Shown here: piece after piece, positions 1 through 64,000 of the stretch
Layout: each line of letters starts with the position of its first letter
Numbering within the stretch: position 1 is the stretch's first letter
DNA from: Aestuariivirga sp.
GTDB taxonomy: Bacteria > Pseudomonadota > Alphaproteobacteria > Rhizobiales > Aestuariivirgaceae
Length of the DNA stretch: 64,000 nucleotides
Assembly (NCBI GenBank): GCA_043784785.1
Contig: JAYVXY010000132.1
Coordinates: forward strand, 2,931-66,930
Reading direction: 5' to 3'
Notes under the pieces: generated by a model
Databases searched by the model: none
Seen by the model: the letters and a program-made list of their open reading frames with translations, nothing else
Told to the model about the DNA's origin: nothing
Program-made: the position numbers and the translations under genes

Positions 1-1
1 A

Positions 2-409
2 GGCTCAGCCGTGGTGGAACTTTTATGGCAGGGCATTTGGAATTATGTACGCCAACATCATTTGGATGTGATGGTTGGCTGCGCCAGCTTCGAAGGCACT
101 GATATCAACCAGCACCAAGCGGCGCTCAGATTCCTGTTTCAAAATGCCAAAGCACCTTCCGACTGGCTGGTTCATGCCCATGCTTCACGACGACTGGAAA
201 TGAGCCTGGAAGACACCACCAAGACCGATTTAAAATCGATCATTTCCAATCTACCGCCTCTTATTAAAGGCTATCTGCGTCTAGGGTGCTATTTTGGTGA
301 TGACGTCGTTGTCGATGAAGCTTTTAACACCATCGACATGCTCGTCATTCTACCCATTACCCAAATCAATCGGCGCTATTTTGCAAGGTTTGGCGAGCCT
401 ACCAATTAA
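2..409 (+). CDS. GNAT-family acyltransferase, OlsB (ornithine lipid N-acyltransferase)-like; 5'-truncated by window edge
   Basis: Frame open from base 2; LLWQGIWNY..GCASF and PPLIKGYLRLG..D..FNT.D motifs typical of the OlsB/hemolysin-acyltransferase family. Confidence 0.75.
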   Translation, partial: GSAVVELLWQGIWNYVRQHHLDVMVGCASFEGTDINQHQAALRFLFQNAKAPSDWLVHAHASRRLEMSLEDTTKTDLKSIISNLPPLIKGYLRLGCYFGDDVVVDEAFNTIDMLVILPITQINRRYFARFGEPTN

Positions 410-2678
410 TGTCAAAGGCGGCGATTGCCGCCAGATTGACGATGTCATTGGTGGTGGCCGACATTGAAGCAATCTGAACTGATTTTGAAAGCCCCGTAAG
501 CAGCGGCCCCACAACCGTCACACCACCCAATTGCTGCAACATTTTTGTTGAGATTGATGCGGAGTGAGCCGCAGGCATAACCAAGACATTGGCAGGACCT
601 TTCAACCTGCAGAATGGATATTGCGCCATCACCTCAGGTGACAGCGCAACATCTGCGCCCATTTCGCCATCATATTCAAAATCAACTTTGCGACCATCCA
701 AAACCTTGACGGCACGGCGCACATATTCCGAGCGCTCGCCCTTGGGATATCCGAATGTGGAATAGGACAGCAATGCCACGCGCGGTTCCGCGCCAAACCT
801 GCGGGCAACGCCTGCTGCTTCTTGCGCAATATCGGCCAATTCGTCAGCCGTGGGTAATTCATGAATTGAGGTATCGGCAATGAACACGGTACGGCCGCGC
901 ACCAACGCCATCGAAACTGCAATGGGGCGATGACCCGCCTTTGCATCAATGGCGCGGCGCACATTATCCAGTGCCACGGCATAGTTGCGCGTAAGGCCCG
1001 TTACCATGGCGTCGGCATCACCTAAAGCCAACATACAGGCGCCAAAAATATTACGATCTTGGTTTGCCATGCGCTGGCAATCCCGGTGCAAGAAACCCTC
1101 GCGTTGCAAGCGACCATAAAGGAAATCACCATATTCATTGGTGCGTTCGGATATTCTGGCGTTGAGAATTTCAACATTCTCATGAAGCTCCAAACCCGAG
1201 ACATCCAATGCTTTTTGGATTGCGTCTTCGCGGCCAATCAAAATGGCTTTGCCTAAGCCTTGGTTGGCAAAACTATGGGCCGCGCGGATCATGCGTTCTT
1301 CTTCGCCCTCGGCAAAGATCACGCGCTTGGGCTGGGATTTCACATAAGAATAGATATTCTGCAACGTGCCAGCGATCGGGTCGAGCCGCGCTGAAAGTTG
1401 CGCCGCATAGGCATCGAGATCATCGATATTGCGGCGCGCAACGCCAGAAGCCATGGCCGCCTTGGCAACCGCCACCGGGATGCGCGAGATGAGGCGTGGA
1501 TCAAATGGGGCAGGGATTAAATATTCACGGCCAAATGAAAGCTTAGAGCCATGATAAGCAGCGGCCACTTCATCGGGCACATCTTCGCGCGCCAATCCGG
1601 CCAGCGCTTCGGCGGCTGCAATCTTCATTTCTTCATTGATGGTGCGGGCGCGCACATCCAAGGCACCGCGGAATATATAGGGAAAGCCCAGAACATTGTT
1701 CACCTGGTTAGGATAGTCCGAGCGACCTGTAGCCATAATGGCGTCTGATCGCACCGCTGCCACATCTTCGGGCAAAATCTCAGGATCGGGATTGGCCATC
1801 GCAAAAATGATGGGATTTGGAGCCATGGATTTAACCATGTCTTTGGTCAAAGCACCGGCAATCGAAAGGCCAAAGACAACGTCAGCACCTTTCATGGCAT
1901 CGGCCAAAGTGCGGGCCTCTGTTGGAACGGCATGGGCTGATTTCCACTGGTTCATGCCCTCGGTGCGGCCCTGATAAACCACACCCTTGGAATCACAAAG
2001 AATGACATTTTCATGGGGAACCCCTAAGGATTTCACCAATTCAATACAGGCAATTGCCGCCGCTCCAGCGCCATTGCAAACCAGTTTGAATTTTTTCAAG
2101 TCACGGCCCGTAATGTGCAGCGCGTTGATAAGGCCAGCCGTTGAAATGATCGCCGTGCCATGTTGGTCATCATGGAACACGGGAATGTCCATCAATTCGC
2201 GCAGACGTTGCTCAATGATGAAACAATCTGGGGCTTTGATGTCTTCCAAATTGATGCCACCAAAAGAGGGGCCCAAATAGCGTACTGCAGCAATAAACTC
2301 GTCGACATTCTTGGTATCGACTTCGAGGTCAATCGAATCAACATCCGCAAAGCGCTTGAATAAAACGGCCTTGCCTTCCATCACAGGTTTTGAAGCCAAG
2401 GCGCCTAAATCACCCAAACCCAATATTGCTGTGCCATTGGTGATGACTGCAACCAAATTGCCCTTTGATGTATAATCATAAGCCGCATCTGGATTTTCAG
2501 CGATCCGCCGCACAGGCACCGCGACGCCCGGGCTGTAGGCCAGTGACAAATCGCGCTGGGTGGCCATGGGCTTGGTGGGGGTAATTTCCAGTTTCCCAGG
2601 CTTTCCGCGTGAGTGAAATTGCAATGCCTCCTCATCGGTAAAAGATGGCTTTGCTGCTTTGTGCGGGGGTTTATCCAT
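399..2678 (-). CDS. maeB: NADP-dependent malic enzyme with C-terminal phosphotransacetylase-like domain
   Basis: AYSPGVA, GTAILGLG, FHDDQHGTA, GRSDYPNQVNNVLGFP motifs plus PTA-like C-terminal half (FAEGEE); start placed at ATG 2678 (alternative 2708). Confidence 0.95.
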   Translation of the reverse strand: MDKPPHKAAKPSFTDEEALQFHSRGKPGKLEITPTKPMATQRDLSLAYSPGVAVPVRRIAENPDAAYDYTSKGNLVAVITNGTAILGLGDLGALASKPVMEGKAVLFKRFADVDSIDLEVDTKNVDEFIAAVRYLGPSFGGINLEDIKAPDCFIIEQRLRELMDIPVFHDDQHGTAIISTAGLINALHITGRDLKKFKLVCNGAGAAAIACIELVKSLGVPHENVILCDSKGVVYQGRTEGMNQWKSAHAVPTEARTLADAMKGADVVFGLSIAGALTKDMVKSMAPNPIIFAMANPDPEILPEDVAAVRSDAIMATGRSDYPNQVNNVLGFPYIFRGALDVRARTINEEMKIAAAEALAGLAREDVPDEVAAAYHGSKLSFGREYLIPAPFDPRLISRIPVAVAKAAMASGVARRNIDDLDAYAAQLSARLDPIAGTLQNIYSYVKSQPKRVIFAEGEEERMIRAAHSFANQGLGKAILIGREDAIQKALDVSGLELHENVEILNARISERTNEYGDFLYGRLQREGFLHRDCQRMANQDRNIFGACMLALGDADAMVTGLTRNYAVALDNVRRAIDAKAGHRPIAVSMALVRGRTVFIADTSIHELPTADELADIAQEAAGVARRFGAEPRVALLSYSTFGYPKGERSEYVRRAVKVLDGRKVDFEYDGEMGADVALSPEVMAQYPFCRLKGPANVLVMPAAHSASISTKMLQQLGGVTVVGPLLTGLSKSVQIASMSATTNDIVNLAAIAAFDINW

Positions 2679-2773
2679 GTTGGGGGAACGCCTGTTGTTG
2701 GTTTGCACTCACCATAGCCCATTTATTCGTCACTTCAAAAGAGCATTGGCAGGTATGGGGGCTTATCTGATAT

Positions 2774-5494
2774 GTGACTTTTATGGAAGGCCGGCCCTTT
2801 AACAGCCCTGAATTGCAAACCCACGCTGAAGACAGCGTGGTGACGCCGATGATTGCGCAATATCTGGAGATTAAAGCCAGATATCCGGATGCCTTGCTGC
2901 TGTACCGGATGGGCGATTTTTATGAACTGTTTTTTGAAGATGCCGAAAAAGCTTCGGCCACGTTAGGCATTGCCCTGACCAAGCGCGGCAAACACAAGGG
3001 TAAGGATATTCCCATGTGCGGTGTGCCGGTTCATGCAATCGACCAATATTTGCAAAAACTGATTCGCTTTGGCCATCGTGCGGCCATTTGTGAACAAATT
3101 GAGGACCCAGCAGAAGCAAAAAAACGTGGTTCCAAATCCGTGGTTGCGCGTGATGTTGTGCGCCTTATTACGCCTGGAACATTGACCGAAGATGCTCTGC
3201 TCGATGCCAAATCCCGCAACTATCTTGCCGCGCTGACGGCTTTCAAAGGCAGCGGCGATATGGCGCTGGCCTTTGTTGACATTTCAACCGGCGAATTGGC
3301 TGTTATTGCAACTGACGACAGCCGTGTGGGCGCTGACCTGGCTCGCATCAATCCAAGTGAAATCCTGTTGAATGATAGTCTTCTTGAAGACGAGCAGATC
3401 AAAGCGGCCTTGTTAATTTCGGGTGGAGCAATTACCGCTATTGCCGCCAGTCGGTTTGAGAGTGTGGCTGCGGAGCACCGGCTAAAAAGCCATTTCAAAG
3501 TTGAGACACTTGATGCCTTTGGTGATTTTCGCCGTGTTGACATAGCAGCACTTGGTGCATTGCTTGACTATGTCGCAATCACCCAAGTGGGCCATATGCC
3601 CTATTTGCGGCCACCACGACGCGAAACTCAAGACGCTGGTCTTTTGATTGACGCAGCCACAAGAGCTAATCTGGAATTGGTTCGAGGTCTTAACGGGGAA
3701 CGCAAAGGCAGTTTGCTGGCCTGCCTCACTGAAACCGTCACGGCCGCTGGAACACGATTGTTGGCTGATGTCGTCGCCAGACCGCTGGCTGACTCAGAAC
3801 AGATTAACGTGCGACTTGATGCAGTATCTTATTTTCATAGCGATGAGACTCTAAATGGAGACGTTCGCAGTGCACTTAAATCTATGCCTGATCTTGAGCG
3901 TGCCCTGGCCAGAATAACCGCCGAGCGTGGTGGCCCGCGCGATTTGAGTGCAATCCGTGACAGCATTTACGCTTGCAAGAATTTGCTAGCCATTTTAAAT
4001 GTTGGACAAGGGCTGAAGCTGATGCCAGCGCGTCTCGAACGCCTTATGAAGCAACTTGCCGCCGCGCCGCAAACGCTCGCTGATCTTTTACAAAATGCTT
4101 TGACAGACGAGCTATCACTTTTGACGCGTGACGGTGGTTTTATAGCGCGCGGCTATTCGTTTGAACTGGATGAAAATCGCAAGCTGCGCGATGACACCCG
4201 CCAAGTGATTGCGGCACTGCAAACGCATTATGCCGAAGCCAGTGGCGTAAAGAGTCTTAAAATCAAACACAATAATATGCTGGGCTATTTTATCGAAGTT
4301 ACAGCTCAACAGGCCGAACTTTTAAAACTTTCTGATGCTGCAAAACGCTTTGTCCATCGGCAAACCATTGCCAGTGCTGTACGCTTTACAACGCTCGAAC
4401 TGGGCGAGTTGGAACAGAAAATTGCATTGGCGGCATCGCGTGTCTTGGCGCTGGAACTCGAGTTTTTTAAGGACTTTGTTGAACAGGTAGAAAAAGAGCG
4501 GGCGAAACTTTCAGAGGCTGCATCAGCCCTTGCCGAAATTGACGTTTATGCTGGTCTTGCTCAATTGGCCAGAGATCGTCGCTATGTGCACCCGACCGTT
4601 GATCAAAGTTTGACATTCAAAATCGAGGCAGGGCGCCACCCGATTGTTGAGGAGGCTCTGCGCAGCCAGAGCGACCGCAGCTTTGCCGCCAATGATTGCG
4701 ACCTCAGCCCTGATCATAAGCGGCTTTGGTTGCTCACAGGCCCCAATATGGCGGGTAAATCAACATTTCTAAGGCAGAATGCTCTAATCGCGATTATGGC
4801 CCAGATGGGAAGTTTTGTGCCTGCAGCCAAAGCCCATATCGGTGTTGTTGATAGGCTTTATAGTCGGGTGGGAGCAGCCGATGATCTGGCGCGTGGTCGT
4901 TCAACCTTCATGGTTGAGATGATTGAAACGGCGGCCATTCTTAATCAATCGACATCACGCTCGCTCGTCATTCTCGATGAAATCGGGCGTGGGACTGCAA
5001 CGTTTGACGGCTTATCAATTGCCTGGGCAACGCTCGAACATCTTCACGACATCAATTTGTCGCGCGGCCTTTTTGCTACTCATTATCATGAACTCACGGC
5101 ACTGACTTCAACTTTAAGCCAGCTTTTTTGCGCCACCATGAAAGTGAAAGAGTGGAAAGGCGATCTCGTGTTTCTGCATGAAGTTGCAGCGGGTGCGGCT
5201 GAGCGATCATACGGCATTCAAGCCGCCAAATTGGCGGGCATGCCACTGCCGGTTATTCAACGCGCTTCAGAGGTTTTGAAACGTTTGGAAGATGGCCGAT
5301 ATCAAACAAAAAGGCAGGATCTGGTTGAATCATTACCGCTATTCCAAGCCAAAGTTCAATCCCAGTTGCCGGATGCAAAGCAGGACTCCCTACGCGAGCG
5401 GCTGCAAAACATATTGCCAGATGAAGTCTCGCCACGCGAAGCCCACGCTTTAATTTATGAACTCAAGCAATTATTGGATAGTAAGAACAGTTGA
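2774..5494 (+). CDS. mutS: DNA mismatch repair protein MutS
   Basis: LLYRMGDFYELFFEDA, Walker A GPNMAGKST, SRSLVILDEIGRGT, FATHYHEL; start could be ATG 2783. Confidence 0.98.
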   Translation: MTFMEGRPFNSPELQTHAEDSVVTPMIAQYLEIKARYPDALLLYRMGDFYELFFEDAEKASATLGIALTKRGKHKGKDIPMCGVPVHAIDQYLQKLIRFGHRAAICEQIEDPAEAKKRGSKSVVARDVVRLITPGTLTEDALLDAKSRNYLAALTAFKGSGDMALAFVDISTGELAVIATDDSRVGADLARINPSEILLNDSLLEDEQIKAALLISGGAITAIAASRFESVAAEHRLKSHFKVETLDAFGDFRRVDIAALGALLDYVAITQVGHMPYLRPPRRETQDAGLLIDAATRANLELVRGLNGERKGSLLACLTETVTAAGTRLLADVVARPLADSEQINVRLDAVSYFHSDETLNGDVRSALKSMPDLERALARITAERGGPRDLSAIRDSIYACKNLLAILNVGQGLKLMPARLERLMKQLAAAPQTLADLLQNALTDELSLLTRDGGFIARGYSFELDENRKLRDDTRQVIAALQTHYAEASGVKSLKIKHNNMLGYFIEVTAQQAELLKLSDAAKRFVHRQTIASAVRFTTLELGELEQKIALAASRVLALELEFFKDFVEQVEKERAKLSEAASALAEIDVYAGLAQLARDRRYVHPTVDQSLTFKIEAGRHPIVEEALRSQSDRSFAANDCDLSPDHKRLWLLTGPNMAGKSTFLRQNALIAIMAQMGSFVPAAKAHIGVVDRLYSRVGAADDLARGRSTFMVEMIETAAILNQSTSRSLVILDEIGRGTATFDGLSIAWATLEHLHDINLSRGLFATHYHELTALTSTLSQLFCATMKVKEWKGDLVFLHEVAAGAAERSYGIQAAKLAGMPLPVIQRASEVLKRLEDGRYQTKRQDLVESLPLFQAKVQSQLPDAKQDSLRERLQNILPDEVSPREAHALIYELKQLLDSKNS

Positions 5495-8220
5495 TGTCGC
5501 CTGAACAAGAGTTTTCCGCAGCCCTATTGGCCCTGCCACTCCAGGAACCCCTTGCCATGCGCAATCAGGTTTCTGGCTTGATCAAGGATTGCCTGAATGC
5601 TGTGCGCGAAATCGCCGAACAGCAATTGTTAAAAGATGGTCAGGGCACCAAATGCGCCGAACATCTTTCGCGAACCGAAGACTTCATCATCCAGCATGTT
5701 GTTGCTTTTGCAAGTTCCAAAGTTTTCCCCGGACCCATATCGCCTGGTCTATCGGTCGTTGCAGTTGGTGGCTATGGTCGGGGCACATTGGCGCCGGGCT
5801 CAGACATTGATCTGCTCTTTCTATTGACCGGAAGATCGAGCGAACGCGCTTCACGTATTGTTGAGTTTCTGCTCTATGCTTTGTGGGATGCGCGGCAAAA
5901 AGTGGGTCATGCCACGCGCAGCATTGATGATTGCATCAAGCTTGCCAAATCTGACAACACCATTCTCACCTCTATTTTGGAGGCCCGATTCATCTGTGGT
6001 GAAAGCCATCTCTTTAATGATTTAGTTGATCGTTTCAGACGCGAAATCGTCCTCACCAGTGCCAAAAAATTTGTGGCGGAGAAGTTGGCCGAGCGTGATC
6101 AACGTCATGCCAAATCCGGCGAAAGCCGCTATGCCGTTGAACCAGATCTGAAAGACGGCAAGGGCGGGCTTCGTGATCTTCACACGCTGTTCTGGATTGC
6201 CAAATTTCTGTTTAATGCCAATTCACCAGAAGAACTCGCTGTAAAAGGTGCTTTCACGCGCGCAGAATTGGCACAGTTCAAGAAATGCGAAGACTTTCTT
6301 TGGGCGGTGCGTTGTCATTTGCATTTCATCGCCAAACGCGGTGAAGATCGCTTGAGTTTTGACCGCCAAATCGAGATGGCCGAGAGATTGGGTTATAAAT
6401 CGCATCATGGCCTGAAACATGTTGAACGGTTTATGAAGCATTACTTCTTGATCGCAAAAGATGTAGGCGATTTAACACGCATTTTCTGTGCCAGTCTTGA
6501 AGCAAAGCAATTCAAGGAAGCGCCATCACTATCGCGCGTGATCGGAAAACTCATTCCTCGTCGAAACATAGGAATCAAGGGCGATAAGGATTTCAAGATC
6601 GAGAGCGGGCGCATCAGCGTGGTCGATGACGGAGTGTTTAAGCGCACGCCCGTGAACATGCTGAGGATATTCAAACTTTCGGGACATACGGGCATGGAGA
6701 TCCACCCTGATGCATTGAAGGATATTCGCAAATCCTTGCGGTTGATTGATGATCAACTGCGCCTGAACCCGGAAGCCAACGCCATTTTCCTCGACATTTT
6801 AACGGCAGGTGTTACGCCGGAAACATTGCTGCGCATGATGAATGAGGCGGGTGTTCTCGGTCGCTTTATACCCGAATTTGGCAAGATTGTCGCAATGATG
6901 CAGTTCAGCATGTATCACCACTATACGGTTGATGAACATTTGATCCGGTCAGTTGGAATCCTTTCGCAGTTGGAGCGCGGCACTCTTACGGGCGATCATC
7001 CGCTCTCGGCCTCCTTATTCCCCACGCTTAAATCTCGGCGTGTGCTTTATGTGGCAACATTGCTGCACGATATTGCCAAGGGGCGACAGGAAGATCACTC
7101 CATCGCTGGCGAACGCATTGCGCGCGAACTTTGCCCGCGCCTTGGCTTGAGCGAGGCCGAAACCGAGACTGTCGCTTGGCTCATTCGTTATCATCTGTTG
7201 ATGAGCGAAACATCTCAGATGCGAGACTTGAATGACTTCAAAACCATTCTTGATTTTACCTCCATCGTGCAAAGCCCTGAACGCTTGAAGCTTTTGCTTA
7301 TCCTCACCGTGGCCGATATTCGCGCCGTTGGGCCTAGCGTATGGAATGGTTGGAAAGGACAATTGCTGCGGACACTTTATGCCGAAGCTGAACCCGTTCT
7401 CAGCGGCGGCCACACCGCTATTTCACGCAAGGAGCGGGTTGTTGAAGCGCAAAATCAGTTTCTCAATCATTTTCCCAAATGGTCAGAGGATCAAAAGAAA
7501 AGAGCCGTTTTGCGTCACTATGATGCTTATTGGTTGAACGTATCGGTTGATCGGCAATTGCGACATCAGGCTTTGATTGACAGAGCCAAAGAACGCGAGG
7601 CCGCGACCGATATTCATACCGATGCATTCGCTGGCGTGACTGAGATCACGGTCTACACCCCCGATCATCCAAGATTGCTGGCCTTGATAACAGGGGCTTG
7701 TGCTGCGGTTGGTGCCAATATTATTGGCGCGCAAATCTTTACCACAAATGACGGCATGGCGCTTGATACAATCTTGCTGCAACGTGAATTCGTCAGCGAA
7801 GAAGATGAGCGGCGACGTACGACACGGGTTTGTGATTCAATTGTTAAAACATTGCATGGGCAGTTAAGACTGCGTGACGCTTTGGCCGGGGCACAGGAAG
7901 TGCAAGGCCGCGCCAAAGCATTCACTGTGGCACCGCATGTTATTATCGATAATGCGCCTTCCAATAAATACACCGTTGTTGAAATCAATGGACTAGACCG
8001 CGTTGGCCTGCTGCATGGTTTAACCGAAGCGCTGTTCCATCTCAATTTGAACATCGCCTCGGCCCACATTGTAACCTATGGCGAAAAGGCGATTGACGTG
8101 TTTTATGTGACCGATTTAACCGGAGCCAAAATTGAAAACCCCGCCCGACAAGAAGCCATCGAAAAGACTTTGATCAATGTTCTGGCACCCCCTCCTGCCA
8201 GCTTGAAGGCGGTTGGCTGA
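5491..8220 (+). CDS. glnD: [protein-PII] uridylyltransferase / uridylyl-removing enzyme
   Basis: AVGGYGRGTLAPGSDIDLLFL NTase motif, HD domain (HHYTVDEH, LLHDIAKG), two C-terminal ACT domains. Confidence 0.97.
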   Translation: MMSPEQEFSAALLALPLQEPLAMRNQVSGLIKDCLNAVREIAEQQLLKDGQGTKCAEHLSRTEDFIIQHVVAFASSKVFPGPISPGLSVVAVGGYGRGTLAPGSDIDLLFLLTGRSSERASRIVEFLLYALWDARQKVGHATRSIDDCIKLAKSDNTILTSILEARFICGESHLFNDLVDRFRREIVLTSAKKFVAEKLAERDQRHAKSGESRYAVEPDLKDGKGGLRDLHTLFWIAKFLFNANSPEELAVKGAFTRAELAQFKKCEDFLWAVRCHLHFIAKRGEDRLSFDRQIEMAERLGYKSHHGLKHVERFMKHYFLIAKDVGDLTRIFCASLEAKQFKEAPSLSRVIGKLIPRRNIGIKGDKDFKIESGRISVVDDGVFKRTPVNMLRIFKLSGHTGMEIHPDALKDIRKSLRLIDDQLRLNPEANAIFLDILTAGVTPETLLRMMNEAGVLGRFIPEFGKIVAMMQFSMYHHYTVDEHLIRSVGILSQLERGTLTGDHPLSASLFPTLKSRRVLYVATLLHDIAKGRQEDHSIAGERIARELCPRLGLSEAETETVAWLIRYHLLMSETSQMRDLNDFKTILDFTSIVQSPERLKLLLILTVADIRAVGPSVWNGWKGQLLRTLYAEAEPVLSGGHTAISRKERVVEAQNQFLNHFPKWSEDQKKRAVLRHYDAYWLNVSVDRQLRHQALIDRAKEREAATDIHTDAFAGVTEITVYTPDHPRLLALITGACAAVGANIIGAQIFTTNDGMALDTILLQREFVSEEDERRRTTRVCDSIVKTLHGQLRLRDALAGAQEVQGRAKAFTVAPHVIIDNAPSNKYTVVEINGLDRVGLLHGLTEALFHLNLNIASAHIVTYGEKAIDVFYVTDLTGAKIENPARQEAIEKTLINVLAPPPASLKAVG

Positions 8221-9799
8221 TCCAAATGGTAATGCACTAGACATGTCCCTTTTCAGATCAGCAGCCACAGTTGGCGGATATACCACTTTGAGCCGGATAC
8301 TGGGCTTTGTCCGCGACCAATTGGTGGCTTTTACTTTGGGAACCGGGTTTGTCGCCGAAGCCTTTTTCGTGGCGCAGCGTTTTCCAAACTTGTTTCGTAC
8401 CCTATTTGCTGAGGGTGCATTCAATTCTGCCTTTGTGCCGCTTTTTGCCAAACGTGTCGAAGGCGAAGGCTTGTCTGCTGCGCATTCATTTGCGCGCGAA
8501 GTTTTTTCCGCACTTTTGGTTTGGATGGTGGTGTTTACATCCGTTGCCATGATCTTAATGCCGTGGCTGATTTATATTATTGCTCCCGGTTTTGTGGTGT
8601 CGCCTGATAAGCTATCCTTGGCGACTAATCTGACAATCATCTGCTTTCCCTATTTGTTGTTCATGTCTTTGACAGCTTTACAAGGCGGTGTGCTCAATAG
8701 TTTGCATAAATTCACAGCCGCTGCAGCAGCACCGATTTTGCTCAATCTGGTGATGATCGCGTCAAATGTGGTGGCATGGTTCTTTGGAACTGGAAACTCG
8801 CCCACAACAGGCTATATTTTTGCTGTTGGTGTTTCGCTTTCGGGCGTAGCGCAATTTCTGTTACTGGCCATCGCCTGCAAGAGAGCTGGCATGTCGCTGA
8901 TCCCTACTTGGCCAAAGTTTTCACCTGATGTGAGTTTGGTTGCCAAGCGCAGTCTGCCTGGTATTGTTTCAGGCGGCATCATGCAAATCAATCTGCTGAT
9001 TGCAACAATGATTGCAACAAGCATCGACCATGCTGTGGCCTATCTCTATTATGCTGATCGGCTCTACCAACTGCCACTCGGTGTGATTGGTGTTGCGATT
9101 GGTGTTGTGCTGCTGCCAACGCTTTCGCGCAGACTTCGAGCTGGCGATGACCAAGGCGCATTGGATGCGAGCAATCGTTCGTTGGAATTATCACTTTTCC
9201 TCACTCTGCCAGCTGCTGCGGCGCTTATTACGATCGCGACGCCGATTTTGCACACCGTGTTTGAACATGGTGCCTTTCATGCTGGTGATACTGCGGCTGT
9301 TGCACCGGCCGTAATGGCCTTTGCCTGTGGCCTTCCGGCCTTTGCACTCACGAAAGTTTTTCAACCAGGTTTTTATGCCCGCGAGGACACAGCAACCCCG
9401 ATGCGCTTTGCCATCATTTCTGTTGTTGTAAATATTGTTGGAAGCTTGGTGCTCTCGCATTTCCTTGGCCATGTGGGCATTGCAATCGCCACCACGCTTG
9501 CTGCTTGGACCAATGCTTCACAACTTTACTTCAGGCTACATAGCTTGGGGCATTTTGCTTTTGATGCGCGCTGTAAAAGACGTTTGCCGCTGATCATTTT
9601 GGCAACACTGTTTATGGCTGGTGCGCTGCTCGCAGCCAGTTGGATATTGCGCGGCAATTTTGCTCCAGGTACAGGCTTTATCCACTCGATTTGGGGGTTG
9701 GGCTTAATTGTTGCCGTTGGGCTTGGCAGTTATTTTTCATTTGCCCAGGCCGTTGGTGCCTTCAAAATCTCGGAACTTAAAGCTGCCATGAAGGGTTAA
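8213..9799 (+). CDS. murJ: Lipid II flippase MurJ (MviN)
   Basis: SRILGFVRD..AFFVAQRFPNLFRTLFAEGAF, YADRLYQLPLG; multiple TM segments; real start may be MSLFRS at 8243. Confidence 0.96.
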   Translation: MADPNGNALDMSLFRSAATVGGYTTLSRILGFVRDQLVAFTLGTGFVAEAFFVAQRFPNLFRTLFAEGAFNSAFVPLFAKRVEGEGLSAAHSFAREVFSALLVWMVVFTSVAMILMPWLIYIIAPGFVVSPDKLSLATNLTIICFPYLLFMSLTALQGGVLNSLHKFTAAAAAPILLNLVMIASNVVAWFFGTGNSPTTGYIFAVGVSLSGVAQFLLLAIACKRAGMSLIPTWPKFSPDVSLVAKRSLPGIVSGGIMQINLLIATMIATSIDHAVAYLYYADRLYQLPLGVIGVAIGVVLLPTLSRRLRAGDDQGALDASNRSLELSLFLTLPAAAALITIATPILHTVFEHGAFHAGDTAAVAPAVMAFACGLPAFALTKVFQPGFYAREDTATPMRFAIISVVVNIVGSLVLSHFLGHVGIAIATTLAAWTNASQLYFRLHSLGHFAFDARCKRRLPLIILATLFMAGALLAASWILRGNFAPGTGFIHSIWGLGLIVAVGLGSYFSFAQAVGAFKISELKAAMKG

Positions 9800-9864
9800 A
9801 ACGCCCTTTCCAAAACCCATGATTGAGGGCATAAGCGCCGCTTCTGTTTTGAAAGTTTGAGATA

Positions 9865-10899
9865 ATGACCACATTCGCGCCCCGCGTTTTTTCCGGCATG
9901 CAGCCCACCGGCAATTTGCACCTTGGCAATTATCTTGGTGCCATGATCAATTGGGTGAAAATGCAGGAAACCAATGACTGCATTTATTGCGTGGTGGATA
10001 TGCATGCCATTACCATGTGGCAGGAGCCTAAGGCCTTGACGAAAGCCACGCGTGATGTGACAGCGGCATACATCGCTTGCGGGTTGGATCCGAGACGCTC
10101 GATCATCTTCAACCAATCGCAAGTTCAGGAACATGCTGAGCTCGCCTGGATTTTCAATTGCGTGGCAAGACTTGGCTGGTTGAACCGTATGACCCAGTTC
10201 AAAGACAAGGCCGGCAAAGATAAGGAACAGGCATCAGTTGGGCTTTATGCTTATCCCAATCTGATGGCCGCCGATATTCTGGCTTACAAGGGTACGCATG
10301 TTCCTGTTGGTGAAGACCAGAAACAGCATTTGGAATTGGCGCGGGATATTGCACAGAAGTTCAATGTGGATTTTGCAGAATCGATTGCTGAAAATGGTTT
10401 TGGCGATGCGTTTTTTCCACTTACCGAACCGATGATCACGGGAACAGCCACGCGCGTTATGTCGCTGCGGGATGGCACTAAAAAGATGTCAAAATCTGAT
10501 CCATCAGATCTCTCGCGCATCAATCTGATGGATTCGGCTGACGATATTGCCAAGAAAATTCGTAAAGCCAAGACGGATATGGATGCCTTGCCGTCGGAAG
10601 TGGCGGGCCTAAAAGGCAGGCCGGAAGCAGATAATCTCGTAAATATTTATGCGGCATTGGCAAACCAGACCAAGGAACAGGTTTTGGCCCAGTTCGGTGG
10701 TGGCCAGTTTTCAGGGTTGAAGAATGCGCTAGCTGACTTGGCCGTCGCCAAGCTTTCACCAATTGTCAGCGAAATCACGCGTTTGCAGGCTGATCCTGCC
10801 CATGTGGATGCGATTTTGGCCGATGGCGCGAACCGCGCTCGCGCCATAGCTGCACCTATCGTGCGCGATGTGCGCAAAATCGTCGGTTTTGTTGGGTGA
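9865..10899 (+). CDS. trpS: Tryptophan--tRNA ligase
   Basis: [16 protein letters not shown] (HIGH-like), [20 protein letters not shown]. Confidence 0.98.
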
Positions 10900-10958
10900 A
10901 GAACAACACTTTAAAATCATTCCAAACTGGCCTATATGAATAGCTGAGAGGATTACTC

Positions 10959-11516
10959 ATGTTTATTCAAACCGAAGCTACGCCTAACCCAGCAACATTG
11001 AAATTCATTCCCGGGAAGCCAGTTTTGCCTGGTTCAACCCGTGAATATAAAAAGGCATCAGACGCGTTAGAATCGCCACTGGCTGAAAAATTGTTCAGCA
11101 TTTCAGGTGTTTCGGGCGTATTTCTGGGCCATGATTTTATCACGGTGAGCAAGGGCGTCGGCGAGTGGCAGCATTTAAAGCCGGCCATTCTTGGCCTGAT
11201 CATGGATCACTATGTTTCAGGCGCACCAATTCTCTCGGATGCAGGCCAAATTGAAGCTGCTGGCGAAGAATTTTTTGAAGCTGAGCATTCCGAAGTGGTG
11301 AAAACCATCAAGGATTTGCTCGATACCCGGGTGCGCCCCGCCGTGGCGCAGGATGGCGGCGATATTACCTTCAAAGGTTTCAAGGAAGGTATTGTTTATT
11401 TAAACATGAAAGGCTCATGCGCGGGCTGCCCAAGCTCCACCGCCACATTGAAGCACGGCATTGAGAATCTGCTTCGGCATTTTGTGCCCGAAGTTACGGA
11501 AGTTCGCCCAGTCTAA
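10959..11516 (+). CDS. NifU/NfuA-family Fe-S cluster carrier
   Basis: MFIQTEATPNPATLKF N-terminal scaffold domain; VRPAVAQDGGDI and GSCAGCPSS (CxxC). Confidence 0.93.
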   Translation: MFIQTEATPNPATLKFIPGKPVLPGSTREYKKASDALESPLAEKLFSISGVSGVFLGHDFITVSKGVGEWQHLKPAILGLIMDHYVSGAPILSDAGQIEAAGEEFFEAEHSEVVKTIKDLLDTRVRPAVAQDGGDITFKGFKEGIVYLNMKGSCAGCPSSTATLKHGIENLLRHFVPEVTEVRPV

Positions 11517-12290
11517 TCATTTATTCTTAAACTTAGGTGGCCGCTTTTCGAGGAAGGCGGCCATGCCTTCCTTTTGGTCGTGCAGATCAAACATGGAATG
11601 GATGAGTTTGCGCTCCACCTTCAAGCCTTCACTCATCGGCAGCTCAAAAGCAGCGAGAACAGCCTGCTTGGCCGCCCTGATAACAGATTGCGAAAGACCA
11701 GCAATTTTGGTGGCCAATGCCAGTGCTTCTTCTTGAAGTTTACCCACAGGCACAATGCGAGCCACAATACCTATGCGCTCGGCCTCGACGGCATCAATCA
11801 TTCGGCCTGTCAAAATCATCTCCATGGCTTTGGATTTGCCGATTGTCTGCGCCAATCTTTGTGTGCCGCCACCGCCTGGAATAATACCGATTGTGGCTTC
11901 GGGCAGGCTGAACTTTGCGGTGTCGCTGGCGATGATAATGTCACAGGCCAATGCAACTTCACAGCCGCCGCCCAAGGCAAAGCCCGATACCGCAGCGATC
12001 AAGGGCTTGGTAATGCTGTTGATATGATCCCATTCTTTGAGGAAATTTTGGGACGTCACTTCAGCGAATGTTTTGTCTTTCATTTCGCGGATGTCCGCGC
12101 CAGCGGCAAATGCCTTTTCGCTTCCGGTAACGATGATCGCACCTATATTTGCGTCAGCCTCAAAAGCATCAAGCGCCGTGTTCATCTCGATAATCAACGC
12201 CGTGTTCAAGGCATTGAGCGCCTTTGGTCTATTGAAAGTGATTACTCCAACACTGCCATTGGTTTCGGTGGTGATGTTTTCAAAAGTCAT
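11517..12290 (-). CDS. Enoyl-CoA hydratase
   Basis: AFAAGADI, GFALGGGCE, PEATIGIIPGGGGTQRL; start at ATG 12290 (longer ORF overlaps mutM); usual position downstream of mutM. Confidence 0.93.
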   Translation of the reverse strand: MTFENITTETNGSVGVITFNRPKALNALNTALIIEMNTALDAFEADANIGAIIVTGSEKAFAAGADIREMKDKTFAEVTSQNFLKEWDHINSITKPLIAAVSGFALGGGCEVALACDIIIASDTAKFSLPEATIGIIPGGGGTQRLAQTIGKSKAMEMILTGRMIDAVEAERIGIVARIVPVGKLQEEALALATKIAGLSQSVIRAAKQAVLAAFELPMSEGLKVERKLIHSMFDLHDQKEGMAAFLEKRPPKFKNK

Positions 12291-12298
12291 GCTTGATC

Positions 12299-13192
12299 CT
12301 ATTTTTGGCAGGTTGGGCAATAAAAGGTCGAACGGCCACTTTGCGTTATGCGTTTGATCTGGCCCGAACAACCCGAATTGTTGCAGTTTTCACCTTCGCG
12401 ATCATAAGCCGAAAAGCGTTGTTGGTAAGCCCCCTTTTCACCATCAGCCCCGACAAAATCCTGCAAGGTGGAACCGCCGGCAAAAATCGCATCATTCAAA
12501 ATATCTTTGATATGGCGCAGCAGATCGTCAAGGCGCGGATCGTGAGATTTAGCTTTCACCAGAGTCCCGGCTTTTCTCATCGGTGACAATCTGGCACGGT
12601 GCAGGGCTTCGCACACATAGATGTTGCCTAACCCTGCGATGATGCGCTGATCCAGCAAAGCTGCCTTGAGCGGTGCAGATTTGCCTCTGAATTTTTCAGC
12701 GACATATTCAGTGCTCAGTTCATTTCCGAGCGGCTCGATACCAATGTCTTTCAACAATTTGTGCTGGGCGAGATCCGGGGTATGAACCAGATCCATCATG
12801 CCGAAGCGGCGTGGATCGGAATAGACCAACCGCATCCCATTACCAAGGGTGAACACCACATGATCATGCGGCCCGTCAGCGTTCTGGTTGGCTCCCGTTT
12901 CAAAATAGAATTCCCCCAGATTGGTGCTGTCGCCTTCAGGCTTCAGCGCCGTGAAACGGCCTGTCATGCCAAGATGGGTGATGAGGGTTCGGTCATTATT
13001 CAAATCAATCAATATATATTTGGCGCGGCGAGTGAGGCCCAAAACTCGAGCCCCTTTCAGTTTGGCCGCAAAATCAGGCGGAAACGGAAAGCGCAAATTG
13101 GCGCGGCGCAACTGCACGTCTGCAATGACTTGGCCAAGCAATATCGGCTCCAAGCCGCGTTTTACAGTTTCAACTTCTGGCAATTCTGGCAT
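12299..13192 (-). CDS. mutM: Formamidopyrimidine-DNA glycosylase Fpg/MutM
   Basis: N-terminal MPELPEVET, HLGMTG, DPRRFG, GLGNIY, C-terminal zinc finger C..C...CPTCQ. Confidence 0.98.
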   Translation of the reverse strand: MPELPEVETVKRGLEPILLGQVIADVQLRRANLRFPFPPDFAAKLKGARVLGLTRRAKYILIDLNNDRTLITHLGMTGRFTALKPEGDSTNLGEFYFETGANQNADGPHDHVVFTLGNGMRLVYSDPRRFGMMDLVHTPDLAQHKLLKDIGIEPLGNELSTEYVAEKFRGKSAPLKAALLDQRIIAGLGNIYVCEALHRARLSPMRKAGTLVKAKSHDPRLDDLLRHIKDILNDAIFAGGSTLQDFVGADGEKGAYQQRFSAYDREGENCNNSGCSGQIKRITQSGRSTFYCPTCQK

Positions 13193-13255
13193 GGTTAACC
13201 CTGTAATGAGCTGCGCCAACACTGGCAATAGAAGTCTTGTGACGAATGCACTATC

Positions 13256-14035
13256 TTGAGCGCCATGACCCAAGAAAATGATCATAAGCCCGAAGCTGCC
13301 TTTGGCTTTAGGCAGGTGCCAGAAGCCGAAAAGCAGGGCCTTGTAAACGAGGTTTTTTCCAAGGCCGCCGCCCGTTATGACCAGATGAATGATCTGATGT
13401 CATCAGGCCTGCATAGGTTGTGGAAGGATGACATGATCACCATGCTCAATCCGCCCAAGAATGACCGCGCCTTCAATGTGCTGGATGTGGCTGGTGGAAC
13501 GGGTGATATCGCGTTTCGAATTCTTGACGCTGGCGGTTCCGGCACGCGGGTGACGATTGCCGATATTTCTCCGGAAATGGTGGGAGAAGGCCAAAAGCGT
13601 GGCGAGGCTGAGGGTCGCTTGGGACGCTGTTCATTTACGGTGGGCAATGCCGAGGCTTTGGCTTTTCCAAGCAGCAGTTTTGATGCCTACACGATCGCCT
13701 TTGGCATTCGCAATGTGACCCATATTGATAAGGCGCTGGCCGAGGCTTACCGCGTTTTGAAACCTGGCGGGCGCTTCATGTGCCTGGAATTTTCCCACAT
13801 GGATATGGACTGGGCGCAGAAGATTTATGATTCCTATTCCTTCACTGTAATTCCTGCTGTCGGCAAAGTTGTAACCGGCGATGGCCAACCCTATCGCTAT
13901 CTCGTTGAAAGCATACGTATGTTCCCCAAGCAGGAAGCCTTTGCAGAGATGATCCGCGCTGCCGGTTTCTCGCGGGTGAGCTACCGCAATCTGACGGGTG
14001 GGGTGGTGGCTATTCATTCGGGCTGGCGCATTTAA
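13256..14035 (+). CDS. ubiE: Ubiquinone/menaquinone C-methyltransferase UbiE
   Basis: [39 protein letters not shown]; upstream of ubiB. Confidence 0.97.
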
Positions 14036-15561
14036 TGAGCAATCCCATTTCCAACACGGCGCGGCTGCTGCATGCAGGATTTGTCTTGGCGCGTTATGAT
14101 GCCTTGATGCCGTCAGAACAGTTGGCGCAAGCACCATGGCCCGTGCGCGCGGTTTTGAAGGTCGCCAAGTTTGGCCGGTCTGGCGAGGTTACTGGCGGAC
14201 AACAAAACCAGCTTACCACCGCACTCACGTTATTGGGCCCCAGCTATATTAAGCTGGGGCAGTTTCTGGCCACGCGCCCAGACATTATCGGCGCCAAGCG
14301 GGCATTTGAACTGAAAGCTTTGCAAGACCGTCTGCCGCCTTTTGCGGATGTGGAAGCACGGAAAATTGTAGAAGCCGAATTGGGCAAACCCATTGCACAA
14401 CTTTTCAAATTATTTGGGCCTTCCATTGCTGCGGCCTCCATCGCGCAAGTTCATAAATGCGTGACGCTGGATGGGCGTGAAGTGGCCGTAAAAATTTTAC
14501 GCCCCGGTGTGGAAAAACGCTTTGCCAATGATTTAAACAGTTTGGCCTTTGCAGCACGGATGGCCGAGCGCTTCGTTAAGGAAGGCCAGCGGTTAAGACC
14601 CGTTGCTGCTGTGGGCATGCTTGAAGATTCTATGAAGCTGGAACTTGATTTGCGCATGGAAGCGGCAGCACTTTCTGAGATTGCGCAAAATGCCAAGGAT
14701 GATCCAGGCTTTCGTGTACCTGCCGTTGATTGGGCATTAAGTGCAAAACGTGTTTTGACGACCGAGTGGATTGACGGCACGCCGATGGCGGACGTTCCGA
14801 CCCTGCGCGCCAAGGGATTTGACCTCAATGCTTTGGGCAATACCGTAATCCAAAGTTTTTTGCGCCACGCCATTCGCGACGGATTTTTTCATGCCGACAT
14901 GCATCAAGGCAACTTGATTGTTGATGATAAAGGCACATTGGTCGCTTTTGATTTCGGCATCACAGGCAGGCTTTCGGAGGGTGACCGGCTTTTCCTTGCT
15001 GAAATTCTTTATGGCTTCATCACGCGGGATTATTTGCGCATTGCGCAGGTGCATTTTGATGCCGGCTATGTTCCCGCCACACAGGATGTGAATACCTTTG
15101 CGCAAGCATTACGCGCCATTGGCGAGCCAATCATGGGGCTTCCGGCTGAACAGATTTCGATGTCGCGTCTGCTCACACAGCTTTTTGAAGTGACTGAGCA
15201 GTTCCAAATGCAAACTCAACCACAGCTCTTGCTTTTGCAAAAAACCATGGTGGTGACGGAAGGTGTGGCGCGAACGCTGAATCCCCATCTCAATATCTGG
15301 AAAGCGGGCGAGCCTGTGGTGCGCCAATGGATCGAGCGGAAATTGGGGCCATTGGGCAAACTCGAGCAATTGGGAGGTGGCGCAAGATCACTTGCCGGTC
15401 TGGTGCTTCGCGTGCCAGAAATCTTGCAGGAAGCCCATGGTTTCACGCGAACATTACAAGCCTTAGCCGAGCAGAAGCCTGTGCAACGCTGGCATGTGCC
15501 AGCCCTTTGGGTGGGAGCATTGGCATTGGTTGTGATTGCCCTCAAGCTTGTGCTTAAATAG
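14035..15561 (+). CDS. ubiB: Ubiquinone biosynthesis protein kinase-like UbiB
   Basis: LGPSYIKLGQFLATRPD, AAASIAQVH, VAVKILRP, FFHADMHQGN. Confidence 0.96.
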   Translation: MSNPISNTARLLHAGFVLARYDALMPSEQLAQAPWPVRAVLKVAKFGRSGEVTGGQQNQLTTALTLLGPSYIKLGQFLATRPDIIGAKRAFELKALQDRLPPFADVEARKIVEAELGKPIAQLFKLFGPSIAAASIAQVHKCVTLDGREVAVKILRPGVEKRFANDLNSLAFAARMAERFVKEGQRLRPVAAVGMLEDSMKLELDLRMEAAALSEIAQNAKDDPGFRVPAVDWALSAKRVLTTEWIDGTPMADVPTLRAKGFDLNALGNTVIQSFLRHAIRDGFFHADMHQGNLIVDDKGTLVAFDFGITGRLSEGDRLFLAEILYGFITRDYLRIAQVHFDAGYVPATQDVNTFAQALRAIGEPIMGLPAEQISMSRLLTQLFEVTEQFQMQTQPQLLLLQKTMVVTEGVARTLNPHLNIWKAGEPVVRQWIERKLGPLGKLEQLGGGARSLAGLVLRVPEILQEAHGFTRTLQALAEQKPVQRWHVPALWVGALALVVIALKLVLK

Positions 15562-15564
15562 GCT

Positions 15565-16755
15565 ATGAGCAAATCCGTTCTCCTCATTATTGGTGGTGGC
15601 ATTGCCGCTTACAAAAGCTTGGAATTGATCAGGCTTCTTAAGGGTCGCGGCATTGCCGTGCGCGCCATCATGACCAAGGCGGCGGAAGAATTTGTAACGC
15701 CCTTATCCGTGGCCAGCCTTTCAGGCGAAAAAGTCCATGATGCCTTGTTCAATCTCACTGATGAGGTTGAGATGGGCCATATTGAACTTTCCCGTTCGGC
15801 AGATCTGGTTGTGGTGGCCCCCGCCACCGCTGATTTGATGGCGAAGATGGCGGGCGGTTCAGCCAATGATTTGGCATCCACAACATTGCTCGCCACTGAT
15901 AAGCAGGTGTTGATTGCGCCGGCCATGAATGTGTGGATGTGGCTGCATGCCGCCACGCAGCGCAACATCGCCACGCTGAAAAAAGACGGCATCCATTTCG
16001 TTGGGCCCAATGAAGGCGATATGGCTTGTGGTGAATTTGGGCCGGGGCGCATGGCTGAACCCATCGAGATTGTGGCGGCGATCGAGAAGCTATTATCACC
16101 AGCCGCGAACCCGCTACTTGGTAAAAAGATTTTGATCACTGCAGGTCCAACGCGTGAGCCGATTGATCCCGTGCGTTATATTTCCAATCATTCCTCTGGC
16201 AAACAGGGCTACGCGATTGCGGAGGTGGCACGAGATTTGGGGGCCGACGTGACTTTGATTTCAGGGCCTGTATCTTTGTCTGCGCCAACAGGTGTGAAGG
16301 TGGTAGGCGTACAAACGGCAGATGAAATGCTCACAGCGTGTAATGGTAACTATGATGTAGCGATCTGTGCCGCAGCCGTGGCAGATTGGAAAGTGGCCAA
16401 CCCTGCCGCCAGCAAAATCAAAAAAGCTAAATCCGGTGAATTGCCTTCGCTCTCATTTGTTGAGAATCCCGATATTTTGGCAATACTTTCCAAAGCCGGA
16501 AAGTCACGAGCGCAGTTGGTTGTGGGCTTCGCGGCTGAAACTGAAAACGTGATTGAATACGCCAAGGCCAAGCTGGTCAAAAAAAAATGTGACCTCATCA
16601 TTGCAAATGATGTGAGCGAGGCTTCGGGTGTGTTTGGCAGCGATCAAAATCTTGTTCATCTGGTGAGCGCCAAAGGCGTTGAGACTTGGCCGCGGCTTTC
16701 CAAAGTTGAAGTCGCCAAGCGCCTCATGGAGCATCTTGCGGCATTGTTGCAATGA
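15565..16755 (+). CDS. coaBC: Bifunctional phosphopantothenoylcysteine decarboxylase / phosphopantothenate--cysteine ligase
   Basis: [53 protein letters not shown]. Confidence 0.97.
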
Positions 16756-17189
16756 AAGTGCAGATCATGCGCTTGGCAAATGGTGCAGATTTGGCGCTGC
16801 CGTCTTATGCAACGGTTGGCGCTGCAGGACTGGATTTGAGATCCGCCGAGGCACTTACAATCAAATCTCGCTCGCGCGCGCTTGTCGCCACCGGTATTGC
16901 CATTGCATTGCCGCCAGGTTTCGAGGCGCAAGTGCGGCCGCGCTCGGGTCTAGCTGTGAAACATGGTGTGACGGTGTTGAATGCGCCGGGCACGATTGAT
17001 TGCGATTATCGTGGCGAAATTAAAGTACCGATGATCAATCACGGTGATGAAGATTTTGTGATTGCGCGCGGCGACCGCATTGCGCAGATGGTGATTTCTC
17101 CAGCGCCACAATTTGCTTTGGAAGAGGTTTCAACACTCGATGAAACTCGGCGTGGTGTTGGCGGCTTTGGTTCATCGGGGAGAAGTTGA
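16752..17189 (+). CDS. dut: dUTP diphosphatase
   Basis: [39 protein letters not shown]. Confidence 0.97.
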
Positions 17190-18001
17190 TGGCCTTATCC
17201 CCCAAAGAAATCGAACGCTATGCCCGCCATATTGTTTTGCCGGAAGTGGGTGGGCCGGGACAGAATAAACTTAAGTCGGCGAAAGTGCTGGTTGTCGGTG
17301 CCGGTGGATTGGGTGCACCCATTCTGCTCTATCTCGCAGCTGCGGGTATTGGCACGATTGGCATTTGCGATCATGATGTTGTCTCGCTTTCAAACTTGCA
17401 GCGCCAAGTGATCCATACCACGGCAACAATCGGGAAACTCAAAACCCAAAGTGCGGCTGAAATGATGCAAGCCATTAATCCACATGTGAATGTGGTGCAG
17501 CACACTTCGCGCATTGAAGCGGAAAATGCTCTCGAGCTGATCAGCCACTATGATGTGGTGTGTGATGCCTGCGATAATTTCAACACGCGGTTTTTGGTGG
17601 CAGATGCCTGTTATTTTGCCAAGAAGCCCCTGATATCTGCCGCCGTTGGCCAGTTTGATGGACAGATATCAACATTCAAACCCTATTTGAAATCACCATC
17701 GGGTGATCCTTTCCCTACTTATCGCTGTTTCATAGGCGATCTGCCAGAGCGCGGATTATTTCCAGCTTGCGAGGAAGCGGGCATATTGGGCGCACTGCCC
17801 GGCATCCTGGGTTCCATGCAGGCAATGGAGGCAATCAAGGAAATTCTGGAGATTGGCGAGAGCCTGGCGGGGCGTATTTTAATGTATGATGCTTTGTTCG
17901 CGCGCTTCTTTGAAACGAAGCTGGCTTGGAATCCCGACAATCCACTCAATGGCCGCAATCCATCCGTGCTTGATATAAGAGCCGAGAATTACAAAACATA
18001 A
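17186..18001 (+). CDS. moeB: MoeB/ThiF-family adenylyltransferase
   Basis: [29 protein letters not shown]. Confidence 0.88.
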
Positions 18002-18013
18002 ATGAGAGTGTGA

Positions 18014-19054
18014 ATGATGAAGGCACTGGTGCTTGAAAAGAAAATGGTGCTCACACTTCGCGATATTGAGCTTCCCTCAAAAGTCGGGCCAGACGATGTG
18101 AAAATTGCAATACACACTGTCGGCGTATGTGGCAGTGATGTGCATTATTATACGCATGGGGCCATTGGAAAATTTGTGGTGAATTCGCCCATGGTTCTGG
18201 GCCATGAGGCCTCAGGCACAGTCGTTGAGCTTGGTGCAAATGTAAAATCTCTAAATTTGGGTGACCGTGTGTGCATGGAGCCCGGTGTGGCCAACATGAA
18301 TTCACGGGCCACAAAATTGGGACTCTATAATCTCGATCGTGATCTGACATTTTGGGCCACGCCACCTGATCATGGTTGCCTCACGCCGCATGTGGTTCAT
18401 CCCGCGGCCTTCACTTACAAATTGCCGGATCATGTTTCATTCGCCGAGGGTGCCATGGTTGAACCATTCGCGGTTGGGATGCAGGCGGCCACCCGCGCGC
18501 GCATCAAGCCAGGCGATGTGGGATTGGTTACGGGCTGCGGGCCCATTGGCATTATGGTCGCGCTGGCGGCTTTGGCCGGAGGCTGTTCTAAAGTTTTGAT
18601 TTCCGATGTTTCAGCACCCAAGTTGAAGATCGCTGCACAGTATCCCGGCATTTTCCCGGTGAATGTACGGGAGCAAAAACTCGAAAATGAAGTGCGCCAA
18701 GCGACTGATGGCTGGGGCGTTGATGTTTTGTTTGAAGCCAGTGGCAGTTCAAGAGTTTATCCGACCATGTTTGACATGGTGCGGCCCGGTGGAGCCGTAG
18801 TCATTGTGGGCATTCCAGTTGAGCCCGTCGATTTTAATGTGGCGGCTGCTGTTGTAAATGAATTGCGCATCGAAACCGTGTTTCGTTATGCCAATGTTTA
18901 TGACCGGGCCATTGACCTCATCGCATCCGGCAAAGTCAATCTCAACCCCTTGATCAGCGAAACTTTTGACTTTGATGACAGCATCAAGGCGTTCGAACGC
19001 GCCGCCGAAGGTCGCCCAACGGATGTGAAGTTACAAATTCGCGTCGGGACGTGA
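18014..19054 (+). CDS. Zn-dependent polyol dehydrogenase (xylitol/sorbitol dehydrogenase-like, MDR family)
   Basis: [31 protein letters not shown]; lacks the four-Cys structural Zn loop. Confidence 0.88.
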
Positions 19055-19081
19055 TTGGTGATGGCGCGGCACATCATCCAT

Positions 19082-19903
19082 CTATTTCGATAGAATATCG
19101 ATCATGGCTTCGGCCGCGGCTGGTGCTCGTTCCTTCGCGCCGTTGATGAAATAGACAAACACATCTCGCGATTTGCGTGGTTTGCCGCAAGGTGCAAAGA
19201 GTGGAAATTGTTCTGTTTCTCCGCCGCTCTCCCAGGCACGGGCCAATTTTGCCCACATTTTCAGAGGCTCTGGCCCATAACCGGTTTCGATTTCAGCATT
19301 GGCATCTTGCAGGCGCAGATACACAAAGTCTGAGGTGATGTCGGCAATCAGAGGATATTTCGGGTTATCGGCAAGCACCACACCAATATTGGCTTTACGA
19401 GCCTGAAGGATGAAATCTTGCGTCTGAAAACTCTCGTGCCGCACCTCCAGAACATGGCGCAAAGTTTTACCGTCAATGCTCTGTGGCAATAGCGAGAGAA
19501 AGGCCGCAATGTCACCAGCATCATATTTTTTGAATGGCGGCAATTGCCACAAGATTGGGCCAAGCTTTGCTTTCAGTTCGCCCACACCGCTCTCGAAAAA
19601 CTTGTTGATTGAGGGGCCGGCCTCGGCGAGCACCTTTCGGTTCACGGCAAATCGTGGTGCCTTTAGTGAAAATATGAAATCATCCGGCGTTTCATCGGCC
19701 CAACGCCTGAAGGTGCTGGGGGTGAATGTGCTGTAGAATGTGCCATTGACCTCAATTGACGTCACGCGACGGCTGGCATGATAGAGTTCCTTGGTCTTGG
19801 GCAACTTCTCTGGAAAGAACGTGCCGCGCCATGGTTCATAAGTCCATCCCCCAATTCCAACCTTGATCATTTTCATCTCCTCTCTTTGATGCAGTTCCCG
19901 CAA
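19082..19903 (-). CDS. DUF72 domain protein
   Basis: VGIGGWTY..W, IEVNGTFY, FSLKAPR, LGPILWQLPP, YLRLQ; start may be about 19870. Confidence 0.88.
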   Translation of the reverse strand: MRELHQREEMKMIKVGIGGWTYEPWRGTFFPEKLPKTKELYHASRRVTSIEVNGTFYSTFTPSTFRRWADETPDDFIFSLKAPRFAVNRKVLAEAGPSINKFFESGVGELKAKLGPILWQLPPFKKYDAGDIAAFLSLLPQSIDGKTLRHVLEVRHESFQTQDFILQARKANIGVVLADNPKYPLIADITSDFVYLRLQDANAEIETGYGPEPLKMWAKLARAWESGGETEQFPLFAPCGKPRKSRDVFVYFINGAKERAPAAAEAMIDILSK

Positions 19904-19912
19904 TATTACACC

Positions 19913-22900
19913 TTAATGAAAATCGCGAGACTTGGGGACTGTACGCACATTGCGGGGGTGGCGGTGTTTTGCAGCTTGTGACCGTATGGGAGGTGCCTCA
20001 TTGATATCTTCGGAGAGCCTGCCCAATTCATACGACCGATCAAAAATCCGCTCGGCCACCAGATGCACCACGCCCTCGGGGCTGCGTTGAACCTTGCCCT
20101 CCACAAGCAACAGCCTCCCGCCCATAATTTCGCGTCTGAAAGTTTCAACCAGTTTTGGCCAAACCACAACATTGGTGACACTGGCCTCATCACTCAAGGT
20201 GATGAAGACAACGCCAGCATCGCCGGGCATTTGCCGTGTGAGCACGATGCCGGCACAGGAAGCGCGCTGGCCATCCTTGGCTTTCCAGATTTCAGCACAA
20301 TTCAAAACGCCTTCACTTTTGAACAGGTCACGCAGGAAAAACATGAGATGGGCGCGCAACGACAGGCGCAGCATTTGATAATCGGCCAGAACATGCTCGC
20401 TTAAAGGTATGGGCGGCAGGGGTGCTATTTCTTCCTCGGGTTGCTCCTCCACATATTGCACGGCAAAGAGCGGTAAATCCTCATCATCAGGAATGCGGCG
20501 TACGGCCCAAAGAATTTCACGACGATCCTGGGCTATGGATTGAAAACAGTCAGCTTCGGCCAGAATGATAAGGGCACGTTTGGGCAATTTGGTCCGCCGC
20601 GCCACATCATCCACCGCGTCATAACCATTGTTCCGTTTGAACAGCAGCGTGTTGGCCCAGTTTTCGCGGAAACCATCAATCTGGCGGAAACCCAATCGAA
20701 GCGCCAGAGAACCGTCGTTGCAAAGCTCCAGCGTATTATCCCAATGACTGAAATTGACATCAACATGGCGGGTTTCAACATCATGCTCCACCGCATCGCG
20801 CACAATTTCAGCAGGTGCATAAAAGCCCATGGGCTGCGAATTCAAAAGGGCTGCAGCAAAGGCGGCGGGGTGATGCTTCTTGATCCAGGCCGAAATATAA
20901 ACCAGATGGGCAAAGCTGGCGGCATGGCTTTCTGGAAAGCCGTAAGAGCCAAAGCCTTCAATCTGTTTGAAGCAACGTTCGGCAAAATCCTGCTGATAAC
21001 CGCGCGTCACCATGCGACCCACAAACATGCCTTTAAAATTATCGATGGTGCCAACATTACGAAAGGTCGCCATTGCACGGCGTAAACCATTAGCATCTTC
21101 CGGTGTAAATTTTGCAGCCACAATGGCAAGCTTCATGGCCTGTTCTTGGAATAGCGGAACGCCCATTGTTTTGCTCAATACATTAAACAATTCATCGGCA
21201 GGGCCATGTTCTGGCGCAGGTGATGGGTATTCGACCTTTTCAACACCACTGCGCCGCCTGAGATAGGGGTGCACCATGTCACCCTGAATGGGGCCGGGGC
21301 GCACAATCGCAACTTCAATAACGAGATCGTAGAATTCCGCAGGTTTTAACCGTGGCAACATATTCATTTGTGCCCGGCTTTCCACTTGGAATACACCGAT
21401 GGCATCAGCTTTTTGCAGCATTTCATAAACTACGGGATCTTCGCGCTCCACATTGGCAAGATCAAAAGACTTACCCTCGTGAATGCGGATGAGATCAAAG
21501 GCTTTACGAATGCAGGTGAGCATGCCCAGCGCCAGCACATCTACCTTCATCATGCGCAAGGTATCAATGTCGTCCTTGTCCCACTCAATAAAATAGCGAT
21601 TCTCCATCGTGGCAGGGCCGATCGGCACACACTCGTCCAACCGATCTTGTGTCAGCACGAAGCCACCAACATGTTGTGAAAGATGGCGCGGAAAGCCGAT
21701 CAACTCATTGGCGGCCTTCATGGCGCGGGCCACCAGCTTGTTCGATGGATCGAGACGGCCCTGCCTGATGTGATTGTCCTTCACGCCACTGCCCCAACTA
21801 CCCCATATGCTGCTGGAGAGATTGGCGGTGATGTCCTCCGTTAAACCAAACACTTTACCCGCCTCGCGAATGGCACTGCGCGGGCGATAGCAGATCACTG
21901 TGGCCGTTAGCGCCGCACGGTGATGACCATAGCGCTTATATACATTCTGAATGACTTCCTCACGCCGCTCATGCTCGAAATCAACGTCAATGTCGGGTGG
22001 TTCCTTGCGCTCCTGGCTGATGAAGCGTTCAAATAAAAGATCAACCTGCATGGGATCGACGGCGGTTATCCCAAGCACATAGCATACGGCGGAATTGGCG
22101 GCCGAGCCGCGGCCCTGACAGAGAATGTTCTGGTTTCTGGCGAAACTTACGATGTCGTGAACAGTCAAAAAATAGGCGGCAATCTCCATCTCATTGATGA
22201 GTGCCAGTTCTTTCTCCAGCGTCGCTCGCACCTTGTCGGGAATAATGCCTGAATAGCGTGCTGTTGCGCCTTCCCAAGTGAGATTAGTCAAATGCTGTTG
22301 TGCCGTTTTTCCCTTTGGCACGGGCTCGTCGGGATAATTATATTTGAGCTGATCAAGAGTAAAGTTGATCAGGTCCGCAAACCGAATGGATTGTGCGATG
22401 GCGTCGGGTGCTTCACAGAAAAGCTCTGCCATTTCATCTGGCGATTTCAAATGACGCTCGGCATTGGCCTCAAGCAGGCGGCCTGCTTCATTGAGTGTTG
22501 TGTGCTCGCGAATGCAGGTTACAACATCGTGGAGTTCGCGGCGTTCGGGACAATGATAGAGCACATCATTGGTGGCCAGTAATGGAACGCCGATTGTATC
22601 GCTCAGGCATTTAAAATGCGCCAAGCGCCTTTGATCATCTCCATGATGCGGCATGGATACGCCAAGCCATATTCTATCGGGTGCGGCTTGATTTATGAAT
22701 TGCAAAAGCGATTTAAGATCAGAACCTGTATAATCATATTTGTTTTCACCCAAACCCGTCATTCCCGCGAAAGCGGGAATCCATGTTTGCGAAGAACTCG
22801 TCGTTGAAAGGAAGCTGGCTTCCCGTTTTCGCGGGAATGACGAGGTGAGAGGAGCGGGAATGGCGGGTTGGGGGGAGTGGGAGAATGACGGTTCAATCTC

Positions 22901-23377
22901 TTTGGATTCGCTTTGCCCAGAGAGATTTAAATTCTTGTTCCAGAATTTTTGCGGGCCATCAGTGCTCGTGACGGGCACATCAGGATGCTGTGGCATAACC
23001 ACCAGCAGCATTCCTTCTTGCCACTTTAAGAGATCGCTCAAAGCCAGATAACAATCCCCTTTGGGCGCACGCAATTTTCCGATACTGAGCAAGCGGCAAA
23101 GCCGACCATAAGCAGCCCTATCAGTTGGATAGACGAGAATGTCAGGCGTGCCGTCGATAAAAATCAGGCGACAACCCACTAAAAGTTTCGGCTTATCGCC
23201 CTTGATGTCTTGATGGGCCGCATAGGCCCGCACCACGCCTGCTAACGAGTTACGATCAGCTATGCCGATGGCAGCAAGCCCAAGCTCGGTTGCCGTTTGC
23301 ACCAACTCCTTGGGATGTGATGCGCCGCGCAGAAACGAATAATTCGTCGTCACCGCGATTTCGGCATAGGCGCTCAT
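19913..23377 (-). CDS. dnaE2: Error-prone DNA polymerase DnaE2 (ImuC), with about 90-aa insertion in the PHP domain
   Basis: TNYSFLRGASHP, GRGSAANS, PPDIDVDFEH, GFPRHLSQHVGGF, C-terminal SRDFH; start codon overlaps imuB stop (ATGA). Confidence 0.97.
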   Translation of the reverse strand: MSAYAEIAVTTNYSFLRGASHPKELVQTATELGLAAIGIADRNSLAGVVRAYAAHQDIKGDKPKLLVGCRLIFIDGTPDILVYPTDRAAYGRLCRLLSIGKLRAPKGDCYLALSDLLKWQEGMLLVVMPQHPDVPVTSTDGPQKFWNKNLNLSGQSESKEIEPSFSHSPQPAIPAPLTSSFPRKREASFLSTTSSSQTWIPAFAGMTGLGENKYDYTGSDLKSLLQFINQAAPDRIWLGVSMPHHGDDQRRLAHFKCLSDTIGVPLLATNDVLYHCPERRELHDVVTCIREHTTLNEAGRLLEANAERHLKSPDEMAELFCEAPDAIAQSIRFADLINFTLDQLKYNYPDEPVPKGKTAQQHLTNLTWEGATARYSGIIPDKVRATLEKELALINEMEIAAYFLTVHDIVSFARNQNILCQGRGSAANSAVCYVLGITAVDPMQVDLLFERFISQERKEPPDIDVDFEHERREEVIQNVYKRYGHHRAALTATVICYRPRSAIREAGKVFGLTEDITANLSSSIWGSWGSGVKDNHIRQGRLDPSNKLVARAMKAANELIGFPRHLSQHVGGFVLTQDRLDECVPIGPATMENRYFIEWDKDDIDTLRMMKVDVLALGMLTCIRKAFDLIRIHEGKSFDLANVEREDPVVYEMLQKADAIGVFQVESRAQMNMLPRLKPAEFYDLVIEVAIVRPGPIQGDMVHPYLRRRSGVEKVEYPSPAPEHGPADELFNVLSKTMGVPLFQEQAMKLAIVAAKFTPEDANGLRRAMATFRNVGTIDNFKGMFVGRMVTRGYQQDFAERCFKQIEGFGSYGFPESHAASFAHLVYISAWIKKHHPAAFAAALLNSQPMGFYAPAEIVRDAVEHDVETRHVDVNFSHWDNTLELCNDGSLALRLGFRQIDGFRENWANTLLFKRNNGYDAVDDVARRTKLPKRALIILAEADCFQSIAQDRREILWAVRRIPDDEDLPLFAVQYVEEQPEEEIAPLPPIPLSEHVLADYQMLRLSLRAHLMFFLRDLFKSEGVLNCAEIWKAKDGQRASCAGIVLTRQMPGDAGVVFITLSDEASVTNVVVWPKLVETFRREIMGGRLLLVEGKVQRSPEGVVHLVAERIFDRSYELGRLSEDINEAPPIRSQAAKHRHPRNVRTVPKSRDFH
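22757..22842. repeat. Palindromic dRS3/RPE-4-like element inside dnaE2
   Basis: Perfect 16-bp terminal inverted repeat CGTCATTCCCGCGAAA (22757-22772) / TTTCGCGGGAATGACG (22827-22842); each arm is a hairpin of ATTCCC-N8-GGGAAT type; reads SFPRKRE...WIPAFAGMT in the dnaE2 frame. Confidence 0.9.
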
Positions 23378-24921
23378 GCAAACAACCCATGCAGGAACCA
23401 TTGCGAATTCACTTCACTTTGATAAAGCCAATAACGCCTGCCTTCATCATCTTCCATGCGGAAATAGTCACGCGTGGGCTGTGGTGTCTCATGGCGCCAC
23501 CATTCCATGGCGATGCGCTCGGGGCCTTCACGCTGGATCACCTTATGGTTTGCTCGTCGCCAAATGAATTGTGCTGTTGTGCCAAAACTGATTGGCTCTG
23601 GTCTGGCAAACATGCGCAGGGGCCGGCGTGGGGCGTTGCCTGTCTGGTGCAGTTTCTTCCATAAAAACTTCGTTGTGCCGGCATATTGTGCGGGCACGGT
23701 AACAAACGATTTTTCCGGAATATGGGTGTTGTTGAGCTGAAAACCTAAAATGCGATTGGGGCCAAAGCGCGTGGCCAAACGGTCGACCAGAAAACCGATC
23801 TCCTTTTGGGCTGCCAAATCAGAATCCAATTCGACGAACTCCGCATTAAAGCGTTGAACCTCGGTGGCCGACAGCCGGATCAGATCAAAGCCGAAGCCTG
23901 GGTCAAGCGGATCGTTGAGAACATCCAGCTTTTCGTTAAACAGGCGTATGATGATTTCAGGATCGCGGGTGGCCATTGCCAGCGTAATGGCGATGCGCCT
24001 GACGGCACCATCGGCGCGAAAGAATAGTGCTTCTAAACGCCTCGCCCCCTGACCCTGTTTTTGCATCGTCTCGGATAATGCAGCGCTTAAAGATTTCAAC
24101 GTAGCGCTGATCAGATCATCAGTGGCGATAGGTTCGGGAAAGCCTTGCTCATGCCAATATTCGGCGCGCGGCAAGCGCGGTGAGATCGGCTTTCCACCCT
24201 GCCCTAAGATTTCGTCCAAGGTGGAAAGTGTTGCTGCCCCAAAGCGCGCGGTGATTTCGGAACGCTTGCGGCTGGCCACTTGCCCCACAGTTTTTAGCCC
24301 GGCACGGCGAAACGCATGGGTGATCACAACATCGAGGCCCAGCGCCTCAACGGGCAAGGGCTTGGTGGCTTTTTCTTCCCCATCCGGAGCAATGACGACA
24401 CCATCTCTATAACGAGCCAAAGCCCGAGCGGCGGCGGCCGTTCCGGCCATGGCGGCGCGCACAGCCAAATTTTGCGCTTCGAGTTTGTTGCAGATTTTAT
24501 CCAGCATCGCCTGCTCGCCACCAAAAAGATGAGAGGCACCTGTGACATCAAGCAAAAGCCTGTTGGGGCCATCCAGCGCGACATGCGGCGTGAAGCGGTC
24601 ACACCAGTCGGCGATGCGGATGAGCAATTGTGCATCGGCTGTTTCATCAGCTGTTACCACTCTTAGTGAAGGCAACATGGCGCGGGCATTGGCCAATGGC
24701 TGTCCAAAGCTAAGACCCAATGAGGTTGCTTTGCGGTCCACAGCCTGCAAGGCCATGGCATTTTTAACCTTCGCCACCACCACCAAGGGTGGGGCTGCGA
24801 CCATTGCCTTTTCCAGGCGTTGTAATCGATCAGTCGAAAGCCTTGGAAACCACAAGGCCACGATGCGCCTTGACTGTTTCGTTGATCGTTCCTGGGGTTT
24901 TGAAGATACGCTCATCACCAC
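23374..24921 (-). CDS. imuB: Y-family polymerase-like mutasome protein ImuB
   Basis: FTPHVALDG, LLLDVTGASHLFGGE, C-terminal GPERIAMEWW..RDYF..YWLY..WFLHGLF. Confidence 0.94.
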   Translation of the reverse strand: MVMSVSSKPQERSTKQSRRIVALWFPRLSTDRLQRLEKAMVAAPPLVVVAKVKNAMALQAVDRKATSLGLSFGQPLANARAMLPSLRVVTADETADAQLLIRIADWCDRFTPHVALDGPNRLLLDVTGASHLFGGEQAMLDKICNKLEAQNLAVRAAMAGTAAAARALARYRDGVVIAPDGEEKATKPLPVEALGLDVVITHAFRRAGLKTVGQVASRKRSEITARFGAATLSTLDEILGQGGKPISPRLPRAEYWHEQGFPEPIATDDLISATLKSLSAALSETMQKQGQGARRLEALFFRADGAVRRIAITLAMATRDPEIIIRLFNEKLDVLNDPLDPGFGFDLIRLSATEVQRFNAEFVELDSDLAAQKEIGFLVDRLATRFGPNRILGFQLNNTHIPEKSFVTVPAQYAGTTKFLWKKLHQTGNAPRRPLRMFARPEPISFGTTAQFIWRRANHKVIQREGPERIAMEWWRHETPQPTRDYFRMEDDEGRRYWLYQSEVNSQWFLHGLFA

Positions 24922-25618
24922 TCCACTCCATCATCCACTTACCCATTTGCCCGTGCCGATTGCGTAAAAGCTCCACCTGAAAAACCGGCTGGCCCCAATT
25001 TTCGCCTTGTTGCAATGAAGGCGTAGCGCGCACAAGCCAGCGTGTTTCAGCAGTGCTGAAGCTGGGCTCTGCAGCAAAACGCAGCAAAAATGCGGTAACG
25101 GATTTTTGTGCGCAAGCCAGTGTCAAACGCCTGCTCGCCGTCATATCAAGATTTTTTGGACGACCGGGAATCTCGATGACCACTGCACCAAGAGCAGCAC
25201 AGGAGAGCGCATCATTGGCAGCGCGCAAACCATCATCGGCATTGGCCACGCAAAGCAGCAGCAGGCGCTGCGGCTCAAAGCCCAATTCAACAAGGCCAGC
25301 AGCAGAAAGTGAAGCAAATTCGTTGATCGAAAAATCTTGCGCTATCCACAATACATGCTTGGTTTCAGCCACGCGCATAACGAGTCCTGCTGTGAAACCC
25401 GTGGCGGCGGTTTCGTGGCCAATAGATGCGAACACTTCATGCAAACATCCGCGTTCAAGCCCTCCATTCAGGCATAAATCGGCAAGGGCATGTCCAAGCG
25501 GAGCGCGGGTCGCAATTTTCTCAAGTCCTGGTTTTGCGAGAACCGCCCGAAGAGCGGTTAAGCGATCACGTATGGATCGCAGATCTACCGGCTGTGAAAA
25601 GTGAAGGGTTGATTGCAT
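24830..25618 (-). CDS. imuA: RecA-like mutasome protein ImuA
   Basis: GGLERGCLHE, SRRLTLA, AETRWLVRA, ELLRNRHG; first gene of the imu cassette; start placed at ATG 25618 because the ORF-track start lies inside the LexA box. Confidence 0.88.
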   Translation of the reverse strand: MQSTLHFSQPVDLRSIRDRLTALRAVLAKPGLEKIATRAPLGHALADLCLNGGLERGCLHEVFASIGHETAATGFTAGLVMRVAETKHVLWIAQDFSINEFASLSAAGLVELGFEPQRLLLLCVANADDGLRAANDALSCAALGAVVIEIPGRPKNLDMTASRRLTLACAQKSVTAFLLRFAAEPSFSTAETRWLVRATPSLQQGENWGQPVFQVELLRNRHGQMGKWMMEWSGDERIFKTPGTINETVKAHRGLVVSKAFD

Positions 25619-25630
25619 AGTGGCATGCAA

Positions 25631-25645
25631 GAACAAAACTAGAAC
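25631..25645. promoter_or_regulatory. Alphaproteobacterial LexA (SOS) box
   Basis: GAACAAAACTAGAAC = GAAC-N7-GAAC, 13 bp upstream of the proposed imuA start. Confidence 0.88.
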
Positions 25646-25739
25646 ATTGTCAAGGTGCAGTTCAAAATTTTTGCCAGGACGTAAAAATGCCGACTCTTTA
25701 AAATTAGCTTATGTCCAAGCCAGACCATGATTATACAGA

Positions 25740-26906
25740 TTGCCAAGTGCCGATCGCAAATCTATGAGACAGCCACGTTCCATCTTTAAAGGTGTTTCAT
25801 TGTTGAATCTTAGTCCTGAAAGCTTTTTCAATTTTGAAAATGTCGGTCGTTCAATTGAAGAATTGGAAACGCCGGTTCCGTTGATTGATATTGCCATCAT
25901 GGAGAACAATCTCAAAAATTGGCAGGCGCAATGTAACAAACTGAAAATCAACAATCGCCCGCACATCAAAACGCATAAGCTTATTCCTGTCGCAAAATTG
26001 CAGATCGCCCTTGGCGCAAGCGGCATCTCGGTGCAGAAATTAGGCGAAGCCGAAGTAATGGCCGATGCCGGTATTGACGATATATTCCTCACCTACAATG
26101 TTGTCGGCCAGCATAAATTAGCGCGGTTGGCTGACTTGACCAGGCGTGTGGATATTTCTGTTGTCGCAGATCATGCCATCATTGTTGAGGGCTTGAGTCA
26201 GGCGGGTATTGCCGCCGGGCGCAATATTACTGTGCTGGTTGAATGCGATACAGGTGGAGAACGCAATGGCGTGCAAAGCCCGGCAGAGGCTTGCCGCCTC
26301 GCGATGCTGATTGACAAAACACCCGGCCTGAAATTCGGTGGCCTGATGACCTATCCAGCAGCCTTTGCGCGCGAAAAGGCCAAGGCCTTTATCGCTGAAA
26401 CCAAACAACTTCTCACCAAGGCCGGATTGGAATGTGCAAGAGTTTCAACCGGCGGCTCAAAAGATTTGTGGGATGAGAAAAATCTTGATGGCGTAACCGA
26501 ATATCGCGCTGGCACTTATGTCTATTTCGATCGTTCGCTGGTGCAGGCTGGTGCATGCAGTTTTGCTGATTGCGCAGAAACGGTATTAACAACAATCGTC
26601 AGTACGCCTGTTCCTGCGCGTGCTATCATTGATGCTGGCTCAAAGGCGCTCACATCTGATCTCTTGGGCCTTACAGGATACGGCGTGGTGCAGGATTTGG
26701 ATATGGCACAGGTCTATAATGTCAATGAAGAACACGGTTATCTGGATTTAAAGAACACCCATAAGCGCCCGCGCATTGGTGCGGTGATCCAAGTGACCCC
26801 CAACCATGTTTGCCCGGTTAATAATCTCTTTGATAAGGTTGTGTTTGTGCGCGGACCGGAAGTTCTGGGTGCTGTTAAAGTTGATGCGCGAGGGAAAGTT
26901 CAATGA
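25740..26906 (+). CDS. Fold-type III PLP enzyme, D-threonine aldolase / DSD1 D-serine dehydratase family
   Basis: RPHIKTHK (PLP Lys), VECDTGGERNGV, EYRAGTYVYFD, DAGSKAL, EEHG, PNHVCPV; start uncertain (25740-25800). Confidence 0.88.
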   Translation: MPSADRKSMRQPRSIFKGVSLLNLSPESFFNFENVGRSIEELETPVPLIDIAIMENNLKNWQAQCNKLKINNRPHIKTHKLIPVAKLQIALGASGISVQKLGEAEVMADAGIDDIFLTYNVVGQHKLARLADLTRRVDISVVADHAIIVEGLSQAGIAAGRNITVLVECDTGGERNGVQSPAEACRLAMLIDKTPGLKFGGLMTYPAAFAREKAKAFIAETKQLLTKAGLECARVSTGGSKDLWDEKNLDGVTEYRAGTYVYFDRSLVQAGACSFADCAETVLTTIVSTPVPARAIIDAGSKALTSDLLGLTGYGVVQDLDMAQVYNVNEEHGYLDLKNTHKRPRIGAVIQVTPNHVCPVNNLFDKVVFVRGPEVLGAVKVDARGKVQ

Positions 26907-27364
26907 CGCCAGAACAAAGACTGCAAGAACTTGGGCTTGTGCTGCCAATAACACCCGTGCCTGTTGCCAATTATGTGCCATGGCGATTTGCCGGGCCGTT
27001 GCTGTTTCTTTCAGGTCAAGGCCCCAAATTGCCAGACGGCAGCTACCGTATTGGCAGACTTGGGCTCAACACTGAAGTCAAACAGGGCTATGAGGATGCA
27101 AAGCTTACAGGTTTGCAATTGCTGGCCGTTGCCAAGGCTGCACTGGGCGAACTTTCGCGCATTGAAGCAGTTATCAAGCTTCTCGGCATGGTCAATGCAG
27201 AACCTGAATTTGCCGAACACCCAAAAGTCATCAACGGATGCTCTGATCTCTTTGTGAATGTTCTAGGTGATGCCGGGCGACATGCCAGGTCGGCCATTGG
27301 CGTAGGCTCACTGCCCAATATGATGACGGTTGAGATTGAAGCAATATTGCTGGTGAGAACCTGA
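26903..27364 (+). CDS. RidA/YjgF/UK114-family protein
   Basis: ANYVP, LSGQGP, VINGCSDLF..G..GRHARSAIG, VEIE. Confidence 0.92.
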   Translation: MTPEQRLQELGLVLPITPVPVANYVPWRFAGPLLFLSGQGPKLPDGSYRIGRLGLNTEVKQGYEDAKLTGLQLLAVAKAALGELSRIEAVIKLLGMVNAEPEFAEHPKVINGCSDLFVNVLGDAGRHARSAIGVGSLPNMMTVEIEAILLVRT

Positions 27365-27368
27365 TTGG

Positions 27369-28244
27369 TCAGGCTCTAAACCTCTGGCGGTAGGCTTTTG
27401 GCGTACAGCCAAGTTGTTTTTGAAACGCGTCATAAAACCTGCTCAACGAGCCATAGCCACTTTCAAACGCAACTTCGATAATGGCACGATCGGTGTCTGC
27501 CAGCAGTTTTAGAGCATGGTTCAAACGCCTGCGCCGCAAATATTGGGCAATTGAAATACCCAATACCTTTTGAAAAGTTGACGTGGCATTGGTGGCGTGA
27601 AGTCCACACATCTGCGCGACATCATTAACGCCAATCGGTTTGCTAAATTCGGTATTAATAAAATTGGTCATGTGTTGAACGCGGCTGATCAAGCGCCTGT
27701 CCGCCAACAGGTTGTTGTTGCGCTTATGGTCCAAATCCAAAAACTCATCACCAGCACTCGCGCGGCTTGGGTGAAGTGCCAACCTGCGCACACGAAGCCT
27801 TACTTCATCGCGCAAAATATCTCTGGCCTGTTCATTGGCATCATCCCACTCCGCGGCCCAACGCCGAAACACCAGAACATCTATGATATCGATCAGGGGT
27901 GCGGTAAGAACATGGCCGGCCATCAAATCATTTTTGAATTCATTGGCAATCACCAAAGACAGAAACTCGGCAAATGGCAAATACACGCACACCAACTCTG
28001 TGTCCGGAATGGCCGAAATAACCTGATGTGAAACTGCAGCCCAGAAACAATAGATTGAGCCCTGCTGCAAACGCACTTGCCTGCCATTGATGAGATAAGT
28101 CATGGCCCCTTTGCAGATGACATTGAGCTCCACATGATCATGCCAATGCGCCTGAGGCATGGGCTCAACGACGTGGCTTTCTGCCAAAAACTCGTCGGCC
28201 TCCAAAAACCATTCGCCGGTTAAAGCTGGATTCAATTTTGGCAA
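27369..28244 (-). CDS. AraC-family regulator, MelR-like
   Basis: N-terminal cupin (HWHDHVELN), C-terminal double HTH (VAFESGYGSLSRFYDAFQK..G.TPKAYR); divergent from GH4 gene. Confidence 0.9.
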   Translation of the reverse strand: MPKLNPALTGEWFLEADEFLAESHVVEPMPQAHWHDHVELNVICKGAMTYLINGRQVRLQQGSIYCFWAAVSHQVISAIPDTELVCVYLPFAEFLSLVIANEFKNDLMAGHVLTAPLIDIIDVLVFRRWAAEWDDANEQARDILRDEVRLRVRRLALHPSRASAGDEFLDLDHKRNNNLLADRRLISRVQHMTNFINTEFSKPIGVNDVAQMCGLHATNATSTFQKVLGISIAQYLRRRRLNHALKLLADTDRAIIEVAFESGYGSLSRFYDAFQKQLGCTPKAYRQRFRA

Positions 28245-28467
28245 TTGCGACTATTCCAACACTTAAATTCAGGAAACACTAGCGCATTTTTCTAGTAAAA
28301 TTCTAGTATTTTTTGTCGTCAAACTGGTACGAAAACTGAAATCATTGATCCAGTTTACAAAAAAACAGGAATTAAATAATCAAAACCGACAAGAAACTTC
28401 TATTCTATGGTGGCATAAGCGATTTTGGCGTCATTTTGGCGCTGAAATTTCAAGTGAGCCTGAATCC

Positions 28468-29787
28468 ATGCCAAAAATTTGCCTGATCGGTGCAGGAAGC
28501 ACTGTCTTTGCCCGCAACATTTTAAGTGATGTGTTGAGCAATCCGGAGCTGGCTCATTGTGAAATCACGCTTCACGATATTGATGCAACAAGGCTTTCAA
28601 CATCAGATGTGATGACGCGGCGAATCTGCTCCGCTCTGAATTTGAGCAACACCAGGATCACCGCGACCACAAATCGGGCCGCCGCACTTAAGGATGCAGA
28701 CTTTGTAATCTTAATGATGCAGATCGGCGGCTATAAACCCGCAACAGTCATTGATTTTGATGTTCCAAAACAATTTGGCCTGCGCCAGACAATTGCCGAT
28801 ACGCTTGGCATTGGTGGCATTTTTCGTGCCTTGCGAACCATTCCGGTTGTGCTCGAAATCGCGCGCGACATGCAGCAATATTGCCCCAATGCTTTGATGA
28901 TGAACTACGTCAACCCGATGGCGATGATCAGCTGGGCCATGGCCGAAGCCATGCCCGATATTAAATATGTGGGCCTTTGCCATTCGGTTCAGGAGACCTC
29001 AAGTTTTCTGGCGAGAACATTGGGAGAGAATATCGCCGACATTGATTATCTCTGCGCGGGACTCAATCATGTAGCGTTTTTTCTGAAATTTGAAAAACGC
29101 CTGCCAGGTGGTGGACGCGAAGATCTCTACCCCAAACTCCGCAAGCTGGCTCAGGCCGGCGTTTTCCCACCTGACGAGGCGGTTCGCTTCGAGGTTATGA
29201 AACATTTTGGGCATTTCGTCACCGAAAGTTCAATCCATTTTGCAGAATACACGCCATGGTTCATCAAGCGCGGTCGCGAAGATTTGTTGCAGCGATTTAA
29301 AGTTCCACTCGATGAATATATCACGCGCTGTGAACACCAGATCGCTGAATGGCATGAATTGCGCGTCGAGCTTGAAGATGAAAGCAAGCCCTTGGAGGTT
29401 TGCCGCAGCAACGAATATGCCGCTGCCATTATTCAGTCCTGTGTCACTGGTCGCAATAGCCTCATATATGGCAATGTGCGCAACAATGGGCTAATTGAAA
29501 ATCTTCCGGCAAATGCTGCTGTCGAAGTTGCCTGCCATGTTGATCATAATGGCATTCAGCCTATTCGCGTCGGCAAAGTGCCAGTGCAGCTTGCGGCCAT
29601 CATGCGCTCCAACATCAATGTGCAGGAATTGGCGGTAGCAGCTGCCCTCACAGGTAAGCGCGAGCATATTTATCACGCGGCCTCGCTTGATCCACATACA
29701 GCAGCCGAGCTTTCGCTTGGAGAAATCGTTACACTGGTTGATGCCCTGATCAAAGCCCATGGCAATTATTTGCCGGCCTATCATTAG
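28468..29787 (+). CDS. melA: GH4 NAD+/Mn2+-dependent alpha-galactosidase (MelA-like)
   Basis: IGAGSTVF, QTIADTLGIGGIFRALRT, NYVNPMA, GLCHSVQ, AGLNH; start at ATG 28468. Confidence 0.88.
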   Translation: MPKICLIGAGSTVFARNILSDVLSNPELAHCEITLHDIDATRLSTSDVMTRRICSALNLSNTRITATTNRAAALKDADFVILMMQIGGYKPATVIDFDVPKQFGLRQTIADTLGIGGIFRALRTIPVVLEIARDMQQYCPNALMMNYVNPMAMISWAMAEAMPDIKYVGLCHSVQETSSFLARTLGENIADIDYLCAGLNHVAFFLKFEKRLPGGGREDLYPKLRKLAQAGVFPPDEAVRFEVMKHFGHFVTESSIHFAEYTPWFIKRGREDLLQRFKVPLDEYITRCEHQIAEWHELRVELEDESKPLEVCRSNEYAAAIIQSCVTGRNSLIYGNVRNNGLIENLPANAAVEVACHVDHNGIQPIRVGKVPVQLAAIMRSNINVQELAVAAALTGKREHIYHAASLDPHTAAELSLGEIVTLVDALIKAHGNYLPAYH

Positions 29788-29792
29788 GTGTC

Positions 29793-30584
29793 ATGATGAC
29801 AGCATTTGATCTTGCTCATAAGGTTGCAATTGTAACCGGTGCGCAGCGCGGCATTGGACTTGGCATTGTTACCGAACTCGCAAGGGGCGGCGCACAAGTG
29901 GTGATGACGGGGATTATGGATGCCGATGGAGAGAAGGCAGCAGCGGGGCTCAGGCAGCAAGGCCTCAAGGTTTCCTTTCGCCATCTTGATACGTCAAACG
30001 AAAACGAAGCGGCAGATGTTGTCGGCGATGTTGTGAGAACGCATGGCCGCATCGACATTCTGGTGCCGAATGCCGCTATTTATCCGAACACGCCAATCGT
30101 CGCCATCAATGTGAAAGAATGGGATGATGTGATGGCCGTGAATTTGCGCGGGCCATTTCTCGTGGCCAAGGCCTGCTTGCCCTATTTTCAGGAGCGCCGC
30201 CAAGGCCGCGTGATTTTCATCTCATCCATCACCGGCACACGCGTGTCATCACCTGGCTATGCCCATTATGCAACCACCAAAGCCGGTGTGTTGGGGTTTA
30301 TGCGTACCGCCGCTTTGGAATGGGCGCCATGGAACATCACGCTCAACGCAATAGAGCCCGGCAATATTCTCACCGAGGGTGTGCGCGAACATCAACCTCA
30401 AAGCTTCATTGACGCACAAATGGCCGCGGTGCCATTGCACCGATTGGGAACGCCGCAAGATGTGGCCAGCGCTGTGCGCTTTCTCGCATCCGACGAGGCC
30501 TCCTATATCACTGGTCAGACAATCGTGATTGATGGTGGTCAGACATTGCCCGAAATGGCAACCGCCATTCTCCCCGGAGTTTAA
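29793..30584 (+). CDS. Short-chain dehydrogenase/reductase
   Basis: TGAQRGIG, YATTK, NAIEPG, SYITGQTIVIDGG. Confidence 0.92.
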   Translation: MMTAFDLAHKVAIVTGAQRGIGLGIVTELARGGAQVVMTGIMDADGEKAAAGLRQQGLKVSFRHLDTSNENEAADVVGDVVRTHGRIDILVPNAAIYPNTPIVAINVKEWDDVMAVNLRGPFLVAKACLPYFQERRQGRVIFISSITGTRVSSPGYAHYATTKAGVLGFMRTAALEWAPWNITLNAIEPGNILTEGVREHQPQSFIDAQMAAVPLHRLGTPQDVASAVRFLASDEASYITGQTIVIDGGQTLPEMATAILPGV

Positions 30585-30588
30585 GAAA

Positions 30589-31656
30589 ATGGCAGGCGTG
30601 TCAGTCAGTGGATTATGCAAATCTTATGGCAAGATCGACGTCATAAAAGAGGTAAGCTTCAGCGCCCCGGATGGTGCCTTTGTGGCTTTGATCGGGCCAT
30701 CAGGCTGCGGCAAATCCACCTTGCTGCGCTGTATTGCCGGCCTTGAGGGTGTGCAAGGCGGAACCATTTCCATCGGCGACCGCATCGTCAATGATATCGA
30801 ACCCAAAGAGCGCGACGCGGCGATGGTGTTTCAGAACTATGCGCTTTACCCGCATATGACCGTGCGCCAGAACATGGCCTTTTCATTGAAGCTAAGGGGC
30901 GGCGACAAGAATGAAATCAATGCGCGCGTGAATGAAGCCGCTGCCATTTTGGGCCTGATGGATTATCTTGATCGTTATCCCAGACAACTCTCCGGTGGCC
31001 AGCGCCAGCGCGTCGCCATGGGCCGCGCCATTGTGCGCAAACCTTCTGTGTTTCTATTTGATGAACCACTATCCAACCTTGATGCAGCATTGCGCGTGCA
31101 GATGCGCGCCGAAATCCGCAGCCTTCACAAGCGCCTCGGGGTCACCTCCATTTACGTCACCCATGATCAGGTTGAAGCCATGACCATGGCCGATCAGGTC
31201 GTTGTGCTGAGAGATGGCGTTATTGAGCAGGTGGGGCCGCCGCTTGAACTTTATGATCGCCCCAACAGCGTGTTTGTGGCAACTTTCATTGGTTCCCCGG
31301 CGATGAATATTCTTGCGGGTGAAATCATTAAGGGCAAGTTTGTCACCCATGACGGGCAGAACCTCGCTCTGCCCTCACGTTTGTCTGCCTCCCATGGCGC
31401 GCAAGTGAAACTGGGCATTCGGCCTGAACATCTCGTCGTCTCCCTGCCAAACACGGCCAATGGCATTCATGCCAAGGTTGAGAGCATTGAATCAACCGGA
31501 TCGGCAACCTATCTCAGTTTTGCTGCCGGGATGGCCAATATTAGTGTTGTGGCTTCTGAGCGCTTGGCTTTGGATGTTGGGCATGTCGCTACACTCACAT
31601 TCGACCAAAAACACATGCATCTGTTTGATGCCGCAACAGGTCGGCGGATCGGCTAA
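30589..31656 (+). CDS. Carbohydrate ABC transporter ATPase (MalK/UgpC-like)
   Basis: GPSGCGKST, VFQNYALYPHM, LSGGQRQR, DEPLSNLD, YVTHDQ, C-terminal TOBE. Confidence 0.95.
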   Translation: MAGVSVSGLCKSYGKIDVIKEVSFSAPDGAFVALIGPSGCGKSTLLRCIAGLEGVQGGTISIGDRIVNDIEPKERDAAMVFQNYALYPHMTVRQNMAFSLKLRGGDKNEINARVNEAAAILGLMDYLDRYPRQLSGGQRQRVAMGRAIVRKPSVFLFDEPLSNLDAALRVQMRAEIRSLHKRLGVTSIYVTHDQVEAMTMADQVVVLRDGVIEQVGPPLELYDRPNSVFVATFIGSPAMNILAGEIIKGKFVTHDGQNLALPSRLSASHGAQVKLGIRPEHLVVSLPNTANGIHAKVESIESTGSATYLSFAAGMANISVVASERLALDVGHVATLTFDQKHMHLFDAATGRRIG

Positions 31657-31669
31657 ACAGCGCGTTCCA

Positions 31670-32521
31670 CTATTTGCTCGACCCTGCCAGCAAACCTGAA
31701 ACCAGATAGCGGTTTAAAACAATTACGATCAGTGCCGGGATCAAAATGGCAATTGTTCCTGAAGCTGTGATCAAACCATAATCAGTGAAATTCTTGGTGG
31801 CAAATTCCGGGATCAAAACCGTCATCGATTTGGTTTTGAGTGTGGGCGAGAATATCAATGGAACAATATATTGGCTCCACGCCCCGAGGAATGTGAGGAT
31901 TGCAGCCGCTGTGAGGCCCGGTGCTGCAATCGGCAATACAATGCGGAACAATATGCCAAGGCGGCTTGCCCCATCCAGCCTTGCAGCCTCTTCAAGTGAA
32001 ATCGGCAATGTTTGAAACACGCTGCGCAACATCCACAAGGCCAGCGGCAAATAAGCCGAGACATAAATCAGCGTGATGCCAAGATAGGTGTCAATCAAAT
32101 GCAAGCTGATCATCAGGCGGTAGAGCGGGATCAAAACCGCATAGCCCGGAACGGCAAGTGTTGCGACAACGAAAACAAAAATGATGTTGCGCCCCGGAAA
32201 CTCAAGCCTGGCAAATGCATAGCCTGCAAGAGTTGCCAACAACACACAAATGGCCGTAGAGACCGTACAGGTGATCACGCTGTTCACAAGCGAAGCCGAA
32301 AATTGCCGCCAGATTGCGCCATCATTGCCAATGCCAAAAAGCCTTTCATAATGCGCGAATGTCAAATGCTGTGGAATGAAATGAAACGGCTTTGAGCCAA
32401 TTTCCGATGCCGGTGTAAGGCTGGTGGCAACCGACCAATAGAGCGGAACCAATGACCACATGACCAGAATAGCAACACCGACATAGAGCACAAGCTGGGA
32501 CAGAATTTTACGCATCATCAA
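31670..32521 (-). CDS. Carbohydrate ABC transporter permease (MalG-like)
   Basis: AGYAFARL, EAA loop EEAARLDGA, TM segments. Confidence 0.93.
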   Translation of the reverse strand: MMMRKILSQLVLYVGVAILVMWSLVPLYWSVATSLTPASEIGSKPFHFIPQHLTFAHYERLFGIGNDGAIWRQFSASLVNSVITCTVSTAICVLLATLAGYAFARLEFPGRNIIFVFVVATLAVPGYAVLIPLYRLMISLHLIDTYLGITLIYVSAYLPLALWMLRSVFQTLPISLEEAARLDGASRLGILFRIVLPIAAPGLTAAAILTFLGAWSQYIVPLIFSPTLKTKSMTVLIPEFATKNFTDYGLITASGTIAILIPALIVIVLNRYLVSGLLAGSSK

Positions 32522-33432
32522 TCCAGTCTTGTATCGCGGTAGACTTTCATCACGAATGAAAGTGAAACCAGCAGCGACAGCAATGTGACGACAAGTGAAA
32601 GCGCCATGCCATAAGAAAAATTGAGATTCTGAAATGTCTCGAGATAGATTTGCACGAGTATTGGCCTGGTGTCGTGGCTTGCACCATTCATCACCCAGGC
32701 CTCTTCAAACAGGTTGAAGGCTTGCACGATGGATTGGGTCATGGCGATGGCAATCGAACTGCGGATCAATGGCAATGTAATAAAGAAGAATGAGTGCGTG
32801 GCACTTGCCCCATCCATGCGCGAAGCATCGCGCAATTCTTGCGGAATGCCTTGCAGTGCCGCCAGAATGATAACGATCGTCAGTGGCATCATGCGCCAGA
32901 CATGCACGACCAAAACCATGGCTATAGAGCTGATGCGGCTGTTGAACCAAAGATGATTGTCAAAATCAAATCCAAATGATGTCAGCGCGCCATTTAAAAG
33001 GCCCGCACCCGGATTAAAGATCCACAACCACATCACTGAATTTACAACACCTGGCAAGGCCCAAGGCAAAACCACAATAGCCAGTAGCCAGCGTCGGCCA
33101 ACTTGCACGCGGTTTAACAACAAAGCAGCAGCTATTCCAAAAACAGTTTCGGCCGCCACGGCAACGGCAACATAAATTGCCGTGTTAAGCCAAGCTGTTC
33201 CGGTCGCACTATCGACAAACATGGCGGCGTAGTTATCAAGCCCAACAAATGGCGTTCCGGGTTGGGTTGGTTTCACACGGTGCAAACTATCCCACACCGT
33301 CATCAGCAGTGGATAAAACACCAAACTGGCCATGGCCAGGATAATTGGCAAAACTAACATAAATCCTAAAAACGCGTCGGCCTGGGAGCCGACGCGTCCA
33401 TTGGGTTTTGGATTCAATATGACAGTGGTCAC
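32518..33432 (-). CDS. Carbohydrate ABC transporter permease (MalF-like)
   Basis: FVGLDNY, LAALQGIP.EL.DA..MDGA. Confidence 0.93.
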   Translation of the reverse strand: MTTVILNPKPNGRVGSQADAFLGFMLVLPIILAMASLVFYPLLMTVWDSLHRVKPTQPGTPFVGLDNYAAMFVDSATGTAWLNTAIYVAVAVAAETVFGIAAALLLNRVQVGRRWLLAIVVLPWALPGVVNSVMWLWIFNPGAGLLNGALTSFGFDFDNHLWFNSRISSIAMVLVVHVWRMMPLTIVIILAALQGIPQELRDASRMDGASATHSFFFITLPLIRSSIAIAMTQSIVQAFNLFEEAWVMNGASHDTRPILVQIYLETFQNLNFSYGMALSLVVTLLSLLVSLSFVMKVYRDTRLD

Positions 33433-34696
33433 TGCTTCTGGGCAACAGCAGTTTCAGCTGCAATGTTTGCCATTGCTTGATCCAATGTAATCTGTCCCTT
33501 GGCAGCGCTGTTCAAATTGGTGTTCACAGCGCCAGAGAATTGTGGATACCAGGGCGGTGTGCCACCATCAAACAACGCACCAACGGTTGGGGCCTGGCCC
33601 ACCAGCGCATCGCCACTGGGAAGCTTTCCGGATTTGTTAAGATCATTCAACGCTGATGTACGGGTTGGCAAAAAGCCTGCATCAAAGTTCTTGATCTGAT
33701 AATCATGCGATGTCATCCATTTGACGAAGGCAAGGGCTGCCTCTTTGTGTGTCGATGAAGAGGGAATGCCAAGCGCTTCGGGCAAACCATAGCTGCGGGT
33801 TTTGCCATCAACTGTCGGCACCAGAATAGCTTCAAACTGGCCTACAATTTTTGATTTTGTCGCATCGGCAAATTGACCCAGACGTCCTGGCTCACCGCCA
33901 ATCATGATGCTGGTCACGCCTTGGGCAAACATGGTTTCATTGATTTCTGAATCTTTGAGAGAAACTGATGCCGGATCGACCAGTCCATCTTTCAGAAGCT
34001 GTAACTCCATCGCCATGGCCTTATAGCCTGCGCTATCAGGGGCCACAAAAAGCGGCTTCATGTCTTTGTCGAAAAGTTCACCGCCATAAGCCTTCGTCAA
34101 CAAATACCAAGCCGTAGAAGCGCCTTCGCTGGCTGAAAGCGGAAGACCGATTGGATATTTTGAAATGCCTTTGGCTTTGATGGCTTTGGCATCGGCAATC
34201 AGCTCATCGAGTGTCTTTGGTGTTCCGGTTACGCCAGCGTCAGTAACTGCTTGCGGTTGATAATCATGACGCGGAAATCATTTGAATATGGAACGCCGAT
34301 CAGATGACCGTTTGACTGGAAAATGGCTGAAGGTGCCATATCATCAATGGACGCCTTGTCGATTGAACCTTCCAGAGGCTCATACCATCCCGATGCGCCA
34401 AACTGGCCCGTCCAGCTCCAATCCATTTCCGTCACATCGGCAGGTGCCGTGTTGGCGATCAGTGATGTGACAAGCTTGGGGCGAATATCATCCCAACCCA
34501 TGGTCTGGAGGTCGACTTTTATGCCGGTGGCCTTTTCAAAATCGTCGGCCAATGTTGGCGCTTGCGGCGATGGCAGGATGACCGTGATGGTCTGCCCAGC
34601 CAGAGGCTTGGCATCATCGGCAAATGCGATCGTCGCTACACCAAGCGAAAGCGAGGTGCTCAGCGCAAGTGCAAAACTGAAGTTCAATCCGTTCAT
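33429..34696 (-). pseudogene. Sugar ABC solute-binding protein split by a 1-bp deletion near 34244 (or an assembly error)
   Basis: Signal peptide at 34696; frame reads ..NRKQL then LTLA*; adding one base restores ADAGVTGTPKTLDEL...WYLLTKAYGG, continuous with ORF 33429-34103. Confidence 0.85.
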
Positions 34697-34990
34697 GTTT
34701 TCCTCCGTTCAATGGGCAGTGTTGATCCTGCTCTGCGTGTTGATGTCCCAGAAACAATCGTTTTGGATTTGACCAGAATGACTGATTTCATAGAGGTATC
34801 ACTAAAAATCATCACTATCTTGCTGGTTTTTCCATAAATATTCTGATTTTCAAGCGCTGCTTCTTTCATTGATGGCAGTGCGGGCGATGCAAATCATCTG
34901 CAATTATCCAGGTTCAGCTCGTCGAATGGGAACAGTCCTACACCTTCTCCAGATGCCACGGAGCCTTTGACCGAACATGGCAATAAACGA

Positions 34991-35098
34991 CCCTTGGCCG
35001 AGATCGCTGGTGCGTCGGGCCTTGGCGCCAAGGCTTAATTCTCCCGCACCTTCAAGGCGAAGTTTGGAGCTTCCCCACATGAATATCGACAGCCGTAA
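34991..35098 (+). pseudogene. Relic C-terminal HTH of an AraC-family regulator
   Basis: Translates PLAEIAGASGLGAKA*FSRTFKAKFGASPHEYRQP*, matching the AraC signature with an internal TAA at the usual aromatic position. Confidence 0.7.
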
Positions 35099-35240
35099 TA
35101 TGTAAAACCATAAAATCATCATGGCCTCTACATAGAAGAGATCGTAACGGTTGTCAAGCTTTATTTCCTATAACGCTATATTATTTCTTATTTTTGTGCC
35201 TCCGCACGGTCTCGTCGGGCTTTCCAGGTTTGCACCATGG

Positions 35241-35675
35241 TCACTTTGACAAAGCGGGTTGGTGTGTGTGGCTGTTGGCAATCACAGCCGTTGCTTCGAT
35301 CTCCACTTTCGCGCGGTCTTCGACCAGTGCCACCACTTGTACCAAGGCCATGGCCGGATAGTGTTTACCGATGATGTCGCGATAGGCATGGCCGAGTTCG
35401 GTCAGGCTGGCGAGATATTCTTGTTTGTCAGTTACATAGATGGTGAGGCGGACGAGATGTTCAGGCCCGGCACCAGCCTCAGCCAGAACGGCAATGATGT
35501 TCTTAAGCGTCTGGGCGAATTGATCGACAAAGTCATCGCTTTCAAAAACCTGATCGGCATTCCAGCCAACCAGCCCACCGCAAAAAACCATGCGCCCCGT
35601 TGCGGCCACACCATTGGAATAGCCGCGCGTTGGCTTCCAGGATTTAGGATGCAGAAATTGGTGGGGTGAAGTCAT
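35241..35675 (-). CDS. RidA-family protein (abm-cluster type)
   Basis: LHPKSWKPTRGYSNGVAA, HYPAMALVQV..L....AKVEIEATA; start ATG 35675 (the longer ORF-track entry runs in a shadow frame of the acyl-CoA dehydrogenase). Confidence 0.9.
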   Translation of the reverse strand: MTSPHQFLHPKSWKPTRGYSNGVAATGRMVFCGGLVGWNADQVFESDDFVDQFAQTLKNIIAVLAEAGAGPEHLVRLTIYVTDKQEYLASLTELGHAYRDIIGKHYPAMALVQVVALVEDRAKVEIEATAVIANSHTHQPALSK

Positions 35676-35688
35676 GGGCCTATTCCTT

Positions 35689-36825
35689 TTAACCGAGCAC
35701 AGCGCGGGCAATGACGATGCGCTGCACATCCGACGCACCTTCATAAATGCGCAAAGCGCGGATTTCACGGTAAAGACTTTCCACAGCAAAGCCATGGCGC
35801 ACACCATCACCGCCATGCAACTGTACTGCTGCATCGATAATACGCTGCGCCGCTTCCGTGGCGTGGAGCTTGGCCATGGCGGCTTCGCGGCTGATCCGGG
35901 CAGCGCCCATATCACGCGTCCACGCGGCACGATAAATGAGCAGGGCCGAAGTATCAACTTCCAAAGCCATATCGGCGATGTGGCCTTGCACCATTTGCAA
36001 ATCGGCCAGGACAATGCCGCCCACCTTGCGGGATTTAACGCGGGCCAAAGCCTCGTCCAGCGCCCGGCGCGCAAAACCCAAAGCGGCTGCACCAACGGTT
36101 GACCGGAAAACATCGAGCACTGACATGGCCAGCTTAAAGCCTTCGCCGGGCTTGCCGATCATGGCCGCTTCGGGAAGTTCAATGCCATTGAAACGCAAAT
36201 GGGCGAGCGGATGGGGAGCGATCACATCAATGCGGTTGACGATTTCGAGGCCGGGCGTGTTTGCAGGCAGAAGAAAAGCTGAAAGGCCTTTGGCTCCATG
36301 TGCTTCGCCGGTGCGGGCAAAGACAACATAAAGATCAGCGATGCCACCATTCGAGATATAGGTTTTTTCGCCATTCAAAACATAACCGCCCTGTGTACGT
36401 GTGGCACTGGTTGCGATGGCGGCGACATCAGACCCGGAAGCGGGCTCAGTGAGGGCGAAGGCGGAAATGGCCAAGCCCTTGCGGGTTTTATTCAGCCACT
36501 GGCGCTGTGCAGCTGTGCCAAATAAAGAGACAGCACCCATGCCAAGGCCTTGCATGGCGAAGGCGAAATCAGCCAGGCCATCATGACGCGCCAGAGTTTC
36601 ACGGATCAGACACAGCGTGCGCACATCCAGCTTTTCGCCCACATCAGCGCCGCTGTGTTTCAGCCATCCATCACGGCCCAGCATTTCAACAAGTGAGCGG
36701 CAAGCAGCATCGACATCACCATGATCAACTGGCAGATGAGCCTTGCACCAAACTTCAAGTGCCTCGGCAAGCTCGCGGTGGCGAGGTTCAAAAAACGGCC
36801 ATGACAGAAAACTTGCATCAGCCAT
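35689..36825 (-). CDS. Acyl-CoA dehydrogenase
   Basis: [48 protein letters not shown]; start ATG 36825. Confidence 0.94.
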
Positions 36826-36826
36826 T

Positions 36827-37639
36827 TCAGTTGCCCTCGAACACAGGTTTTTCCTTGGCCAAAAAAGCCCGGTAAGCGCGCTCGAAATCCTTGGTCTGCA
36901 TGCAAATGGCTTGGGCCTGGGCCTCGGCCTCAATGGCCTGCTCCAGGCCCATGTTCCACTCTTGATTGAGCTGGGTCTTGGTGATGCCGTGGGCAAAAGT
37001 GGGGCCTGAAGCGATACGGGTGGCGAGTTTCATAGACTCCTCTTCAAGCGATGCTGCCTCAAAAATTGAATTCCAGAAGCCCCAGCGCTCGCCTTCAGCA
37101 GCACTCATCACACGGCCCGTGTAAAGTAATTCCGCTGCGCGGCCGTGGCCGACGATGCGAGGCAGAATGGCACAAGCACCCATGTCACAGCCAGCAAGAC
37201 CAACACGCGTAAACAGAAAGGCGGTCTTGGCCTCTGGCGTGGCCAGACGCAGATCAGAGGCCATGGCAATGATGGCCCCCGCCCCCACGCACACGCCATC
37301 AACGGCAGAGATGATCGGCTTTCCGCAATTGATCATGGATTTTACCAAATCACCGGTCATGCGGGTGAAGTTGAGCAGGCTTTTCATGTCGAGTCCGATC
37401 AATGGACCGATTATATCATGCACATCGCCGCCCGAGCAGAAATTGCCGCCACTGGATGCAAAAACAACCACGTCCACATCATCGGCATAAACAAGCGCAC
37501 GAAATGTATCGCGCAGCTCGGCATAGCTTTCAAAAGTCAGCGGGTTCTTGCGCTCTGGGCGATTGAGCCGGACGGTGGCAATGCGGCCTTTTACACTCCA
37601 CAGAAAATGCACGGGCTTGAGACCTGCGAGCTTGCTCAT
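36827..37639 (-). CDS. Enoyl-CoA hydratase-family protein
   Basis: [33 protein letters not shown]; subfamily found in abm/sdg clusters. Confidence 0.92.
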
Positions 37640-38091
37640 TTTGATTTTCCTTTGGGCATACGCATCAGTAACTCTGCCATGCCCTCCAACTCCTCTTTCG
37701 TGACGCTTCCGAAAAGATTGTTCACTTCGCGCTCATGGTCAACGGCCAGTCGCTCAAACAGCTTCAGACCTTTTGCTGTAAAAGCAACAAAGACCGTGCG
37801 ACGATCGGTTTCGGATGCTGTGCGCTTGACCAGCCCTTCGCGCTCAAGTCGATCAACGACAGTAGTGGCATTGCCATTCGACACCAGCAACATGCGGCTC
37901 AACTCCGACATGGTAAGGCCCTCGCGCTTCCGGTAGAGGGCGGCCATCACGTCAAAGCGCGGCAATGTGGTTTGATGGTTCACGCGCAAGAATTCGCGCA
38001 AATGATTTTCTGCAGCGCGGGTGACACCAAGCAGCCTGATCCACATTTTCAGGCGGCGCTTGGAGAGGGGGTCAATGTCTGGGGCGTTCAA
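37636..38091 (-). CDS. MarR-family regulator
   Basis: [35 protein letters not shown] winged helix. Confidence 0.93.
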
Positions 38092-38840
38092 GTGTCAAAC
38101 TCCGGAATCGCAATGGTTTGGCCATTTATACTTTCTGAACCGTCTTCGCAAAGGCGCAAGGCTATGGCTGTCACCTCTTTTGGTTCGATGAGGCGGCCAT
38201 TGGCGTTCTGTGACGCAAGGGCTTTCAGCGCTTCTTCTCTTGAGCGTCCGGTTTTCCGGACGATGGCTTCAGCGGATCGACCCGTCATTTCCGTATTGAG
38301 AAAGCCCGGGCAAATGGCATTTACCGTAATTGGCTTTTTGGCTACCTCCAAAGCGACAGATTTAACAAGGCCAATCACGCCATGTTTGGCCGCTGCATAC
38401 GGGGCGACGTACGAAAACCCTTTAAGGCCCGCAGTGGAAGCAATGGCGATAAGGCGGCCCCAGCCTGGCATTTGGTTCAGGCCCTCACGAAAGGTGAGGA
38501 AGACGCCTGTCAGATTTACCGCCAGCATGGCATTCCATTGATCGAGCGTTGTGCGCGTGAAAGGCGCACTATCGGCAGCGCCAGCATTGGCGATGATAAT
38601 GTCACAAGGGCCTGCAGCAGCGAACATGGCTTTGACGCTGTCTTCGCTTGTTACATCGGCGGCTACGGCCCTGATGTTTTGGTGCTTCGCTGCAACAGCA
38701 TTTAGTGGTTCGGTCCGCCGTCCAGAGATGATGACTTCGGCTCCACGCTGCGCAAAGCCAAGCGCGAGATCAGCACCAAGCCCTGTGCCACCACCAGTGA
38801 TCAATACCCGTCTGCTGTTCAATGTTTGATTTTGCGTCAT
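38088..38840 (-). CDS. Short-chain dehydrogenase/reductase
   Basis: [22 protein letters not shown]. Confidence 0.92.
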
Positions 38841-41122
38841 GCGCGCAGTGTTTCCTGTGCTTTCTGGGCCAGCCTGCGCGCTTGGTCACGGCCTGCCAGA
38901 TAGGGCAATGGCCAATGGGTTGCGTCATCGCCTTGGGCGGCTGCAGCATGCAGTGTCCAATAAGGATCAGTCAAATGAGGTCTTGCCAAGCACACCAGAT
39001 CAGCGCGACCTGCCATAAGGATCGAGTTCACATGGTCGGTTTCATAAATATTGCCGACAGCCATGGTCGCAAGACCTGCTTGGTTGCGGATGCGGTCTGC
39101 AAATGGGGTTTGGAACATGCGGCCATAGACGGGCTTGGCCTCATTTGACGTTTGGCCAGCCGAGACGTCGATGATGTCGGCGCCAGCTTCGGCAAACATG
39201 CGCGCAATTAAAACTGCTTCTTCTGGTGTAACACCATTGTGGCCAACCCAGTCATTGGCGGATATGCGCACAGACATGGGCCGCTCAGTGCCCCATGCAT
39301 CTCGCATCGCACCGAACACTTCCAGCGGATAGCGCATGCGGTTTTCCAAACTGCCACCATATTCGTCGCTGCGAATGTTTGAGATGGGTGAGATGAAGGA
39401 TGAAATCAAATAGCCATGTGCTGCATGAAGTTCGACCATATCAAAACCGCAACGCGATGCCATTTCGGTAGCGCTCACAAATTGCGCCTTCACGAGGTTC
39501 ATGTCGTTGTGGTCCATAGCTTTGGGCATTTGATTGTTGAATGACCATGGAATTGCGGAGGCCGACATGACTGGCCAATTGCCTTGTGCCAGCGGGGTAT
39601 CGCCCTCCTCCCAACCCAATTGCGTGGAACCCTTGCGGCCCGAGTGGCCGATCTGGCAAGATATCTTGGCTTCGGTTTCACTGTGAACAAAATCAACAAG
39701 GCGCCTCCAACCCGTTTCGTGCGCAGGTGCATAAAGACCCGGGCAACCTGGAGTGATGCGGCCCTCGGGGGAAACGCATGTCATCTCGGTACCGACAAGG
39801 CCAGCACCACCCTTGGCGCGCTCAGCATAATGGATGAAATGCCAATCACCCGGTACACCATCAACGGCCTTGTATTGGGCCATGGGTGAAACCACGACGC
39901 GGTTGATCAATGACATATTGCGCAGTTTGAAGGGCGCGAACATCGGCGCGCGGCCGGCTGTGCCGCCTGCCTGTTTCTGGAACCAGTCTTCCGTTTGCCG
40001 AAGCCATTTGGCATCACGCTGGCGCAAGTTTTCATGGCTGATGCGCTGGCTTCTTGTGAGCAGCGAATAGGCAAATTGTTCGGGCGGCATGTCGAGATAA
40101 CGCTCGACCTGTTCAAACCATTCGAGCGAGTTGCGCGCGGCTGATTGCATGCGCAGCACTTCCACGCGGCGCTCGTCTTGATAACGCTGGAAGGCTTGTT
40201 CCATTGTGGGTTCGGAATGCAGGTAATCAGCCAAGGCGATAGCGGAATCAAATGACAGCCTTGAACCTGAGCCGATTGAAAAATGGGCGGTGGCGGCAGA
40301 GTCTCCCATAAGCACTACGTTCTTGTGATACCAGTGCTCACAAATAACCCGCGGAAACTGCATCCACACAGCCGAGCCGCGCAGGTGAGCAGCATTGGAC
40401 ATGAGGTTATGGCCGCCCAAATGTTTGGCAAAAATGCGTTCGCAAGTCGCCACAGTTTCTTCCTTCGACATATCTTGGAAGCCCCAGCGATCCCAGGTTT
40501 CGGGCAGGCATTCAACGATAAAGGTCGCCGTGTCGGCATCGAATTGATAGATATGGGCCCAGACCCAGCCATGTTCGGTCTTCTCGAAAATGAAAGTGAA
40601 GGCATCATTGAATTTCTGGTGTGTGCCAAGCCATACGAATTTGCAGCGACGGATATCAATATCGGGTTTGAAAGTTTCGGCATATTCTTTGCGCACTATG
40701 GAATTAATGCCGTCGCTGGCCACCACAAGGTCGTAGTCTTTGCGATAATCTTCGGCGGACTTGAACTCGGTTTCGAAGCGCAATTCCACGCCCAGTTCGC
40801 GCGCGCGTTCTTGCAGCAGAATGAGCATGGTCTTTCGGCCGATGCCAGCAAAGCCATGGCCGCCGGAAACCGTGCGATGGCCGTTATGGACAACGGCAAT
40901 ATCGTCCCAATAGGCAAAATTGGCCCTGATCGCATTGGTGCTTTTGGGGTCGTTCTTTTGCATGCGGCTCAAAGCTTCATCCGACAGCACCACGCCCCAG
41001 CCAAACGTGTCATTGGCGCGGTTGCGCTCCAAAACAGTGACCTGATGGCTGGCATCACGAAGCTTCATGGAAATAGCGAAATAGAGCCCAGCCGGGCCGC
41101 CTCCGAGACACATAATCTTCAT
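38837..41122 (-). CDS. Bifunctional 2-aminobenzoyl-CoA monooxygenase/reductase (AbmA) / salicylyl-CoA 5-hydroxylase family
   Basis: GGGPAGL flavin monooxygenase domain ([18 protein letters not shown]) fused to an Old Yellow Enzyme domain ([22 protein letters not shown]); 761 aa. Confidence 0.92.
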
Positions 41123-41175
41123 GGCATAATTTCCTTTAGGTGCTCATCGGCCAAGAGTGCCACTGACCATAAAGT

Positions 41176-41205
41176 ATTTCAAGCTTAAAATTTCTAGCTT
41201 GAAAT
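41176..41205. promoter_or_regulatory. Tandem palindromic operators (probable MarR sites) in a divergent promoter
   Basis: TTTCAAGCTTAAAA (41177-41190) and TTTCTAGCTTGAAA (41191-41204); together a perfect 10-bp inverted repeat ATTTCAAGCT..AGCTTGAAAT. Confidence 0.6.
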
Positions 41206-41224
41206 TTTTATGGGTTAGAGCATC

Positions 41225-41992
41225 ATGCAGATCATGGATGAACTGATCATGGAGCCGCGCGAAGGATGGGTACGCCTGACCCTGAACCGCCCTTCTGTGC
41301 GCAATGCGCTGAATACTGCACTTCTTGCCATTTTGGCTGATCGGCTTGATGGCCTGGCCGCTGATCCTGAATGTCGGGCTGTACTGATGTGTGGCGCCGG
41401 CGGGAACTTTGCGGCAGGGGCCGATATTGGTGAAATCGAAAACAAGACCAGTGCTGAAGGGGCTGTTGACCCTCGCAAGGCTCTTTGGTCGCGAATTAGG
41501 GCCTTTCCCAAACCTTTGGTGGCAGCGGTGGACGGGTTTTGCCTCGGCGGCGGTTTTGAGCTGGCCTTGATGGCTGATTTTATTGTGATCGGTGGTGATG
41601 CAAAGCTGGGTCTGCCAGAAACCAATCTGGGCCTGATCCCAGGTGCGGGCGGCGGCCAACGCTTGATGGCTCTTGTTGGCCGCGCACGCACGATGCGCAT
41701 GGTGCTGACGGGCGAGATTATTGACGCAGAAACCGCAGAAGCATGGGGCATTGCGGCTTGGCGGATGGAGGGTTCGGCGCTGCCTGAAGCCGAGGCTTTA
41801 TGTGCCAGACTGGCGCGCCGCGCGCCGCTGGCTCTGGTGGCAGCTAAGAAGGCTATTATCGCCGGCGAAGAATCTGCCCTTGCTTTTGCTGGTGAGCGAA
41901 AGGCTTTCGAAGCTTTGCTCGACAGTGCTGATAAGGATGAAGGCATTGCCGCTTTCAAGGCCAGGCGCAAGCCGGAGTTCAAGGGGCAATGA
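41225..41992 (+). CDS. Enoyl-CoA hydratase (PaaF-like)
   Basis: FAAGADI, GFCLGGGFE, PETNLGLIPGAGGGQRL. Confidence 0.9.
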   Translation: MQIMDELIMEPREGWVRLTLNRPSVRNALNTALLAILADRLDGLAADPECRAVLMCGAGGNFAAGADIGEIENKTSAEGAVDPRKALWSRIRAFPKPLVAAVDGFCLGGGFELALMADFIVIGGDAKLGLPETNLGLIPGAGGGQRLMALVGRARTMRMVLTGEIIDAETAEAWGIAAWRMEGSALPEAEALCARLARRAPLALVAAKKAIIAGEESALAFAGERKAFEALLDSADKDEGIAAFKARRKPEFKGQ

Positions 41993-43119
41993 TGGATCCT
42001 CCCATGATTGGCGTTGTTGGTCTTGGCACGATGGGGCTTGGAATTGCGCAGGTTTATGCACAAGCTGGGTTCGTGGTGTTGGCCACAGATGCGCAAGCGG
42101 TGGCGCGGGCTGCGGCAAAGACGAGATTATCAGACACGCTGGCCGAACGTGTAGCGGCGGGCAAGCTTTCAGCAGATGCGCGCGAAGCTACGATGGCAAA
42201 ACTCACCATCGTTGACGACTTAGAAGCCATGGCCCCTGCTGGATTGGTGATTGAAGCGATTGTCGAAACCTTGGAAGCCAAGCGGACTTTGTTTGCCGCG
42301 CTTGAAAAAATCGTAAGCCCCGATGCGGTGTTGGCCAGTAACACTTCCTCTCTTTCCATTGCTGCAATAGCTGAAGGTCTTTCAGTTCCACCGCGTGTGT
42401 TGGGCTTGCATTTTTTCAATCCGGCCCCGGTCATGAAACTCGTTGAACTGGTGGCCCATGCGGGCACAGGCAGCAGCAGTTTGGCGCGGACACGCAGTGT
42501 AACTGAAGCAGCGGGCAGAACGGTAATTGTTTGTGGTGACCGGCCTGGCTTCATCGTCAATCGCTGTGCGCGGCCATTTTATGGCGAGGCCTTGGCGATG
42601 CTTGAAGAAGGGCGCAAGCCTGCGGATGTCGATGCAGCCATGGTGGCGGCAGGTTATCGCCTGGGGCCGTTTGGGTTGATCGATTTGGTTGGAGCCGATA
42701 TCAATCTGGCAGCAACGCGCGAGCTTTGCGCGGCGATGGGTGGGCATCCGCGTTATCATGTGTTTGATGCGCTCGTGGCGCAAGTTGAAAAAGGCGAGCT
42801 CGGGCGCAAGACTGGTAAAGGTTTTGTGTTTCCGGCAGCGGCAGTTCAAGCGCCTTCTGACGCGCAGGCGATTGCCCTCCGCATTGAGGCGACGTTGGCC
42901 AATGAAGCAGCCAGTCTTTTGGCTGAGGGCAGTGTTGATGAGGCGGGGATCGACACGGCGTTAAAGCTGGGATTGAATTTTCCGCGTGGGCCGTTTCAAT
43001 CGCTGCGCGCCCATGGTCTTGGGCTAATCAAAACCACGCTGGCCGAACTCGAAGACAAAGCACCGCCACATCTTAAAGGGCGCTATATTCTTTCCCCAGA
43101 ATTGGAGGCCATGGCATGA
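41989..43119 (+). CDS. 3-hydroxyacyl-CoA dehydrogenase (PaaH-like, short C-terminal repeat)
   Basis: GLGTMGLG, IEAIVE, SNTSSLSI, GLHFFNPAP, PGFIVNR, GRKTGKGF. Confidence 0.92.
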   Translation: MMDPPMIGVVGLGTMGLGIAQVYAQAGFVVLATDAQAVARAAAKTRLSDTLAERVAAGKLSADAREATMAKLTIVDDLEAMAPAGLVIEAIVETLEAKRTLFAALEKIVSPDAVLASNTSSLSIAAIAEGLSVPPRVLGLHFFNPAPVMKLVELVAHAGTGSSSLARTRSVTEAAGRTVIVCGDRPGFIVNRCARPFYGEALAMLEEGRKPADVDAAMVAAGYRLGPFGLIDLVGADINLAATRELCAAMGGHPRYHVFDALVAQVEKGELGRKTGKGFVFPAAAVQAPSDAQAIALRIEATLANEAASLLAEGSVDEAGIDTALKLGLNFPRGPFQSLRAHGLGLIKTTLAELEDKAPPHLKGRYILSPELEAMA

Positions 43120-44294
43120 CCGATGTATTTATCTGCCGAAGCAAGCGTACAGCAATTGGCAGCCACGCAGGCGCTCTTGCCATGGTGCGGCCCGATGATA
43201 TGGCAGCGCTGGTTATCGATGCGGTTCTGGAAGGTCTCGATCTTCCCATTGACGAGGTGTTTTTCGGTTGTGCCAATCAGGCGGGCGAGGATAATCGCAA
43301 TGTGGCGCGCATGGCGGTACTGTTGTCACGGCTGGATGAAAATGTTCCAGCGCTGACAGTGAACCGGCTTTGCGCCAGTGGGCTTGATGCGGTGATAATT
43401 GGTGCACGCGCTATTGCCAGTGGCGCTGCAGAAGTGGTCGTGGCAGGCGGAGTTGAAAGCATGAGTCGCGCGCCGTTTGTGATGCCAAAGGCCGAGAGCG
43501 CCTTTTCGCGCAAAGCCGAAATTCATGACACCACGATTGGCTGGCGCTTTGCTCATGCGCGAATTGCTGCCACCTATGGCATTGAATCGATGCCGGAGAC
43601 GGCTGAGAATGTGGCGCTTGAATTTTCGATCTCGCGGGTTGATCAGGATGAATACGCTCTGCGCAGCCAGCAGCGTTATGATGCCAGCTGGCATGAGCTT
43701 GATATTGTGCCAGTAACGATCCCTGCCCGCAAAGGGGAACCGGTGATCGTCAAGACGGATGAACATCCCCGCAGCACATCGCTTGCGAAACTGAACGCAT
43801 TGCCAACGCCCTTCCGCAAAGGTGGCTCAGTGACGGCGGGTAATGCTTCGGGTGTAAATGATGGGGCCGCTGCTGTGCTTCTGGCCTCGGCGGCTGCGGT
43901 GAAGCGTTATGGTTTAACTCCGCTGGCCCGCATGGGGGCCTCCGCAAGTGCCGGTGTTGCTCCACGTTTGATGGGCATTGGCCCAATTGCAGCGGTTGGA
44001 AAACTCGGCAAACTTGCGGGGCTTATGCCCAAAGACTTTGACGTGATTGAACTTAATGAGGCTTTTGCAGCGCAAGTGTTGGCCTGCACCCGGGCTTGGG
44101 GTTTGGCGGATGATTCGGCCCATGTGAACGCCAAGGGCGGTGGCATTAGCTTAGGCCATCCGCTTGGCATGTCAGGTGCGCGGATTGCTGGTGCAGCGGC
44201 ACGCAGACTTCATGAAACAGATGGCCGGAATGCCTTGGTGACCATGTGCGTGGGCGTTGGCCAGGGCGTGGCCTTGGCGCTGCACAGGCCTTAA
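43116..44294 (+). CDS. pcaF: 3-oxoadipyl-CoA thiolase (PcaF/PaaJ-like)
   Basis: GCANQAGEDNRNVARM, NRLCASG, IHDTTIGWRF, NEAFA, GHPLGMSG, CVGVGQG. Confidence 0.88.
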   Translation: MTDVFICRSKRTAIGSHAGALAMVRPDDMAALVIDAVLEGLDLPIDEVFFGCANQAGEDNRNVARMAVLLSRLDENVPALTVNRLCASGLDAVIIGARAIASGAAEVVVAGGVESMSRAPFVMPKAESAFSRKAEIHDTTIGWRFAHARIAATYGIESMPETAENVALEFSISRVDQDEYALRSQQRYDASWHELDIVPVTIPARKGEPVIVKTDEHPRSTSLAKLNALPTPFRKGGSVTAGNASGVNDGAAAVLLASAAAVKRYGLTPLARMGASASAGVAPRLMGIGPIAAVGKLGKLAGLMPKDFDVIELNEAFAAQVLACTRAWGLADDSAHVNAKGGGISLGHPLGMSGARIAGAAARRLHETDGRNALVTMCVGVGQGVALALHRP

Positions 44295-45091
44295 GCCTGC
44301 AACCAGTTCTCGTCAGGTTCCGGCAGGGGAATAGCGGCAATGAGAGCTTTGGTGAAATCGCTTTTGGGCGCGCGGAATGTTTCAGCGGTTTCGCCTGCTT
44401 CTACCACTTCACCAGAGCGCATGATGATGATGCGATCACAAATATGACGCACCACGGATAGGTCATGACTGATAAAGGCCAGCGACAAACCAAACTCGGA
44501 GCGAAGGCCCTTGAGCAAATCCAGAACCTGAGCCTGCGTTGAAACATCAAGGCCCGAGACAATTTCGTCGGCCACCACAAAATCTGGTTTCAGCGCAATG
44601 GCGCGGGCTATACCCACACGTTGGCGCTGTCCACCGGAAAGCTGATGTGGATAACGTTGCAATGCCGAGCTGGGCAGGCCAACGCGATCCAAAATAGACG
44701 CGAGTGTCTTTTCCCCAGCTTCAAGTCCATGAAGCTGCATGGCACCCTTTAGTATTCTACCGACAGTGTGGCGCGGGTTGAGCGAGGATTGAGGATCCTG
44801 AAATATCATCTGCATCCGGCGGCGCAGGGGCTTCATTTGGGCATGCGGCAGATGGGTGATGTCTGTGCCGTCAAAACTCAGGTGGCCTTCAGTCGGTTCA
44901 TAGAGCCTGAGAAGCGTGCGGCCCAGCGAGGTTTTGCCTGATCCTGATTCTCCGACTATCCCTACCGTCTCGCCCCGCGCCACGCTGATTGAAACATTTT
45001 TGAGAATGCGCAATGTCCGGCGCTTGCCGAACAACACATGATGGCCCATGTCGGGCACGTCGAGGCACAGGTTTTTGGCTTCAATCAACAT
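44291..45091 (-). CDS. Peptide/nickel-type ABC ATPase (DppF-like)
   Basis: GESGSGKT, FQDPQSSLNP, LSGGQRQR. Confidence 0.93.
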   Translation of the reverse strand: MLIEAKNLCLDVPDMGHHVLFGKRRTLRILKNVSISVARGETVGIVGESGSGKTSLGRTLLRLYEPTEGHLSFDGTDITHLPHAQMKPLRRRMQMIFQDPQSSLNPRHTVGRILKGAMQLHGLEAGEKTLASILDRVGLPSSALQRYPHQLSGGQRQRVGIARAIALKPDFVVADEIVSGLDVSTQAQVLDLLKGLRSEFGLSLAFISHDLSVVRHICDRIIIMRSGEVVEAGETAETFRAPKSDFTKALIAAIPLPEPDENWLQA

Positions 45092-45936
45092 CAGGCCGAA
45101 ATCTCCCGCTTCAATTGTGCGATCAAAGATTCTGGCACCGGTTTCAAACTTTGCTCTGGGCGATCATAGCGCGGGTTGGCCGCGAGCAGGGCCTTGGTAT
45201 AGGCGTGGACGGGATTGCGCAGAACATCAGCAGTGTTGCCCTGCTCCATGACTTTGCCACCATAGAGCACCGTCATGCGATCACAGATTTGTGCGACCAC
45301 GCCTAGGTCATGGGTGACGAAGAGAAGTGTCGTTCCATGATTGCGCTGCAGCTGTCGTATGAGGCGCAGCACTTGTTTTTGCACCGTCACATCAAGTGCT
45401 GTTGTCGGCTCATCGGCGATGATCACTTGCGGGTTAAGCGAAAAGGCTTGGGCGATCAACACACGCTGGCGCATGCCGCCTGAAAGTTCATGCGGATAGC
45501 TTTTTAGAACGCGTTGTGGATCACGGATGTGAACATCGTTCAAAAGGTCCAATGCCCGATCAAAGGCGGCGGCGCGGGTAAGCCCCGCCCGCAGGCGAAG
45601 ACCATCTGTCAATTGGTCACCAATGCGGCGCGAGGGATTGAGGGAGGTCAGCGGGTCTTGCGGGATCAAGGCAATGCGAACGCCCAGCAATTCGCGCCTG
45701 CGCGCCGGGGTAAGGCTGAGGAGGTTTTCATCCTCAAACAGAATTTCGCCATTGGTGATTTGAATGGCATCAGGCAGAATGCCGAGAACCGCTTTGGCGA
45801 TGGTTGACTTTCCCGCACCACTTTCGCCGACCAGTGCCATGGCTTCGCCTGTATTCACGGTGAGTGAAACATCGCGCAAGATCGGGCCGATGCCGGAAGA
45901 GGCCGAGAGGTGGCGGATGTTAATGACCGGGCTCAT
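45091..45936 (-). CDS. Peptide/nickel-type ABC ATPase (DppD-like)
   Basis: GESGAGKS, LSGGMRQR, DEPTTALD; start ATG 45936 overlaps the permease stop. Confidence 0.93.
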   Translation of the reverse strand: MSPVINIRHLSASSGIGPILRDVSLTVNTGEAMALVGESGAGKSTIAKAVLGILPDAIQITNGEILFEDENLLSLTPARRRELLGVRIALIPQDPLTSLNPSRRIGDQLTDGLRLRAGLTRAAAFDRALDLLNDVHIRDPQRVLKSYPHELSGGMRQRVLIAQAFSLNPQVIIADEPTTALDVTVQKQVLRLIRQLQRNHGTTLLFVTHDLGVVAQICDRMTVLYGGKVMEQGNTADVLRNPVHAYTKALLAANPRYDRPEQSLKPVPESLIAQLKREISA

Positions 45937-46748
45937 CGTTTCAACACAGGATCGAGCCATTGGCGCAACCCATCTCCCAACTGATTGAAGGCCAGCACAG
46001 TGAGGAACAAAGCTCCAAGCGGAAAAACCAAAACCCACCACGCTTGATAGATGATCTGCCGTCCCTCGGCGATCATGCCGCCCCAGGTCGGCGTGTCAGT
46101 CGAAACAGAGAGGCCAACGTAAGACAAGATTGCCTCAACAATTACGGCAATGCCCATTTCAAGTGACAAGAGTACCAATACGACAGGCAAGACATTCGGC
46201 AAGATTTCGCGGAACAGAATGGCGCCGCGGCCCATGCCGATGGCCGTTGCGGCTTCGACATATTCGAGCTTGGCCTGTTGTTGAGCCTCAGCGCGGACAA
46301 CGCGGGCAAAGCGGGTCCAGTCAATCACTACAATAGCAACGATGACCGAGTGAAGGCCTGAGCCCAGTACTGCTACGAGCAGAATGGACAGCAACACCGG
46401 CGGAAATGCCATCCAGATATCAATCAGGCGTGAAATAACCACCTCCCACCAGCCGCCTAAATAACCGGCCAGCAGACCCAGCATTGTTCCGAGCAGGCCT
46501 GCCAAAATACTGGCCACGAAGGCCACCGTCAGCGCGATGCGACTTGCATAAATCAGGCGGGACAGCACATCGCGGCCGAGGCTATCGGTTCCAAGATAAT
46601 GGCCGGGCTCCTGCATCGGTGGGGCCGTTGCTGTCAGCAGGTCTTGTTCCAGGGGATTGAAGGGGGCCAGCCAATAGGCAAAAAATGCAGCAATAAGCAA
46701 AACCAAGATGAAGCCGCCACCGAGTGTTATGCGCAAATCCCTAAGCAT
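45933..46748 (-). CDS. Dpp-type ABC permease (DppC-like)
   Basis: HYLGTDSLGRDVLSRL, ARVVRAE, PTWGGMI. Confidence 0.93.
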   Translation of the reverse strand: MLRDLRITLGGGFILVLLIAAFFAYWLAPFNPLEQDLLTATAPPMQEPGHYLGTDSLGRDVLSRLIYASRIALTVAFVASILAGLLGTMLGLLAGYLGGWWEVVISRLIDIWMAFPPVLLSILLVAVLGSGLHSVIVAIVVIDWTRFARVVRAEAQQQAKLEYVEAATAIGMGRGAILFREILPNVLPVVLVLLSLEMGIAVIVEAILSYVGLSVSTDTPTWGGMIAEGRQIIYQAWWVLVFPLGALFLTVLAFNQLGDGLRQWLDPVLKR

Positions 46749-47748
46749 GGCGCAGCCTCGGGTTCAGCCATGCTGTCATGGTATCAACAATCATGTTCAC
46801 CAGAATAAAAAGTGCGCCAAAGGTGAGAACCAAGCCTTGGATCAATGGCAGATCACGGTTGATTACTGCGTCGATGGCAAGGTTGCCAATGCCGGGATAA
46901 GAGAAGATGCGCTCGGTTATGACTGTGCCACCAATCAGGAATGTGAACTGCACTCCGGTCAGCGCCAAGGCAGGCATGGCGGCATTGCGCAAGGCTTCCT
47001 GCAACAGAATACGCAAGTTCGAAAGACCCTTGATGCGCGCCAGCACAATATAGTCCTGTACCATCACATCCATCATCGCATTTTTGAGAACCCGGCCGAT
47101 CACGGCTGCAAGCGGAAACGACATGGTAAGGGCTGGCAACATCATGTGCTTCAACACATCCCAGACAAATCCGAAATGGCCGCGCAGCAGGCCTTCGACA
47201 ATGTAAAATTGGGTATAGAGTTCAGCGTCGATCGAGGGATCGCTGCGCCCCGATATCGGCAGAATTGGCAGAACCACACCAAGCACCAGTACAAAGGTGA
47301 GGCCCCAGATAAAATCTGGCACCGCCAGCATCAGGCCGTTGAAGTTGTCAATGAATTTTTCCAGTGCTGTACCGCGCCAGGCAGTTGAAACAAGAGCGAT
47401 ACATGTGCCCCAGACAACAGCAAGGCAGAGTGCGAAAATCGCCAGTTCAAGTGTTGCCGGCAAGCGCTGGAGAATGACGGTCAGGACATTTTGCTTCAAA
47501 GAAATCGACGTGCCAAAATTGCCCAGCAGCACCTGGCCGAACCATACCAGGAACTGCTGGTAGATTGGCAGATCAAGCCCATAATGGGCGCGAAGGGCTG
47601 CAATGTCTGCGACCGTGGCACCGGGCGAAATCATCATGGCAATGGGATCGCCCGGCACCACGCGCACCAGCACAAACACAATCACCATCACACCCAAAAG
47701 GGTGATGATGGCGGAAACGGCGCGCGAGATGATCAGTTTAATCGACAT
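46741..47748 (-). CDS. Dpp-type ABC permease (DppB-like)
   Basis: PGDP, RLPATLEL, ARIKGL, TERIFSYPGIG, RDLPLIQG. Confidence 0.93.
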   Translation of the reverse strand: MSIKLIISRAVSAIITLLGVMVIVFVLVRVVPGDPIAMMISPGATVADIAALRAHYGLDLPIYQQFLVWFGQVLLGNFGTSISLKQNVLTVILQRLPATLELAIFALCLAVVWGTCIALVSTAWRGTALEKFIDNFNGLMLAVPDFIWGLTFVLVLGVVLPILPISGRSDPSIDAELYTQFYIVEGLLRGHFGFVWDVLKHMMLPALTMSFPLAAVIGRVLKNAMMDVMVQDYIVLARIKGLSNLRILLQEALRNAAMPALALTGVQFTFLIGGTVITERIFSYPGIGNLAIDAVINRDLPLIQGLVLTFGALFILVNMIVDTMTAWLNPRLRHA

Positions 47749-47756
47749 GATAAGTT

Positions 47757-47783
47757 AGCCTCTCCGACAGGGCCGGAGAGGCT
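47757..47783. other. Intercistronic stem-loop after the binding-protein gene (probable mRNA-stabilising or attenuating hairpin)
   Basis: Perfect 10-bp stem AGCCTCTCCG / CGGAGAGGCT with 7-nt loop. Confidence 0.6.
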
Positions 47784-47804
47784 TTTCCTTGCATAGTGTA
47801 TAAG

Positions 47805-49337
47805 TTAGGCCTTCGACATTTCGAAGGGTTCAGGCGAGCCTGCAATGTTTGGCACGACCTTGATCGATTTCTTAAACAGGATCGGCTGTTGGTATTGCAC
47901 CAACGGAATAACATAGCCCTGTTCAGCAATATATTTATCAACGGCTTTCCAGCCAGCGATGCGTTTAGCCTCGTCAGCTTCGCCCCACAACGGGCCGATC
48001 TTGTCATCCAGATCCTTGGCTTTCCAGGCGGAATGCGGACTTGGGCCGAACATGGCAAAGCCTGTGGAAGTTGTTGGATCACCGATGGCGTTGCCCCAGT
48101 TATAGAAGGCGGCTGGAGCAAGCTTGTGAGCAAAGCGCAGCTCATAATGTTTGGCCACTTCGTAAACTTCGATTTCAGCTTCAATGCCCACCTTGCGCCA
48201 CATTCCTACAATGGCCTGCACCATTTCATAATCCTTGGGCTTCAAACCACGTGTGGTTTGGATTTTGAACTTGGCTGGCTTTTCAGTGCTAAAACCAGAA
48301 GCCTTGAGCAGCTCCTTCGCCTTAGCTGGATCATGTGGCACTTTGATTGATGCGTCGAAGGCGGCATATTGTGGCGCTTCGAGGGTATCGATTGGCGTTG
48401 CATAGCCCTTCAAAAGCTTACTGACGATAGCTTTCTTATCGATGGCATAATGGGCGGCGAGACGCACATTCTTGTCATCCATAATTGTGCCATTGGTCAG
48501 GAAGATCATGCCGATGTCAGACACTGGTGTAACCGCGCTGCCAAGACCTTTCTTGGTTTTCAGGCGATCAAATTCTTCGAATGGAACATCGACCGTGACA
48601 TCTGATGAACCCGATTCGATTTCGGCCACGCGGCTTGTGGCATCTGGCACGAATTTGAATATGACGGTGTTGAAGGCTGGCTTTCCGCCCCAATAATTTG
48701 GATTGGCCTTGAGGCGCACAAAGGCGTTGCGTTCAAACTGATCGACCATATAGGGGCCGGTGCCGATGGGTTTGGCTTCAAAGCCTTCAGCTTTGACTTT
48801 TTCATAATAGGCCTTTGGCATTACATAACCAGTGAGGAAAGCCATCCATTTGAATAGGGTTGGCTCAAAAGAAACAACATCAGCGGTGATCTTGTTGCCG
48901 TCCACCTTGAAATTGTTGATTTTGCTCCAGATGAAGGAAATTGGATTGCCACCATCCTTGGCACCAGCGCGCGTCAATGACCAAACTATGTCGTCAGGTG
49001 TCAAGGCCGAACCATCATGCCATTTCACGCCATCGCGCACGGTCATGTGGACTTGCTTCTTGTCGTCGCTCCAACCCCATTCAGTCAGCAGGCCTGGCTG
49101 GAATTCGAGATTTGGCTTTTGGCCGATAAATTGATCAAAGACTGAACGATAGATCGCTTGAATAGTTGGATTCACCGACGATAAGCCGGTCGTTGGATCC
49201 CATGATGGCAGATTAACGTTGAAAGCGATTGTTACGGTGTCGCCTTCTGCCATTGCTGAGCTGATGGTCAGCCCGTTGCCCAAGAACAGGCCAGCGGAAG
49301 CTAGCTTCATGATCTGGCGCCTTGAAAGATTGGTCAT
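47805..49337 (-). CDS. Family-5 ABC solute-binding protein with Tat-type signal
   Basis: MTNLSRRQIMKL twin-arginine leader; VRDGVKWHDG, PIGTGPY; start ATG 49337. Confidence 0.92.
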   Translation of the reverse strand: MTNLSRRQIMKLASAGLFLGNGLTISSAMAEGDTVTIAFNVNLPSWDPTTGLSSVNPTIQAIYRSVFDQFIGQKPNLEFQPGLLTEWGWSDDKKQVHMTVRDGVKWHDGSALTPDDIVWSLTRAGAKDGGNPISFIWSKINNFKVDGNKITADVVSFEPTLFKWMAFLTGYVMPKAYYEKVKAEGFEAKPIGTGPYMVDQFERNAFVRLKANPNYWGGKPAFNTVIFKFVPDATSRVAEIESGSSDVTVDVPFEEFDRLKTKKGLGSAVTPVSDIGMIFLTNGTIMDDKNVRLAAHYAIDKKAIVSKLLKGYATPIDTLEAPQYAAFDASIKVPHDPAKAKELLKASGFSTEKPAKFKIQTTRGLKPKDYEMVQAIVGMWRKVGIEAEIEVYEVAKHYELRFAHKLAPAAFYNWGNAIGDPTTSTGFAMFGPSPHSAWKAKDLDDKIGPLWGEADEAKRIAGWKAVDKYIAEQGYVIPLVQYQQPILFKKSIKVVPNIAGSPEPFEMSKA

Positions 49338-49610
49338 TTGTTTCTCCCTGATTGCCTGCGCTTGGCTCGCGCCGGATTGTTTCACATATCAAACACATTT
49401 TGAGAAACATTCAAGTGCATTTTTTTTGATTTCGTCTGAATATGACGTTGCCCTTACCGAATTTCGTGCGGCACTGCACCATAAGACGGATATTACTTGA
49501 TCAAATGCATAGAATGAGCAAGAGTTTGGTTGGTTTCATTTGCTGTCATTGACGATGGTACAAGACTATTATATGATTTTGCATGTAATTATGAGCACAA
49601 GGTAAGACCC

Positions 49611-51773
49611 ATGGCAGAACGTTCATTCGCGAGAGAAGTGGAAGATTTGAGGCTTGGCGATGGCGATGAATTTCGCGGTGAGGGTATTCTGGCAATTACC
49701 AAGGCGCTGCTGCAATCAGGCGTGAGTTATGTTGGAGGCTATCAGGGTTCTCCCATCTCACATTTGATGGATGTGCTGGCTGATGCTTCTGATTATATGG
49801 CAGAACTTGGTGTGCATTTTGAAACATCTGCTTCGGAAGCCACAGCGGCGGCAATGCTATCAGCATCCGTCATGTATCCCATCAGAGGTGCTGTCACATG
49901 GAAATCAACGGCGGGCACCAATGTAGCCAGTGATGCGTTATCGAACCTCTCATCGGGCGGCGTGAATGGCGGGGCGGTCATCATTATCGGTGAGGACTAT
50001 GGCGAAGGTTCCTCAATTATGCAGGAACGCAGCCATGCCTTTGCGATGAAGTCACAAATCTGGCTGGCTGATCCGCGGCCTGAACTTCCGACCATGGTGC
50101 GCATGGTGGAAAAATCTTTCGAGCTGTCAGAAGCTTCAAACACGCCAGTGATGGTTGAAGTGCGCATTCGGGCCTGCCATGTGCATGGGCGTTTCAAAAC
50201 CAAAGACAATGTGAAGCCGCCCTACACGTTGAAGCAGGCTTTGGAAAACCCGGTGCGCGACATCAATCGCATCGTGTTGCCACCCGCCTCCTTTGTGCAT
50301 GAGAAGCTGAAAATCGAAAAGCGCTGGCCAGCGGCGGTTGAATTTATCAAGGCCAATAGACTGAATGAATTTTTCGGACCAGATACAGGCGATGTCGGCA
50401 TTATCATGCAAGGCGGCATGTATAATGGCGTAATCCGTGGGCTGCAGCAGCTTGGCCTTTCAGATGCTTATGGCAAAAGCAAGGTTCCGCTTTATGTGAT
50501 GAACTTCACCTATCCGATGATCGACGATGAAATCATCACATTCTGCCAAGGCAAAAAGGCGATCGTGATTGTCGAAGAGGGCCAGCCTGAATTTCTCGAG
50601 CAAGCGATCAACACATTACTGCGGCGGCGCGATATTCAAACCCGCATCAGCGGCAAGGATGTGTTTCCGCTGGCTGGTGAATATACAGCACAAGTATTGC
50701 AGAAGGGTTTGCTTGATTTCATTGCAAAACATGCCCCCCGCCTATTGGGCAATCGCCCGCCTTTGCCCGATGCTTCTGCTGTTCTGAACTCTGCTGAAGT
50801 GAAAGCCTTGGCCACCCAAGTTCCGCCGCGGCCACCCGGCTTCTGCACCGGCTGCCCGGAACGTCCAATTTTTGCCGCGATGAAATTGGTCGAGAAGGAA
50901 TTGGGCGAGCATCACATCTCGGCTGATATTGGCTGCCATTTATTTTCCATTTTGCCGCCCTTCAATATTGGGGCCACCACAATGGGCTATGGCTTAGGGC
51001 CCGCTGCTGCATCAGCTTTCAATGTGAAAGCCGATAAGAAGGTGATCTCGGTCATGGGCGATGGTGGGTTTTGGCACAATGGCCTTGCCTCATCCGTTGG
51101 CAACGCCGTGTTCAACAAGCATGATGGCGTGATGTTGATTGTGGATAATTATTATTCAGCGGCAACAGGTGGCCAAGACATCATGTCATCGCGTGCCTTT
51201 AACAAGAAACGCCAAACCAATAATGCCATTACCGATGCCGTAAAAGGCATTGGCGCAAAATGGGTGCGCCAGATTGACCGCACCTATGATGTAGCCAAAA
51301 TGCGCGACACATTGCGCGAAGCACTGACATCTAAAGTGCCTGGCCCCAAGATCATCGTGGCTTCATCCGAATGCATGCTCAATAAGCAACGCCGGGTAAA
51401 GCCGCTTATGGACAAGGCCGAGAAGAATGGTGAGCGCGTGGTGAAGCAGCGCTTTGGTGTGGATGAAGACATTTGCACGGGCGATCATGCCTGCATCAGG
51501 CTTTCCGGTTGCCCTTCACTTTCAGTGAAGAACACCAATGATCCATTGCGCGATGATCCGGTGGCCAGCATTGATAATTCTTGCGTGGCTTGCGGCAATT
51601 GCGGCGATGTGGCTGATGCCGCCATATTATGCCCATCCTTCTACCGCGCCGATATTATTCGCAATGCGAGTGGTTGGGAGCGCTTGAAGATGAATGTGCG
51701 GCGTTCGGTCATCTCATTCTTGCAAAGGCGACGTGAGAGCGGCCGTGTGATGTTTAACCGAGTGAGTGCATGA
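49611..51773 (+). CDS. iorA: Indolepyruvate:ferredoxin oxidoreductase-family alpha subunit (TPP, 4Fe-4S)
   Basis: GYQGSP, FCTGCPERP, DIGCH, TPP motif GDGGFWHNG..DN, C-terminal Cys clusters (CTGDHAC..C; CVACGNC..CP). Confidence 0.92.
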   Translation: MAERSFAREVEDLRLGDGDEFRGEGILAITKALLQSGVSYVGGYQGSPISHLMDVLADASDYMAELGVHFETSASEATAAAMLSASVMYPIRGAVTWKSTAGTNVASDALSNLSSGGVNGGAVIIIGEDYGEGSSIMQERSHAFAMKSQIWLADPRPELPTMVRMVEKSFELSEASNTPVMVEVRIRACHVHGRFKTKDNVKPPYTLKQALENPVRDINRIVLPPASFVHEKLKIEKRWPAAVEFIKANRLNEFFGPDTGDVGIIMQGGMYNGVIRGLQQLGLSDAYGKSKVPLYVMNFTYPMIDDEIITFCQGKKAIVIVEEGQPEFLEQAINTLLRRRDIQTRISGKDVFPLAGEYTAQVLQKGLLDFIAKHAPRLLGNRPPLPDASAVLNSAEVKALATQVPPRPPGFCTGCPERPIFAAMKLVEKELGEHHISADIGCHLFSILPPFNIGATTMGYGLGPAAASAFNVKADKKVISVMGDGGFWHNGLASSVGNAVFNKHDGVMLIVDNYYSAATGGQDIMSSRAFNKKRQTNNAITDAVKGIGAKWVRQIDRTYDVAKMRDTLREALTSKVPGPKIIVASSECMLNKQRRVKPLMDKAEKNGERVVKQRFGVDEDICTGDHACIRLSGCPSLSVKNTNDPLRDDPVASIDNSCVACGNCGDVADAAILCPSFYRADIIRNASGWERLKMNVRRSVISFLQRRRESGRVMFNRVSA

Positions 51774-53302
51774 CTTTGGTTGCCGAACCCAGTCTGGAAA
51801 AACCGCTCACCGTTGCCATTCTCGCCATGGGCGGCCAGGGCGGTGGAGTGTTGGCCGATTGGATTGTCGCGGTCGCCGAGTCCAATGGCTGGTATGCCCA
51901 GTCGACCTCGGTTCCCGGCGTCGCACAACGTACGGGCGCCACGCTTTACTACATTGAAATGCTGCCTCCGCGTGGCGCCATGGCACCGGTTTTGGCCCTC
52001 ATGCCAACGCCAGGCGATGTCGATGTGGTGATCGCTTCGGAACTCATGGAAGCGGGCCGCTCGATTTTGCGCGGGCTTGCAACACCTGATCGCACTGTGT
52101 TGATCACTTCTACTCACCGCGCTTACGCTATTTCCGAAAAAGAAAAACCAGGTGAAGGCATTGGCGATCCGCGCTCTGTGAATGCGGCGGCAGGCATTGC
52201 TGCAAAGCGCGTTATCTCTTTTGATATGGATGACGTGGCGCACCAGAATGGTACGGTGGTTTCATCGCCCATTCTCGGGGCTCTTGCGGGTGCGGGCGTT
52301 TTGCCGTTCTCGCGCGATAGTTTTGAAGCTGTGATCAGTGTCGGTGGCAGAGGTGTTGCGGCATCGCTCAAAGGTTTTGGCGCGGGTTTCGATTTAGCTG
52401 CGGCCAATGAATTACCAGCGGCCCGCATTGCGCCCGAAAAGGTTTTTGAAGCCGTGCCGCAAAGCCTGGGCCATGCCAAGCTTGATATGCTGTTGCCGCG
52501 ATTCAGGGCTTTGCCGGATAGCGTGCAGAGCATGGCGCTGGCCGGGTTTAAGCGCGTGGTTGATTTTCAGGATGTGGCTTATGGCAGCACTTATCTTGAT
52601 CGGCTGGAAACGCTGTACATGGCTGATGTTCAGGCCGGCGGTGCGGCCAAGGCCTTTGCTTTTACAGCAGCAACTGCAAAATATCTGGCCAATGCGATGT
52701 CTTATGATGATGTGATTGGTGTCGCTGATCTTAAAACCCGTTCCAGCCGCTTTGCGCGCATTGCCAGAGAGATGCAGGTTCGAAACAATGAGCCGATTTA
52801 CTTCACTGAGTTCATGCATCCGCGCGCGGAGGAATTGGTGAGTATGTTGCCGGCAAAATTGGGCGTTTGGGTTTCTGTCAGACCCAGCTTAATGGCTTGG
52901 CTGGACCGACGCATCAACAAGGGCCGCAATGTTGAGACGGCGAAGCTCTCAGGCTTCTTGCAGCTCTATGCAATTTCTTCCTTGCGGCGATTTCGGCGCG
53001 GTCTATTGCGCCATAAACGCGAGATGGAGCATGTCGAAATTTGGCTGGCCTTGGCCTTGCGACACTTGCCACAGAATTATGGTTTGGCGCGTGGCATTGT
53101 TTCAACCAGGCGGTTGATCAAGGGCTATTCCGACACCCATGCACGCGGACTTTCAAAATATGACCGTGTGCTATCTGCGGTTCCCGTGTTGGCAAACAGA
53201 GATGATGCCGATATCTGGATGGATCGATTGATTTCAATTGCGTTGAAAGATGAAAATGGCACAGCGCTTGACGGGGCGATCTTGACGCTAAAGTCACTTT
53301 GA
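51770..53302 (+). CDS. iorB: Indolepyruvate oxidoreductase beta-subunit family protein (long form with C-terminal extension)
   Basis: AMGGQGGGVL, SVPGVAQRTGAT, ELMEAGR, MSYDD..VADLK. Confidence 0.9.
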   Translation: MTLVAEPSLEKPLTVAILAMGGQGGGVLADWIVAVAESNGWYAQSTSVPGVAQRTGATLYYIEMLPPRGAMAPVLALMPTPGDVDVVIASELMEAGRSILRGLATPDRTVLITSTHRAYAISEKEKPGEGIGDPRSVNAAAGIAAKRVISFDMDDVAHQNGTVVSSPILGALAGAGVLPFSRDSFEAVISVGGRGVAASLKGFGAGFDLAAANELPAARIAPEKVFEAVPQSLGHAKLDMLLPRFRALPDSVQSMALAGFKRVVDFQDVAYGSTYLDRLETLYMADVQAGGAAKAFAFTAATAKYLANAMSYDDVIGVADLKTRSSRFARIAREMQVRNNEPIYFTEFMHPRAEELVSMLPAKLGVWVSVRPSLMAWLDRRINKGRNVETAKLSGFLQLYAISSLRRFRRGLLRHKREMEHVEIWLALALRHLPQNYGLARGIVSTRRLIKGYSDTHARGLSKYDRVLSAVPVLANRDDADIWMDRLISIALKDENGTALDGAILTLKSL

Positions 53303-53818
53303 TGGATCAGAGTTGTCCAATCTGATATTGCGTAAGACCTTCTGCATTGTCGCCACAAACCGGGTGAATTCATCCTCGCCAATGTCGCGGAACATCTGCT
53401 CGTAATGATTGAACATGATGGGCCAGAATTCGGCAAACGCGTTGCGGCCTTCGGGTGTCAGCTGCACTTCGCGCACGCGCATGTCATTGGCCCGCAAAGC
53501 GCGTTTTACAAAGCCACGCGTTTCAAGATTATCAAGTGTGCGGCTCATGGTGGATTGTTCCGTCACAGTCAGAACTGAAAGCTCGTTGATGTTGAGGCCT
53601 GAGTTGATGCTCAGCACGGCCAGCACGCGCATTTGCGGCGTGGTGAGATTGAACTTGCGCAGCTCGGCCGCGAGGTCGGCGTTCCAGGTGGCTGCGATGC
53701 GATTCATCAAATAGGGCACGAAAAAATTGAGGCCGATTTCTGCAAGTGACGGCATAGAGGTATCGGCTGCGGCCTCACGGTGAAGCACGCCTTGCAGGAA
53801 GTCCATTTTTCCAACCAC
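53294..53818 (-). CDS. MarR-family regulator
   Basis: FVPYLMNR, EQSTMSRTLD.LE..G.V.R..D.R winged helix; start uncertain. Confidence 0.9.
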   Translation of the reverse strand: MVGKMDFLQGVLHREAAADTSMPSLAEIGLNFFVPYLMNRIAATWNADLAAELRKFNLTTPQMRVLAVLSINSGLNINELSVLTVTEQSTMSRTLDNLETRGFVKRALRANDMRVREVQLTPEGRNAFAEFWPIMFNHYEQMFRDIGEDEFTRFVATMQKVLRNIRLDNSDPSK

Positions 53819-55392
53819 TATGTGAGTGCCTCCGCAAGCAAGAAACCAGAACCGCCGCCCAGACCTGCACCGGGATGGGTTGAAGCACCGATGTGATATA
53901 ATCGCTTCACGGATGTTTCGTGATTGGTTGTGCCCCGCAAGGGTCGCCAGAGGAAGAACTGGTCGATCGAGCAGGCACCGCCATAGGGATCGCCGCCGAC
54001 GAGATTGATATTCATGGCCTCAAGATCAGCTGGTGAATAGCAGCGGCGCTTGATGATGGAGGCTTTGAATCCCGTGATGTGTTTGGCAAGGATGGCTTCG
54101 ACACGGTCAGCATAGACTTCACGCAACGCTTCGGTCCACTGGCCATCCTTCGGCACCTTGATCTCGCCTGCAGCATCGCCTTTCACATGGCGCGGCGCTT
54201 CGGGGAGTTGCAGCCACAATATGGCCTTGCCCTCAGGTGCGCGCGAAGGGTCAAAAGCCGTGGGCTGGCCTAAGCAAATGGTGGGCTCCACGGGCAGCAT
54301 GCCACGCTCGGCTTCGTTGACGGCTTTTGAAACACCATCAAGGCCCGAGGTGAAATGGAGCAGCGCAACTTTGGCCAGGTCAGGCGATTTCCACTTGGGC
54401 GGTGCTTTCAAAGCATAATGGATTTGCATATTGCCTTTGCCATGGACAAAGCCTTTGGCCTGCGTCCGCAATGCTTCTGAAGGCTGATGATTTTTCAACA
54501 GGCGGCCATAAAGTTGCGAAGGTGTCATGGAGCAAATCACACCTTGCGCAGCAGAGATTTTTTCACCTGAGGCCAGCATCACACCTGTGGCGCGGCCTGC
54601 ATCATCAACAACCACTTCACTCACGTCAGCACCGGTTCTGATCTCGCCGCCATGATCGTGGATCAATTGCTCGAAGGCTTTCAAAATATTAGCGGCACCG
54701 CCCTTGACGATGGGGGCACCAGCGGCTTCCAAAGCGAAGGCAATAACCTTGGCCATTTGGCCTGAGTAAGCAGATTCAGGCCCCAGCCCCGTATGCAACA
54801 CCCAAGGCGCCATCAAGGCATGGAACAAATCAGACTGATAGTGCGGTTCAAGCCAATGGCGGGCTGGAATGAGGGCTTCGCCAAAAAACGACGAGAGGGC
54901 GCGGGGGCCGCGCTTCCACGCCTCGCGCAACACGGTTTTGGCCATGGCCCAAGACCAGAGCCTGCCACCCAGCAACGCAAACAGGAAAGGCGCATTGGCC
55001 CCCAGCTTGTCCATATCAGCGGCATATTGCTTGCCGTCACCAGCCGCCAGTTTTTCGAATGCTGTTATATTGGCAGCACGGTCTCGTCCGAGTGTGAGGC
55101 TCGAACCATCAGGGCGCAACACACCTGTGGGAATTTCGGGATGAGCGAATTCAAGGCCGCGCTTGGTCAGCTCTGGGGCCAAGGCCGCATAGGCAGGGGA
55201 GAGCAGAAACAACACAAAGGTTGTGGCCATCACATCGTGGGTGAAGCCCGGCACCGTGGCCTCTTGCGTGCAGATGCAACCGCCAATCACATCATTGCGC
55301 TCAAGCAGCAGAACCTTCTTGCCCTTGAGAGCAAGAAGGGAACCCGCTACCAGCGCATTGACTCCACTACCGACGATCACATAATCGGTCAC
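53818..55392 (-). CDS. Phytoene desaturase-like FAD-dependent oxidoreductase (copy 2)
   Basis: VVGSGVNAL, ER...GG, PGFTHD, C-terminal LYHIGASTHPGAGLGGGSG. Confidence 0.9.
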   Translation of the reverse strand: MTDYVIVGSGVNALVAGSLLALKGKKVLLLERNDVIGGCICTQEATVPGFTHDVMATTFVLFLLSPAYAALAPELTKRGLEFAHPEIPTGVLRPDGSSLTLGRDRAANITAFEKLAAGDGKQYAADMDKLGANAPFLFALLGGRLWSWAMAKTVLREAWKRGPRALSSFFGEALIPARHWLEPHYQSDLFHALMAPWVLHTGLGPESAYSGQMAKVIAFALEAAGAPIVKGGAANILKAFEQLIHDHGGEIRTGADVSEVVVDDAGRATGVMLASGEKISAAQGVICSMTPSQLYGRLLKNHQPSEALRTQAKGFVHGKGNMQIHYALKAPPKWKSPDLAKVALLHFTSGLDGVSKAVNEAERGMLPVEPTICLGQPTAFDPSRAPEGKAILWLQLPEAPRHVKGDAAGEIKVPKDGQWTEALREVYADRVEAILAKHITGFKASIIKRRCYSPADLEAMNINLVGGDPYGGACSIDQFFLWRPLRGTTNHETSVKRLYHIGASTHPGAGLGGGSGFLLAEALT

Positions 55393-55404
55393 CGTGGTTA
55401 TGCC

Positions 55405-56232
55405 TTATTTTCCAACAAGAGCTAACACCCGCAAGGGGCTTCCCGTGCCGTTCTTGATTTTTAGCGGAGCTGCAATGATCACAGCGCCTTTGGGCGGCAG
55501 CTTGTCGAGATTGCACAGGCTGGCAAGGCCATAGCGATTAGCTTTGTGCATGAGGTTATGGGCCGGGAATGGTGGGTCCATACCGCCGGCCGAACCAGCA
55601 TCGGTTCCTACAGTTTCCGAACCCCAGCCAATAATGCCGCGCTTCAACAGATAATGAATGGTTTCTGCGGTCGGGCCAGGTGAGTGTGGGCCGTTTTCAT
55701 CGACGTTCAAGAAGGTTTCTTCACTCTCATTGCGCTTATACCAATCGGTGCGCATCACAACCCATGTGCCCTTCTCGATCTTGCCGTGTTGTTCTTCCCA
55801 GGCCTTCACATGCTCGACGGTCAACAGAAAATCTGGATTCTTTTTTACTTGCTTGCTGCAATCGATAACATTCACAGGGGCCACGAAATTCTTGGGCGCA
55901 ATGGTGTCGGTCGAACCATCCTTATAATCCTTGCCGGTGATCCAGTGTTGTGGCGCATCGAAATGCGTTCCCGAATGTTCGCCCAGCTTAAGCCAGTTCC
56001 AAGCCCAGTAAGGGCCCTTGTCATCATAGTGAGAAATGGTGTGGATTTCGATTTTCGGCGTGTTCAGTCCGATGGAGGGCGGCAGCTTGATGAGCGGCGT
56101 GTCAGGGCCCAGCGTGGCGGTCAAATCGATCACCTTCACTTTGCCGGTCAGCAATGCTTCGGCCATGCTGGTAAGTGAATTCTTTTTTGCCGCGATCTTG
56201 CGTACAGGTTTTTTTGCTGCCTTCTTAGCCAT
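55405..56232 (-). CDS. Cyclase-family amidohydrolase, isatin hydrolase-like
   Basis: WAWNWLKLGEHSGTHFDAPQHWITGKDY (HxGTHxDxPxH metal motif), GPHSPGP, GTDAG..GGMDPPFPAH, KIKNGTGSP; closely resembles the Labrenzia isatin hydrolase as I recall it, not searched. Confidence 0.85.
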   Translation of the reverse strand: MAKKAAKKPVRKIAAKKNSLTSMAEALLTGKVKVIDLTATLGPDTPLIKLPPSIGLNTPKIEIHTISHYDDKGPYWAWNWLKLGEHSGTHFDAPQHWITGKDYKDGSTDTIAPKNFVAPVNVIDCSKQVKKNPDFLLTVEHVKAWEEQHGKIEKGTWVVMRTDWYKRNESEETFLNVDENGPHSPGPTAETIHYLLKRGIIGWGSETVGTDAGSAGGMDPPFPAHNLMHKANRYGLASLCNLDKLPPKGAVIIAAPLKIKNGTGSPLRVLALVGK

Positions 56233-56388
56233 GGTTTCCTCGCCTTGTTGTTTTATGCCCAGCTGGTTCGCTGCCTGAGCTTTTGTGAGAGACTATTGCA
56301 ATCCCATGAATTTTCAAGTTTCAATTTCAACTAAATCCACTGAATTTTGACATGACAGCCGCTATTGCATGATTTTGCAAGGACTGGA

Positions 56389-57972
56389 TCAGACCCCGGC
56401 TAACATCTTGCCCAACAAATAACCAGAGCCGGCACCGGTGCCCGCCCCCGGCCAAGTTGCTGCACCGCACATGTACAGCTTGCCGATCGGCATTTTATAA
56501 CGCGAATAGCCGGCCACGGGGCGGAAAAGGAAATTCTGATCGAGATGATGGCTGCCGGAGAGATTGTCACCGCCAATGAGACAGGGATTTTCGCTTTCCA
56601 AATCATCTGGTGAGAAGACAGCGCGACCGATGATTTTGGATCTTGTGCCCGGTGCATAGGTTTCAATGATATCAAGCACACGCTCGGCATAGGTTTCTTT
56701 GATTGCGCTCCACTCCAGGCCAGCAATAACATTGGCCGCATCGCCTTTGATGTGCTTTGGCAGAACGCGCACTTGCACCCACAACACATGTTTTCCGGCT
56801 GGTGCACGGCTTGGATCAATGGCGGTGGGCTGGCCCACTACCAGTACGGGGGCTTTGGGCAGCAGGCCATCCATGGCTTGGGTGTAGGCCGATGTCATAT
56901 AATCAAATGAAGGTGCAATATGCACATAGGCGAATTTGCTCAATGCCTCACCCGCCTTCCAATCCAGTGGGCTATTCAGTGCCAGATGCAGCATCATGGT
57001 GCCGGGGCCGGGGCGGAAGTTTTTGAATTTTGCATCAAGGCCAACATTGCCGCTGCCACTTGGCAGAAGCCGGTTGAACAAGACCCAAGGCGTGACATTG
57101 GCGATGACGGCCTTGCGCGCAGTGATGCGCTGGCCACCAGCTAAAATCACACCATCTGCTTTGCCCTGCCCGCTGATGATTTCCGTCACGGGTGTTGAAA
57201 GGTGCAATTCACCGCCCAGCTCTTTAAGATAGGCGGTCATGGCCATGATCATCGTATCGGCACCGCCCTTTCCAATGACCATGCCAAAAGCTTGGTTGGC
57301 CATGGATTCAAGGTAAGGAAAAAGAGCCCCGCCCGCGATATCAGGCGCAAAATCAAGATGCATGCCCCAAGCGCCAAGCGTGGCTTTGACTTTTGGGTTT
57401 TCGAAACTGGCATCCAACCAAGTGCGCGGCGAAGACAGCAGAAACCGCAGCATATCAAATACCCAAGCCGTGCCCATTTTACGCCACGCCTGCCACACCA
57501 CCTTTGCAGCCGCCCAAGAGGGCATGGTGTTGCCGAGCAGGCCAAAGATGTGAGGCGCGTCATTACCAAATTGCTGCAACATGCGCTGCCAGCTTTCGGC
57601 ATCATGCGGGTTGATTGCATGAAGCCGGTCCAATGTCTGCGCAAGCGTTTTTGACACGCCAAACCAGGTTCCGTCATTGAAGACCGAGGCAAAGCAGTCC
57701 TCTGCCGGGGCAAAGGCCAGACCATGGCGGCCCAATGCCTCGCCATATTCTTTCAAGAAGGGTGAGCCTGCAAACATGGAAAGATTCATAGCGCAGAGGT
57801 CGTGGCGGAAACCTGGCAGAGTCAACGCGCGGGTTTTGATTGCGCCACCTGCTTCAGCATTGTCTTCATAGACGGCCACCCGCCAGCCGCGTTTGGCCAG
57901 ATGAATGGCAGCGGCCAAACCATTATGTCCGGCACCGACAATTACGGCATCATAGGTTTTTGGCTCTGTCAT
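56389..57972 (-). CDS. Phytoene desaturase-like FAD-dependent oxidoreductase (copy 1)
   Basis: IVGAGHNGL, PGFRHD, C-terminal LYMCGAATWPGAGTGAGSG; start 57972 or 57987. Confidence 0.9.
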   Translation of the reverse strand: MTEPKTYDAVIVGAGHNGLAAAIHLAKRGWRVAVYEDNAEAGGAIKTRALTLPGFRHDLCAMNLSMFAGSPFLKEYGEALGRHGLAFAPAEDCFASVFNDGTWFGVSKTLAQTLDRLHAINPHDAESWQRMLQQFGNDAPHIFGLLGNTMPSWAAAKVVWQAWRKMGTAWVFDMLRFLLSSPRTWLDASFENPKVKATLGAWGMHLDFAPDIAGGALFPYLESMANQAFGMVIGKGGADTMIMAMTAYLKELGGELHLSTPVTEIISGQGKADGVILAGGQRITARKAVIANVTPWVLFNRLLPSGSGNVGLDAKFKNFRPGPGTMMLHLALNSPLDWKAGEALSKFAYVHIAPSFDYMTSAYTQAMDGLLPKAPVLVVGQPTAIDPSRAPAGKHVLWVQVRVLPKHIKGDAANVIAGLEWSAIKETYAERVLDIIETYAPGTRSKIIGRAVFSPDDLESENPCLIGGDNLSGSHHLDQNFLFRPVAGYSRYKMPIGKLYMCGAATWPGAGTGAGSGYLLGKMLAGV

Positions 57973-58190
57973 GGCAAACTCCGGCATGGCGAACTCCTGC
58001 CTTTTTGTTCTTTAGCAACGCGGTCATCAGCCGTAAACGTCTATCGCATTTGCATGCATATGCATATTTCAACTTTCTATTTCTGATAAATTCAGACATT
58101 TCCTCGCATTACTCTTGTGCAAACAGATTTTTCATATTTAAAATAAATTGCCGATAGGCGCTCATAATAAAACATGGAGGAACGACACAA

Positions 58191-58778
58191 ATGAAACGGA
58201 CGTTAATTGCATTGCTGGCTTTGACTGGCCTCACCCAAACCGCTCTTGCTGGCATGCCCGGCATGAGAGGCCATGACCACACCGGCTTTACCGTGCCGGA
58301 TATGAACCAGGCTGTTACCTTCTTTACCGATATCGTTGGCTGCGAGAAGGCCATGTCATTCGGCCCGTTTAAAGATGATAAGGGAACTTTTATGACAGAT
58401 GCGCTGGGCGTTGATGCCCGCGCCGTAATCGTTGAAATCACCCAAATGCGCTGTGGCGTCGGTTCGAATATCGAACTGTTCAAATACACGGCACCAGATC
58501 AAAAAGTGATCATTCAGAAAAACAGCGACATCGGCGCTTACCATATCGCCTTCTATGTCGACGACGTAAAGGCCGTGAAAGTTTTTTTCGACTCAAAAGG
58601 TGTAGCGTCTAGAATGGGGCCAATTCCGGTGGATCAGGGCCCTGCCGCCGGTCAGACAATTCTTTATTTTCAAGCTCCTTGGGGCCAACAACTTGAGGCC
58701 ATCAGCTATCCCAAAGGCATGGCCTATGAAAAAGACAGCAAAGTTATTTTGTGGTCGCCCAAAGACCCTGCAAAATAG
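58191..58778 (+). CDS. VOC (glyoxalase/bleomycin-resistance) family protein with predicted signal peptide
   Basis: MKRTLIALLALTGLTQTALA leader; DHTGFTVPD, IELFKY, YHIAFYVDD, YFQAPWG..LE; AGGA-type RBS upstream. Confidence 0.88.
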   Translation: MKRTLIALLALTGLTQTALAGMPGMRGHDHTGFTVPDMNQAVTFFTDIVGCEKAMSFGPFKDDKGTFMTDALGVDARAVIVEITQMRCGVGSNIELFKYTAPDQKVIIQKNSDIGAYHIAFYVDDVKAVKVFFDSKGVASRMGPIPVDQGPAAGQTILYFQAPWGQQLEAISYPKGMAYEKDSKVILWSPKDPAK

Positions 58779-58827
58779 TCAGGCTGCGGGCTGGTTCCCG
58801 ACCCGACCACATGATAGAGATTTCTTC

Positions 58828-58858
58828 GGGCGGAAAGATATTTTCCGCCCTGGTTTTT
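58828..58858 (+). terminator. Probable Rho-independent terminator after the VOC gene
   Basis: GGGCGGAAA-GATAT-TTTCCGCCC stem followed by TGGTTTTT. Confidence 0.55.
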
Positions 58859-58876
58859 ATCTTGAGAGAATATTTC

Positions 58877-59290
58877 ATGGCAGTGAGCTTCACGACGGAT
58901 CGCATGTTGAATTTCGGTGATTGCGATATTTCCGGTACGGCCTATTATCCATCTTATCTCAACATACTCAATGGCGTGATCGAGGAGTTCTGGACCAAGA
59001 TCGGATTTCCCTGGCATGAAATCATCTGGAAGGAACGCTGGGGCACCCCCACAGTCCACCTCACATGCAATTTCTCAAAGCCATCCTATTTCGGAGATAG
59101 GCTGACATTCGGACTGACAGTGACCAAAGTTGGCCGATCATCTGTCACCATCGAGCATACCGTGTATTGTGGCGAAGAAGCGCGCTGGTCTGGGCACTAG
59201 GTTTTGGCTGCAAGCTGGCTTGATAAACATACATCCATGCCTTGGCCCGAGGATGTGAAAGCAAAGCTCATGAGTTTTTTGCCGCAATAG
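58877..59290 (+). pseudogene. 4HBT-like acyl-CoA thioesterase interrupted by an in-frame TAG at 59198-59200
   Basis: FGDCDISGTAYYPSY hotdog motif, KVGRSS; the frame continues after TAG as VLAASWLDKHTSMPWPEDVKAKL to a stop at 59290. Confidence 0.8.
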
Positions 59291-59695
59291 GGGACTCAAG
59301 TTACCCTGACGGTCTTTGCCAGCACAACCGGGCAAAGGAAAGAAAGTGAAATCGCGAATTTGTCAACACGATAGCGGTCGTGGAATATAGTATCCAAATT
59401 TCTTGCAAATTCACGCAGTACGGAAATGCCGTTACTTAAATTCCGCCGCCTGGGATGCAACGCTAAATTTGGATTCAAAATACGGATTGGACTGCAGCAG
59501 CTACGGTCCGCCTGATTGCCACCACACCAGCCCTCAAATAATAAGCACAAGCCGAACTGCATCGTGACTGTGGCAGAGAATGAATTGTGGTGATCGCCTG
59601 CCACCCATCAACACTATCATTTTGCTCTCGAGTTCCGAGCTGGTCATTAAGTAACGATCCGTCCGGGTTCAAGCCAGGAAAGGGACAGAGGCAAT

Positions 59696-59820
59696 CGCAA
59701 AAAAGCTGTAGGTTTATTTGTCGAGTGGCTGGGCCGATTTATCGGAGACACGGCCCTTATGTTTGGCGCGCACAGAGGGAACTATATCGCCAGCGGTATT
59801 GCGCCGCAGATCTTGGACGT
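59696..59820 (+). pseudogene. Glucokinase (Glk) C-terminal relic
   Basis: KAVGLFVEWLGRFIGDTALMFGAHRGNYIASGIAPQILD resembles the Glk motif LF...LGR.AGDLAL...ARGGVYIAGGIAP; no intact 5' part. Confidence 0.65.
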
Positions 59821-59939
59821 GGCGCAGTGGCCATGCTTAAGATGCTCAATGAAGACAGACCGAGGCCTTAAGGATCGACCAACTTCACCCCACACCGAAA
59901 CACCTGTTGGCATTGGTCGAAGCGTACCGCAGAGCCTGA

Positions 59940-60314
59940 TCAGGCTCGGTTAAGATGCGCAAGCAGGCGAAGGAGTGCCGCAACCAGAACATTGACCAGA
60001 CGCGGCCCCTTGGCAACCGCGATGAATTCATCGTCATCACGCATATCGGATGGCCGGAGCGTGCAGCGCCAATGACCGTTTGGTTCGAACGCCTTTCCAT
60101 CGAGATGGATCGACCATCCCGGCGCCGCTTGATCCACCAGATGCAACACCTGATCGGTAGACACTATGCTTCTCCTGTCGCCGCCGGGTTGAACCCCGAT
60201 GCCCTTCAGGAAATCATCAATCATTTCCAGCGCAAGACTGCCAATCGCCTCGTCCACATGTTCAGCAGCCTCAACACGCCGCGCAACATCATCCCATTTT
60301 TCCCAAACTATCAT
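59940..60314 (-). CDS. Hypothetical protein, 124 aa
   Basis: Compact ORF with natural composition, GGGAG-type RBS upstream, divergent from ppsA and sharing an FNR-box region. Confidence 0.6.
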   Translation of the reverse strand: MIVWEKWDDVARRVEAAEHVDEAIGSLALEMIDDFLKGIGVQPGGDRRSIVSTDQVLHLVDQAAPGWSIHLDGKAFEPNGHWRCTLRPSDMRDDDEFIAVAKGPRLVNVLVAALLRLLAHLNRA

Positions 60315-60403
60315 CGGTTGCTCCCTATCGGACTCAGCACGGGCGATTGTCGAGTCCGCCCCGTCTTCTTAGGGAGAAATACAAGGCATTCTCAACAGAC
60401 GCC

Positions 60404-60417
60404 TTGATCAGGATCAA
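60404..60417. promoter_or_regulatory. FNR/FixK box
   Basis: TTGAT-CAGG-ATCAA, perfect consensus, between the hypothetical gene and ppsA. Confidence 0.85.
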
Positions 60418-60476
60418 AGTCGTGGCCGCCGCAAGAGCTTAGCCATGAAGAACCGCCAGCAGTCGCAGAGGCACAG

Positions 60477-62861
60477 ATGTCAAACAAGAGAAATAACCTG
60501 GTCTGGTTCGAGAACCTATCACGGGGTGACGTCGGTGTTGTCGGCGGCAAAAACGCCTCGCTCGGCGAAATGGTCCGGTCACTATCGGCGCAGGGCATTC
60601 GCGTACCCCCGGGTTTTGCGACCACCGCCGAAGCTTTCCGGGCCTTCCTGTCTGCCAACGCCCTTAATGAGATGATTGCCGAGCGGTTGCTGGCACTCAA
60701 GGAAGACAGGATCAGCCTGCACATAGCGGGCAGCGAAATCAGGGCCGCCATCGCCGCAGGCGATTGGCCCGATGATATTCATAACGACATTCTGAGCGCT
60801 TATCGCGAGCTCGCAGTTCGAGTCGGACATGCGGATCCCGCCGTGGCCGTCAGGTCGAGTGCTACAGCTGAAGATCTTCCCGATGCAAGTTTCGCCGGGC
60901 AGCAGGAGACATTCCTGAATATCAGGGGAGAAGTGGCGCTGCTCAGCGCCTGCCGCCGCTGCTATGCGTCCCTCTTTACTGACCGCGCAATTACCTACCG
61001 CAAGCTCAAGGGTTTCGAGCATACACAAGTGGCACTGTCTGTGGGCGTTCAGCAGATGGTGCGCTCGGACATCGCAGGTTCGGGAGTGATGTTTTCAGTC
61101 GATACTGAGTCGGGTTTTGACAAAGTTGTGCTGATCAATGCGGCTTGGGGCCTCGGCGAGAACGTGGTTCAGGGCACCGTGAACCCTGACGAATATCAAG
61201 TCTACAAGCCGTTCCTCGACAATCCCAAGCTGGTTCCAATTCTCGAGAAAGCCCTTGGGGAAAAAGAAAAGAAAATGATTTACGCCTCGGGCGGGGCCAC
61301 CCGAAACGTCCCGACTTCAAAGGCGGAGCGCGAAGCCTTTGTGCTTAGCGACGCCGAGATCCTGGAGCTTGCGCGCTATGCCTGCGTCATCGAGCGGCAT
61401 TACGGCCAACCAATGGACATGGAGTGGGCCAAGGACGGCGAGACGGGTCTGCTTTATATCGTTCAAGCGCGACCCGAAACAGTCCAGTCGCGTGCTGCAA
61501 TCGGTTCACTCAAATCCTACACGGTCAAATCGGCAGGGCCAAAACTCCTGGAAGGTCTGAGTGTGGGAGAAGCAGTTGCATCTGGCGAAGTTTGCCTGAT
61601 CGATTCAGCTGCGGATATCGACCGGTTCATTGATGGCGCAATCCTGGTCACGTCGACAACCGATCCTGATTGGGTGCCGATCATGAAGCGGGCTGCGGCG
61701 ATCATCACTGATCATGGTGGCCGCACCTCTCATGCCGCCATCGTGAGCCGCGAGTTGGGTTTGCCAGCAATTGTCGGAACCGGCAATGCAACGCATGTAT
61801 TGCATGATGGGCAGGCGGTCACAGTATCGTGTGCCGAAGGCGACCATGGTAGCGTCTATTCCGGCGTCGCAGATGTCGTGGTCGAGGATGTGGCCCTCGA
61901 TAAGGTTCCCCAAACGCGCACTCAAATCATGCTCAATCTTGCCAATCCGGCCGCCGCAGCGCGCTGGTGGCGACTTCCTGTCGATGGCGTTGGCCTCGCC
62001 AGGATGGAATTCGTGGTGAACAATGCGATCAAGATTCACCCCCTCGCTCTGACCAGGTTCGACGACCTCAAAGACGCGGCAGCACGCGATGAGATTGATC
62101 GACTTACACGCGGCTACCCTGACCGCGCCGCGTATTTCGTAGAGAAACTCGCCCGCGGACTTTCGCGTATTGCAGCGACTTGGTATCCAAAACCAGCGAT
62201 TGTGCGGATGAGCGATTTCAAGACCAACGAATATGCGGCACTGCTGGGCGGTCGTCAGTTCGAGCCGCATGAGGAAAATCCGATGATTGGATTTCGTGGC
62301 GCTTCTCGCTACTACTCGGCTGCCTATCGCGATGGCTTTGCGCTGGAATGCCGAGCGATCCGCAGGCTGCGCGAAGAAATGGGTTTTGACAACGTCATCG
62401 TCATGATTCCATTCTGCCGCTCTCCCCAAGAAGCAGATAAAGTGCTGGCCGTGATGAAGGAAAACGGCCTTGAACGGGGGAAGAAGGGACTCGAAGTCTA
62501 TGTGATGTGTGAAATCCCCTCCAACGTCATTCTGGCAGAGGAGTTTGCAAAACGCTTCGACGGTTTTTCAATCGGGTCGAATGACCTCACTCAGCTTACG
62601 CTGGGCGTGGACCGCGACTCCGCAGAACTCGCCGATCTTTTCCAGGAGCGCGACCCTGCTGTGCAGTGGATGATCAAATCGGTGATTGCACGAGCGCATG
62701 CTGCAAGCGTCAAGGTCGGGCTTTGTGGTCAAGCGCCAAGCAATGATCCTGATTTTGCCCGTCTGCTGGTGACGGCGGGAATTGACTCAATCTCGGTAAC
62801 GCCAGACAGTTTTTTTGCCGTGAAGCGACATGTCGCAGCAGCAGAGGCCGCCAAATATTGA
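60477..62861 (+). CDS. ppsA: Phosphoenolpyruvate synthase
   Basis: VGGKNASLGEM, AVRSSATAEDLPDASFAGQQET, phospho-His motif GGRTSHAAIVSRE, EENPMIGFRGASRY, SIGSNDLTQ. Confidence 0.97.
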   Translation: MSNKRNNLVWFENLSRGDVGVVGGKNASLGEMVRSLSAQGIRVPPGFATTAEAFRAFLSANALNEMIAERLLALKEDRISLHIAGSEIRAAIAAGDWPDDIHNDILSAYRELAVRVGHADPAVAVRSSATAEDLPDASFAGQQETFLNIRGEVALLSACRRCYASLFTDRAITYRKLKGFEHTQVALSVGVQQMVRSDIAGSGVMFSVDTESGFDKVVLINAAWGLGENVVQGTVNPDEYQVYKPFLDNPKLVPILEKALGEKEKKMIYASGGATRNVPTSKAEREAFVLSDAEILELARYACVIERHYGQPMDMEWAKDGETGLLYIVQARPETVQSRAAIGSLKSYTVKSAGPKLLEGLSVGEAVASGEVCLIDSAADIDRFIDGAILVTSTTDPDWVPIMKRAAAIITDHGGRTSHAAIVSRELGLPAIVGTGNATHVLHDGQAVTVSCAEGDHGSVYSGVADVVVEDVALDKVPQTRTQIMLNLANPAAAARWWRLPVDGVGLARMEFVVNNAIKIHPLALTRFDDLKDAAARDEIDRLTRGYPDRAAYFVEKLARGLSRIAATWYPKPAIVRMSDFKTNEYAALLGGRQFEPHEENPMIGFRGASRYYSAAYRDGFALECRAIRRLREEMGFDNVIVMIPFCRSPQEADKVLAVMKENGLERGKKGLEVYVMCEIPSNVILAEEFAKRFDGFSIGSNDLTQLTLGVDRDSAELADLFQERDPAVQWMIKSVIARAHAASVKVGLCGQAPSNDPDFARLLVTAGIDSISVTPDSFFAVKRHVAAAEAAKY

Positions 62862-62984
62862 CCTACATGGATTTTCGAAAGGTCATTGTCTTGGTTAAAG
62901 TCATATTGCACCTTGGGCACAAAACAATAACCAGACCTTATTTAGCCCAAATGTTTGAGGATACCCAAACACAGGCTTAGATGA

Positions 62985-62998
62985 TTGATTGAAATCAA
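62985..62998. promoter_or_regulatory. FNR/FixK box
   Basis: TTGAT-TGAA-ATCAA, perfect consensus, upstream of the CBS gene. Confidence 0.85.
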
Positions 62999-63064
62999 TG
63001 CTAAAGGCTGATTTTTGTTGCAAGTACTTTTTGTGTTTCGGTCAATGTTAATCAGGATCATCAA

Positions 63065-63730
63065 ATGCAAGCACGAGATCTCATGACCAAACGGGTGGTG
63101 ACAGTTAGCCCCGGAAACAGCGTTCGGCATGCGGCTCAGATCATGCGTGACAATGCGGCCAGTGGACTGCCGGTGGTTGATGATAATGGGAAGCTTGTTG
63201 GGATAATAACCGAGGGCGATCTCCTCCGACGGGCTGAGTTCGGATTGAAAAGCGATTCGGAACCGGGTCTTGCTGCATCAGAACACCAGCCAGCGATCAC
63301 AAGTTACAGGAAGTCTCATGGCTGGAGTGTGGCAGACGCGATGACAAGTGAAGTCATTAGCGTTGACGAAACCGTGACATCTAAACATATCGCCCGGCTG
63401 ATGCGACAACATGGCATCAAGCGCGTTCCAGTGGTCAAGGATGGTAAAGTCATTGGCATCGTGAGTCGCGCTGATCTATTGGGCGTCATCATCATGGCCG
63501 AGCCAGATTGTATCGCCCCAGGCGATGCTGCAATCAAGCGCAGTATCAAGGCGCGACTGGCCGAGGTTGACGGGCTGGATACGAGCCACATTGAAGTGGC
63601 TGTCGAAAATGGCAGCGTCCATTTTTCTGGCGCGGCATGTTCGGATGTGGAGCAAGATGTGGCACGTGCCGTTGCCGAAAATGTCGGTGGCGTTTTTGGT
63701 ATTTCTGATCATCGGAAGATCGTAAAATGA
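63065..63730 (+). CDS. CBS-pair protein with C-terminal BON domain
   Basis: ARDLMT..VVTV, SGLPVVDD..LVGIITEGDLLRR, IKRVPVV..GIVSRADL, BON-like tail (IEVAVENGSV.FSG). Confidence 0.9.
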   Translation: MQARDLMTKRVVTVSPGNSVRHAAQIMRDNAASGLPVVDDNGKLVGIITEGDLLRRAEFGLKSDSEPGLAASEHQPAITSYRKSHGWSVADAMTSEVISVDETVTSKHIARLMRQHGIKRVPVVKDGKVIGIVSRADLLGVIIMAEPDCIAPGDAAIKRSIKARLAEVDGLDTSHIEVAVENGSVHFSGAACSDVEQDVARAVAENVGGVFGISDHRKIVK

Positions 63731-63791
63731 CAGACGCAAGCCCTCGTTCATTCGGCGACAGCACAATCCGCAAGGTGTGGAAGTTAGAATA

Positions 63792-64000
63792 GTGGCTGAC
63801 ATCCTGACGGTTACGCTCAACCCCACCATTGATGTGTCGAGTGAAGCCGATGTGGTTCAACCGACGCGCAAGACGCGGACCATCAACACGCGGCACAGCC
63901 CCGGAGGTGGGGGTATCAATGTGGCGCGCGTGATCGCCGCATTGGGTGGCGATGTGGAGGCAGTCTACCTGGCGGGTGGCGAAATCGGTTCTCTTCTGGA
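63792..64000 (+). CDS. 1-phosphofructokinase-family (PfkB) sugar kinase, 3'-truncated by window edge
   Basis: ILTVTLNPTID...PGGGGINVARVIAALGG. Confidence 0.9.
   Translation, partial: MADILTVTLNPTIDVSSEADVVQPTRKTRTINTRHSPGGGGINVARVIAALGGDVEAVYLAGGEIGSLL

Follow-up and report, generated by a model that had tools for sequence, protein, structure and literature searches.

A CGTC-1 REP cluster in dnaE2

The dnaE2 gene of this Aestuariivirga sp. contains, in the linker of its PHP domain, a Ser/Pro-rich segment that is derived from REP sequences and is not a novel domain. From its sequence, the palindrome in this segment is of the CGTC-1 REP type, the family known as dRS3 in Neisseria and as RPE-6 in Rickettsia (Di Nocera, De Gregorio & Rocco 2013, BMC Genomics 14:522; PMC3733652). 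Most probably, the insert is a cluster of CGTC-1 REPs, composed of one intact dimer of 86 bp and two decayed heads, that is carried in the DnaE2 linker as a tolerated selfish passenger. The in-frame insertion of palindromic REPs, with dnaE2 among the host genes, is a phenomenon published in 2013 (PMC3733652). The new observations are the age of the insertion and its sharing in a clade, the presence of at least two other palindrome types in the same loop and the near-canonical arms found in three lineages. The present standing is that of an annotation-level result. All coordinates refer to the window, i.e. the whole stretch of 64,000 nucleotides that was analysed.

The host gene and its SOS cassette

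The gene dnaE2 (19913-23377, minus strand) codes for an error-prone DNA polymerase III alpha-like protein, as indicated by the ORF translation, the Pfam domains, the orthologues and the gene call of the contig L001. In the ORF list the longest frame starts at 23401 (1162 codons) and a length of 1154 codons is more likely; the orthologue consensus puts the start at MSAYAEIAV (23377), with an ATGA overlap with the imuB stop. The domains PHP, DNA_pol3_alpha, finger, HHH_6 and OB were recognized with Pfam. The protein has complete Pol III alpha, finger, HHH and OB domains, and its catalytic motifs PDIDVDF and KVD are invariant; frame and catalytic motifs are intact, as the original prediction stated. 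A set of 120 orthologues sharing 72-99% identity was used, several of them annotated as "error-prone DNA polymerase". With respect to a strain that is ~95% identical, about three quarters of the differences are located at third codon positions (hand tally).

Directly before dnaE2 is an imuB-like gene (23374-24921, minus strand; Pfam IMS and IMS_C) encoding a Y-family polymerase homologue, and this gene order is kept in all relatives. The cassette begins with an imuA-like gene (24830-25618, minus strand) of 262 amino acids without Pfam match. A putative LexA box GTTC-N7-GTTC (25631-25645, minus strand) is located 13-27 nt upstream of the imuA-like start; this motif is the alphaproteobacterial LexA-box consensus. 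It has two matches in the 64-kb window for 1.26 expected, and only its position is meaningful. The domains, the gene order and the putative LexA box upstream identify dnaE2 as the last gene of an imuA-imuB-dnaE2 SOS mutagenesis cassette.

Since the insert interrupts a conserved domain, we have considered a removal of the segment from the transcript or from the protein, in the manner of an intron or an intein, and the possibility that dnaE2 is a decaying pseudogene. This reading has no specific support and is extremely improbable. The ORF is intact with all its domains and catalytic residues, the differences to the close strain are mostly at third positions, no intein motifs are present and the segment comprises only ~57 codons. 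No Rfam family matches the window at the gathering thresholds, and with relaxed criteria the region 22600-23000 produced nothing but hairpin matches to miRNA models below threshold. Ogata et al. are said to have found that Rickettsia RPE inserts are retained in mRNA and protein. Concerning removal, RPE-1-decorated proteins are expressed in vivo, as cited in PMC3733652.

Size and position of the insert

The lineage-specific extra coding segment GQSESKEIEPSFSHSPQPAIPAPLTSSFPRKREASFLSTTSSSQTWIPAFAGMTGLGENKYDYTGS (approximately Gly162 to Ser227; 22721-22918, minus strand) is located in the variable linker of the PHP domain. The distance from FWN to WLG is 95 residues in the window, and P0004 and P0003, the shortest among the close orthologues, have 36-39; the net extra length is therefore 56-59 codons (roughly 22721-22918), in which the intact dimer accounts for 86 bp and the remnant heads for ~48 bp. 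An insertion of about 90 codons (22721-22990) had been proposed: the insertion is real but its size was overestimated, as the ~25 codons following LVVMP (QHPDVPVTSTDGPQKFWNKNLNLS) are conserved across the 120 orthologues. The loop is hypervariable, with 28-87 residues in the close orthologues, and an equally long conserved segment is not common to them. In diverse DnaE2 proteins (74 anchorable of 150 representatives) it mostly has fewer than 20 residues. The E. coli Pol III alpha aligns solely to the DnaE2 residues 12-109 and 232-354. The AlphaFold2 model of the full-length protein is poor (mean pLDDT 56) and was used for the contrast between insert and flanks only: the pLDDT is 22-36 at residues 160-225, which are bordered by a confident strand (131-136) and a confident helix (226-239). 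The linker that receives the insert is thus probably disordered.

Anatomy of the palindrome

The intact element (22757-22842) is a REPIN-like palindrome formed by a head-to-head CGTC-1 dimer of 86 bp, and its architecture matches that of 124 exact dimers found elsewhere. The arms (22757-22783 and 22816-22842) are of 27 nt each and 93% complementary, and their outer 16 nt (CGTCATTCCCGCGAAA) are perfect, in agreement with the perfect 16-bp terminal inverted repeats announced beforehand. A CGTC-1 unit is characterized by an unpaired tag CGTC (variants TGTC and CCTC), a stem of 8 bp with A-T as first and second pairs, a loop of 4 nt and an unpaired tail CCA; all are present here. Unit A (22757-22783, plus strand; 27/27 canonical) consists of the tag (22757-22760), the stem ATTCCCGC, the loop GAAA, the stem GCGGGAAT (8/8 pairs) and the tail (22781-22783). 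Unit B (22816-22842, minus strand; 25/27 canonical) reads CGTCATTCCCGCGAAAACGGGAAGCCA on the minus strand, with its tag at 22839-22842 and its tail seen as TGG at 22816-22818 on the plus strand. Its hairpin ATTCCCGC-GAAA-ACGGGAAG has 6/8 pairs in the window and 7/8 in L001, which carries GGGAATCC at this position. As in CGTC-1 dimers, which are predominantly head-to-head with units 20-100 bp apart, the tags are outermost; the unique spacer (22784-22815) has 32 nt. Two hairpins with the dRS3 core ATTCCC-N8-GGGAAT had been reported: the first is exact (22761-22780) and the second has one mismatch in the window (CTTCCC at 22819-22838), where L001, 99% identical, has ATTCCC.

The 25-mer GTCATTCCCGCGAAAGCGGGAATCC occurs twice, for 0.00 expected in shuffled sequences. 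The palindrome strand has a folding energy of -35.4 kcal/mol as DNA (z = -6.3); as RNA the value is -53 kcal/mol (z = -6.6). Within the dnaE2 ORF the element is translated in frame as SSFPRKREASFLSTTSSSQTWIPAFAGMT, unit B coding for SFPRKREA and the coding strand of unit A for WIPAFAGMT, which confirms the reading SFPRKRE...WIPAFAGMT. Five of the six reading frames of the unit are without stop codon (the sixth has TGA), and in-frame survival is therefore easy. The dimer is flanked by ACCT and GGTT. Readings as an intein, an intron, an integron attC site or a CRISPR were rejected, because the anatomy fits none of them and fits CGTC-1 exactly.

Abundance of the family

Named genomes from many phyla contain at least 120 exact dimers, so the relatives of the motif that the original prediction asked for are numerous. 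In the source sediment metagenomes, the word depth varies between runs, with 8,000-35,000 on 22744-22780 versus 3-60 on the flanks; words of the REP unit are several hundred-fold to several thousand-fold deeper than flank words. The metagenome contigs pile up exactly on unit A, with loose ends at 22756/7 and 22784-88. Contigs could have been misjoined across such a high-copy repeat, making the in-frame insert unreal, and the Logan contigs of 8/8 runs do end within the REP units (22782/22759 and 22815). Such an artefact is nevertheless very improbable: the same structure is found in L001, an ENA assembly contig that is catalogued separately and 99% identical, the contigs of the ~95% strain stop and resume at the same REP positions, the reading frame is kept through 198 bp and homologous elements occupy the same site in relatives from other samples.

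The 124 listed dimers are of 64-94 bp with variable spacers, and the tag base is C in 65% and T in 23% of them. Their flanking direct repeats are at chance level (k=4: 0 observed, 0.37 expected), i.e. no target-site duplication was detected. The target duplication to be sought at dnaE2 according to the original prediction is thus not to be found, as the CGTC-1 family makes none. Dimers with spacers at least 80% identical recur at unrelated loci, and 15 of the 124 (~1/8) lie in long open frames, e.g. in an oxidoreductase in L087. Compared with the 124 family spacers, the window spacer reaches an identity of 0.74 at best, close to the averages of the shuffle controls (0.54-0.61), and the spacer 24-mer has no exact match in the JGI metagenome contigs. 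A second dnaE2 case, obtained in L067 by tblastn of DnaE2 against 120 REP loci, proved to be a low-complexity false match next to an adenosine-deaminase-like gene and was discarded.

A motif scan detected no further REP copy in the 64-kb window, and 154 kb of clade DNA contain no REP unit outside the dnaE2 loop; no local source for a renewed copy was found in either. One intergenic dimer is present in an Aestuariivirga MAG.

History of the locus

The history of the locus was reconstructed from the loop alignment, the orthologue DNA and the tree. As judged from these alignments, the REP insertion extends beyond this genome: it is common to sister lineages and old, being found intact or decayed throughout a clade of Hyphomicrobiales/Aestuariivirga-like MAGs. 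According to this reconstruction, the common ancestor of the orthologue clade already had a REP dimer in its DnaE2 loop. The dimer is decayed in P0002 and P0009, half-deleted in P0010, P0012 and P0037/41 and lost in P0003. No empty-site allele was detected in the eight metagenomes containing the locus, and the ~95% strain also carries both REPs. The window, P0006 and P0018 represent three deeply diverged lineages, in which the arms are 45-52/54 canonical and 80-87% identical, whereas the spacers are not alignable and the four-fold sites are saturated (identity 0.46-0.48). Such near-canonical arms are not predicted by a purely neutral passenger status. In P0018, the stem of the left unit is altered on both sides (ATCCCCGC/GCGGGGAT) with the pairing kept. 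Strong palindromes other than REPs, belonging to two types or more, are present in three orthologue loops, so that at least three unrelated palindrome families occupy the DnaE2 loop within one clade.

A selection of the REP hairpins in dnaE2 as a cis-acting structure, be it a DNA site recognized by a REP-binding protein, a dsRNA target or a brake on the translation of the mutagenic polymerase, would account for the conserved arms and for the compensated stem of P0018. It is also consistent with the stem of about 25 paired positions and two internal mismatches that the mRNA strand can form, with the location in the DnaE2 loop of every REP unit detected in the 154 kb of clade DNA, and with some species in which a REP-tagged repair gene is the sole REP-modified coding sequence (PMC3733652). 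We regard it as improbable, since the decayed, half-deleted and lost elements listed above are found in genomes that kept the gene, other orthologues hold unrelated palindromes or nothing, and a REP is present at the loop in only 1/150 diverse representatives. Moreover, re-insertion or conversion explains the near-canonical arms equally well, and the intact lineages number three or four. A search for RNA runs covering the region found none.

A broader reading, also rather doubtful, is that the PHP-domain linker of DnaE2 is a preferred site of landing or retention for palindromic repeats, with the REP hairpins actively maintained. It is suggested by the number of palindrome families in one loop of one clade, by the CGTC REPs known at similar dnaE2 residues in three other alphaproteobacterial genera, and by the canonical arms next to saturated synonymous sites in a clade whose sampled DNA is without REPs elsewhere. 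If true, it would point to a control of the SOS mutasome by a cis-regulatory hairpin, or to a homing of REPs to a REP scar during SOS-associated exposure of ssDNA.

Decayed heads and origin of the cluster

Two degenerate minus-strand heads beside the element had been noticed from the sequence and are indeed present. Head 2 (CGCCATTCCCGC; 22854-22865, minus strand) is read PAIPA and, with the 11 nt upstream, shows 87% inverse complementarity to the right end of the dimer and its flank (22746-22768). Its junction CAACC|CG.CATTCC ("SPQPAIPAP") matches the left junction of the elements of P0012, P0006 and P0009 ("SPQPVIPAK"). Head 1 (CGTCATTCTCCCAC; 22877-22890, minus strand) is read PSFSH. A repeated insertion at the loop is plausible.

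A single ancient insertion, of which the window dimer would be the original and the upstream heads 23-nt tandem duplications of flank plus head, is possible although somewhat unlikely. It is favoured by the direct repeat D1 (22831-22853 and 22854-22876, 78%), to which head 1 adds a third member of a 23-nt-period series "C-rich 11-mer + head". MAFFT aligns the window dimer with those of P0002, P0006, P0009 and P0018, P0018 has the same right-flank motif GACG-GTT-G, and the spacer similarity to P0009 and P0002 is weak but positive (z = 1.9). Over the relatives as a whole the spacers score z = 1-2, which is compatible with one insertion as well as with several. However, 12 extra codons separate the window dimer from the DLKSLL helix, unlike the elements of P0002, P0006 and P0018 that abut this helix; the window dimer is canonical whereas its sister lineage P0002 is heavily decayed (38/54); and a 23-nt duplication shifts the frame, so that several compensating events would be needed.

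In the preferred reading of a tolerated selfish passenger, the element would have arrived by REP mobilisation, possibly a single-strand cut-and-paste by a HUH/RAYT-like enzyme, as suggested by the CGTC tag adjoining the hairpin and by the lack of duplications. The canonical dimer of the window may be a copy renewed beside older decayed heads, through either re-insertion or a conversion by another REP. Its persistence would be due to a loop that tolerates almost any peptide and to a dnaE2 gene that is normally repressed, the peptide presumably being translated as a flexible Ser/Pro-rich loop without function of its own. The hypervariable loop and the very many relatives support the selfish repeat in an SOS mutagenic polymerase that was originally put forward.

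The locus shows how far selfish palindromes can decorate a conserved polymerase with its frame and catalytic motifs kept, and it offers a dated decay series of one REP insertion across related genomes (intact, decayed, half-deleted and lost). If the maintenance of the hairpins were selective, REP elements would be tied to the control of error-prone SOS polymerases, a link suggested by the overrepresentation of REPs that has been published for replication and repair genes.

Comparison with known systems

In-frame CGTC-1 elements of dnaE2 are described in S. wittichii (Swit_1119, residues 166-246) and E. litoralis (ELI_05390, residues 175-203), and a CGTC-3 dimer in R. palustris (RPE_1827, residues 128-157) (PMC3733652). 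These residue positions are similar to ours, and the residue numbers are what would place them in the same loop. A protein search with the insert peptide of Swit_1119, for alignment of the S. wittichii case, gave no candidate. The unit anatomy is identical to that of the published CGTC-1, and the peptides SFPRKRES, VIPAKAGI, WIPAFAGMT and DSRFRGND are tabulated in the same work (PMC3733652). With respect to these cases, the host lineage is new (uncultured Hyphomicrobiales/Aestuariivirga-like sediment MAGs) and the sampled clade DNA shows REPs in the dnaE2 loop only. The published study gives no account of the loop as a recurrent landing site, nor of the age and decay series of one insertion (PMC3733652).

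The proposed likeness to dRS3 and RPE-4 holds for dRS3, whose core is shared with the window element as a member of CGTC-1, but not for RPE-4. The latter corresponds to CGTC-4, with a 9-bp stem, a 5-nt loop and the peptides VIPWLDHGI and DTVVKPRYD (PMC3733652), and is ruled out by the stem of 8 bp and the loop of 4 nt found here. The Rickettsia RPE-6 and RPE-4 share with our element the in-frame insertion of palindromes into housekeeping genes, including dnaE, uvrB and uvrC, and RPE-6, as CGTC-1, has the same peptides. Neisseria dRS3 also serve as integration sites for filamentous prophages; none was seen in the window. Contrary to dRS3, mostly found in large intergenic mosaic arrays (PMC3733652), the window contains no such array.

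Classical MITEs (Correia, Coxiella QMITE1/2) are likewise short and non-autonomous, have terminal inverted repeats and sometimes extend or interrupt ORFs. However, DDE-derived MITEs make target-site duplications and CGTC-1 dimers do not; the window element, with inverted repeats and without such a duplication, is not a classical MITE. The paper on the Coxiella MITEs (PMC5896051) does not concern CGTC-1. REPINs, formed by GTAG REPs and mobilised by RAYT transposases of IS200/IS605-like type whose genes the same REPs flank, are comparable in that two inverted REPs and a short spacer constitute one mobile unit, with a tetranucleotide tag adjoining the hairpin and without target duplication. The tag of the window element is CGTC and not GTAG, which separates it from the REPIN/RAYT system, and neither a RAYT gene with CGTC REPs at its flanks nor a dedicated transposase for CGTC REPs is known (PMC3733652).

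An in-frame dimer of CGTC-1 REP units in dnaE2

The 86-bp palindrome at positions 22757-22842 has arms of 27 nt that are 93% complementary, the outer 16 nt being perfectly paired, and both arms are themselves hairpins. The first hairpin reads CGTC-ATTCCCGC-GAAA-GCGGGAAT-CCA, and its inverted copy displays two mismatches in the window and one in the 99%-identical strain. Shuffled sequences gave an expectation of 0.00 occurrences for a 25-mer of the element, and its strand folds much more stably than shuffles, with z values of about -6.3 (DNA) and -6.6 (RNA). The in-frame translation of the element is SSFPRKREASFLSTTSSSQTWIPAFAGMT.

From its sequence, we assign the unit to the CGTC-1 REP family defined by Di Nocera et al. 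(2013; PMC3733652), which it matches feature by feature. This family is characterized by a CGTC tag, an 8-bp stem starting with AT, a 4-nt loop and a CCA tail, and it is mostly arranged in head-to-head dimers 20-100 bp apart (PMC3733652). The original prediction described the palindrome as dRS3/RPE-4-like. The first name is right and the second is not, since CGTC-1 was equated with Neisseria dRS3 and Rickettsia RPE-6, whereas RPE-4 corresponds to CGTC-4, with a 9-bp stem and a 5-nt loop (PMC3733652).

Two decayed REP heads precede the dimer on the coding strand, CGCCATTCCCGC (22854-22865) and CGTCATTCTCCCAC (22877-22890), each preceded by a C-rich 11-mer, which results in a period of 23 nt. 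The flanks of the dimer are C-rich on the left (22843-22853) and G-rich on the right (22746-22756), as is typical of the family. The right flank, GGTTTGGG, shares 8 identical nt with the right flank of a dimer in a Sphingomonadales MAG (L054:2949-2960), a hint that the CGTC tag may not be the outer limit of the mobile unit or of its target.

The host gene and its linker

The longest open reading frame of dnaE2 comprises 1162 codons (19913-23401, minus strand), and the encoded protein displays the complete set of Pfam domains (PHP, Pol III alpha NTPase, finger, HHH and OB). The true start is probably at 23377 (MSAYAEIAV) and not at 23401, because the orthologues begin with MSAYAEIAV. The gene call of L001, a contig from a second assembly, likewise points to 23377, and this start overlaps the stop codon of the upstream imuB (ATGA). 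The two genes upstream of dnaE2 are imuB-like (23374-24921; a Y-family homologue) and imuA-like (24830-25618). The motif GTTC-N7-GTTC (25631-25645), the established LexA-box consensus of alphaproteobacteria, is found 13-27 nt ahead of the imuA-like start (25618); a second match in the window is located at 44306-44320. Together, the imuA-like gene, the imuB-like gene and dnaE2 make up an SOS mutagenesis cassette of the ordinary kind. The catalytic motifs of DnaE2 are invariant, and about three quarters of the differences from a strain of about 95% identity are third codon positions (our tally from the variant list). Two short stretches of dnaE2 outside the REP (22411-22484 and 23299-23372) show a 3- to 100-fold increase in metagenome contig depth, presumably because conserved parts of dnaE2 from other members of the community map there as well.

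The alignment with E. coli Pol III alpha covers residues 12-109 and 232-354 of DnaE2, and the gap between them places the insert inside the PHP domain. In an AlphaFold2 model that is otherwise poor, residues 160-225 have pLDDT values of 22-36 and sit between a confident strand (131-136) and a confident helix (226-239). The insert had been predicted to span about 90 codons. Its reality is confirmed but its size is smaller: the stretch QHPDVPVTSTDGPQKFWNKNLNLS is conserved among 120 orthologues, and the distance from FWN to WLG is 95 residues in the window against 36-39 in the orthologues P0004 and P0003, so that the net insert is 56-59 codons.

Close orthologues have loops of 28 to 87 residues. 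Of 150 diverse DnaE2 representatives, 74 could be anchored, and in these the loop is mostly shorter than 20 residues; CGTC-1 peptides were detected in a single one of the 150 (P0183). Three other orthologues, P0016, P0064 and P0112 (dnaE2 at L130:3001-6399, L131:3001-6483 and L132:3001-6360, respectively), carry in the loop different and very strong palindromes (-108 to -124 kcal/mol). These are G/C-rich hairpin pairs unrelated to CGTC-1, whose peptides include VGRVRVG...PSPQGGGR, LPPLGEGARRADEGL and LIRLSATFS...EKG; the types in P0064 and P0112 share common modules in permuted order. The presence of different palindromes at the same site indicates that at least three repeat families have used the linker within one clade.

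History of the locus

The state of the locus was read from the DNA of eight close orthologues. Full dimers are present in P0006 and P0018, in another reading frame (VIPAKAG...DSRLRGNDE), and full but decayed copies in P0009 and P0002. P0012 retains only the left half of the REP and P0010 only the right half; no REP trace was found in the dnaE2 loop DNA of P0003 and P0004. A loop-masked neighbour-joining tree places every REP trace in a single clade, and the first insertion therefore predates that clade; outgroup loops have 28-33 residues. The window's decayed head at 22854-22865, read together with its flank as 'SPQPAIPAP', corresponds to the left junction ('SPQPVIPAK') seen in P0012, P0006 and P0009, which identifies this head as the old element. 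The intact dimer of the window could be this same element, or could have been renewed through re-insertion or conversion. Its spacer displays weak similarity to those of the relatives (z = 1-2), it does not adjoin the DLKSLL helix, unlike the elements of the relatives, and the sister lineage P0002 carries a heavily decayed element. No CGTC-1 unit was detected outside the dnaE2 loop in 154 kb from the window and its relatives; one Aestuariivirga MAG contains an intergenic dimer.

Between the window, P0006 and P0018, four-fold sites are saturated (identity 0.46-0.48), yet the REP arms are 80-87% identical, with 45-52 of 54 positions canonical. In the left REP of P0018 (L128:1180-1199), the stem is ATCCCCGC/GCGGGGAT versus ATTCCCGC/GCGGGAAT, a two-sided change that keeps the pairing. 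We consider unlikely the main rival explanation, in which a cis-acting role keeps the hairpins in place. The best-supported explanation is that DnaE2, a polymerase that is normally repressed, tolerates a selfish REP cluster in a disordered linker, where the insert would be read out as a flexible peptide rich in Ser and Pro. The original prediction of a selfish repeat tolerated in a DnaE2 loop is supported, with corrections to the family name and to the insertion's size and age.

Distribution of the family

An exact-pattern scan using one genome per species recovered at least 120 stretches. The hosts among the matches listed are Alpha-, Beta- and Gammaproteobacteria, Desulfobulbaceae, Acidobacteriota, Dehalococcoidia, Verrucomicrobia, Elusimicrobia, Omnitrophota, Binatia, candidate-phyla bacteria and others. 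The 124 dimers among the matches listed measure 64-94 bp with variable spacers; their left flank is rich in C and their right flank in G, 65% have C and 23% have T as the tag base, and no target-site duplication was found around them. Within one genome or among related ones, some of these dimers, with spacers at least 80% identical, recur at unrelated loci; the dimer is therefore able to spread as a unit. In the sediment metagenomes holding the window, summed contig word depth at 22744-22780 is 8,000-35,000, whereas the flanks have 3-60, with values that differ between runs. Loose contig ends occur at 22756/7 and 22784-88. Depth and ends together show that the single REP is repeated and the spacer is not. 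Mobilisation would be by a single-strand, HUH/RAYT-like cut-and-paste, with which the tag, the hairpin and the lack of target-site duplications agree; no mobilising enzyme is known for CGTC REPs (PMC3733652).

Five of the six reading frames of the unit are free of stops (RHSRESGNP, VIPAKAGI, SFPRKRES, WIPAFAGMT, DSRFRGND) and one contains TGA. Among the matches listed, 15 of the 124 dimers lie inside long open frames, several of which are clearly real genes. Likely in-frame dimers occur in a membrane protein (L024:3114-3184), a molybdopterin oxidoreductase (L087:825-907), a methyltransferase-like protein (L111:5358-5432) and the N-terminus of a Clp-like ATPase (L103:429-500), all four from other phyla.

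Comparison with known REP-tagged proteins

CGTC-1 was reported from five phyla in 2013 (PMC3733652). Dimers with an identical 23-nt arm occur here in many more phyla, with MAG contamination possible (L002-L121, stretches from other genomes); the carriers include complete Dehalococcoidia chromosomes, Omnitrophota, Elusimicrobia, Binatia and one Falkowbacteria MAG. REPs in coding sequences, with dnaE2 as a host gene, were already published in 2013: the text of PMC3733652 includes DnaE2 among the REP-tagged proteins, and the CGTC-1 peptides encoded in the window are those of its supplementary table. The recurrent use of one linker by palindromes and a conservation of the REP arms that looks non-neutral are modestly new. 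The published cases are S. wittichii Swit_1119 (CGTC-1 group, residues 166-246, beginning with SFPRKRES), E. litoralis ELI_05390 (REP at residues 175-203) and R. palustris RPE_1827 (CGTC-3 at residues 128-157) (PMC3733652). Judged by residue numbers alone, these three positions fit the same N-terminal linker.

Follow-up and report, generated by a model that had tools for sequence, protein, structure and literature searches.

The window analysed here, 64 kb of DNA from a sediment bacterium, holds a conserved 24-kb gene cluster (35241-59290), in which all gene classes claimed by an earlier note were recovered in place by Pfam and NCBIfam matches with small corrections (Table 1). A minus-strand block (35241-41122) of RidA, an acyl-CoA dehydrogenase (ACAD), an enoyl-CoA hydratase, a MarR regulator, a short-chain dehydrogenase (SDR) and an AbmA-type protein of 761 aa is followed by PaaF-, PaaH- and PcaF-like genes on the plus strand (41225-44294) and by a minus-strand Dpp/Opp-type ABC importer of five genes. 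IorA and IorB are located on the plus strand, a second minus-strand block (53294-57987) comprises a MarR, flavoprotein A (FlvA), the cyclase and flavoprotein B (FlvB), and a VOC protein and a 4HBT thioesterase on the plus strand form the right end. The start of IorA was corrected from 49530 to 49611, that of ACAD to an ATG at 36825, giving a product of 378 aa, and that of RidA, the last gene of the abm operon, to a Met shortly after the stop codon of ACAD.

Table 1. Genes and DNA sites of the cluster, with window coordinates and the match or search behind each assignment.
Feature	Coordinates	Strand	Basis
RidA/L-PSP family protein, enamine/imine deaminase type	35241..35675	-	PF01042, E 1.7e-22
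ACAD	35689..36825	-	Acyl-CoA_dh N, M, C domains
Enoyl-CoA hydratase family protein, PRK08258 type	36827..37639	-	NF006107, 477.6 bits (cut-off 330)
MarR1, regulator within abm operon	37636..38091	-	PF01047/PF12802
SDR	38088..38840	-	adh_short, E 1e-49
AbmA-type bifunctional FAD monooxygenase/OYE reductase	38837..41122	-	NF006101, 1279.5 bits (cut-off 1078)
Imperfect palindrome, 28-nt arms, core TTTCAAGCT..AGCTTGAAA	41163..41218	.	Inverted-repeat search
PaaF-like enoyl-CoA hydratase	41225..41992	+	ECH_1, E 1.6e-52; NF007239, 257 bits (below cut-off 371)
PaaH-like 3-hydroxyacyl-CoA dehydrogenase	41989..43119	+	3HCDH_N, 3HCDH domains
PcaF/PaaJ-like 3-oxoacyl-CoA thiolase	43116..44294	+	NF006551, 567.8 bits (just below cut-off 605)
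Dpp/Opp-type ABC importer, five genes	44291..49385	-	Pfam
Importer ATPases	44291-45091, 45091-46041	-	Pfam
Importer permeases	45933-46748, 46741-47748	-	Pfam
SBP_bac_5 binding protein (SBP) of importer	47805-49385	-	Pfam
Operator-like site ATATGATTTTGCATGT, ~25 bp upstream of IorA start	49571..49586	.	Motif match
IorA (IadA ortholog), TPP + Fe-S alpha subunit, 2-oxoacid:ferredoxin oxidoreductase	49611..51773	+	TPP_enzyme_C, TIGR03336
IorB (IadB ortholog), beta subunit, POR + DUF6537	51770..53302	+	NF006179, 657.9 bits (cut-off 348); PF01558 + PF20169
MarR2, regulator of isatin module	53294..53818	-	MarR/MarR_2
FlvA, CrtI/CrtO-family FAD oxidoreductase	53818..55392	-	Amino_oxidase, NAD_binding_8
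Isatin hydrolase, IHB type	55405..56232	-	4j0n/4m8d LaIHB, E 4.8e-121, 259 residues
FlvB, paralog of FlvA (36% identity), CrtI fold	56389..57987	-	Family profiles, AF2 model
Second ATATGC-N4-GCATAT-type operator copy, divergent FlvB/VOC promoter region	58052..58067	.	Motif match, repeat search
VOC (glyoxalase/dioxygenase superfamily) protein	58191..58778	+	Weak NCBIfam VOC matches
4HBT-type acyl-CoA thioesterase	58877..59290	+	TIGR00051 match

The similarity of the cyclase to the crystallised LaIHB, together with its Mn site HSGTHFDAPQH and its GLAS and WAW signatures, which cover every published motif (Mn site, GLAS, WxW) of isatin hydrolases (PMC6117287), marks it as the true isatin hydrolase (IH) proposed in the earlier note. 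Its most tightly linked partner is FlvA, which adjoins IH even in two loci without IorAB and for which CrtO is the top NCBIfam match, far under the cut-off. The model of FlvB (pLDDT 84) has the gamma-carotene desaturase 4rep as top fold match (TM 0.75-0.81), and in six loci the gene runs in the same direction as the importer, whose SBP is closest to the DppA and AccA structures and has orthologs (65-72%) divergent from IorA in seven loci. The VOC protein carries a signal peptide (N-terminus MKRTLIALLALTGLTQTALA) and has orthologs with 58-79% identity in eight loci. The TPP motif GDG-x26-DN and 13 Cys of IorA are invariant across 65 homologs, which indicates a competent OFOR subunit; the role proposed for IorA and IorB is that of an isatinate:acceptor oxidoreductase (CoA-acylating).

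The AbmA-type protein combines an N-terminal VioD-like and a C-terminal OYE ene-reductase domain, is matched over its full length by NF006101, and is placed in the 2-aminobenzoyl-CoA monooxygenase/reductase family. The NCBIfam label of this AbmA homolog, salicylyl-CoA 5-hydroxylase/oxidoreductase, speaks against the 2-aminobenzoyl-CoA reading. The PaaF-, PaaH- and PcaF-like genes all score under the equivalog cut-offs, and the 3-oxoadipyl-CoA-type end product suggested earlier finds no support other than this sub-threshold similarity.

IorA shares 65-66% identity with IadA of the canonical Achromobacter iad loci, and IorAB, the cyclase and the MarR correspond to IadA, IadB, IadI and IadR, hallmark genes of these auxin-degradation loci, a correspondence that the earlier note missed. 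Its view that the cluster differs from iad loci therefore applies to the replaced Rieske/IadFGH front end but not to these four components. No homologs of Rieske IadD, IadF or IadG were found across the 64 kb, in agreement with the earlier statement that no Rieske dioxygenase is visible, and none of the window ORFs scanned by family profiles matched the IacA/IacE-type family. The window is thus a Rieske-less iad variant in which two CrtI-fold flavoproteins and a Dpp-type importer make up the front end, with an abm module fused to it. Many loci, among them canonical iad loci from Achromobacter, Pusillimonas and Pseudomonas, contain IorAB with IH but lack abm genes. IadA and IadB were described as markers confined to iad loci, and IAA induces both under oxic conditions; the published iad-locus work that we found gives them no function. 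The conversion of isatinate to 2-aminobenzoyl-CoA would be a candidate job for these two unassigned genes.

The co-occurrence of the cluster genes was assessed in 80 species-level loci (IorA 64-83% identity), 57 of them full-length. Of the 57 full-length loci, 35 have an IH no more than 10 kb from IorAB and 16 have the abm module; in the reverse direction, IorAB accompanied IH in 15 of 18 full-length loci. Each of the 45 cyclases in these neighbourhoods shows the IH signature, IH-linked loci are scattered over the entire IorA tree, and IorAB adjoins AbmA in 17 loci. The one-strand order IH-IorA-IorB-AbmA-SDR-(MarR)-ECH-ACAD-thioesterase-RidA is found in Gemmatimonadaceae, Ca. Acidoferrum and Acidobacteriaceae, and Sphingopyxis has the same compact gene set, except that its abm genes run on the other strand; none of these four clusters contains a ligase. 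In these clusters, IorAB is placed exactly between the enzyme making a 2-oxoacid and the user of the matching aroyl-CoA. Orthologs of ACAD (54-78% identity) and of the PRK08258-type hydratase (60-85%) adjoin AbmA in other loci, RidA and AbmA co-occur elsewhere, the SDR comes after AbmA in four loci, a MarR holds the position of MarR1 in four, and MarR2 orthologs (49-59%) lie between FlvA and IorA in Flv-type loci. Dozens of genomes from several phyla have these genes together, and the families are shared by Alpha-, Beta- and Gammaproteobacteria, Acidobacteriota and Gemmatimonadota, so that their grouping is far beyond chance. Against a route from isatin through IorAB stand the approximately one quarter of full-length IorA loci that lack IH, abm and Rieske genes alike within 10 kb, the IH-Flv pairs of R. 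rhizogenes and Brucella tritici and the IH-abm operon of locus L120, the latter three without IorAB in that range.

While a ligase adjoins abmA in known abm clusters, an AMP-binding ligase motif was not found anywhere in the 64-kb window. The ligase is likewise missing from 10 of 12 Rieske-free loci with IH, IorAB and AbmA, the exceptions L010 and L032 speaking against a ligase-independent reading, and is present in both full-length AbmA loci that lack IH. The genome of the uncultured host may encode a CoA ligase or canonical iad genes elsewhere, a further point against that reading.

Most likely, the cluster degrades indole-derived compounds via isatin. For a two-module route from isatin via isatinate and, by IorAB, 2-aminobenzoyl-CoA to ring degradation by Abm, we estimate a probability of about 60%. 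In module 1 (44291-59290), the importer would bring in the substrate, which may be isatinate or a compound shortly before it in the route, and FlvA and FlvB, as CrtI-fold FAD dehydrogenases or oxidases, might produce isatin from an oxindole- or indoxyl-type precursor, a low-confidence assignment with dioxindole as the best guess for FlvA. The Mn-dependent isatin hydrolase, well supported by homology, would yield isatinate (2-aminophenylglyoxylate), from which IorAB is predicted to form 2-aminobenzoyl-CoA and CO2 with CoA, passing electrons to a ferredoxin-type acceptor, as gene context and known 2-oxoacid:ferredoxin oxidoreductase chemistry suggest; the reaction would be analogous to that of phenylglyoxylate:acceptor oxidoreductase. 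In module 2 (35241-44294), AbmA would hydroxylate and reduce 2-aminobenzoyl-CoA to 2-amino-5-oxocyclohex-1-ene-1-carboxyl-CoA, a product assigned from family-level knowledge, and RidA, hydratases, dehydrogenases, ACAD and thiolase may carry out, in no assigned order, deamination, ring opening and shortening by beta-oxidation-like steps. An anthranilate-CoA ligase would not be required. The conserved synteny and the compact ligase-less clusters give strong support to this route, which the earlier note had proposed, without proving it. Two further points weigh against it: no ferredoxin or other electron-acceptor gene was seen in the cluster, and OFORs are often oxygen-sensitive while AbmA requires O2.

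A palindrome in the divergent abmA/paaF promoter region is a candidate operator of MarR1. The motif ATATGC-N4-GCATAT upstream of IorA, conserved in position in six loci, is a candidate MarR2 site and is common to the IorA/importer and FlvB/VOC promoters. Judged by these motifs, module 2 and module 1 probably form two separate regulons, of MarR1 and MarR2, respectively, rather than the single co-regulated supercluster assumed before. The apparently differing operators speak against the one-route reading.

An alternative that we regard as clearly less probable is that isatinate reaches free anthranilate otherwise (spontaneously, by peroxide, or by a decarboxylase and an aldehyde dehydrogenase via 2-aminobenzaldehyde), with a ligase encoded elsewhere, and that IorAB uses another imported aryl 2-oxoacid, for example indole-3-pyruvate to give indoleacetyl-CoA, being merely co-localised through shared tryptophan/indole catabolism. 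The IorAB family name and the TIGR03336 and NF006179 matches do suggest indolepyruvate-type enzymes, importer and IorAB form a divergent pair also in loci that lack IH (L005, L006, L016), and a ligase adjoins the abm genes in L006, L057, L010 and L032. However, the compact clusters hold only IH, IorAB and abm, with neither indoleacetyl-CoA processing nor an anthranilate ligase, the window is free of a ligase as well, and IH-MarR-IorAB forms an isolated unit in Nitratireductor. The published metabolomics of Variovorax bears on both sides: iadC-K2 expressed without iadAB was the sole case of strong accumulation of isatinate (C8H7NO3), consistent with IorAB acting on isatinate, and of C7H7NO, the formula of 2-aminobenzaldehyde, but this construct still makes anthranilate, so that a non-IorAB route from isatinate to anthranilate exists, at least in Variovorax.

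It is unlikely that IorAB belongs to the lower abm pathway and decarboxylates a ring-opened aliphatic 2-oxo-dicarboxylate after AbmA instead of isatinate. Such a role would fit the proximity of AbmA and IorAB, but the canonical iad loci and Nitratireductor have IorAB and IH without abm, the operon of L120, with a fused ECH+3HCDH gene plus thiolase, is a complete abm and beta-oxidation set with IH that does without IorAB, and the abm intermediates are already CoA esters, leaving no obvious substrate for a CoA-acylating 2-oxoacid oxidoreductase. We consider it very improbable that the 24 kb loosely group unrelated genes for aromatics, peptide transport and fatty acids that share no pathway: the sub-operons on both strands, two different MarR operators, the sub-threshold PaaF, PaaH and PcaF scores and a gene order shuffled between genomes are outweighed by the recurrence of the families across phyla despite rearrangement and by the operator tying the importer/IorAB and FlvB/VOC promoters.

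The thioesterase would otherwise free anthranilate from its CoA ester, but is truncated in this population by a premature in-frame TAG (59198-59200) that costs approximately 29 C-terminal residues compared with an ortholog and is fixed in three metagenome assemblies. The protein shares 31% identity (E 1e-23) with its counterpart inside minimal IH-IorAB-Abm operons, and the Variovorax iad locus ends with a 4-hydroxybenzoyl-CoA thioesterase. One metatranscriptome contained fragments matching PaaH, SBP, IorA, FlvA, IH and FlvB with 0-1 mismatch.

The most probable reading of the locus is that isatin is hydrolysed to isatinate and that the two-subunit 2-oxoacid:ferredoxin oxidoreductase IorAB turns isatinate into 2-aminobenzoyl-CoA, which would then enter an abm (2-aminobenzoyl-CoA) module. 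This isatin-centred route, the core idea of the earlier note, is in our view the best available explanation of the gene content, with a probability of about 0.6. All gene classes named in that note were present in the ORF listing and profile searches (see table). The sequence derives from sediment metagenomes, and its nearest relatives are Aestuariivirga-like Hyphomicrobiales. Housekeeping and sugar-transport genes lie to the left of the cluster and a PEP synthase gene to the right. On the left side, a frameshift in a sugar-type SBP_bac_1 gene reflects either pseudogene formation or faulty assembly, and an error-prone repair cassette holds an ORF in the imuA position that is without a Pfam match.

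Genes and operons of the cluster, with two side features of the left flank
Feature	Position	Strand	Remarks
Error-prone repair cassette	19913-25636	minus	268-aa ORF; ImuB-like Y-family polymerase with IMS domains; DnaE2-type Pol III alpha subunit, 1162 aa
Split SBP_bac_1 gene	33429-34696	minus	N-terminal ORF 34229-34696; C-terminal ORF 33429-34103
abm-type operon	35241-41122	minus	AbmA-type protein, then SDR, MarR (MarR1), enoyl-CoA hydratase, acyl-CoA dehydrogenase (ACAD), RidA
RidA	35241-35675	minus	refined coordinates
ACAD	start 36825	minus	refined start
AbmA-type protein, 761 aa	in abm operon	minus	NCBIfam NF006101, 1279.5 bits (cut-off 1078), residues 1-758 of 768
Enoyl-CoA hydratase (ECH), PRK08258 type	in abm operon	minus	478 bits
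PaaF-, PaaH- and PcaF-like genes	41225-44294	plus	divergent from abm operon; each below equivalog cut-off
Dpp/Opp-type ABC importer	44291-49385	minus	five genes
IorA, then IorB	IorA start 49611	plus	divergent from importer; refined start, where ATGGCnGA aligns with orthologs; IorB matches NF006179, 658 bits
MarR2, FlvA, cyclase (IH), FlvB	53294-57987	minus	
VOC protein	58191-58778	plus	
Small 4HBT thioesterase	58877-59290	plus	

By its sequence signatures, the cyclase is an isatin hydrolase (IH) of the IHB type. It matches PF04199 (E 6e-37) and aligns over 259 residues with the crystallised isatin hydrolase B of Labrenzia aggregata (PDB 4J0N/4M8D; E 4.8e-121), with which it has the Mn-binding, GLAS and aromatic-pocket motifs in common. 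The mononuclear Mn site HxGTHxDxPxH is found as HSGTHFDAPQH at residue 86, the GLAS signature lies at residue 235, and the pocket at residue 76 reads WAW, whereas it is FAW in the Labrenzia enzyme. GLAS or GLQC combined with a WxW/FxW pocket marks isatin hydrolases, while kynurenine formamidase has I(L/I)E instead (PMC6117287), and the arylformamidase model TIGR03035, whose cut-off is 223 bits, scored 28.9. Judging from its similarity to the crystallised enzyme, the cyclase would hydrolyse isatin to isatinate.

IorA keeps the traits of a functional oxidoreductase subunit, with a TPP motif (GDG-x26-DN) at residue 510 and 13 cysteines invariant across 65 homologs, including CxxCxxC...CP motifs (two ferredoxin-like motifs); in IorB, the POR domain PF01558 was found. 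The window IorA is not an equivalog of archaeal IorA, since it reaches 281.8 bits with TIGR03336, below the cut-off of 650.9. In canonical Achromobacter loci for auxin degradation (iad), the two leading genes encode proteins to which IorA and IorB are 65-66% and 49-51% identical, respectively, and the window proteins are IadAB orthologs because canonical iad loci are among the 80 loci recovered with IorA, in their published gene order. IadA and IadB serve in the literature as markers found exclusively in iad-type loci (PMC9613470). The Variovorax proteins (730 and 502 aa) are annotated as alpha and beta subunits of an indolepyruvate ferredoxin oxidoreductase, the cyclase IadI carries the annotation kynurenine formamidase, and IadR is a MarR regulator. 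The route from IAA via dioxindole, isatin and isatinate to anthranilate, described for Bradyrhizobium in 1995, is the basis of the iad loci by which Variovorax protects root growth, and the accessible iad literature assigns neither a function to IadA/IadB nor an enzyme to the isatinate step.

The view that the locus is distinct from the iad loci therefore turned out to be half right. IorAB, the cyclase and the MarR correspond to IadA, IadB, IadI and IadR, whereas the front end indeed lacks the Rieske, IadF and IadG functions. As the earlier note had stated, a Rieske dioxygenase is absent: tblastn with IadD across the whole 64-kb window gave nothing below E 0.68, and homologs of the IadF ligase and the IadG thiolase were likewise not found in the 64 kb. 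Both kinds of locus have a MarR gene adjoining and a 4HBT thioesterase gene close by, and the iad pathway as published also runs via dioxindole, isatin and isatinate. Unlike the iad loci, the window is without the Rieske genes IadCDE, the IadF ligase, the IadG thiolase and the IadH/J dehydrogenases, has a Dpp-type instead of a branched-chain-amino-acid-type importer, and carries an adjoining abm module and two CrtI-fold flavoproteins (FlvA and FlvB) that flank the hydrolase. The hydrolase itself is 51-55% identical to IadI of canonical loci, but of the IHB type (GLAS) and not of their IHA type (GLQC), and MarR2 shares no more than 26-28% identity with Achromobacter IadR. The window is best filed as a Rieske-less iad variant fused to an abm module rather than as a wholly separate system.

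To assess conservation, one genome per species was scanned with the window IorA, yielding the 80 loci at 64-83% identity. All counts refer to 10-kb flanks and were taken from tblastn with the window proteins (coverage at least 50%, E at most 1e-8) and not from ORF clusters, because ORF calling gave antisense artefacts on GC-rich loci. In the 57 full-length IorA loci (at least 20 kb), bearing in mind that related genomes are non-independent observations even at one genome per species, an IH homolog was present in 35, abm genes in 16 and a Rieske gene in 15; at least one of the three was found in 42, and about a quarter of the loci had none. Each of the 45 cyclases neighbouring IorA carried the IH signature, with GLAS, as in the window, in 22 and GLQC, as in canonical IadI, in 23. 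Conversely, IorAB accompanied IH in 15 of 18 full-length IH loci from isolates and metagenomes and a CrtI-type flavoprotein did so in 14 of 18; among metagenome contigs with sufficient flank, the flavoprotein was linked to IH in 40/45. Some IH-Flv or IH-abm loci have no IorAB within 10 kb. The IH-linked loci are dispersed across the whole IorA tree and form no single clade. IH is a one- or two-copy gene at most, and by a reasoned expectation the chance of meeting it within 20 kb around a random gene of a multi-megabase genome should be below one percent. The co-occurrence of IH, IorAB and abm or Flv genes, which the earlier note had proposed as a check, is thus seen in many genomes, and we consider this gene association to be real and conserved.

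Three architectures were distinguished. The canonical iad type (Achromobacter, Pusillimonas, Pseudomonas, Bradyrhizobium) shows the published order MarR / IorA-IorB-reductase-Rieske alpha-beta-ligase-thiolase-SDR-cyclase. The Flv type of the window was seen in Rhizobium, Roseiarcus, Devosia, Microbaculum, Tepidamorphus, Mesorhizobium, Afifellaceae and Stappiaceae, the last including a locus (L066) with the same kind of cluster as the window, and often consists of two divergent operons, Dpp-SBP-FlvB / IH-FlvA-MarR-(VOC)-IorA-IorB, where SBP is the importer binding protein. Isolates with the Flv-type cluster include Rhizobium tubonense, Rhizobium sp. CF080, Devosia limi DSM 17137 and Microbaculum marinum KCTC 52363. 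The minimal type, IH-IorA-IorB-AbmA-SDR-(MarR)-ECH-ACAD-thioesterase-RidA, is encoded on a single strand, with little space between the genes, in Gemmatimonadaceae, Ca. Acidoferrum and Acidobacteriaceae; Sphingopyxis has the minimal-type genes with the abm part on the opposite strand, and in Nitratireductor IH-MarR-IorAB stand on their own. A hybrid occurs in Oceanicella sp. SM1341 (locus L085, 2224-20786), arranged as Dpp importer-FlvB / IH-FlvA-MarR-IorA-IorB / MarR-IadC-IadD-IadE-IadF, in which a single IorAB is shared by two front ends, one of the flavoprotein type and one of the Rieske type for IAA.

The AbmA-type protein consists of an N-terminal VioD-like FAD monooxygenase fused to a C-terminal OYE-type FMN/ene-reductase. 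The NCBIfam name of NF006101 refers to salicylyl-CoA; for the window protein, the presence of RidA and the surroundings with IH and IorAB favour the amino substrate, 2-aminobenzoyl-CoA. The abm clusters of Azoarcus evansii and Arthrobacter sp. Rue61a have the two-domain monooxygenase/reductase and beta-oxidation-type genes in common with the window. The window module additionally contains RidA and MarR, as the Azoarcus clusters presumably do as well. In the characterised clusters a 2-aminobenzoate-CoA (anthranilate-CoA) ligase adjoins abmA, whereas in the window IH and IorAB hold that functional position, and a search of the 64 kb with the PROSITE AMP-binding motif in six frames and with IadF by tblastn did not find a CoA ligase. 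A ligase ORF was not found in 10 of 12 Rieske-free loci with IH, IorAB and AbmA either, while both full-length loci that combine AbmA and IorAB without IH (2/2) contain one, a pattern that fits the formation of 2-aminobenzoyl-CoA from isatinate by IorAB. A single-strand operon AbmA-SDR-ECH-ACAD-fused ECH/3-hydroxyacyl-CoA dehydrogenase-thiolase...IH was observed on a metagenome contig (Ga0164243_10000669, locus L120, 6-10738), where tblastn (E at most 1e-8) detected no IorAB or ligase homologs within 10 kb. This operon, an exception to the usual pairing of IH with IorAB, supports placing the PaaF-, PaaH- and PcaF-type genes in the putative lower abm pathway.

The substrate proposed for IorAB follows from the chemistry on either side and from gene position. 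IH would supply the aryl 2-oxoacid isatinate, AbmA-type enzymes would take an aroyl-CoA one carbon shorter, and IorAB lies physically between the two in the minimal clusters. Conversion of a 2-oxoacid to the acyl-CoA shortened by one carbon is the reaction of 2-oxoacid:ferredoxin oxidoreductases. The nearest precedent for the proposed chemistry is the CoA-benzoylating phenylglyoxylate:acceptor oxidoreductase of Azoarcus evansii, a five-subunit TPP/Fe-S enzyme of anaerobic phenylalanine metabolism that converts an aryl-glyoxylate and CoA to aroyl-CoA and CO2; IorAB, unlike this enzyme, has two subunits (720 and 510 aa, DUF6537) and belongs to apparently aerobic pathways. A ferredoxin partner is not visible at the cluster. 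A function as indolepyruvate oxidoreductase, the name under which the Variovorax subunits are annotated, would yield indoleacetyl-CoA, and the compact IH-IorAB-abm clusters contain no enzymes that could handle it. We therefore rank this explanation second, and the locus context argues for isatinate as the substrate.

Published data on iad loci fit the isatinate proposal. In aerobic Variovorax boronicumulans, IAA raised IadA and IadB 2.5- to 3.5-fold. In V. paradoxus, a strong accumulation of C8H7NO3, which is the formula of isatinate and for which the authors excluded N-formylanthranilate, was confined to strains that express iadC-K2 and lack iadAB, and C7H7NO accumulated in these strains as well. 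The construct nonetheless produced anthranilate, so an alternative route to anthranilate exists in this host. A 4-hydroxybenzoyl-CoA thioesterase, related in kind to the thioesterase of the window and of the minimal operons, is present in the iad loci of Variovorax and Bradyrhizobium, and such an enzyme could release anthranilate, the reported end product. In the widest reading, IorAB/IadAB might be an isatinate:acceptor oxidoreductase (CoA-acylating), with 2-aminobenzoyl-CoA as the end of the isatin branch and with the flavoproteins as new isatin-forming enzymes; we hold this wider combination to be an even bet. The only sources of anthranilate would then be side reactions and the 4HBT thioesterase associated with the genes, and through the two CrtI-fold flavoproteins compounds of the oxindole or indoxyl type would enter the pathway independently of a Rieske enzyme. 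A link between isatinate, this oxidoreductase family and 2-aminobenzoyl-CoA was not found in the full-text literature, a search that mostly did not extend to subscription journals.

FlvA and FlvB are paralogs with 36% identity. CrtO and CrtI gave their best profile matches, with 172-204 bits for the CrtO model NF045689 (cut-off 1000) and 104-134 bits for TIGR02734 (cut-off 238). The AlphaFold (AF2) model of FlvB (pLDDT 84) matched gamma-carotene desaturase 4rep best (TM 0.75-0.81), followed by nicotine and putrescine oxidases, and the PDB sequence search, the AF2 model and the fold search pointed to no folds for the two proteins other than those of CrtI and the flavin amine oxidases. From these profile and fold matches they are FAD dehydrogenases or oxidases. 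A role as CrtI/CrtO-type carotenoid desaturase-ketolase is not supported, as the scores are far below the cut-offs and the neighbours are IH, IorAB and MarR; the fold is that of the CrtI/CrtO family, but the context is isatin and indole catabolism and not carotenoid synthesis. FlvA is the gene most tightly tied to IH, also at loci without IorAB, and probably forms isatin, for which one two-electron oxidation of dioxindole would be enough. More speculatively, FlvB could catalyse the step before it by oxidising a compound of the oxindole or indoxyl type, which would mirror the methylene-to-keto chemistry of CrtO. In Brucella tritici (locus L084, 10001-20789), the IH-flavoprotein pair adjoins genes for a sulfatase, an FGE-type maturase and a two-component oxygenase; an FAD monooxygenase, a flavin reductase and an oxygenase of the Acyl-CoA_dh_2 type are encoded there. 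This single case hints at indoxyl sulfate or indole as a feed for the flavoprotein.

The value of these results lies in a specific and testable function for IadAB/IorAB, the marker genes of iad loci, whose predicted true product is a CoA thioester that feeds the Abm pathway. Such a product would account for the many abm clusters without a ligase, affect the interpretation of anthranilate as an end product, and add to the substrates of those 2-oxoacid:ferredoxin oxidoreductases that are compatible with oxygen. It is also of relevance for the engineering of auxin-degrading inoculants. Moreover, the comparison showed that Acidobacteriota and Gemmatimonadota have a compact gene cluster for isatin catabolism, and a second lead is the FlvA/FlvB pair, which is widespread, uncharacterised and tightly tied to IH.

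The palindrome ATATGC-N4-GCATAT precedes IorA by approximately 25 bp, both in the window and at five loci with orthologs. The 64 kb contain six copies with no more than two mismatches (3.5 expected by chance), and two of these copies lie in the isatin module, one in each of its two divergent promoter regions, SBP/IorA and FlvB/VOC. The abmA/paaF intergenic region contains a different palindrome with 28-nt arms. A single regulon over the cluster is thus unsupported, because the abmA/paaF operator is unlike those of IorA and FlvB; we infer two regulons, one under MarR2 that would comprise the importer, IorAB and FlvB-IH-FlvA, and one under MarR1 that would comprise the abm operon together with paaFH-pcaF. 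For positions 40000-59900, short contigs from one "ice" metatranscriptome, at very low depth, matched PaaH, SBP, IorA, FlvA, IH and FlvB with 0-1 mismatches. They suggest that the same or a very close population is transcriptionally active elsewhere, with DNA carry-over as another possible source, and were rejected as evidence of co-induction given the very low depth and short fragments.

The importer is paired with IorAB also in loci without IH or Flv (L005, L006, L016 and L027 of the compared set), and its ligand may therefore be isatinate itself. The VOC protein, kept beside the isatin module in several genomes at 58-79% identity, begins with a typical signal peptide, MKRTLIALLALTGLTQTALA, and is probably exported. 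In the 4HBT thioesterase gene, an in-frame TAG was observed at 59198-59200, where the 90% identical ortholog of L027 has Gln followed by approximately 29 more residues. The T at 59198 is present in three of three metagenome assemblies at 30-40x depth, while a related strain from another sample has C (CAG), and the TAG looks like a real nonsense allele of this population.

Follow-up and report, generated by a model that had tools for sequence, protein, structure and literature searches.

The window analysed here, a stretch of 64,000 nucleotides on contig C132 of an Aestuariivirga sp. metagenome-assembled genome (MAG), contains an operon of six minus-strand genes with the following features in and around it:

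34697-35240, no strand: the slot that holds an aryl-CoA ligase gene after RidA in the closest ligase-bearing relatives; here 544 bp, ligase remnant absent
35241-35675, minus: RidA/YjgF-family protein (PF01042), final gene of the operon
35689-36825, minus: acyl-CoA dehydrogenase (ACAD), 378 aa, with Acyl-CoA_dh_N, _M and _1 domains
36827-37639, minus: enoyl-CoA hydratase family protein (ECH), PRK08258 type (NF006107, 477.6 bits, cut-off 330)
37636-38091, minus: MarR1, the regulator within the operon (PF01047/PF12802)
38088-38840, minus: short-chain dehydrogenase (SDR; PF00106, 168.8 bits)
38837-41122, minus: AbmA-type bifunctional aryl-CoA monooxygenase/reductase, 761 aa, with a FAD monooxygenase at its N terminus and an OYE ene-reductase at its C terminus
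41177-41204, no strand: two 14-nt near-palindromes that abut each other (TTTCAAGCTTAAAA, TTTCTAGCTTGAAA), in the spacer between the divergent operons
41225-44294, plus: divergent beta-oxidation operon of a PaaF-like ECH, a 3-hydroxyacyl-CoA dehydrogenase (HCDH) and a 3-oxoadipyl-CoA-thiolase-like thiolase (Pfam, NCBIfam)
44291-49385, minus: Dpp/Opp-type ABC importer with two ATPases, two permeases and a family-5 binding protein (Pfam)
49530-51773, plus: IorA-type thiamine-diphosphate (ThDP)/Fe-S subunit (PF02775, 61.5 bits) of a proposed CoA-ester-forming isatinate oxidoreductase
51770-53302, plus: IorB-type subunit with a POR domain (PF01558) and DUF6537 (PF20169)
53294-53818, minus: MarR2, a second MarR regulator, in the isatin module (Pfam)
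53818-55392, minus: FlvA, an amine-oxidase/CrtI-like flavoprotein (PF01593), conserved next to the cyclase
55405-56232, minus: isatin hydrolase, cyclase family (PF04199)
56389-57987, minus: FlvB, a second amine-oxidase/CrtI-like flavoprotein (PF01593, PF01266), conserved
58877-59290, plus: hotdog thioesterase of the island (PF03061)

Profile matches to each gene reproduced the order monooxygenase/reductase-SDR-MarR-ECH-ACAD-RidA given in an earlier note on this DNA. All six genes are intact and translationally coupled, with 4-nt overlaps at three junctions (AbmA/SDR, SDR/MarR and MarR/ECH), and a 1-nt gap between ECH and ACAD. Exactly 13 nt, as that note had it, separate the ACAD stop (35689) from the RidA ATG (35675), and an AAGGAA ribosome-binding site is found there. 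The ACAD start, placed from the translation, is Met58 of a long ORF, 1 nt past the ECH stop. AbmA matches the NF006101 equivalogue over residues 1-758 (1279.5 bits, cut-off 1078) and contains the Pfam domains PF01494 (FAD_binding_3) and PF00724 (Oxidored_FMN); its matches in the PDB are VioD at residues 1-359 and OYEs at residues 392-742. We note that NCBIfam labels this family 'salicylyl-CoA 5-hydroxylase'. RidA scores 59.9 bits against TIGR00004, which is under the cut-off. The position of the SDR is kept in most related loci, that of MarR1 is conserved among relatives, and the beta-oxidation operon is divergent from abmA also in the closest relatives. The near-palindromes in the spacer are a candidate MarR1 operator; every other genomic copy of them (at most one mismatch) lies inside an ORF.

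IorA has a ThDP motif (GDG-X27-N, residue 510) and C-terminal cysteines at 649, 655, 661, 685, 688, 691 and 701 (CxxCxxC and CP included). As it scores 281.8 bits against TIGR03336 (indolepyruvate oxidoreductase alpha) and does not reach the cut-off of 650.9, we assign it by its sequence to the wider family and not as a certified indolepyruvate enzyme; its orthologues, 55-66% identical, adjoin isatin hydrolase in other genomes. IorB scores 657.9 bits against NF006179 (PRK08312 family; cut-off 348), and IorAB is the sole enzyme of its type in the MAG (a single PF20169 match genome-wide). MarR2 is kept between FlvA and IorA in three relatives (L013, L025 and L026). The alignment between the window cyclase and isatin hydrolase B (PDB 4J0N/4M8D) of Labrenzia (Roseibium) aggregata runs from end to end, residues 17-275 matching residues 4-262 of 4J0N_A at 406.7 bits (E = 4.8e-121), which identifies the cyclase, at the level of homology, as a close orthologue of the crystallised enzyme. 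The genome of R. aggregatum PHM038 has AbmA and the ligase, and no orthologue of the window cyclase or of IorA. We know of no link made between the structural work on this hydrolase and IorAB or a 2-aminobenzoyl-CoA pathway. The thioesterase is cut short by an in-frame TAG (59198-59200) at which orthologues have Gln, according to the alignment with the intact orthologues of L009 and L026. IorAB and the operon are separated by 8.4 kb and so are not adjacent, and a different MarR is in charge of IorAB.

A dedicated ligase is absent from the operon, the window and the MAG. The PF00501 search of the contig gave no match, and the window yielded only noise (E >= 0.03) when eight AMP-binding proteins were used as tblastn queries, which upholds the earlier claim that the window lacks an AMP-binding enzyme. 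The MAG (94.6% complete, 275 contigs) contains seven AMP-binding genes, encoding Acs, an NRPS-like protein, a FadD7-like protein (on C18), a FAAL, one unassigned protein (on C113), an Aas fragment and a PaaK-like protein. In the MAG, the benzoate-CoA ligase family TIGR02262 finds at best Acs (207 bits, cut-off 375), the protein nearest to the operon ligase of the relatives shares 28% identity with it (122.6 bits) and is not an orthologue, and none of the seven genes has aromatic/CoA gene context or the operon's operator-like palindrome. The genome search for a benzoate- or anthranilate-CoA ligase, set in advance as a refutation test, thus yielded neither an orthologue nor a co-regulated candidate.

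Clusters of this kind usually do include a CoA ligase, as had been claimed. The operon ligases of the relatives are a tight orthologous group: they score at least 870 bits mutually, paralogues reach no more than 160 bits, and the family that fits them best is TIGR02262 (365-372 bits). In L010-L018, L025, L027 and L030 the ligase comes after RidA. Set A, made up of the window and 80 loci from close relatives, has the orthologue in 57 of its 61 informative loci; in set B, sampled evenly across the class, about 72 of the 77 AbmA-bearing Alphaproteobacteria have it. The informative ligase-less operons of set A are those of the window, L009, L020 and L026; no ligase orthologue is found in these four genomes with every candidate scored, and all four have IorAB in the same locus. 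In set B, the orthologue is missing from G000, G387, G173 and G119. The correlation between ligase absence and IorAB linkage that the earlier note had predicted was found in both sets (set A, 4/4 ligase-less versus 8/57 ligase-bearing, one-sided Fisher p = 9e-4; set B, IorB at most 35 kb from AbmA, 3/4 without the orthologue versus 6/72 ligase-bearing, p = 4e-3), with Fisher p-values that overstate the case because related genomes are not independent. The AbmA tree requires at least three independent ligase losses; the locus closest to L020, and likewise that closest to L026, is IorAB-linked and retains the ligase. Ligase loss is thus rare and concentrated in IorAB-linked clusters.

G055 (6 contigs, 96% complete) has no ligase homologue at E <= 1e-40 and holds IorBA-FlvA-cyclase, FlvB-ABC and AbmA all within 16 kb. 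With it counted, nearly all of the few ligase-less genomes have an operon-linked IorAB-type 2-oxoacid oxidoreductase (the window, L009, L020, L026, G387, G173 and G055), and isatin hydrolase is usually present. In G387, cyclase-IorA-IorB abut RidA-TE-ACAD-ECH-MarR-SDR-AbmA. Isatin hydrolase orthologues and AbmA tend to occur together (11/13 genomes versus 71/387, p = 8e-7). Most IorAB-linked clusters nevertheless retain the ligase (L013, L025, five Hoeflea loci, G352 and G109), so IorAB is no general replacement for it. The isatin module of G119 includes a different AMP-binding gene, not orthologous to the operon ligase, which implies that unrecognised ligases exist.

Two known clusters for the aerobic 2-aminobenzoyl-CoA pathway, abm in Azoarcus/Aromatoleum evansii and the 'lower pathway' in Arthrobacter sp. 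Rue61a, have, like the window, a fused FAD-monooxygenase/OYE-reductase acting on an aromatic CoA ester and beta-oxidation-type genes for the alicyclic product (PMC4539516, PMC3534580, PMC6221969), here ECH, ACAD and SDR in the operon and ECH, HCDH and thiolase in the divergent one. The window differs in that the ligase is absent from operon and MAG and an IorAB-type oxidoreductase and isatin hydrolase are linked instead. The 2-aminobenzoyl-CoA cluster of Cupriavidus SHE is likewise tied to indole/isatin catabolism: indole is degraded via isatin and isatic acid, and the cluster is required (review, PMC6221969). The iad auxin-degradation locus (Variovorax, Achromobacter, Bradyrhizobium) shares with the window the iorA/iorB homologues iadA/iadB (markers of the locus type), a cyclase-family amidase (IadI) and MarR regulation, and isatin and isatinic acid are intermediates of its pathway (PMC9613470, PMC12633357). 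Only this IorAB, cyclase and MarR part is common; the iad locus is recognised by the Rieske oxygenase IadCDE and the side-chain-removal genes (IadF ligase, IadG thiolase and IadH dehydrogenase) beside iadA/iadB, and the window falls outside this definition, with no Rieske/ring-hydroxylating (IadCDE-type) or AMP-binding (IadF-type) domain in the 58 Pfam-scanned ORFs of its 62. The published iad pathway stops at free anthranilate and gives IadA/IadB no function (PMC9613470, PMC12633357), whereas the window module is joined to a ligase-less AbmA operon. The arylglyoxylate/arylpyruvate oxidoreductases of Aromatoleum use the same ThDP/Fe-S logic to convert aromatic 2-oxo acids to aroyl- or arylacetyl-CoA without a ligase: phenylglyoxylate gives benzoyl-CoA by oxidative decarboxylation, and IorAB turns phenylpyruvate directly into phenylacetyl-CoA (PMC9765128). 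Those enzymes are described for anaerobic metabolism, whereas the product of the window enzyme would feed an O2-dependent monooxygenase, its substrate would be the amino-substituted isatinate, and its IorA stays below the IOR-alpha equivalogue score.

We consider it somewhat probable that the operon encodes an aerobic 2-aminobenzoyl-CoA pathway that has lost its ligase and receives the CoA ester from IorAB acting on isatinate. Isatin hydrolase would open isatin to isatinate (2-aminophenylglyoxylate), a 2-oxo acid; IorAB, as a ThDP/Fe-S 2-oxoacid:acceptor oxidoreductase, would convert isatinate and CoA to 2-aminobenzoyl-CoA by oxidative decarboxylation without ATP; AbmA would hydroxylate and reduce this ester; and SDR, ECH, ACAD and RidA, with the divergent ECH/HCDH/thiolase operon, would process and deaminate the alicyclic CoA ester. 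We propose that this lineage lost the AMP-forming ligase because the pathway's substrate comes in a form other than free anthranilate. That IorAB supplies the CoA ester directly, as the earlier note had held, is supported in silico by the ligase absence and the comparative IorAB linkage, which is correlative, and has a chemical precedent in the Aromatoleum reactions. We infer the source of isatin, as we do isatinate as the IorAB substrate; the isatin hydrolase linkage and co-occurrence suggest that AbmA acts on 2-aminobenzoyl-CoA, not salicylyl-CoA. The IorAB-linked clusters that retain the ligase, the AMP-binding gene of G119, the incompleteness of the MAG, and the distance and separate MarR of IorAB all weigh against this pathway, and so do two further points. 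2-Oxoacid:ferredoxin oxidoreductases are often oxygen-sensitive and AbmA needs O2; and in Variovorax nine genes (iadC-K2), without iadA/iadB, are enough to convert IAA to anthranilate (PMC12633357), which implies that isatinate can reach free anthranilate without IorAB.

A ligase may still act on free anthranilate: the adenylating enzyme could be a non-orthologous one encoded elsewhere, or an orthologue could lie in the unassembled part of the genome (roughly 5%). The completeness and fragmentation of the MAG leave room for this, three of its adenylating enzymes have no assigned substrate (L003, which is FadD7-like, L005 and L007), many sampled genomes have a ligase homologue away from AbmA, and the AMP-binding gene in the G119 isatin module is unrelated to the operon ligases. 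However, within the window's own clade the operon ligases are in cis, the MAG candidates lack the context and operator noted above, and the loss recurs in six other genomes, including 4-contig G173 and 6-contig G055, with every candidate scored; we therefore regard a surviving ligase as rather unlikely. If anthranilate were instead activated by a CoA-transferase, isatinate having decayed to it spontaneously or through unspecific enzymes, the accumulation of free anthranilate by iad strains without iadAB would be in keeping, and the acyl-CoA-generating beta-oxidation genes of the window could supply CoA donors. A CoA-transferase domain is nonetheless absent from the 58 scanned ORFs of the window's 62 and from eight scanned ORFs beside the ligase-less operons of L009 and L020, we are aware of no case in which an anthranilate CoA-transferase feeds AbmA, and this route appears very improbable.

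It is also conceivable, and in our view improbable, that IorAB uses another 2-oxo acid (indolepyruvate or another arylpyruvate/arylglyoxylate) and that the operon is fed by a different aryl-CoA (e.g. salicylyl-CoA) or is unfed and decaying. The family name of AbmA and the truncated thioesterase, a sign of some island decay, fit this, as do genus g28 (G034, G186, G392 and G297), with IorB 7-9 kb from AbmA and no isatin hydrolase, and G381, with cyclase and IorA, in which AbmA was not found. On the other side, the six operon genes are intact and coupled, IorA scores far under the indolepyruvate cut-off, isatinate as the product of the hydrolase is itself a 2-oxo acid, and in L013, L025, G387 and G055 IorA and IorB are co-directional with, and directly after, cyclase-FlvA-MarR2.

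IorAB, and by homology IadA/IadB of auxin degraders, might be an oxygen-tolerant isatinate:acceptor oxidoreductase whose product is 2-aminobenzoyl-CoA, a proposal that we see as evenly poised. 2-Oxoacid oxidoreductases would then gain a new class of physiological substrate, and indole, auxin or isatin could lead aerobes into the 2-aminobenzoyl-CoA pathway at no ATP cost; the ligase would be dispensable, which would explain its repeated independent losses only where IorAB is linked.

Downstream of the 544-bp slot lies an unrelated sugar-transport operon. On the other flank, the same ABC importer as in the window adjoins FlvB and the cyclase in the Hoeflea loci and in G055.

The abm-type operon of the Aestuariivirga sp. 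metagenome-assembled genome (MAG; 2.9 Mb in 275 contigs, 94.6% complete) consists of six intact genes on the minus strand of the window (35241-41122). It is separated from IorAB, the thiamine-diphosphate/Fe-S 2-oxoacid oxidoreductase of the isatin island, by a divergent gene set and an importer:

35241-35675 (-), RidA-family protein
35689-36825 (-), acyl-CoA dehydrogenase (ACAD), trimmed to its real start
36827-37639 (-), enoyl-CoA hydratase (ECH) of the PRK08258 type, 477.6 bits (cut-off 330)
37636-38091 (-), MarR regulator
38088-38840 (-), SDR
38837-41122 (-), AbmA, bifunctional aryl-CoA monooxygenase/reductase, 761 aa, N-terminal FAD monooxygenase and C-terminal OYE reductase; NF006101 equivalogue, 1279.5 bits (cut-off 1078)
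41225-44294 (divergent from abmA), PaaF-like hydratase, 3-hydroxyacyl-CoA dehydrogenase and 3-oxoadipyl-CoA-thiolase-like thiolase
44291-49385 (-), Dpp-type ABC importer
49530-51773, IorA, with ThDP domain, GDG-X27-N motif and C-terminal Fe-S cysteines
51770-53302, IorB, passing its own family model (657.9 bits vs 348)
53294-57987 (-), second MarR regulator (MarR2), flavoprotein FlvA, cyclase-family protein, flavoprotein FlvB
beyond FlvB, a VOC protein and then a hotdog thioesterase

The operon genes overlap by 4 nt at three junctions, the ECH/ACAD gap is 1 nt, and ACAD and RidA are separated by exactly 13 nt, with an AAGGAA ribosome-binding site; the gene order and 13-bp spacing described in the earlier note are thus accurate, as read from coordinates, domains and junctions. 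In the Hyphomicrobiaceae and Aestuariivirga relatives (L009:7656-8438 and L042:1835-2530), MarR directly follows AbmA, without the SDR gene seen in the window. In the isatin island, the cyclase can be aligned over its whole length with isatin hydrolase B, an enzyme of known crystal structure (4J0N; 406.7 bits). IorA scores 281.8 bits, far below the 650.9 that would mark it as the alpha subunit of a true indolepyruvate oxidoreductase; IorAB is the sole enzyme of its type in the MAG. The hotdog thioesterase (58877-59290, +) has an in-frame TAG at 59198-59200, which would cost it the last ~29 residues and where the intact orthologues of loci L009 and L026 encode Gln. Elsewhere in the window, 19913-25636 (-) looks like an imuA'-imuB-dnaE2 mutagenesis cassette: it encodes a 1162-aa error-prone polymerase of the DnaE2 type, a 515-aa Y-family protein resembling ImuB, and an ORF of 268 aa without Pfam match.

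The operon was said to stand in a window free of AMP-binding enzymes, and this holds: PF00501 has no match on the contig, and tblastn with eight adenylating enzymes gave only noise in the window, including downstream of RidA, where a hidden ligase relic was considered and rejected. The slot after RidA spans 544 bp and shows no ligase remnant; an unrelated sugar-transport operon comes next. At 33429-34696 (-), a sugar-type solute-binding protein (SBP_bac_1) is split into an N-terminal ORF (34229-34696) and a C-terminal ORF (33429-34103), either as a frameshifted or broken gene or by assembly error.

Genome-wide, the MAG contains seven AMP-binding genes (acetyl-CoA synthetase Acs, a Pls/PosA-like NRPS, a FadD7-like ligase, a fatty acyl-AMP ligase, one unassigned enzyme, an Aas fragment and a weak PaaK-like protein), and none approaches the benzoate-CoA ligase family (top TIGR02262 score 207 bits, by Acs, against a cut-off of 375). 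The ligases of the relatives' operons, for which TIGR02262 is the best family (365-372 bits), are very closely related orthologues, scoring 870 bits or more against one another and at most 160 bits against paralogues; their closest match in the MAG is 28% identical. The search for a benzoate/anthranilate-CoA ligase therefore found no orthologue in the MAG, in an assembly with about 5% of the genome unassembled. A co-regulated ligase elsewhere in the MAG was also considered. The unassigned adenylating enzymes have as neighbours a gluconolactonase-like protein, an SDR, cytochrome b561 and a ketopantoate-reductase-like protein, with no aromatic or CoA genes beside them. The divergent abmA spacer holds two abutting near-palindromes (41177-41204) that have no intergenic counterpart elsewhere in the assembled genome. 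In a search across the MAG allowing up to 2 mismatches, other copies with at most 1 mismatch all lie inside ORFs, the perfect copy on contig C226 falls in the first part of the coding sequence for an L,D-transpeptidase, and a copy on contig C51 near the PaaK-like gene (2 mismatches) is one half-site within a coding region. There is thus no sign of such a ligase in the assembled genome, and we dropped this lead. A kynureninase route to free anthranilate had no match above cut-off in the MAG either.

Among close relatives, we compared the best 80 AbmA-like loci of at least 599 AbmA loci (66–84% identity to AbmA, almost all Alphaproteobacteria), annotated by phmmer with the window's proteins as queries. 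Similar clusters do normally include a ligase, as had been claimed: 57 of 61 informative loci (window counted) carry one. Its place is between ACAD and RidA, except in the ligase-bearing loci nearest the window, where it comes directly after RidA. All four ligase-less operons (the window, L009, L020 and L026) have IorAB in the same locus, and the genomes of the latter three contain no ligase orthologue with every candidate scored. A CoA-transferase or ligase beside the operons of L009 and L020 was sought and rejected: the eight neighbouring ORFs scanned yielded aminotransferases, one luciferase-like monooxygenase and one enolase-family protein, but neither of the enzymes sought. Among ligase-bearing loci, linkage to IorAB is confined to L013, L025 and the Hoeflea group, conservatively 8 of 57 (L049 and L076 were counted in without an IorAB check), as compared to 4 of 4 ligase-less ones (one-sided Fisher p = 9e-4; Fisher p-values here are indicative only, since related genomes are not independent). 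To account for the ligase-less state, the AbmA tree requires three or more changes (window plus L009; L020; L026), and the closest relatives of L020 and L026 include the IorAB-linked, ligase-keeping loci L013 and L024, respectively. Two Actinomycetota MAGs (L022 and L023, one Ilumatobacteraceae) have AbmA 77-78% identical to the window's that is nested in Rhodobacterales, a tree placement that points to horizontal transfer or binning error.

The proposed correlation between ligase absence and IorAB linkage is positive not only in these relatives but also in an even class sample of 400 genomes, where AbmA occurs in 82 and the 76 with full-length AbmA were tested for ligase, IorB and isatin hydrolase. 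With only 19 candidates scored per genome, the large ligase search gave false negatives, which we traced (G269, with a ligase in the operon; G297 and G223, with partial copies); we corrected the counts and left G253 out of them. When a multi-paralogue family is searched on this scale, calls of absence need such a re-check. Truly without a ligase orthologue are G387, G173, G119 and the MAG itself. In G387, cyclase-IorA-IorB abuts RidA-TE-ACAD-ECH-MarR-SDR-AbmA; in G173 (4 contigs), IorAB lies 27 kb from AbmA; in G119, cyclase and IorAB are on a contig other than AbmA's. The isatin module of G119 (IorA-IorB-MarR-...-cyclase) includes a different AMP-binding gene (L092:4530-6140 on contig C34), non-orthologous to the usual operon ligase, which may be an alternative aryl-CoA ligase and is a caution that unrecognised ligases exist. 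Of the 4 ligase-less genomes, 3 have IorB no more than 35 kb from AbmA, vs 6 of 72 ligase-bearing ones (p = 4e-3). IorB anywhere in the genome was dropped as a discriminator because it is too common (49 of the 76); only physical linkage discriminates. Outside the 76, G055 (6 contigs, 96% complete) packs IorB-IorA-FlvA-cyclase, FlvB-ABC and AbmA into 16 kb and has no ligase homologue at E ≤ 1e-40; the DNA around this minimal supercluster (L098; G055:C4:1019000-1038999) has 44% GC, the genome measures 2.3 Mb, and AbmA stands alone, with no adjoining SDR, MarR, ECH, ACAD or RidA genes. By their contig numbers, both G173 and G055 look like assemblies of isolate quality. Overall, the ligase is missing from about one third of IorAB-linked clusters vs at most 1.5% of unlinked ones, and ligase-less carriers span different families.

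Isatin hydrolase orthologues were found in 13 of the 400 genomes, and 11 of these 13 contain AbmA, as compared to 71 of the other 387 (p = 8e-7). Where contigs allow, isatin hydrolase is 2-5 kb from IorAB (G011, G092, G365, G387, G119, G055, Hoeflea, L013 and L025), with G074 as the clear exception.

The most economical reading is that isatin hydrolase would yield isatinate (2-aminophenylglyoxylate), a 2-oxo acid, which IorAB would convert with CoA to 2-aminobenzoyl-CoA by oxidative decarboxylation, for consumption by AbmA and the beta-oxidation-type enzymes. Where both routes are present, the role of the ligase would be to salvage free anthranilate; it would be dispensable where substrate comes only via isatinate, in keeping with losses that recur in IorAB-linked clusters and nowhere else. 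Chemical precedent comes from Aromatoleum, in which phenylglyoxylate is converted to benzoyl-CoA and an IorAB converts phenylpyruvate to phenylacetyl-CoA directly (PMC9765128), and biological precedent from Cupriavidus SHE, which degrades indole via isatin and isatic acid and requires a 2-aminobenzoyl-CoA cluster (PMC6221969). The earlier suggestion that IorAB supplies the CoA ester directly is supported, not proven, by every available in-silico test, and we lean slightly towards the route operating in this organism. Against it count the NCBIfam name of the AbmA family, which refers to salicylyl-CoA, and the retention of the ligase in most IorAB-linked clusters. IorAB-class enzymes are also often oxygen-sensitive, and AbmA requires O2. 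A further point against it is that in Variovorax, iadC-K2 without the iorA and iorB homologues iadA and iadB is enough to convert IAA to anthranilate (PMC12633357).

The published 2-aminobenzoyl-CoA pathway always begins with an AMP-forming ligase (PMC4539516, PMC3534580), unlike that of the window; IadA and IadB are described only as markers of the auxin-degradation (iad) locus, with no function given (PMC9613470), and our literature search found no paper tying isatin hydrolase to an indolepyruvate-type oxidoreductase. The ligase-less, IorAB-linked arrangement is new relative to the literature, within a known pathway, and what this analysis contributes is that ligase loss was tested explicitly against linkage to IorAB. 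If IorAB does convert isatinate to 2-aminobenzoyl-CoA, the step after isatin hydrolase in bacterial indole/auxin breakdown would be filled, iadA/iadB, marker genes of plant-associated auxin degraders, would gain a function, and an enzyme class usually considered anaerobic would provide an ATP-saving entry to an aerobic aromatic CoA pathway. Ligase-less operons are natural knock-outs that make this directly testable, with their carriers predicted to grow on isatin and not on free anthranilate.

In one genus (g28: G034, G186, G392 and G297; L095), IorB is 7-9 kb from AbmA, the operon order differs (SDR-MarR-ECH-ACAD-AbmA), and no isatin hydrolase orthologue was found, so the association of IorAB with AbmA may reach beyond isatin.
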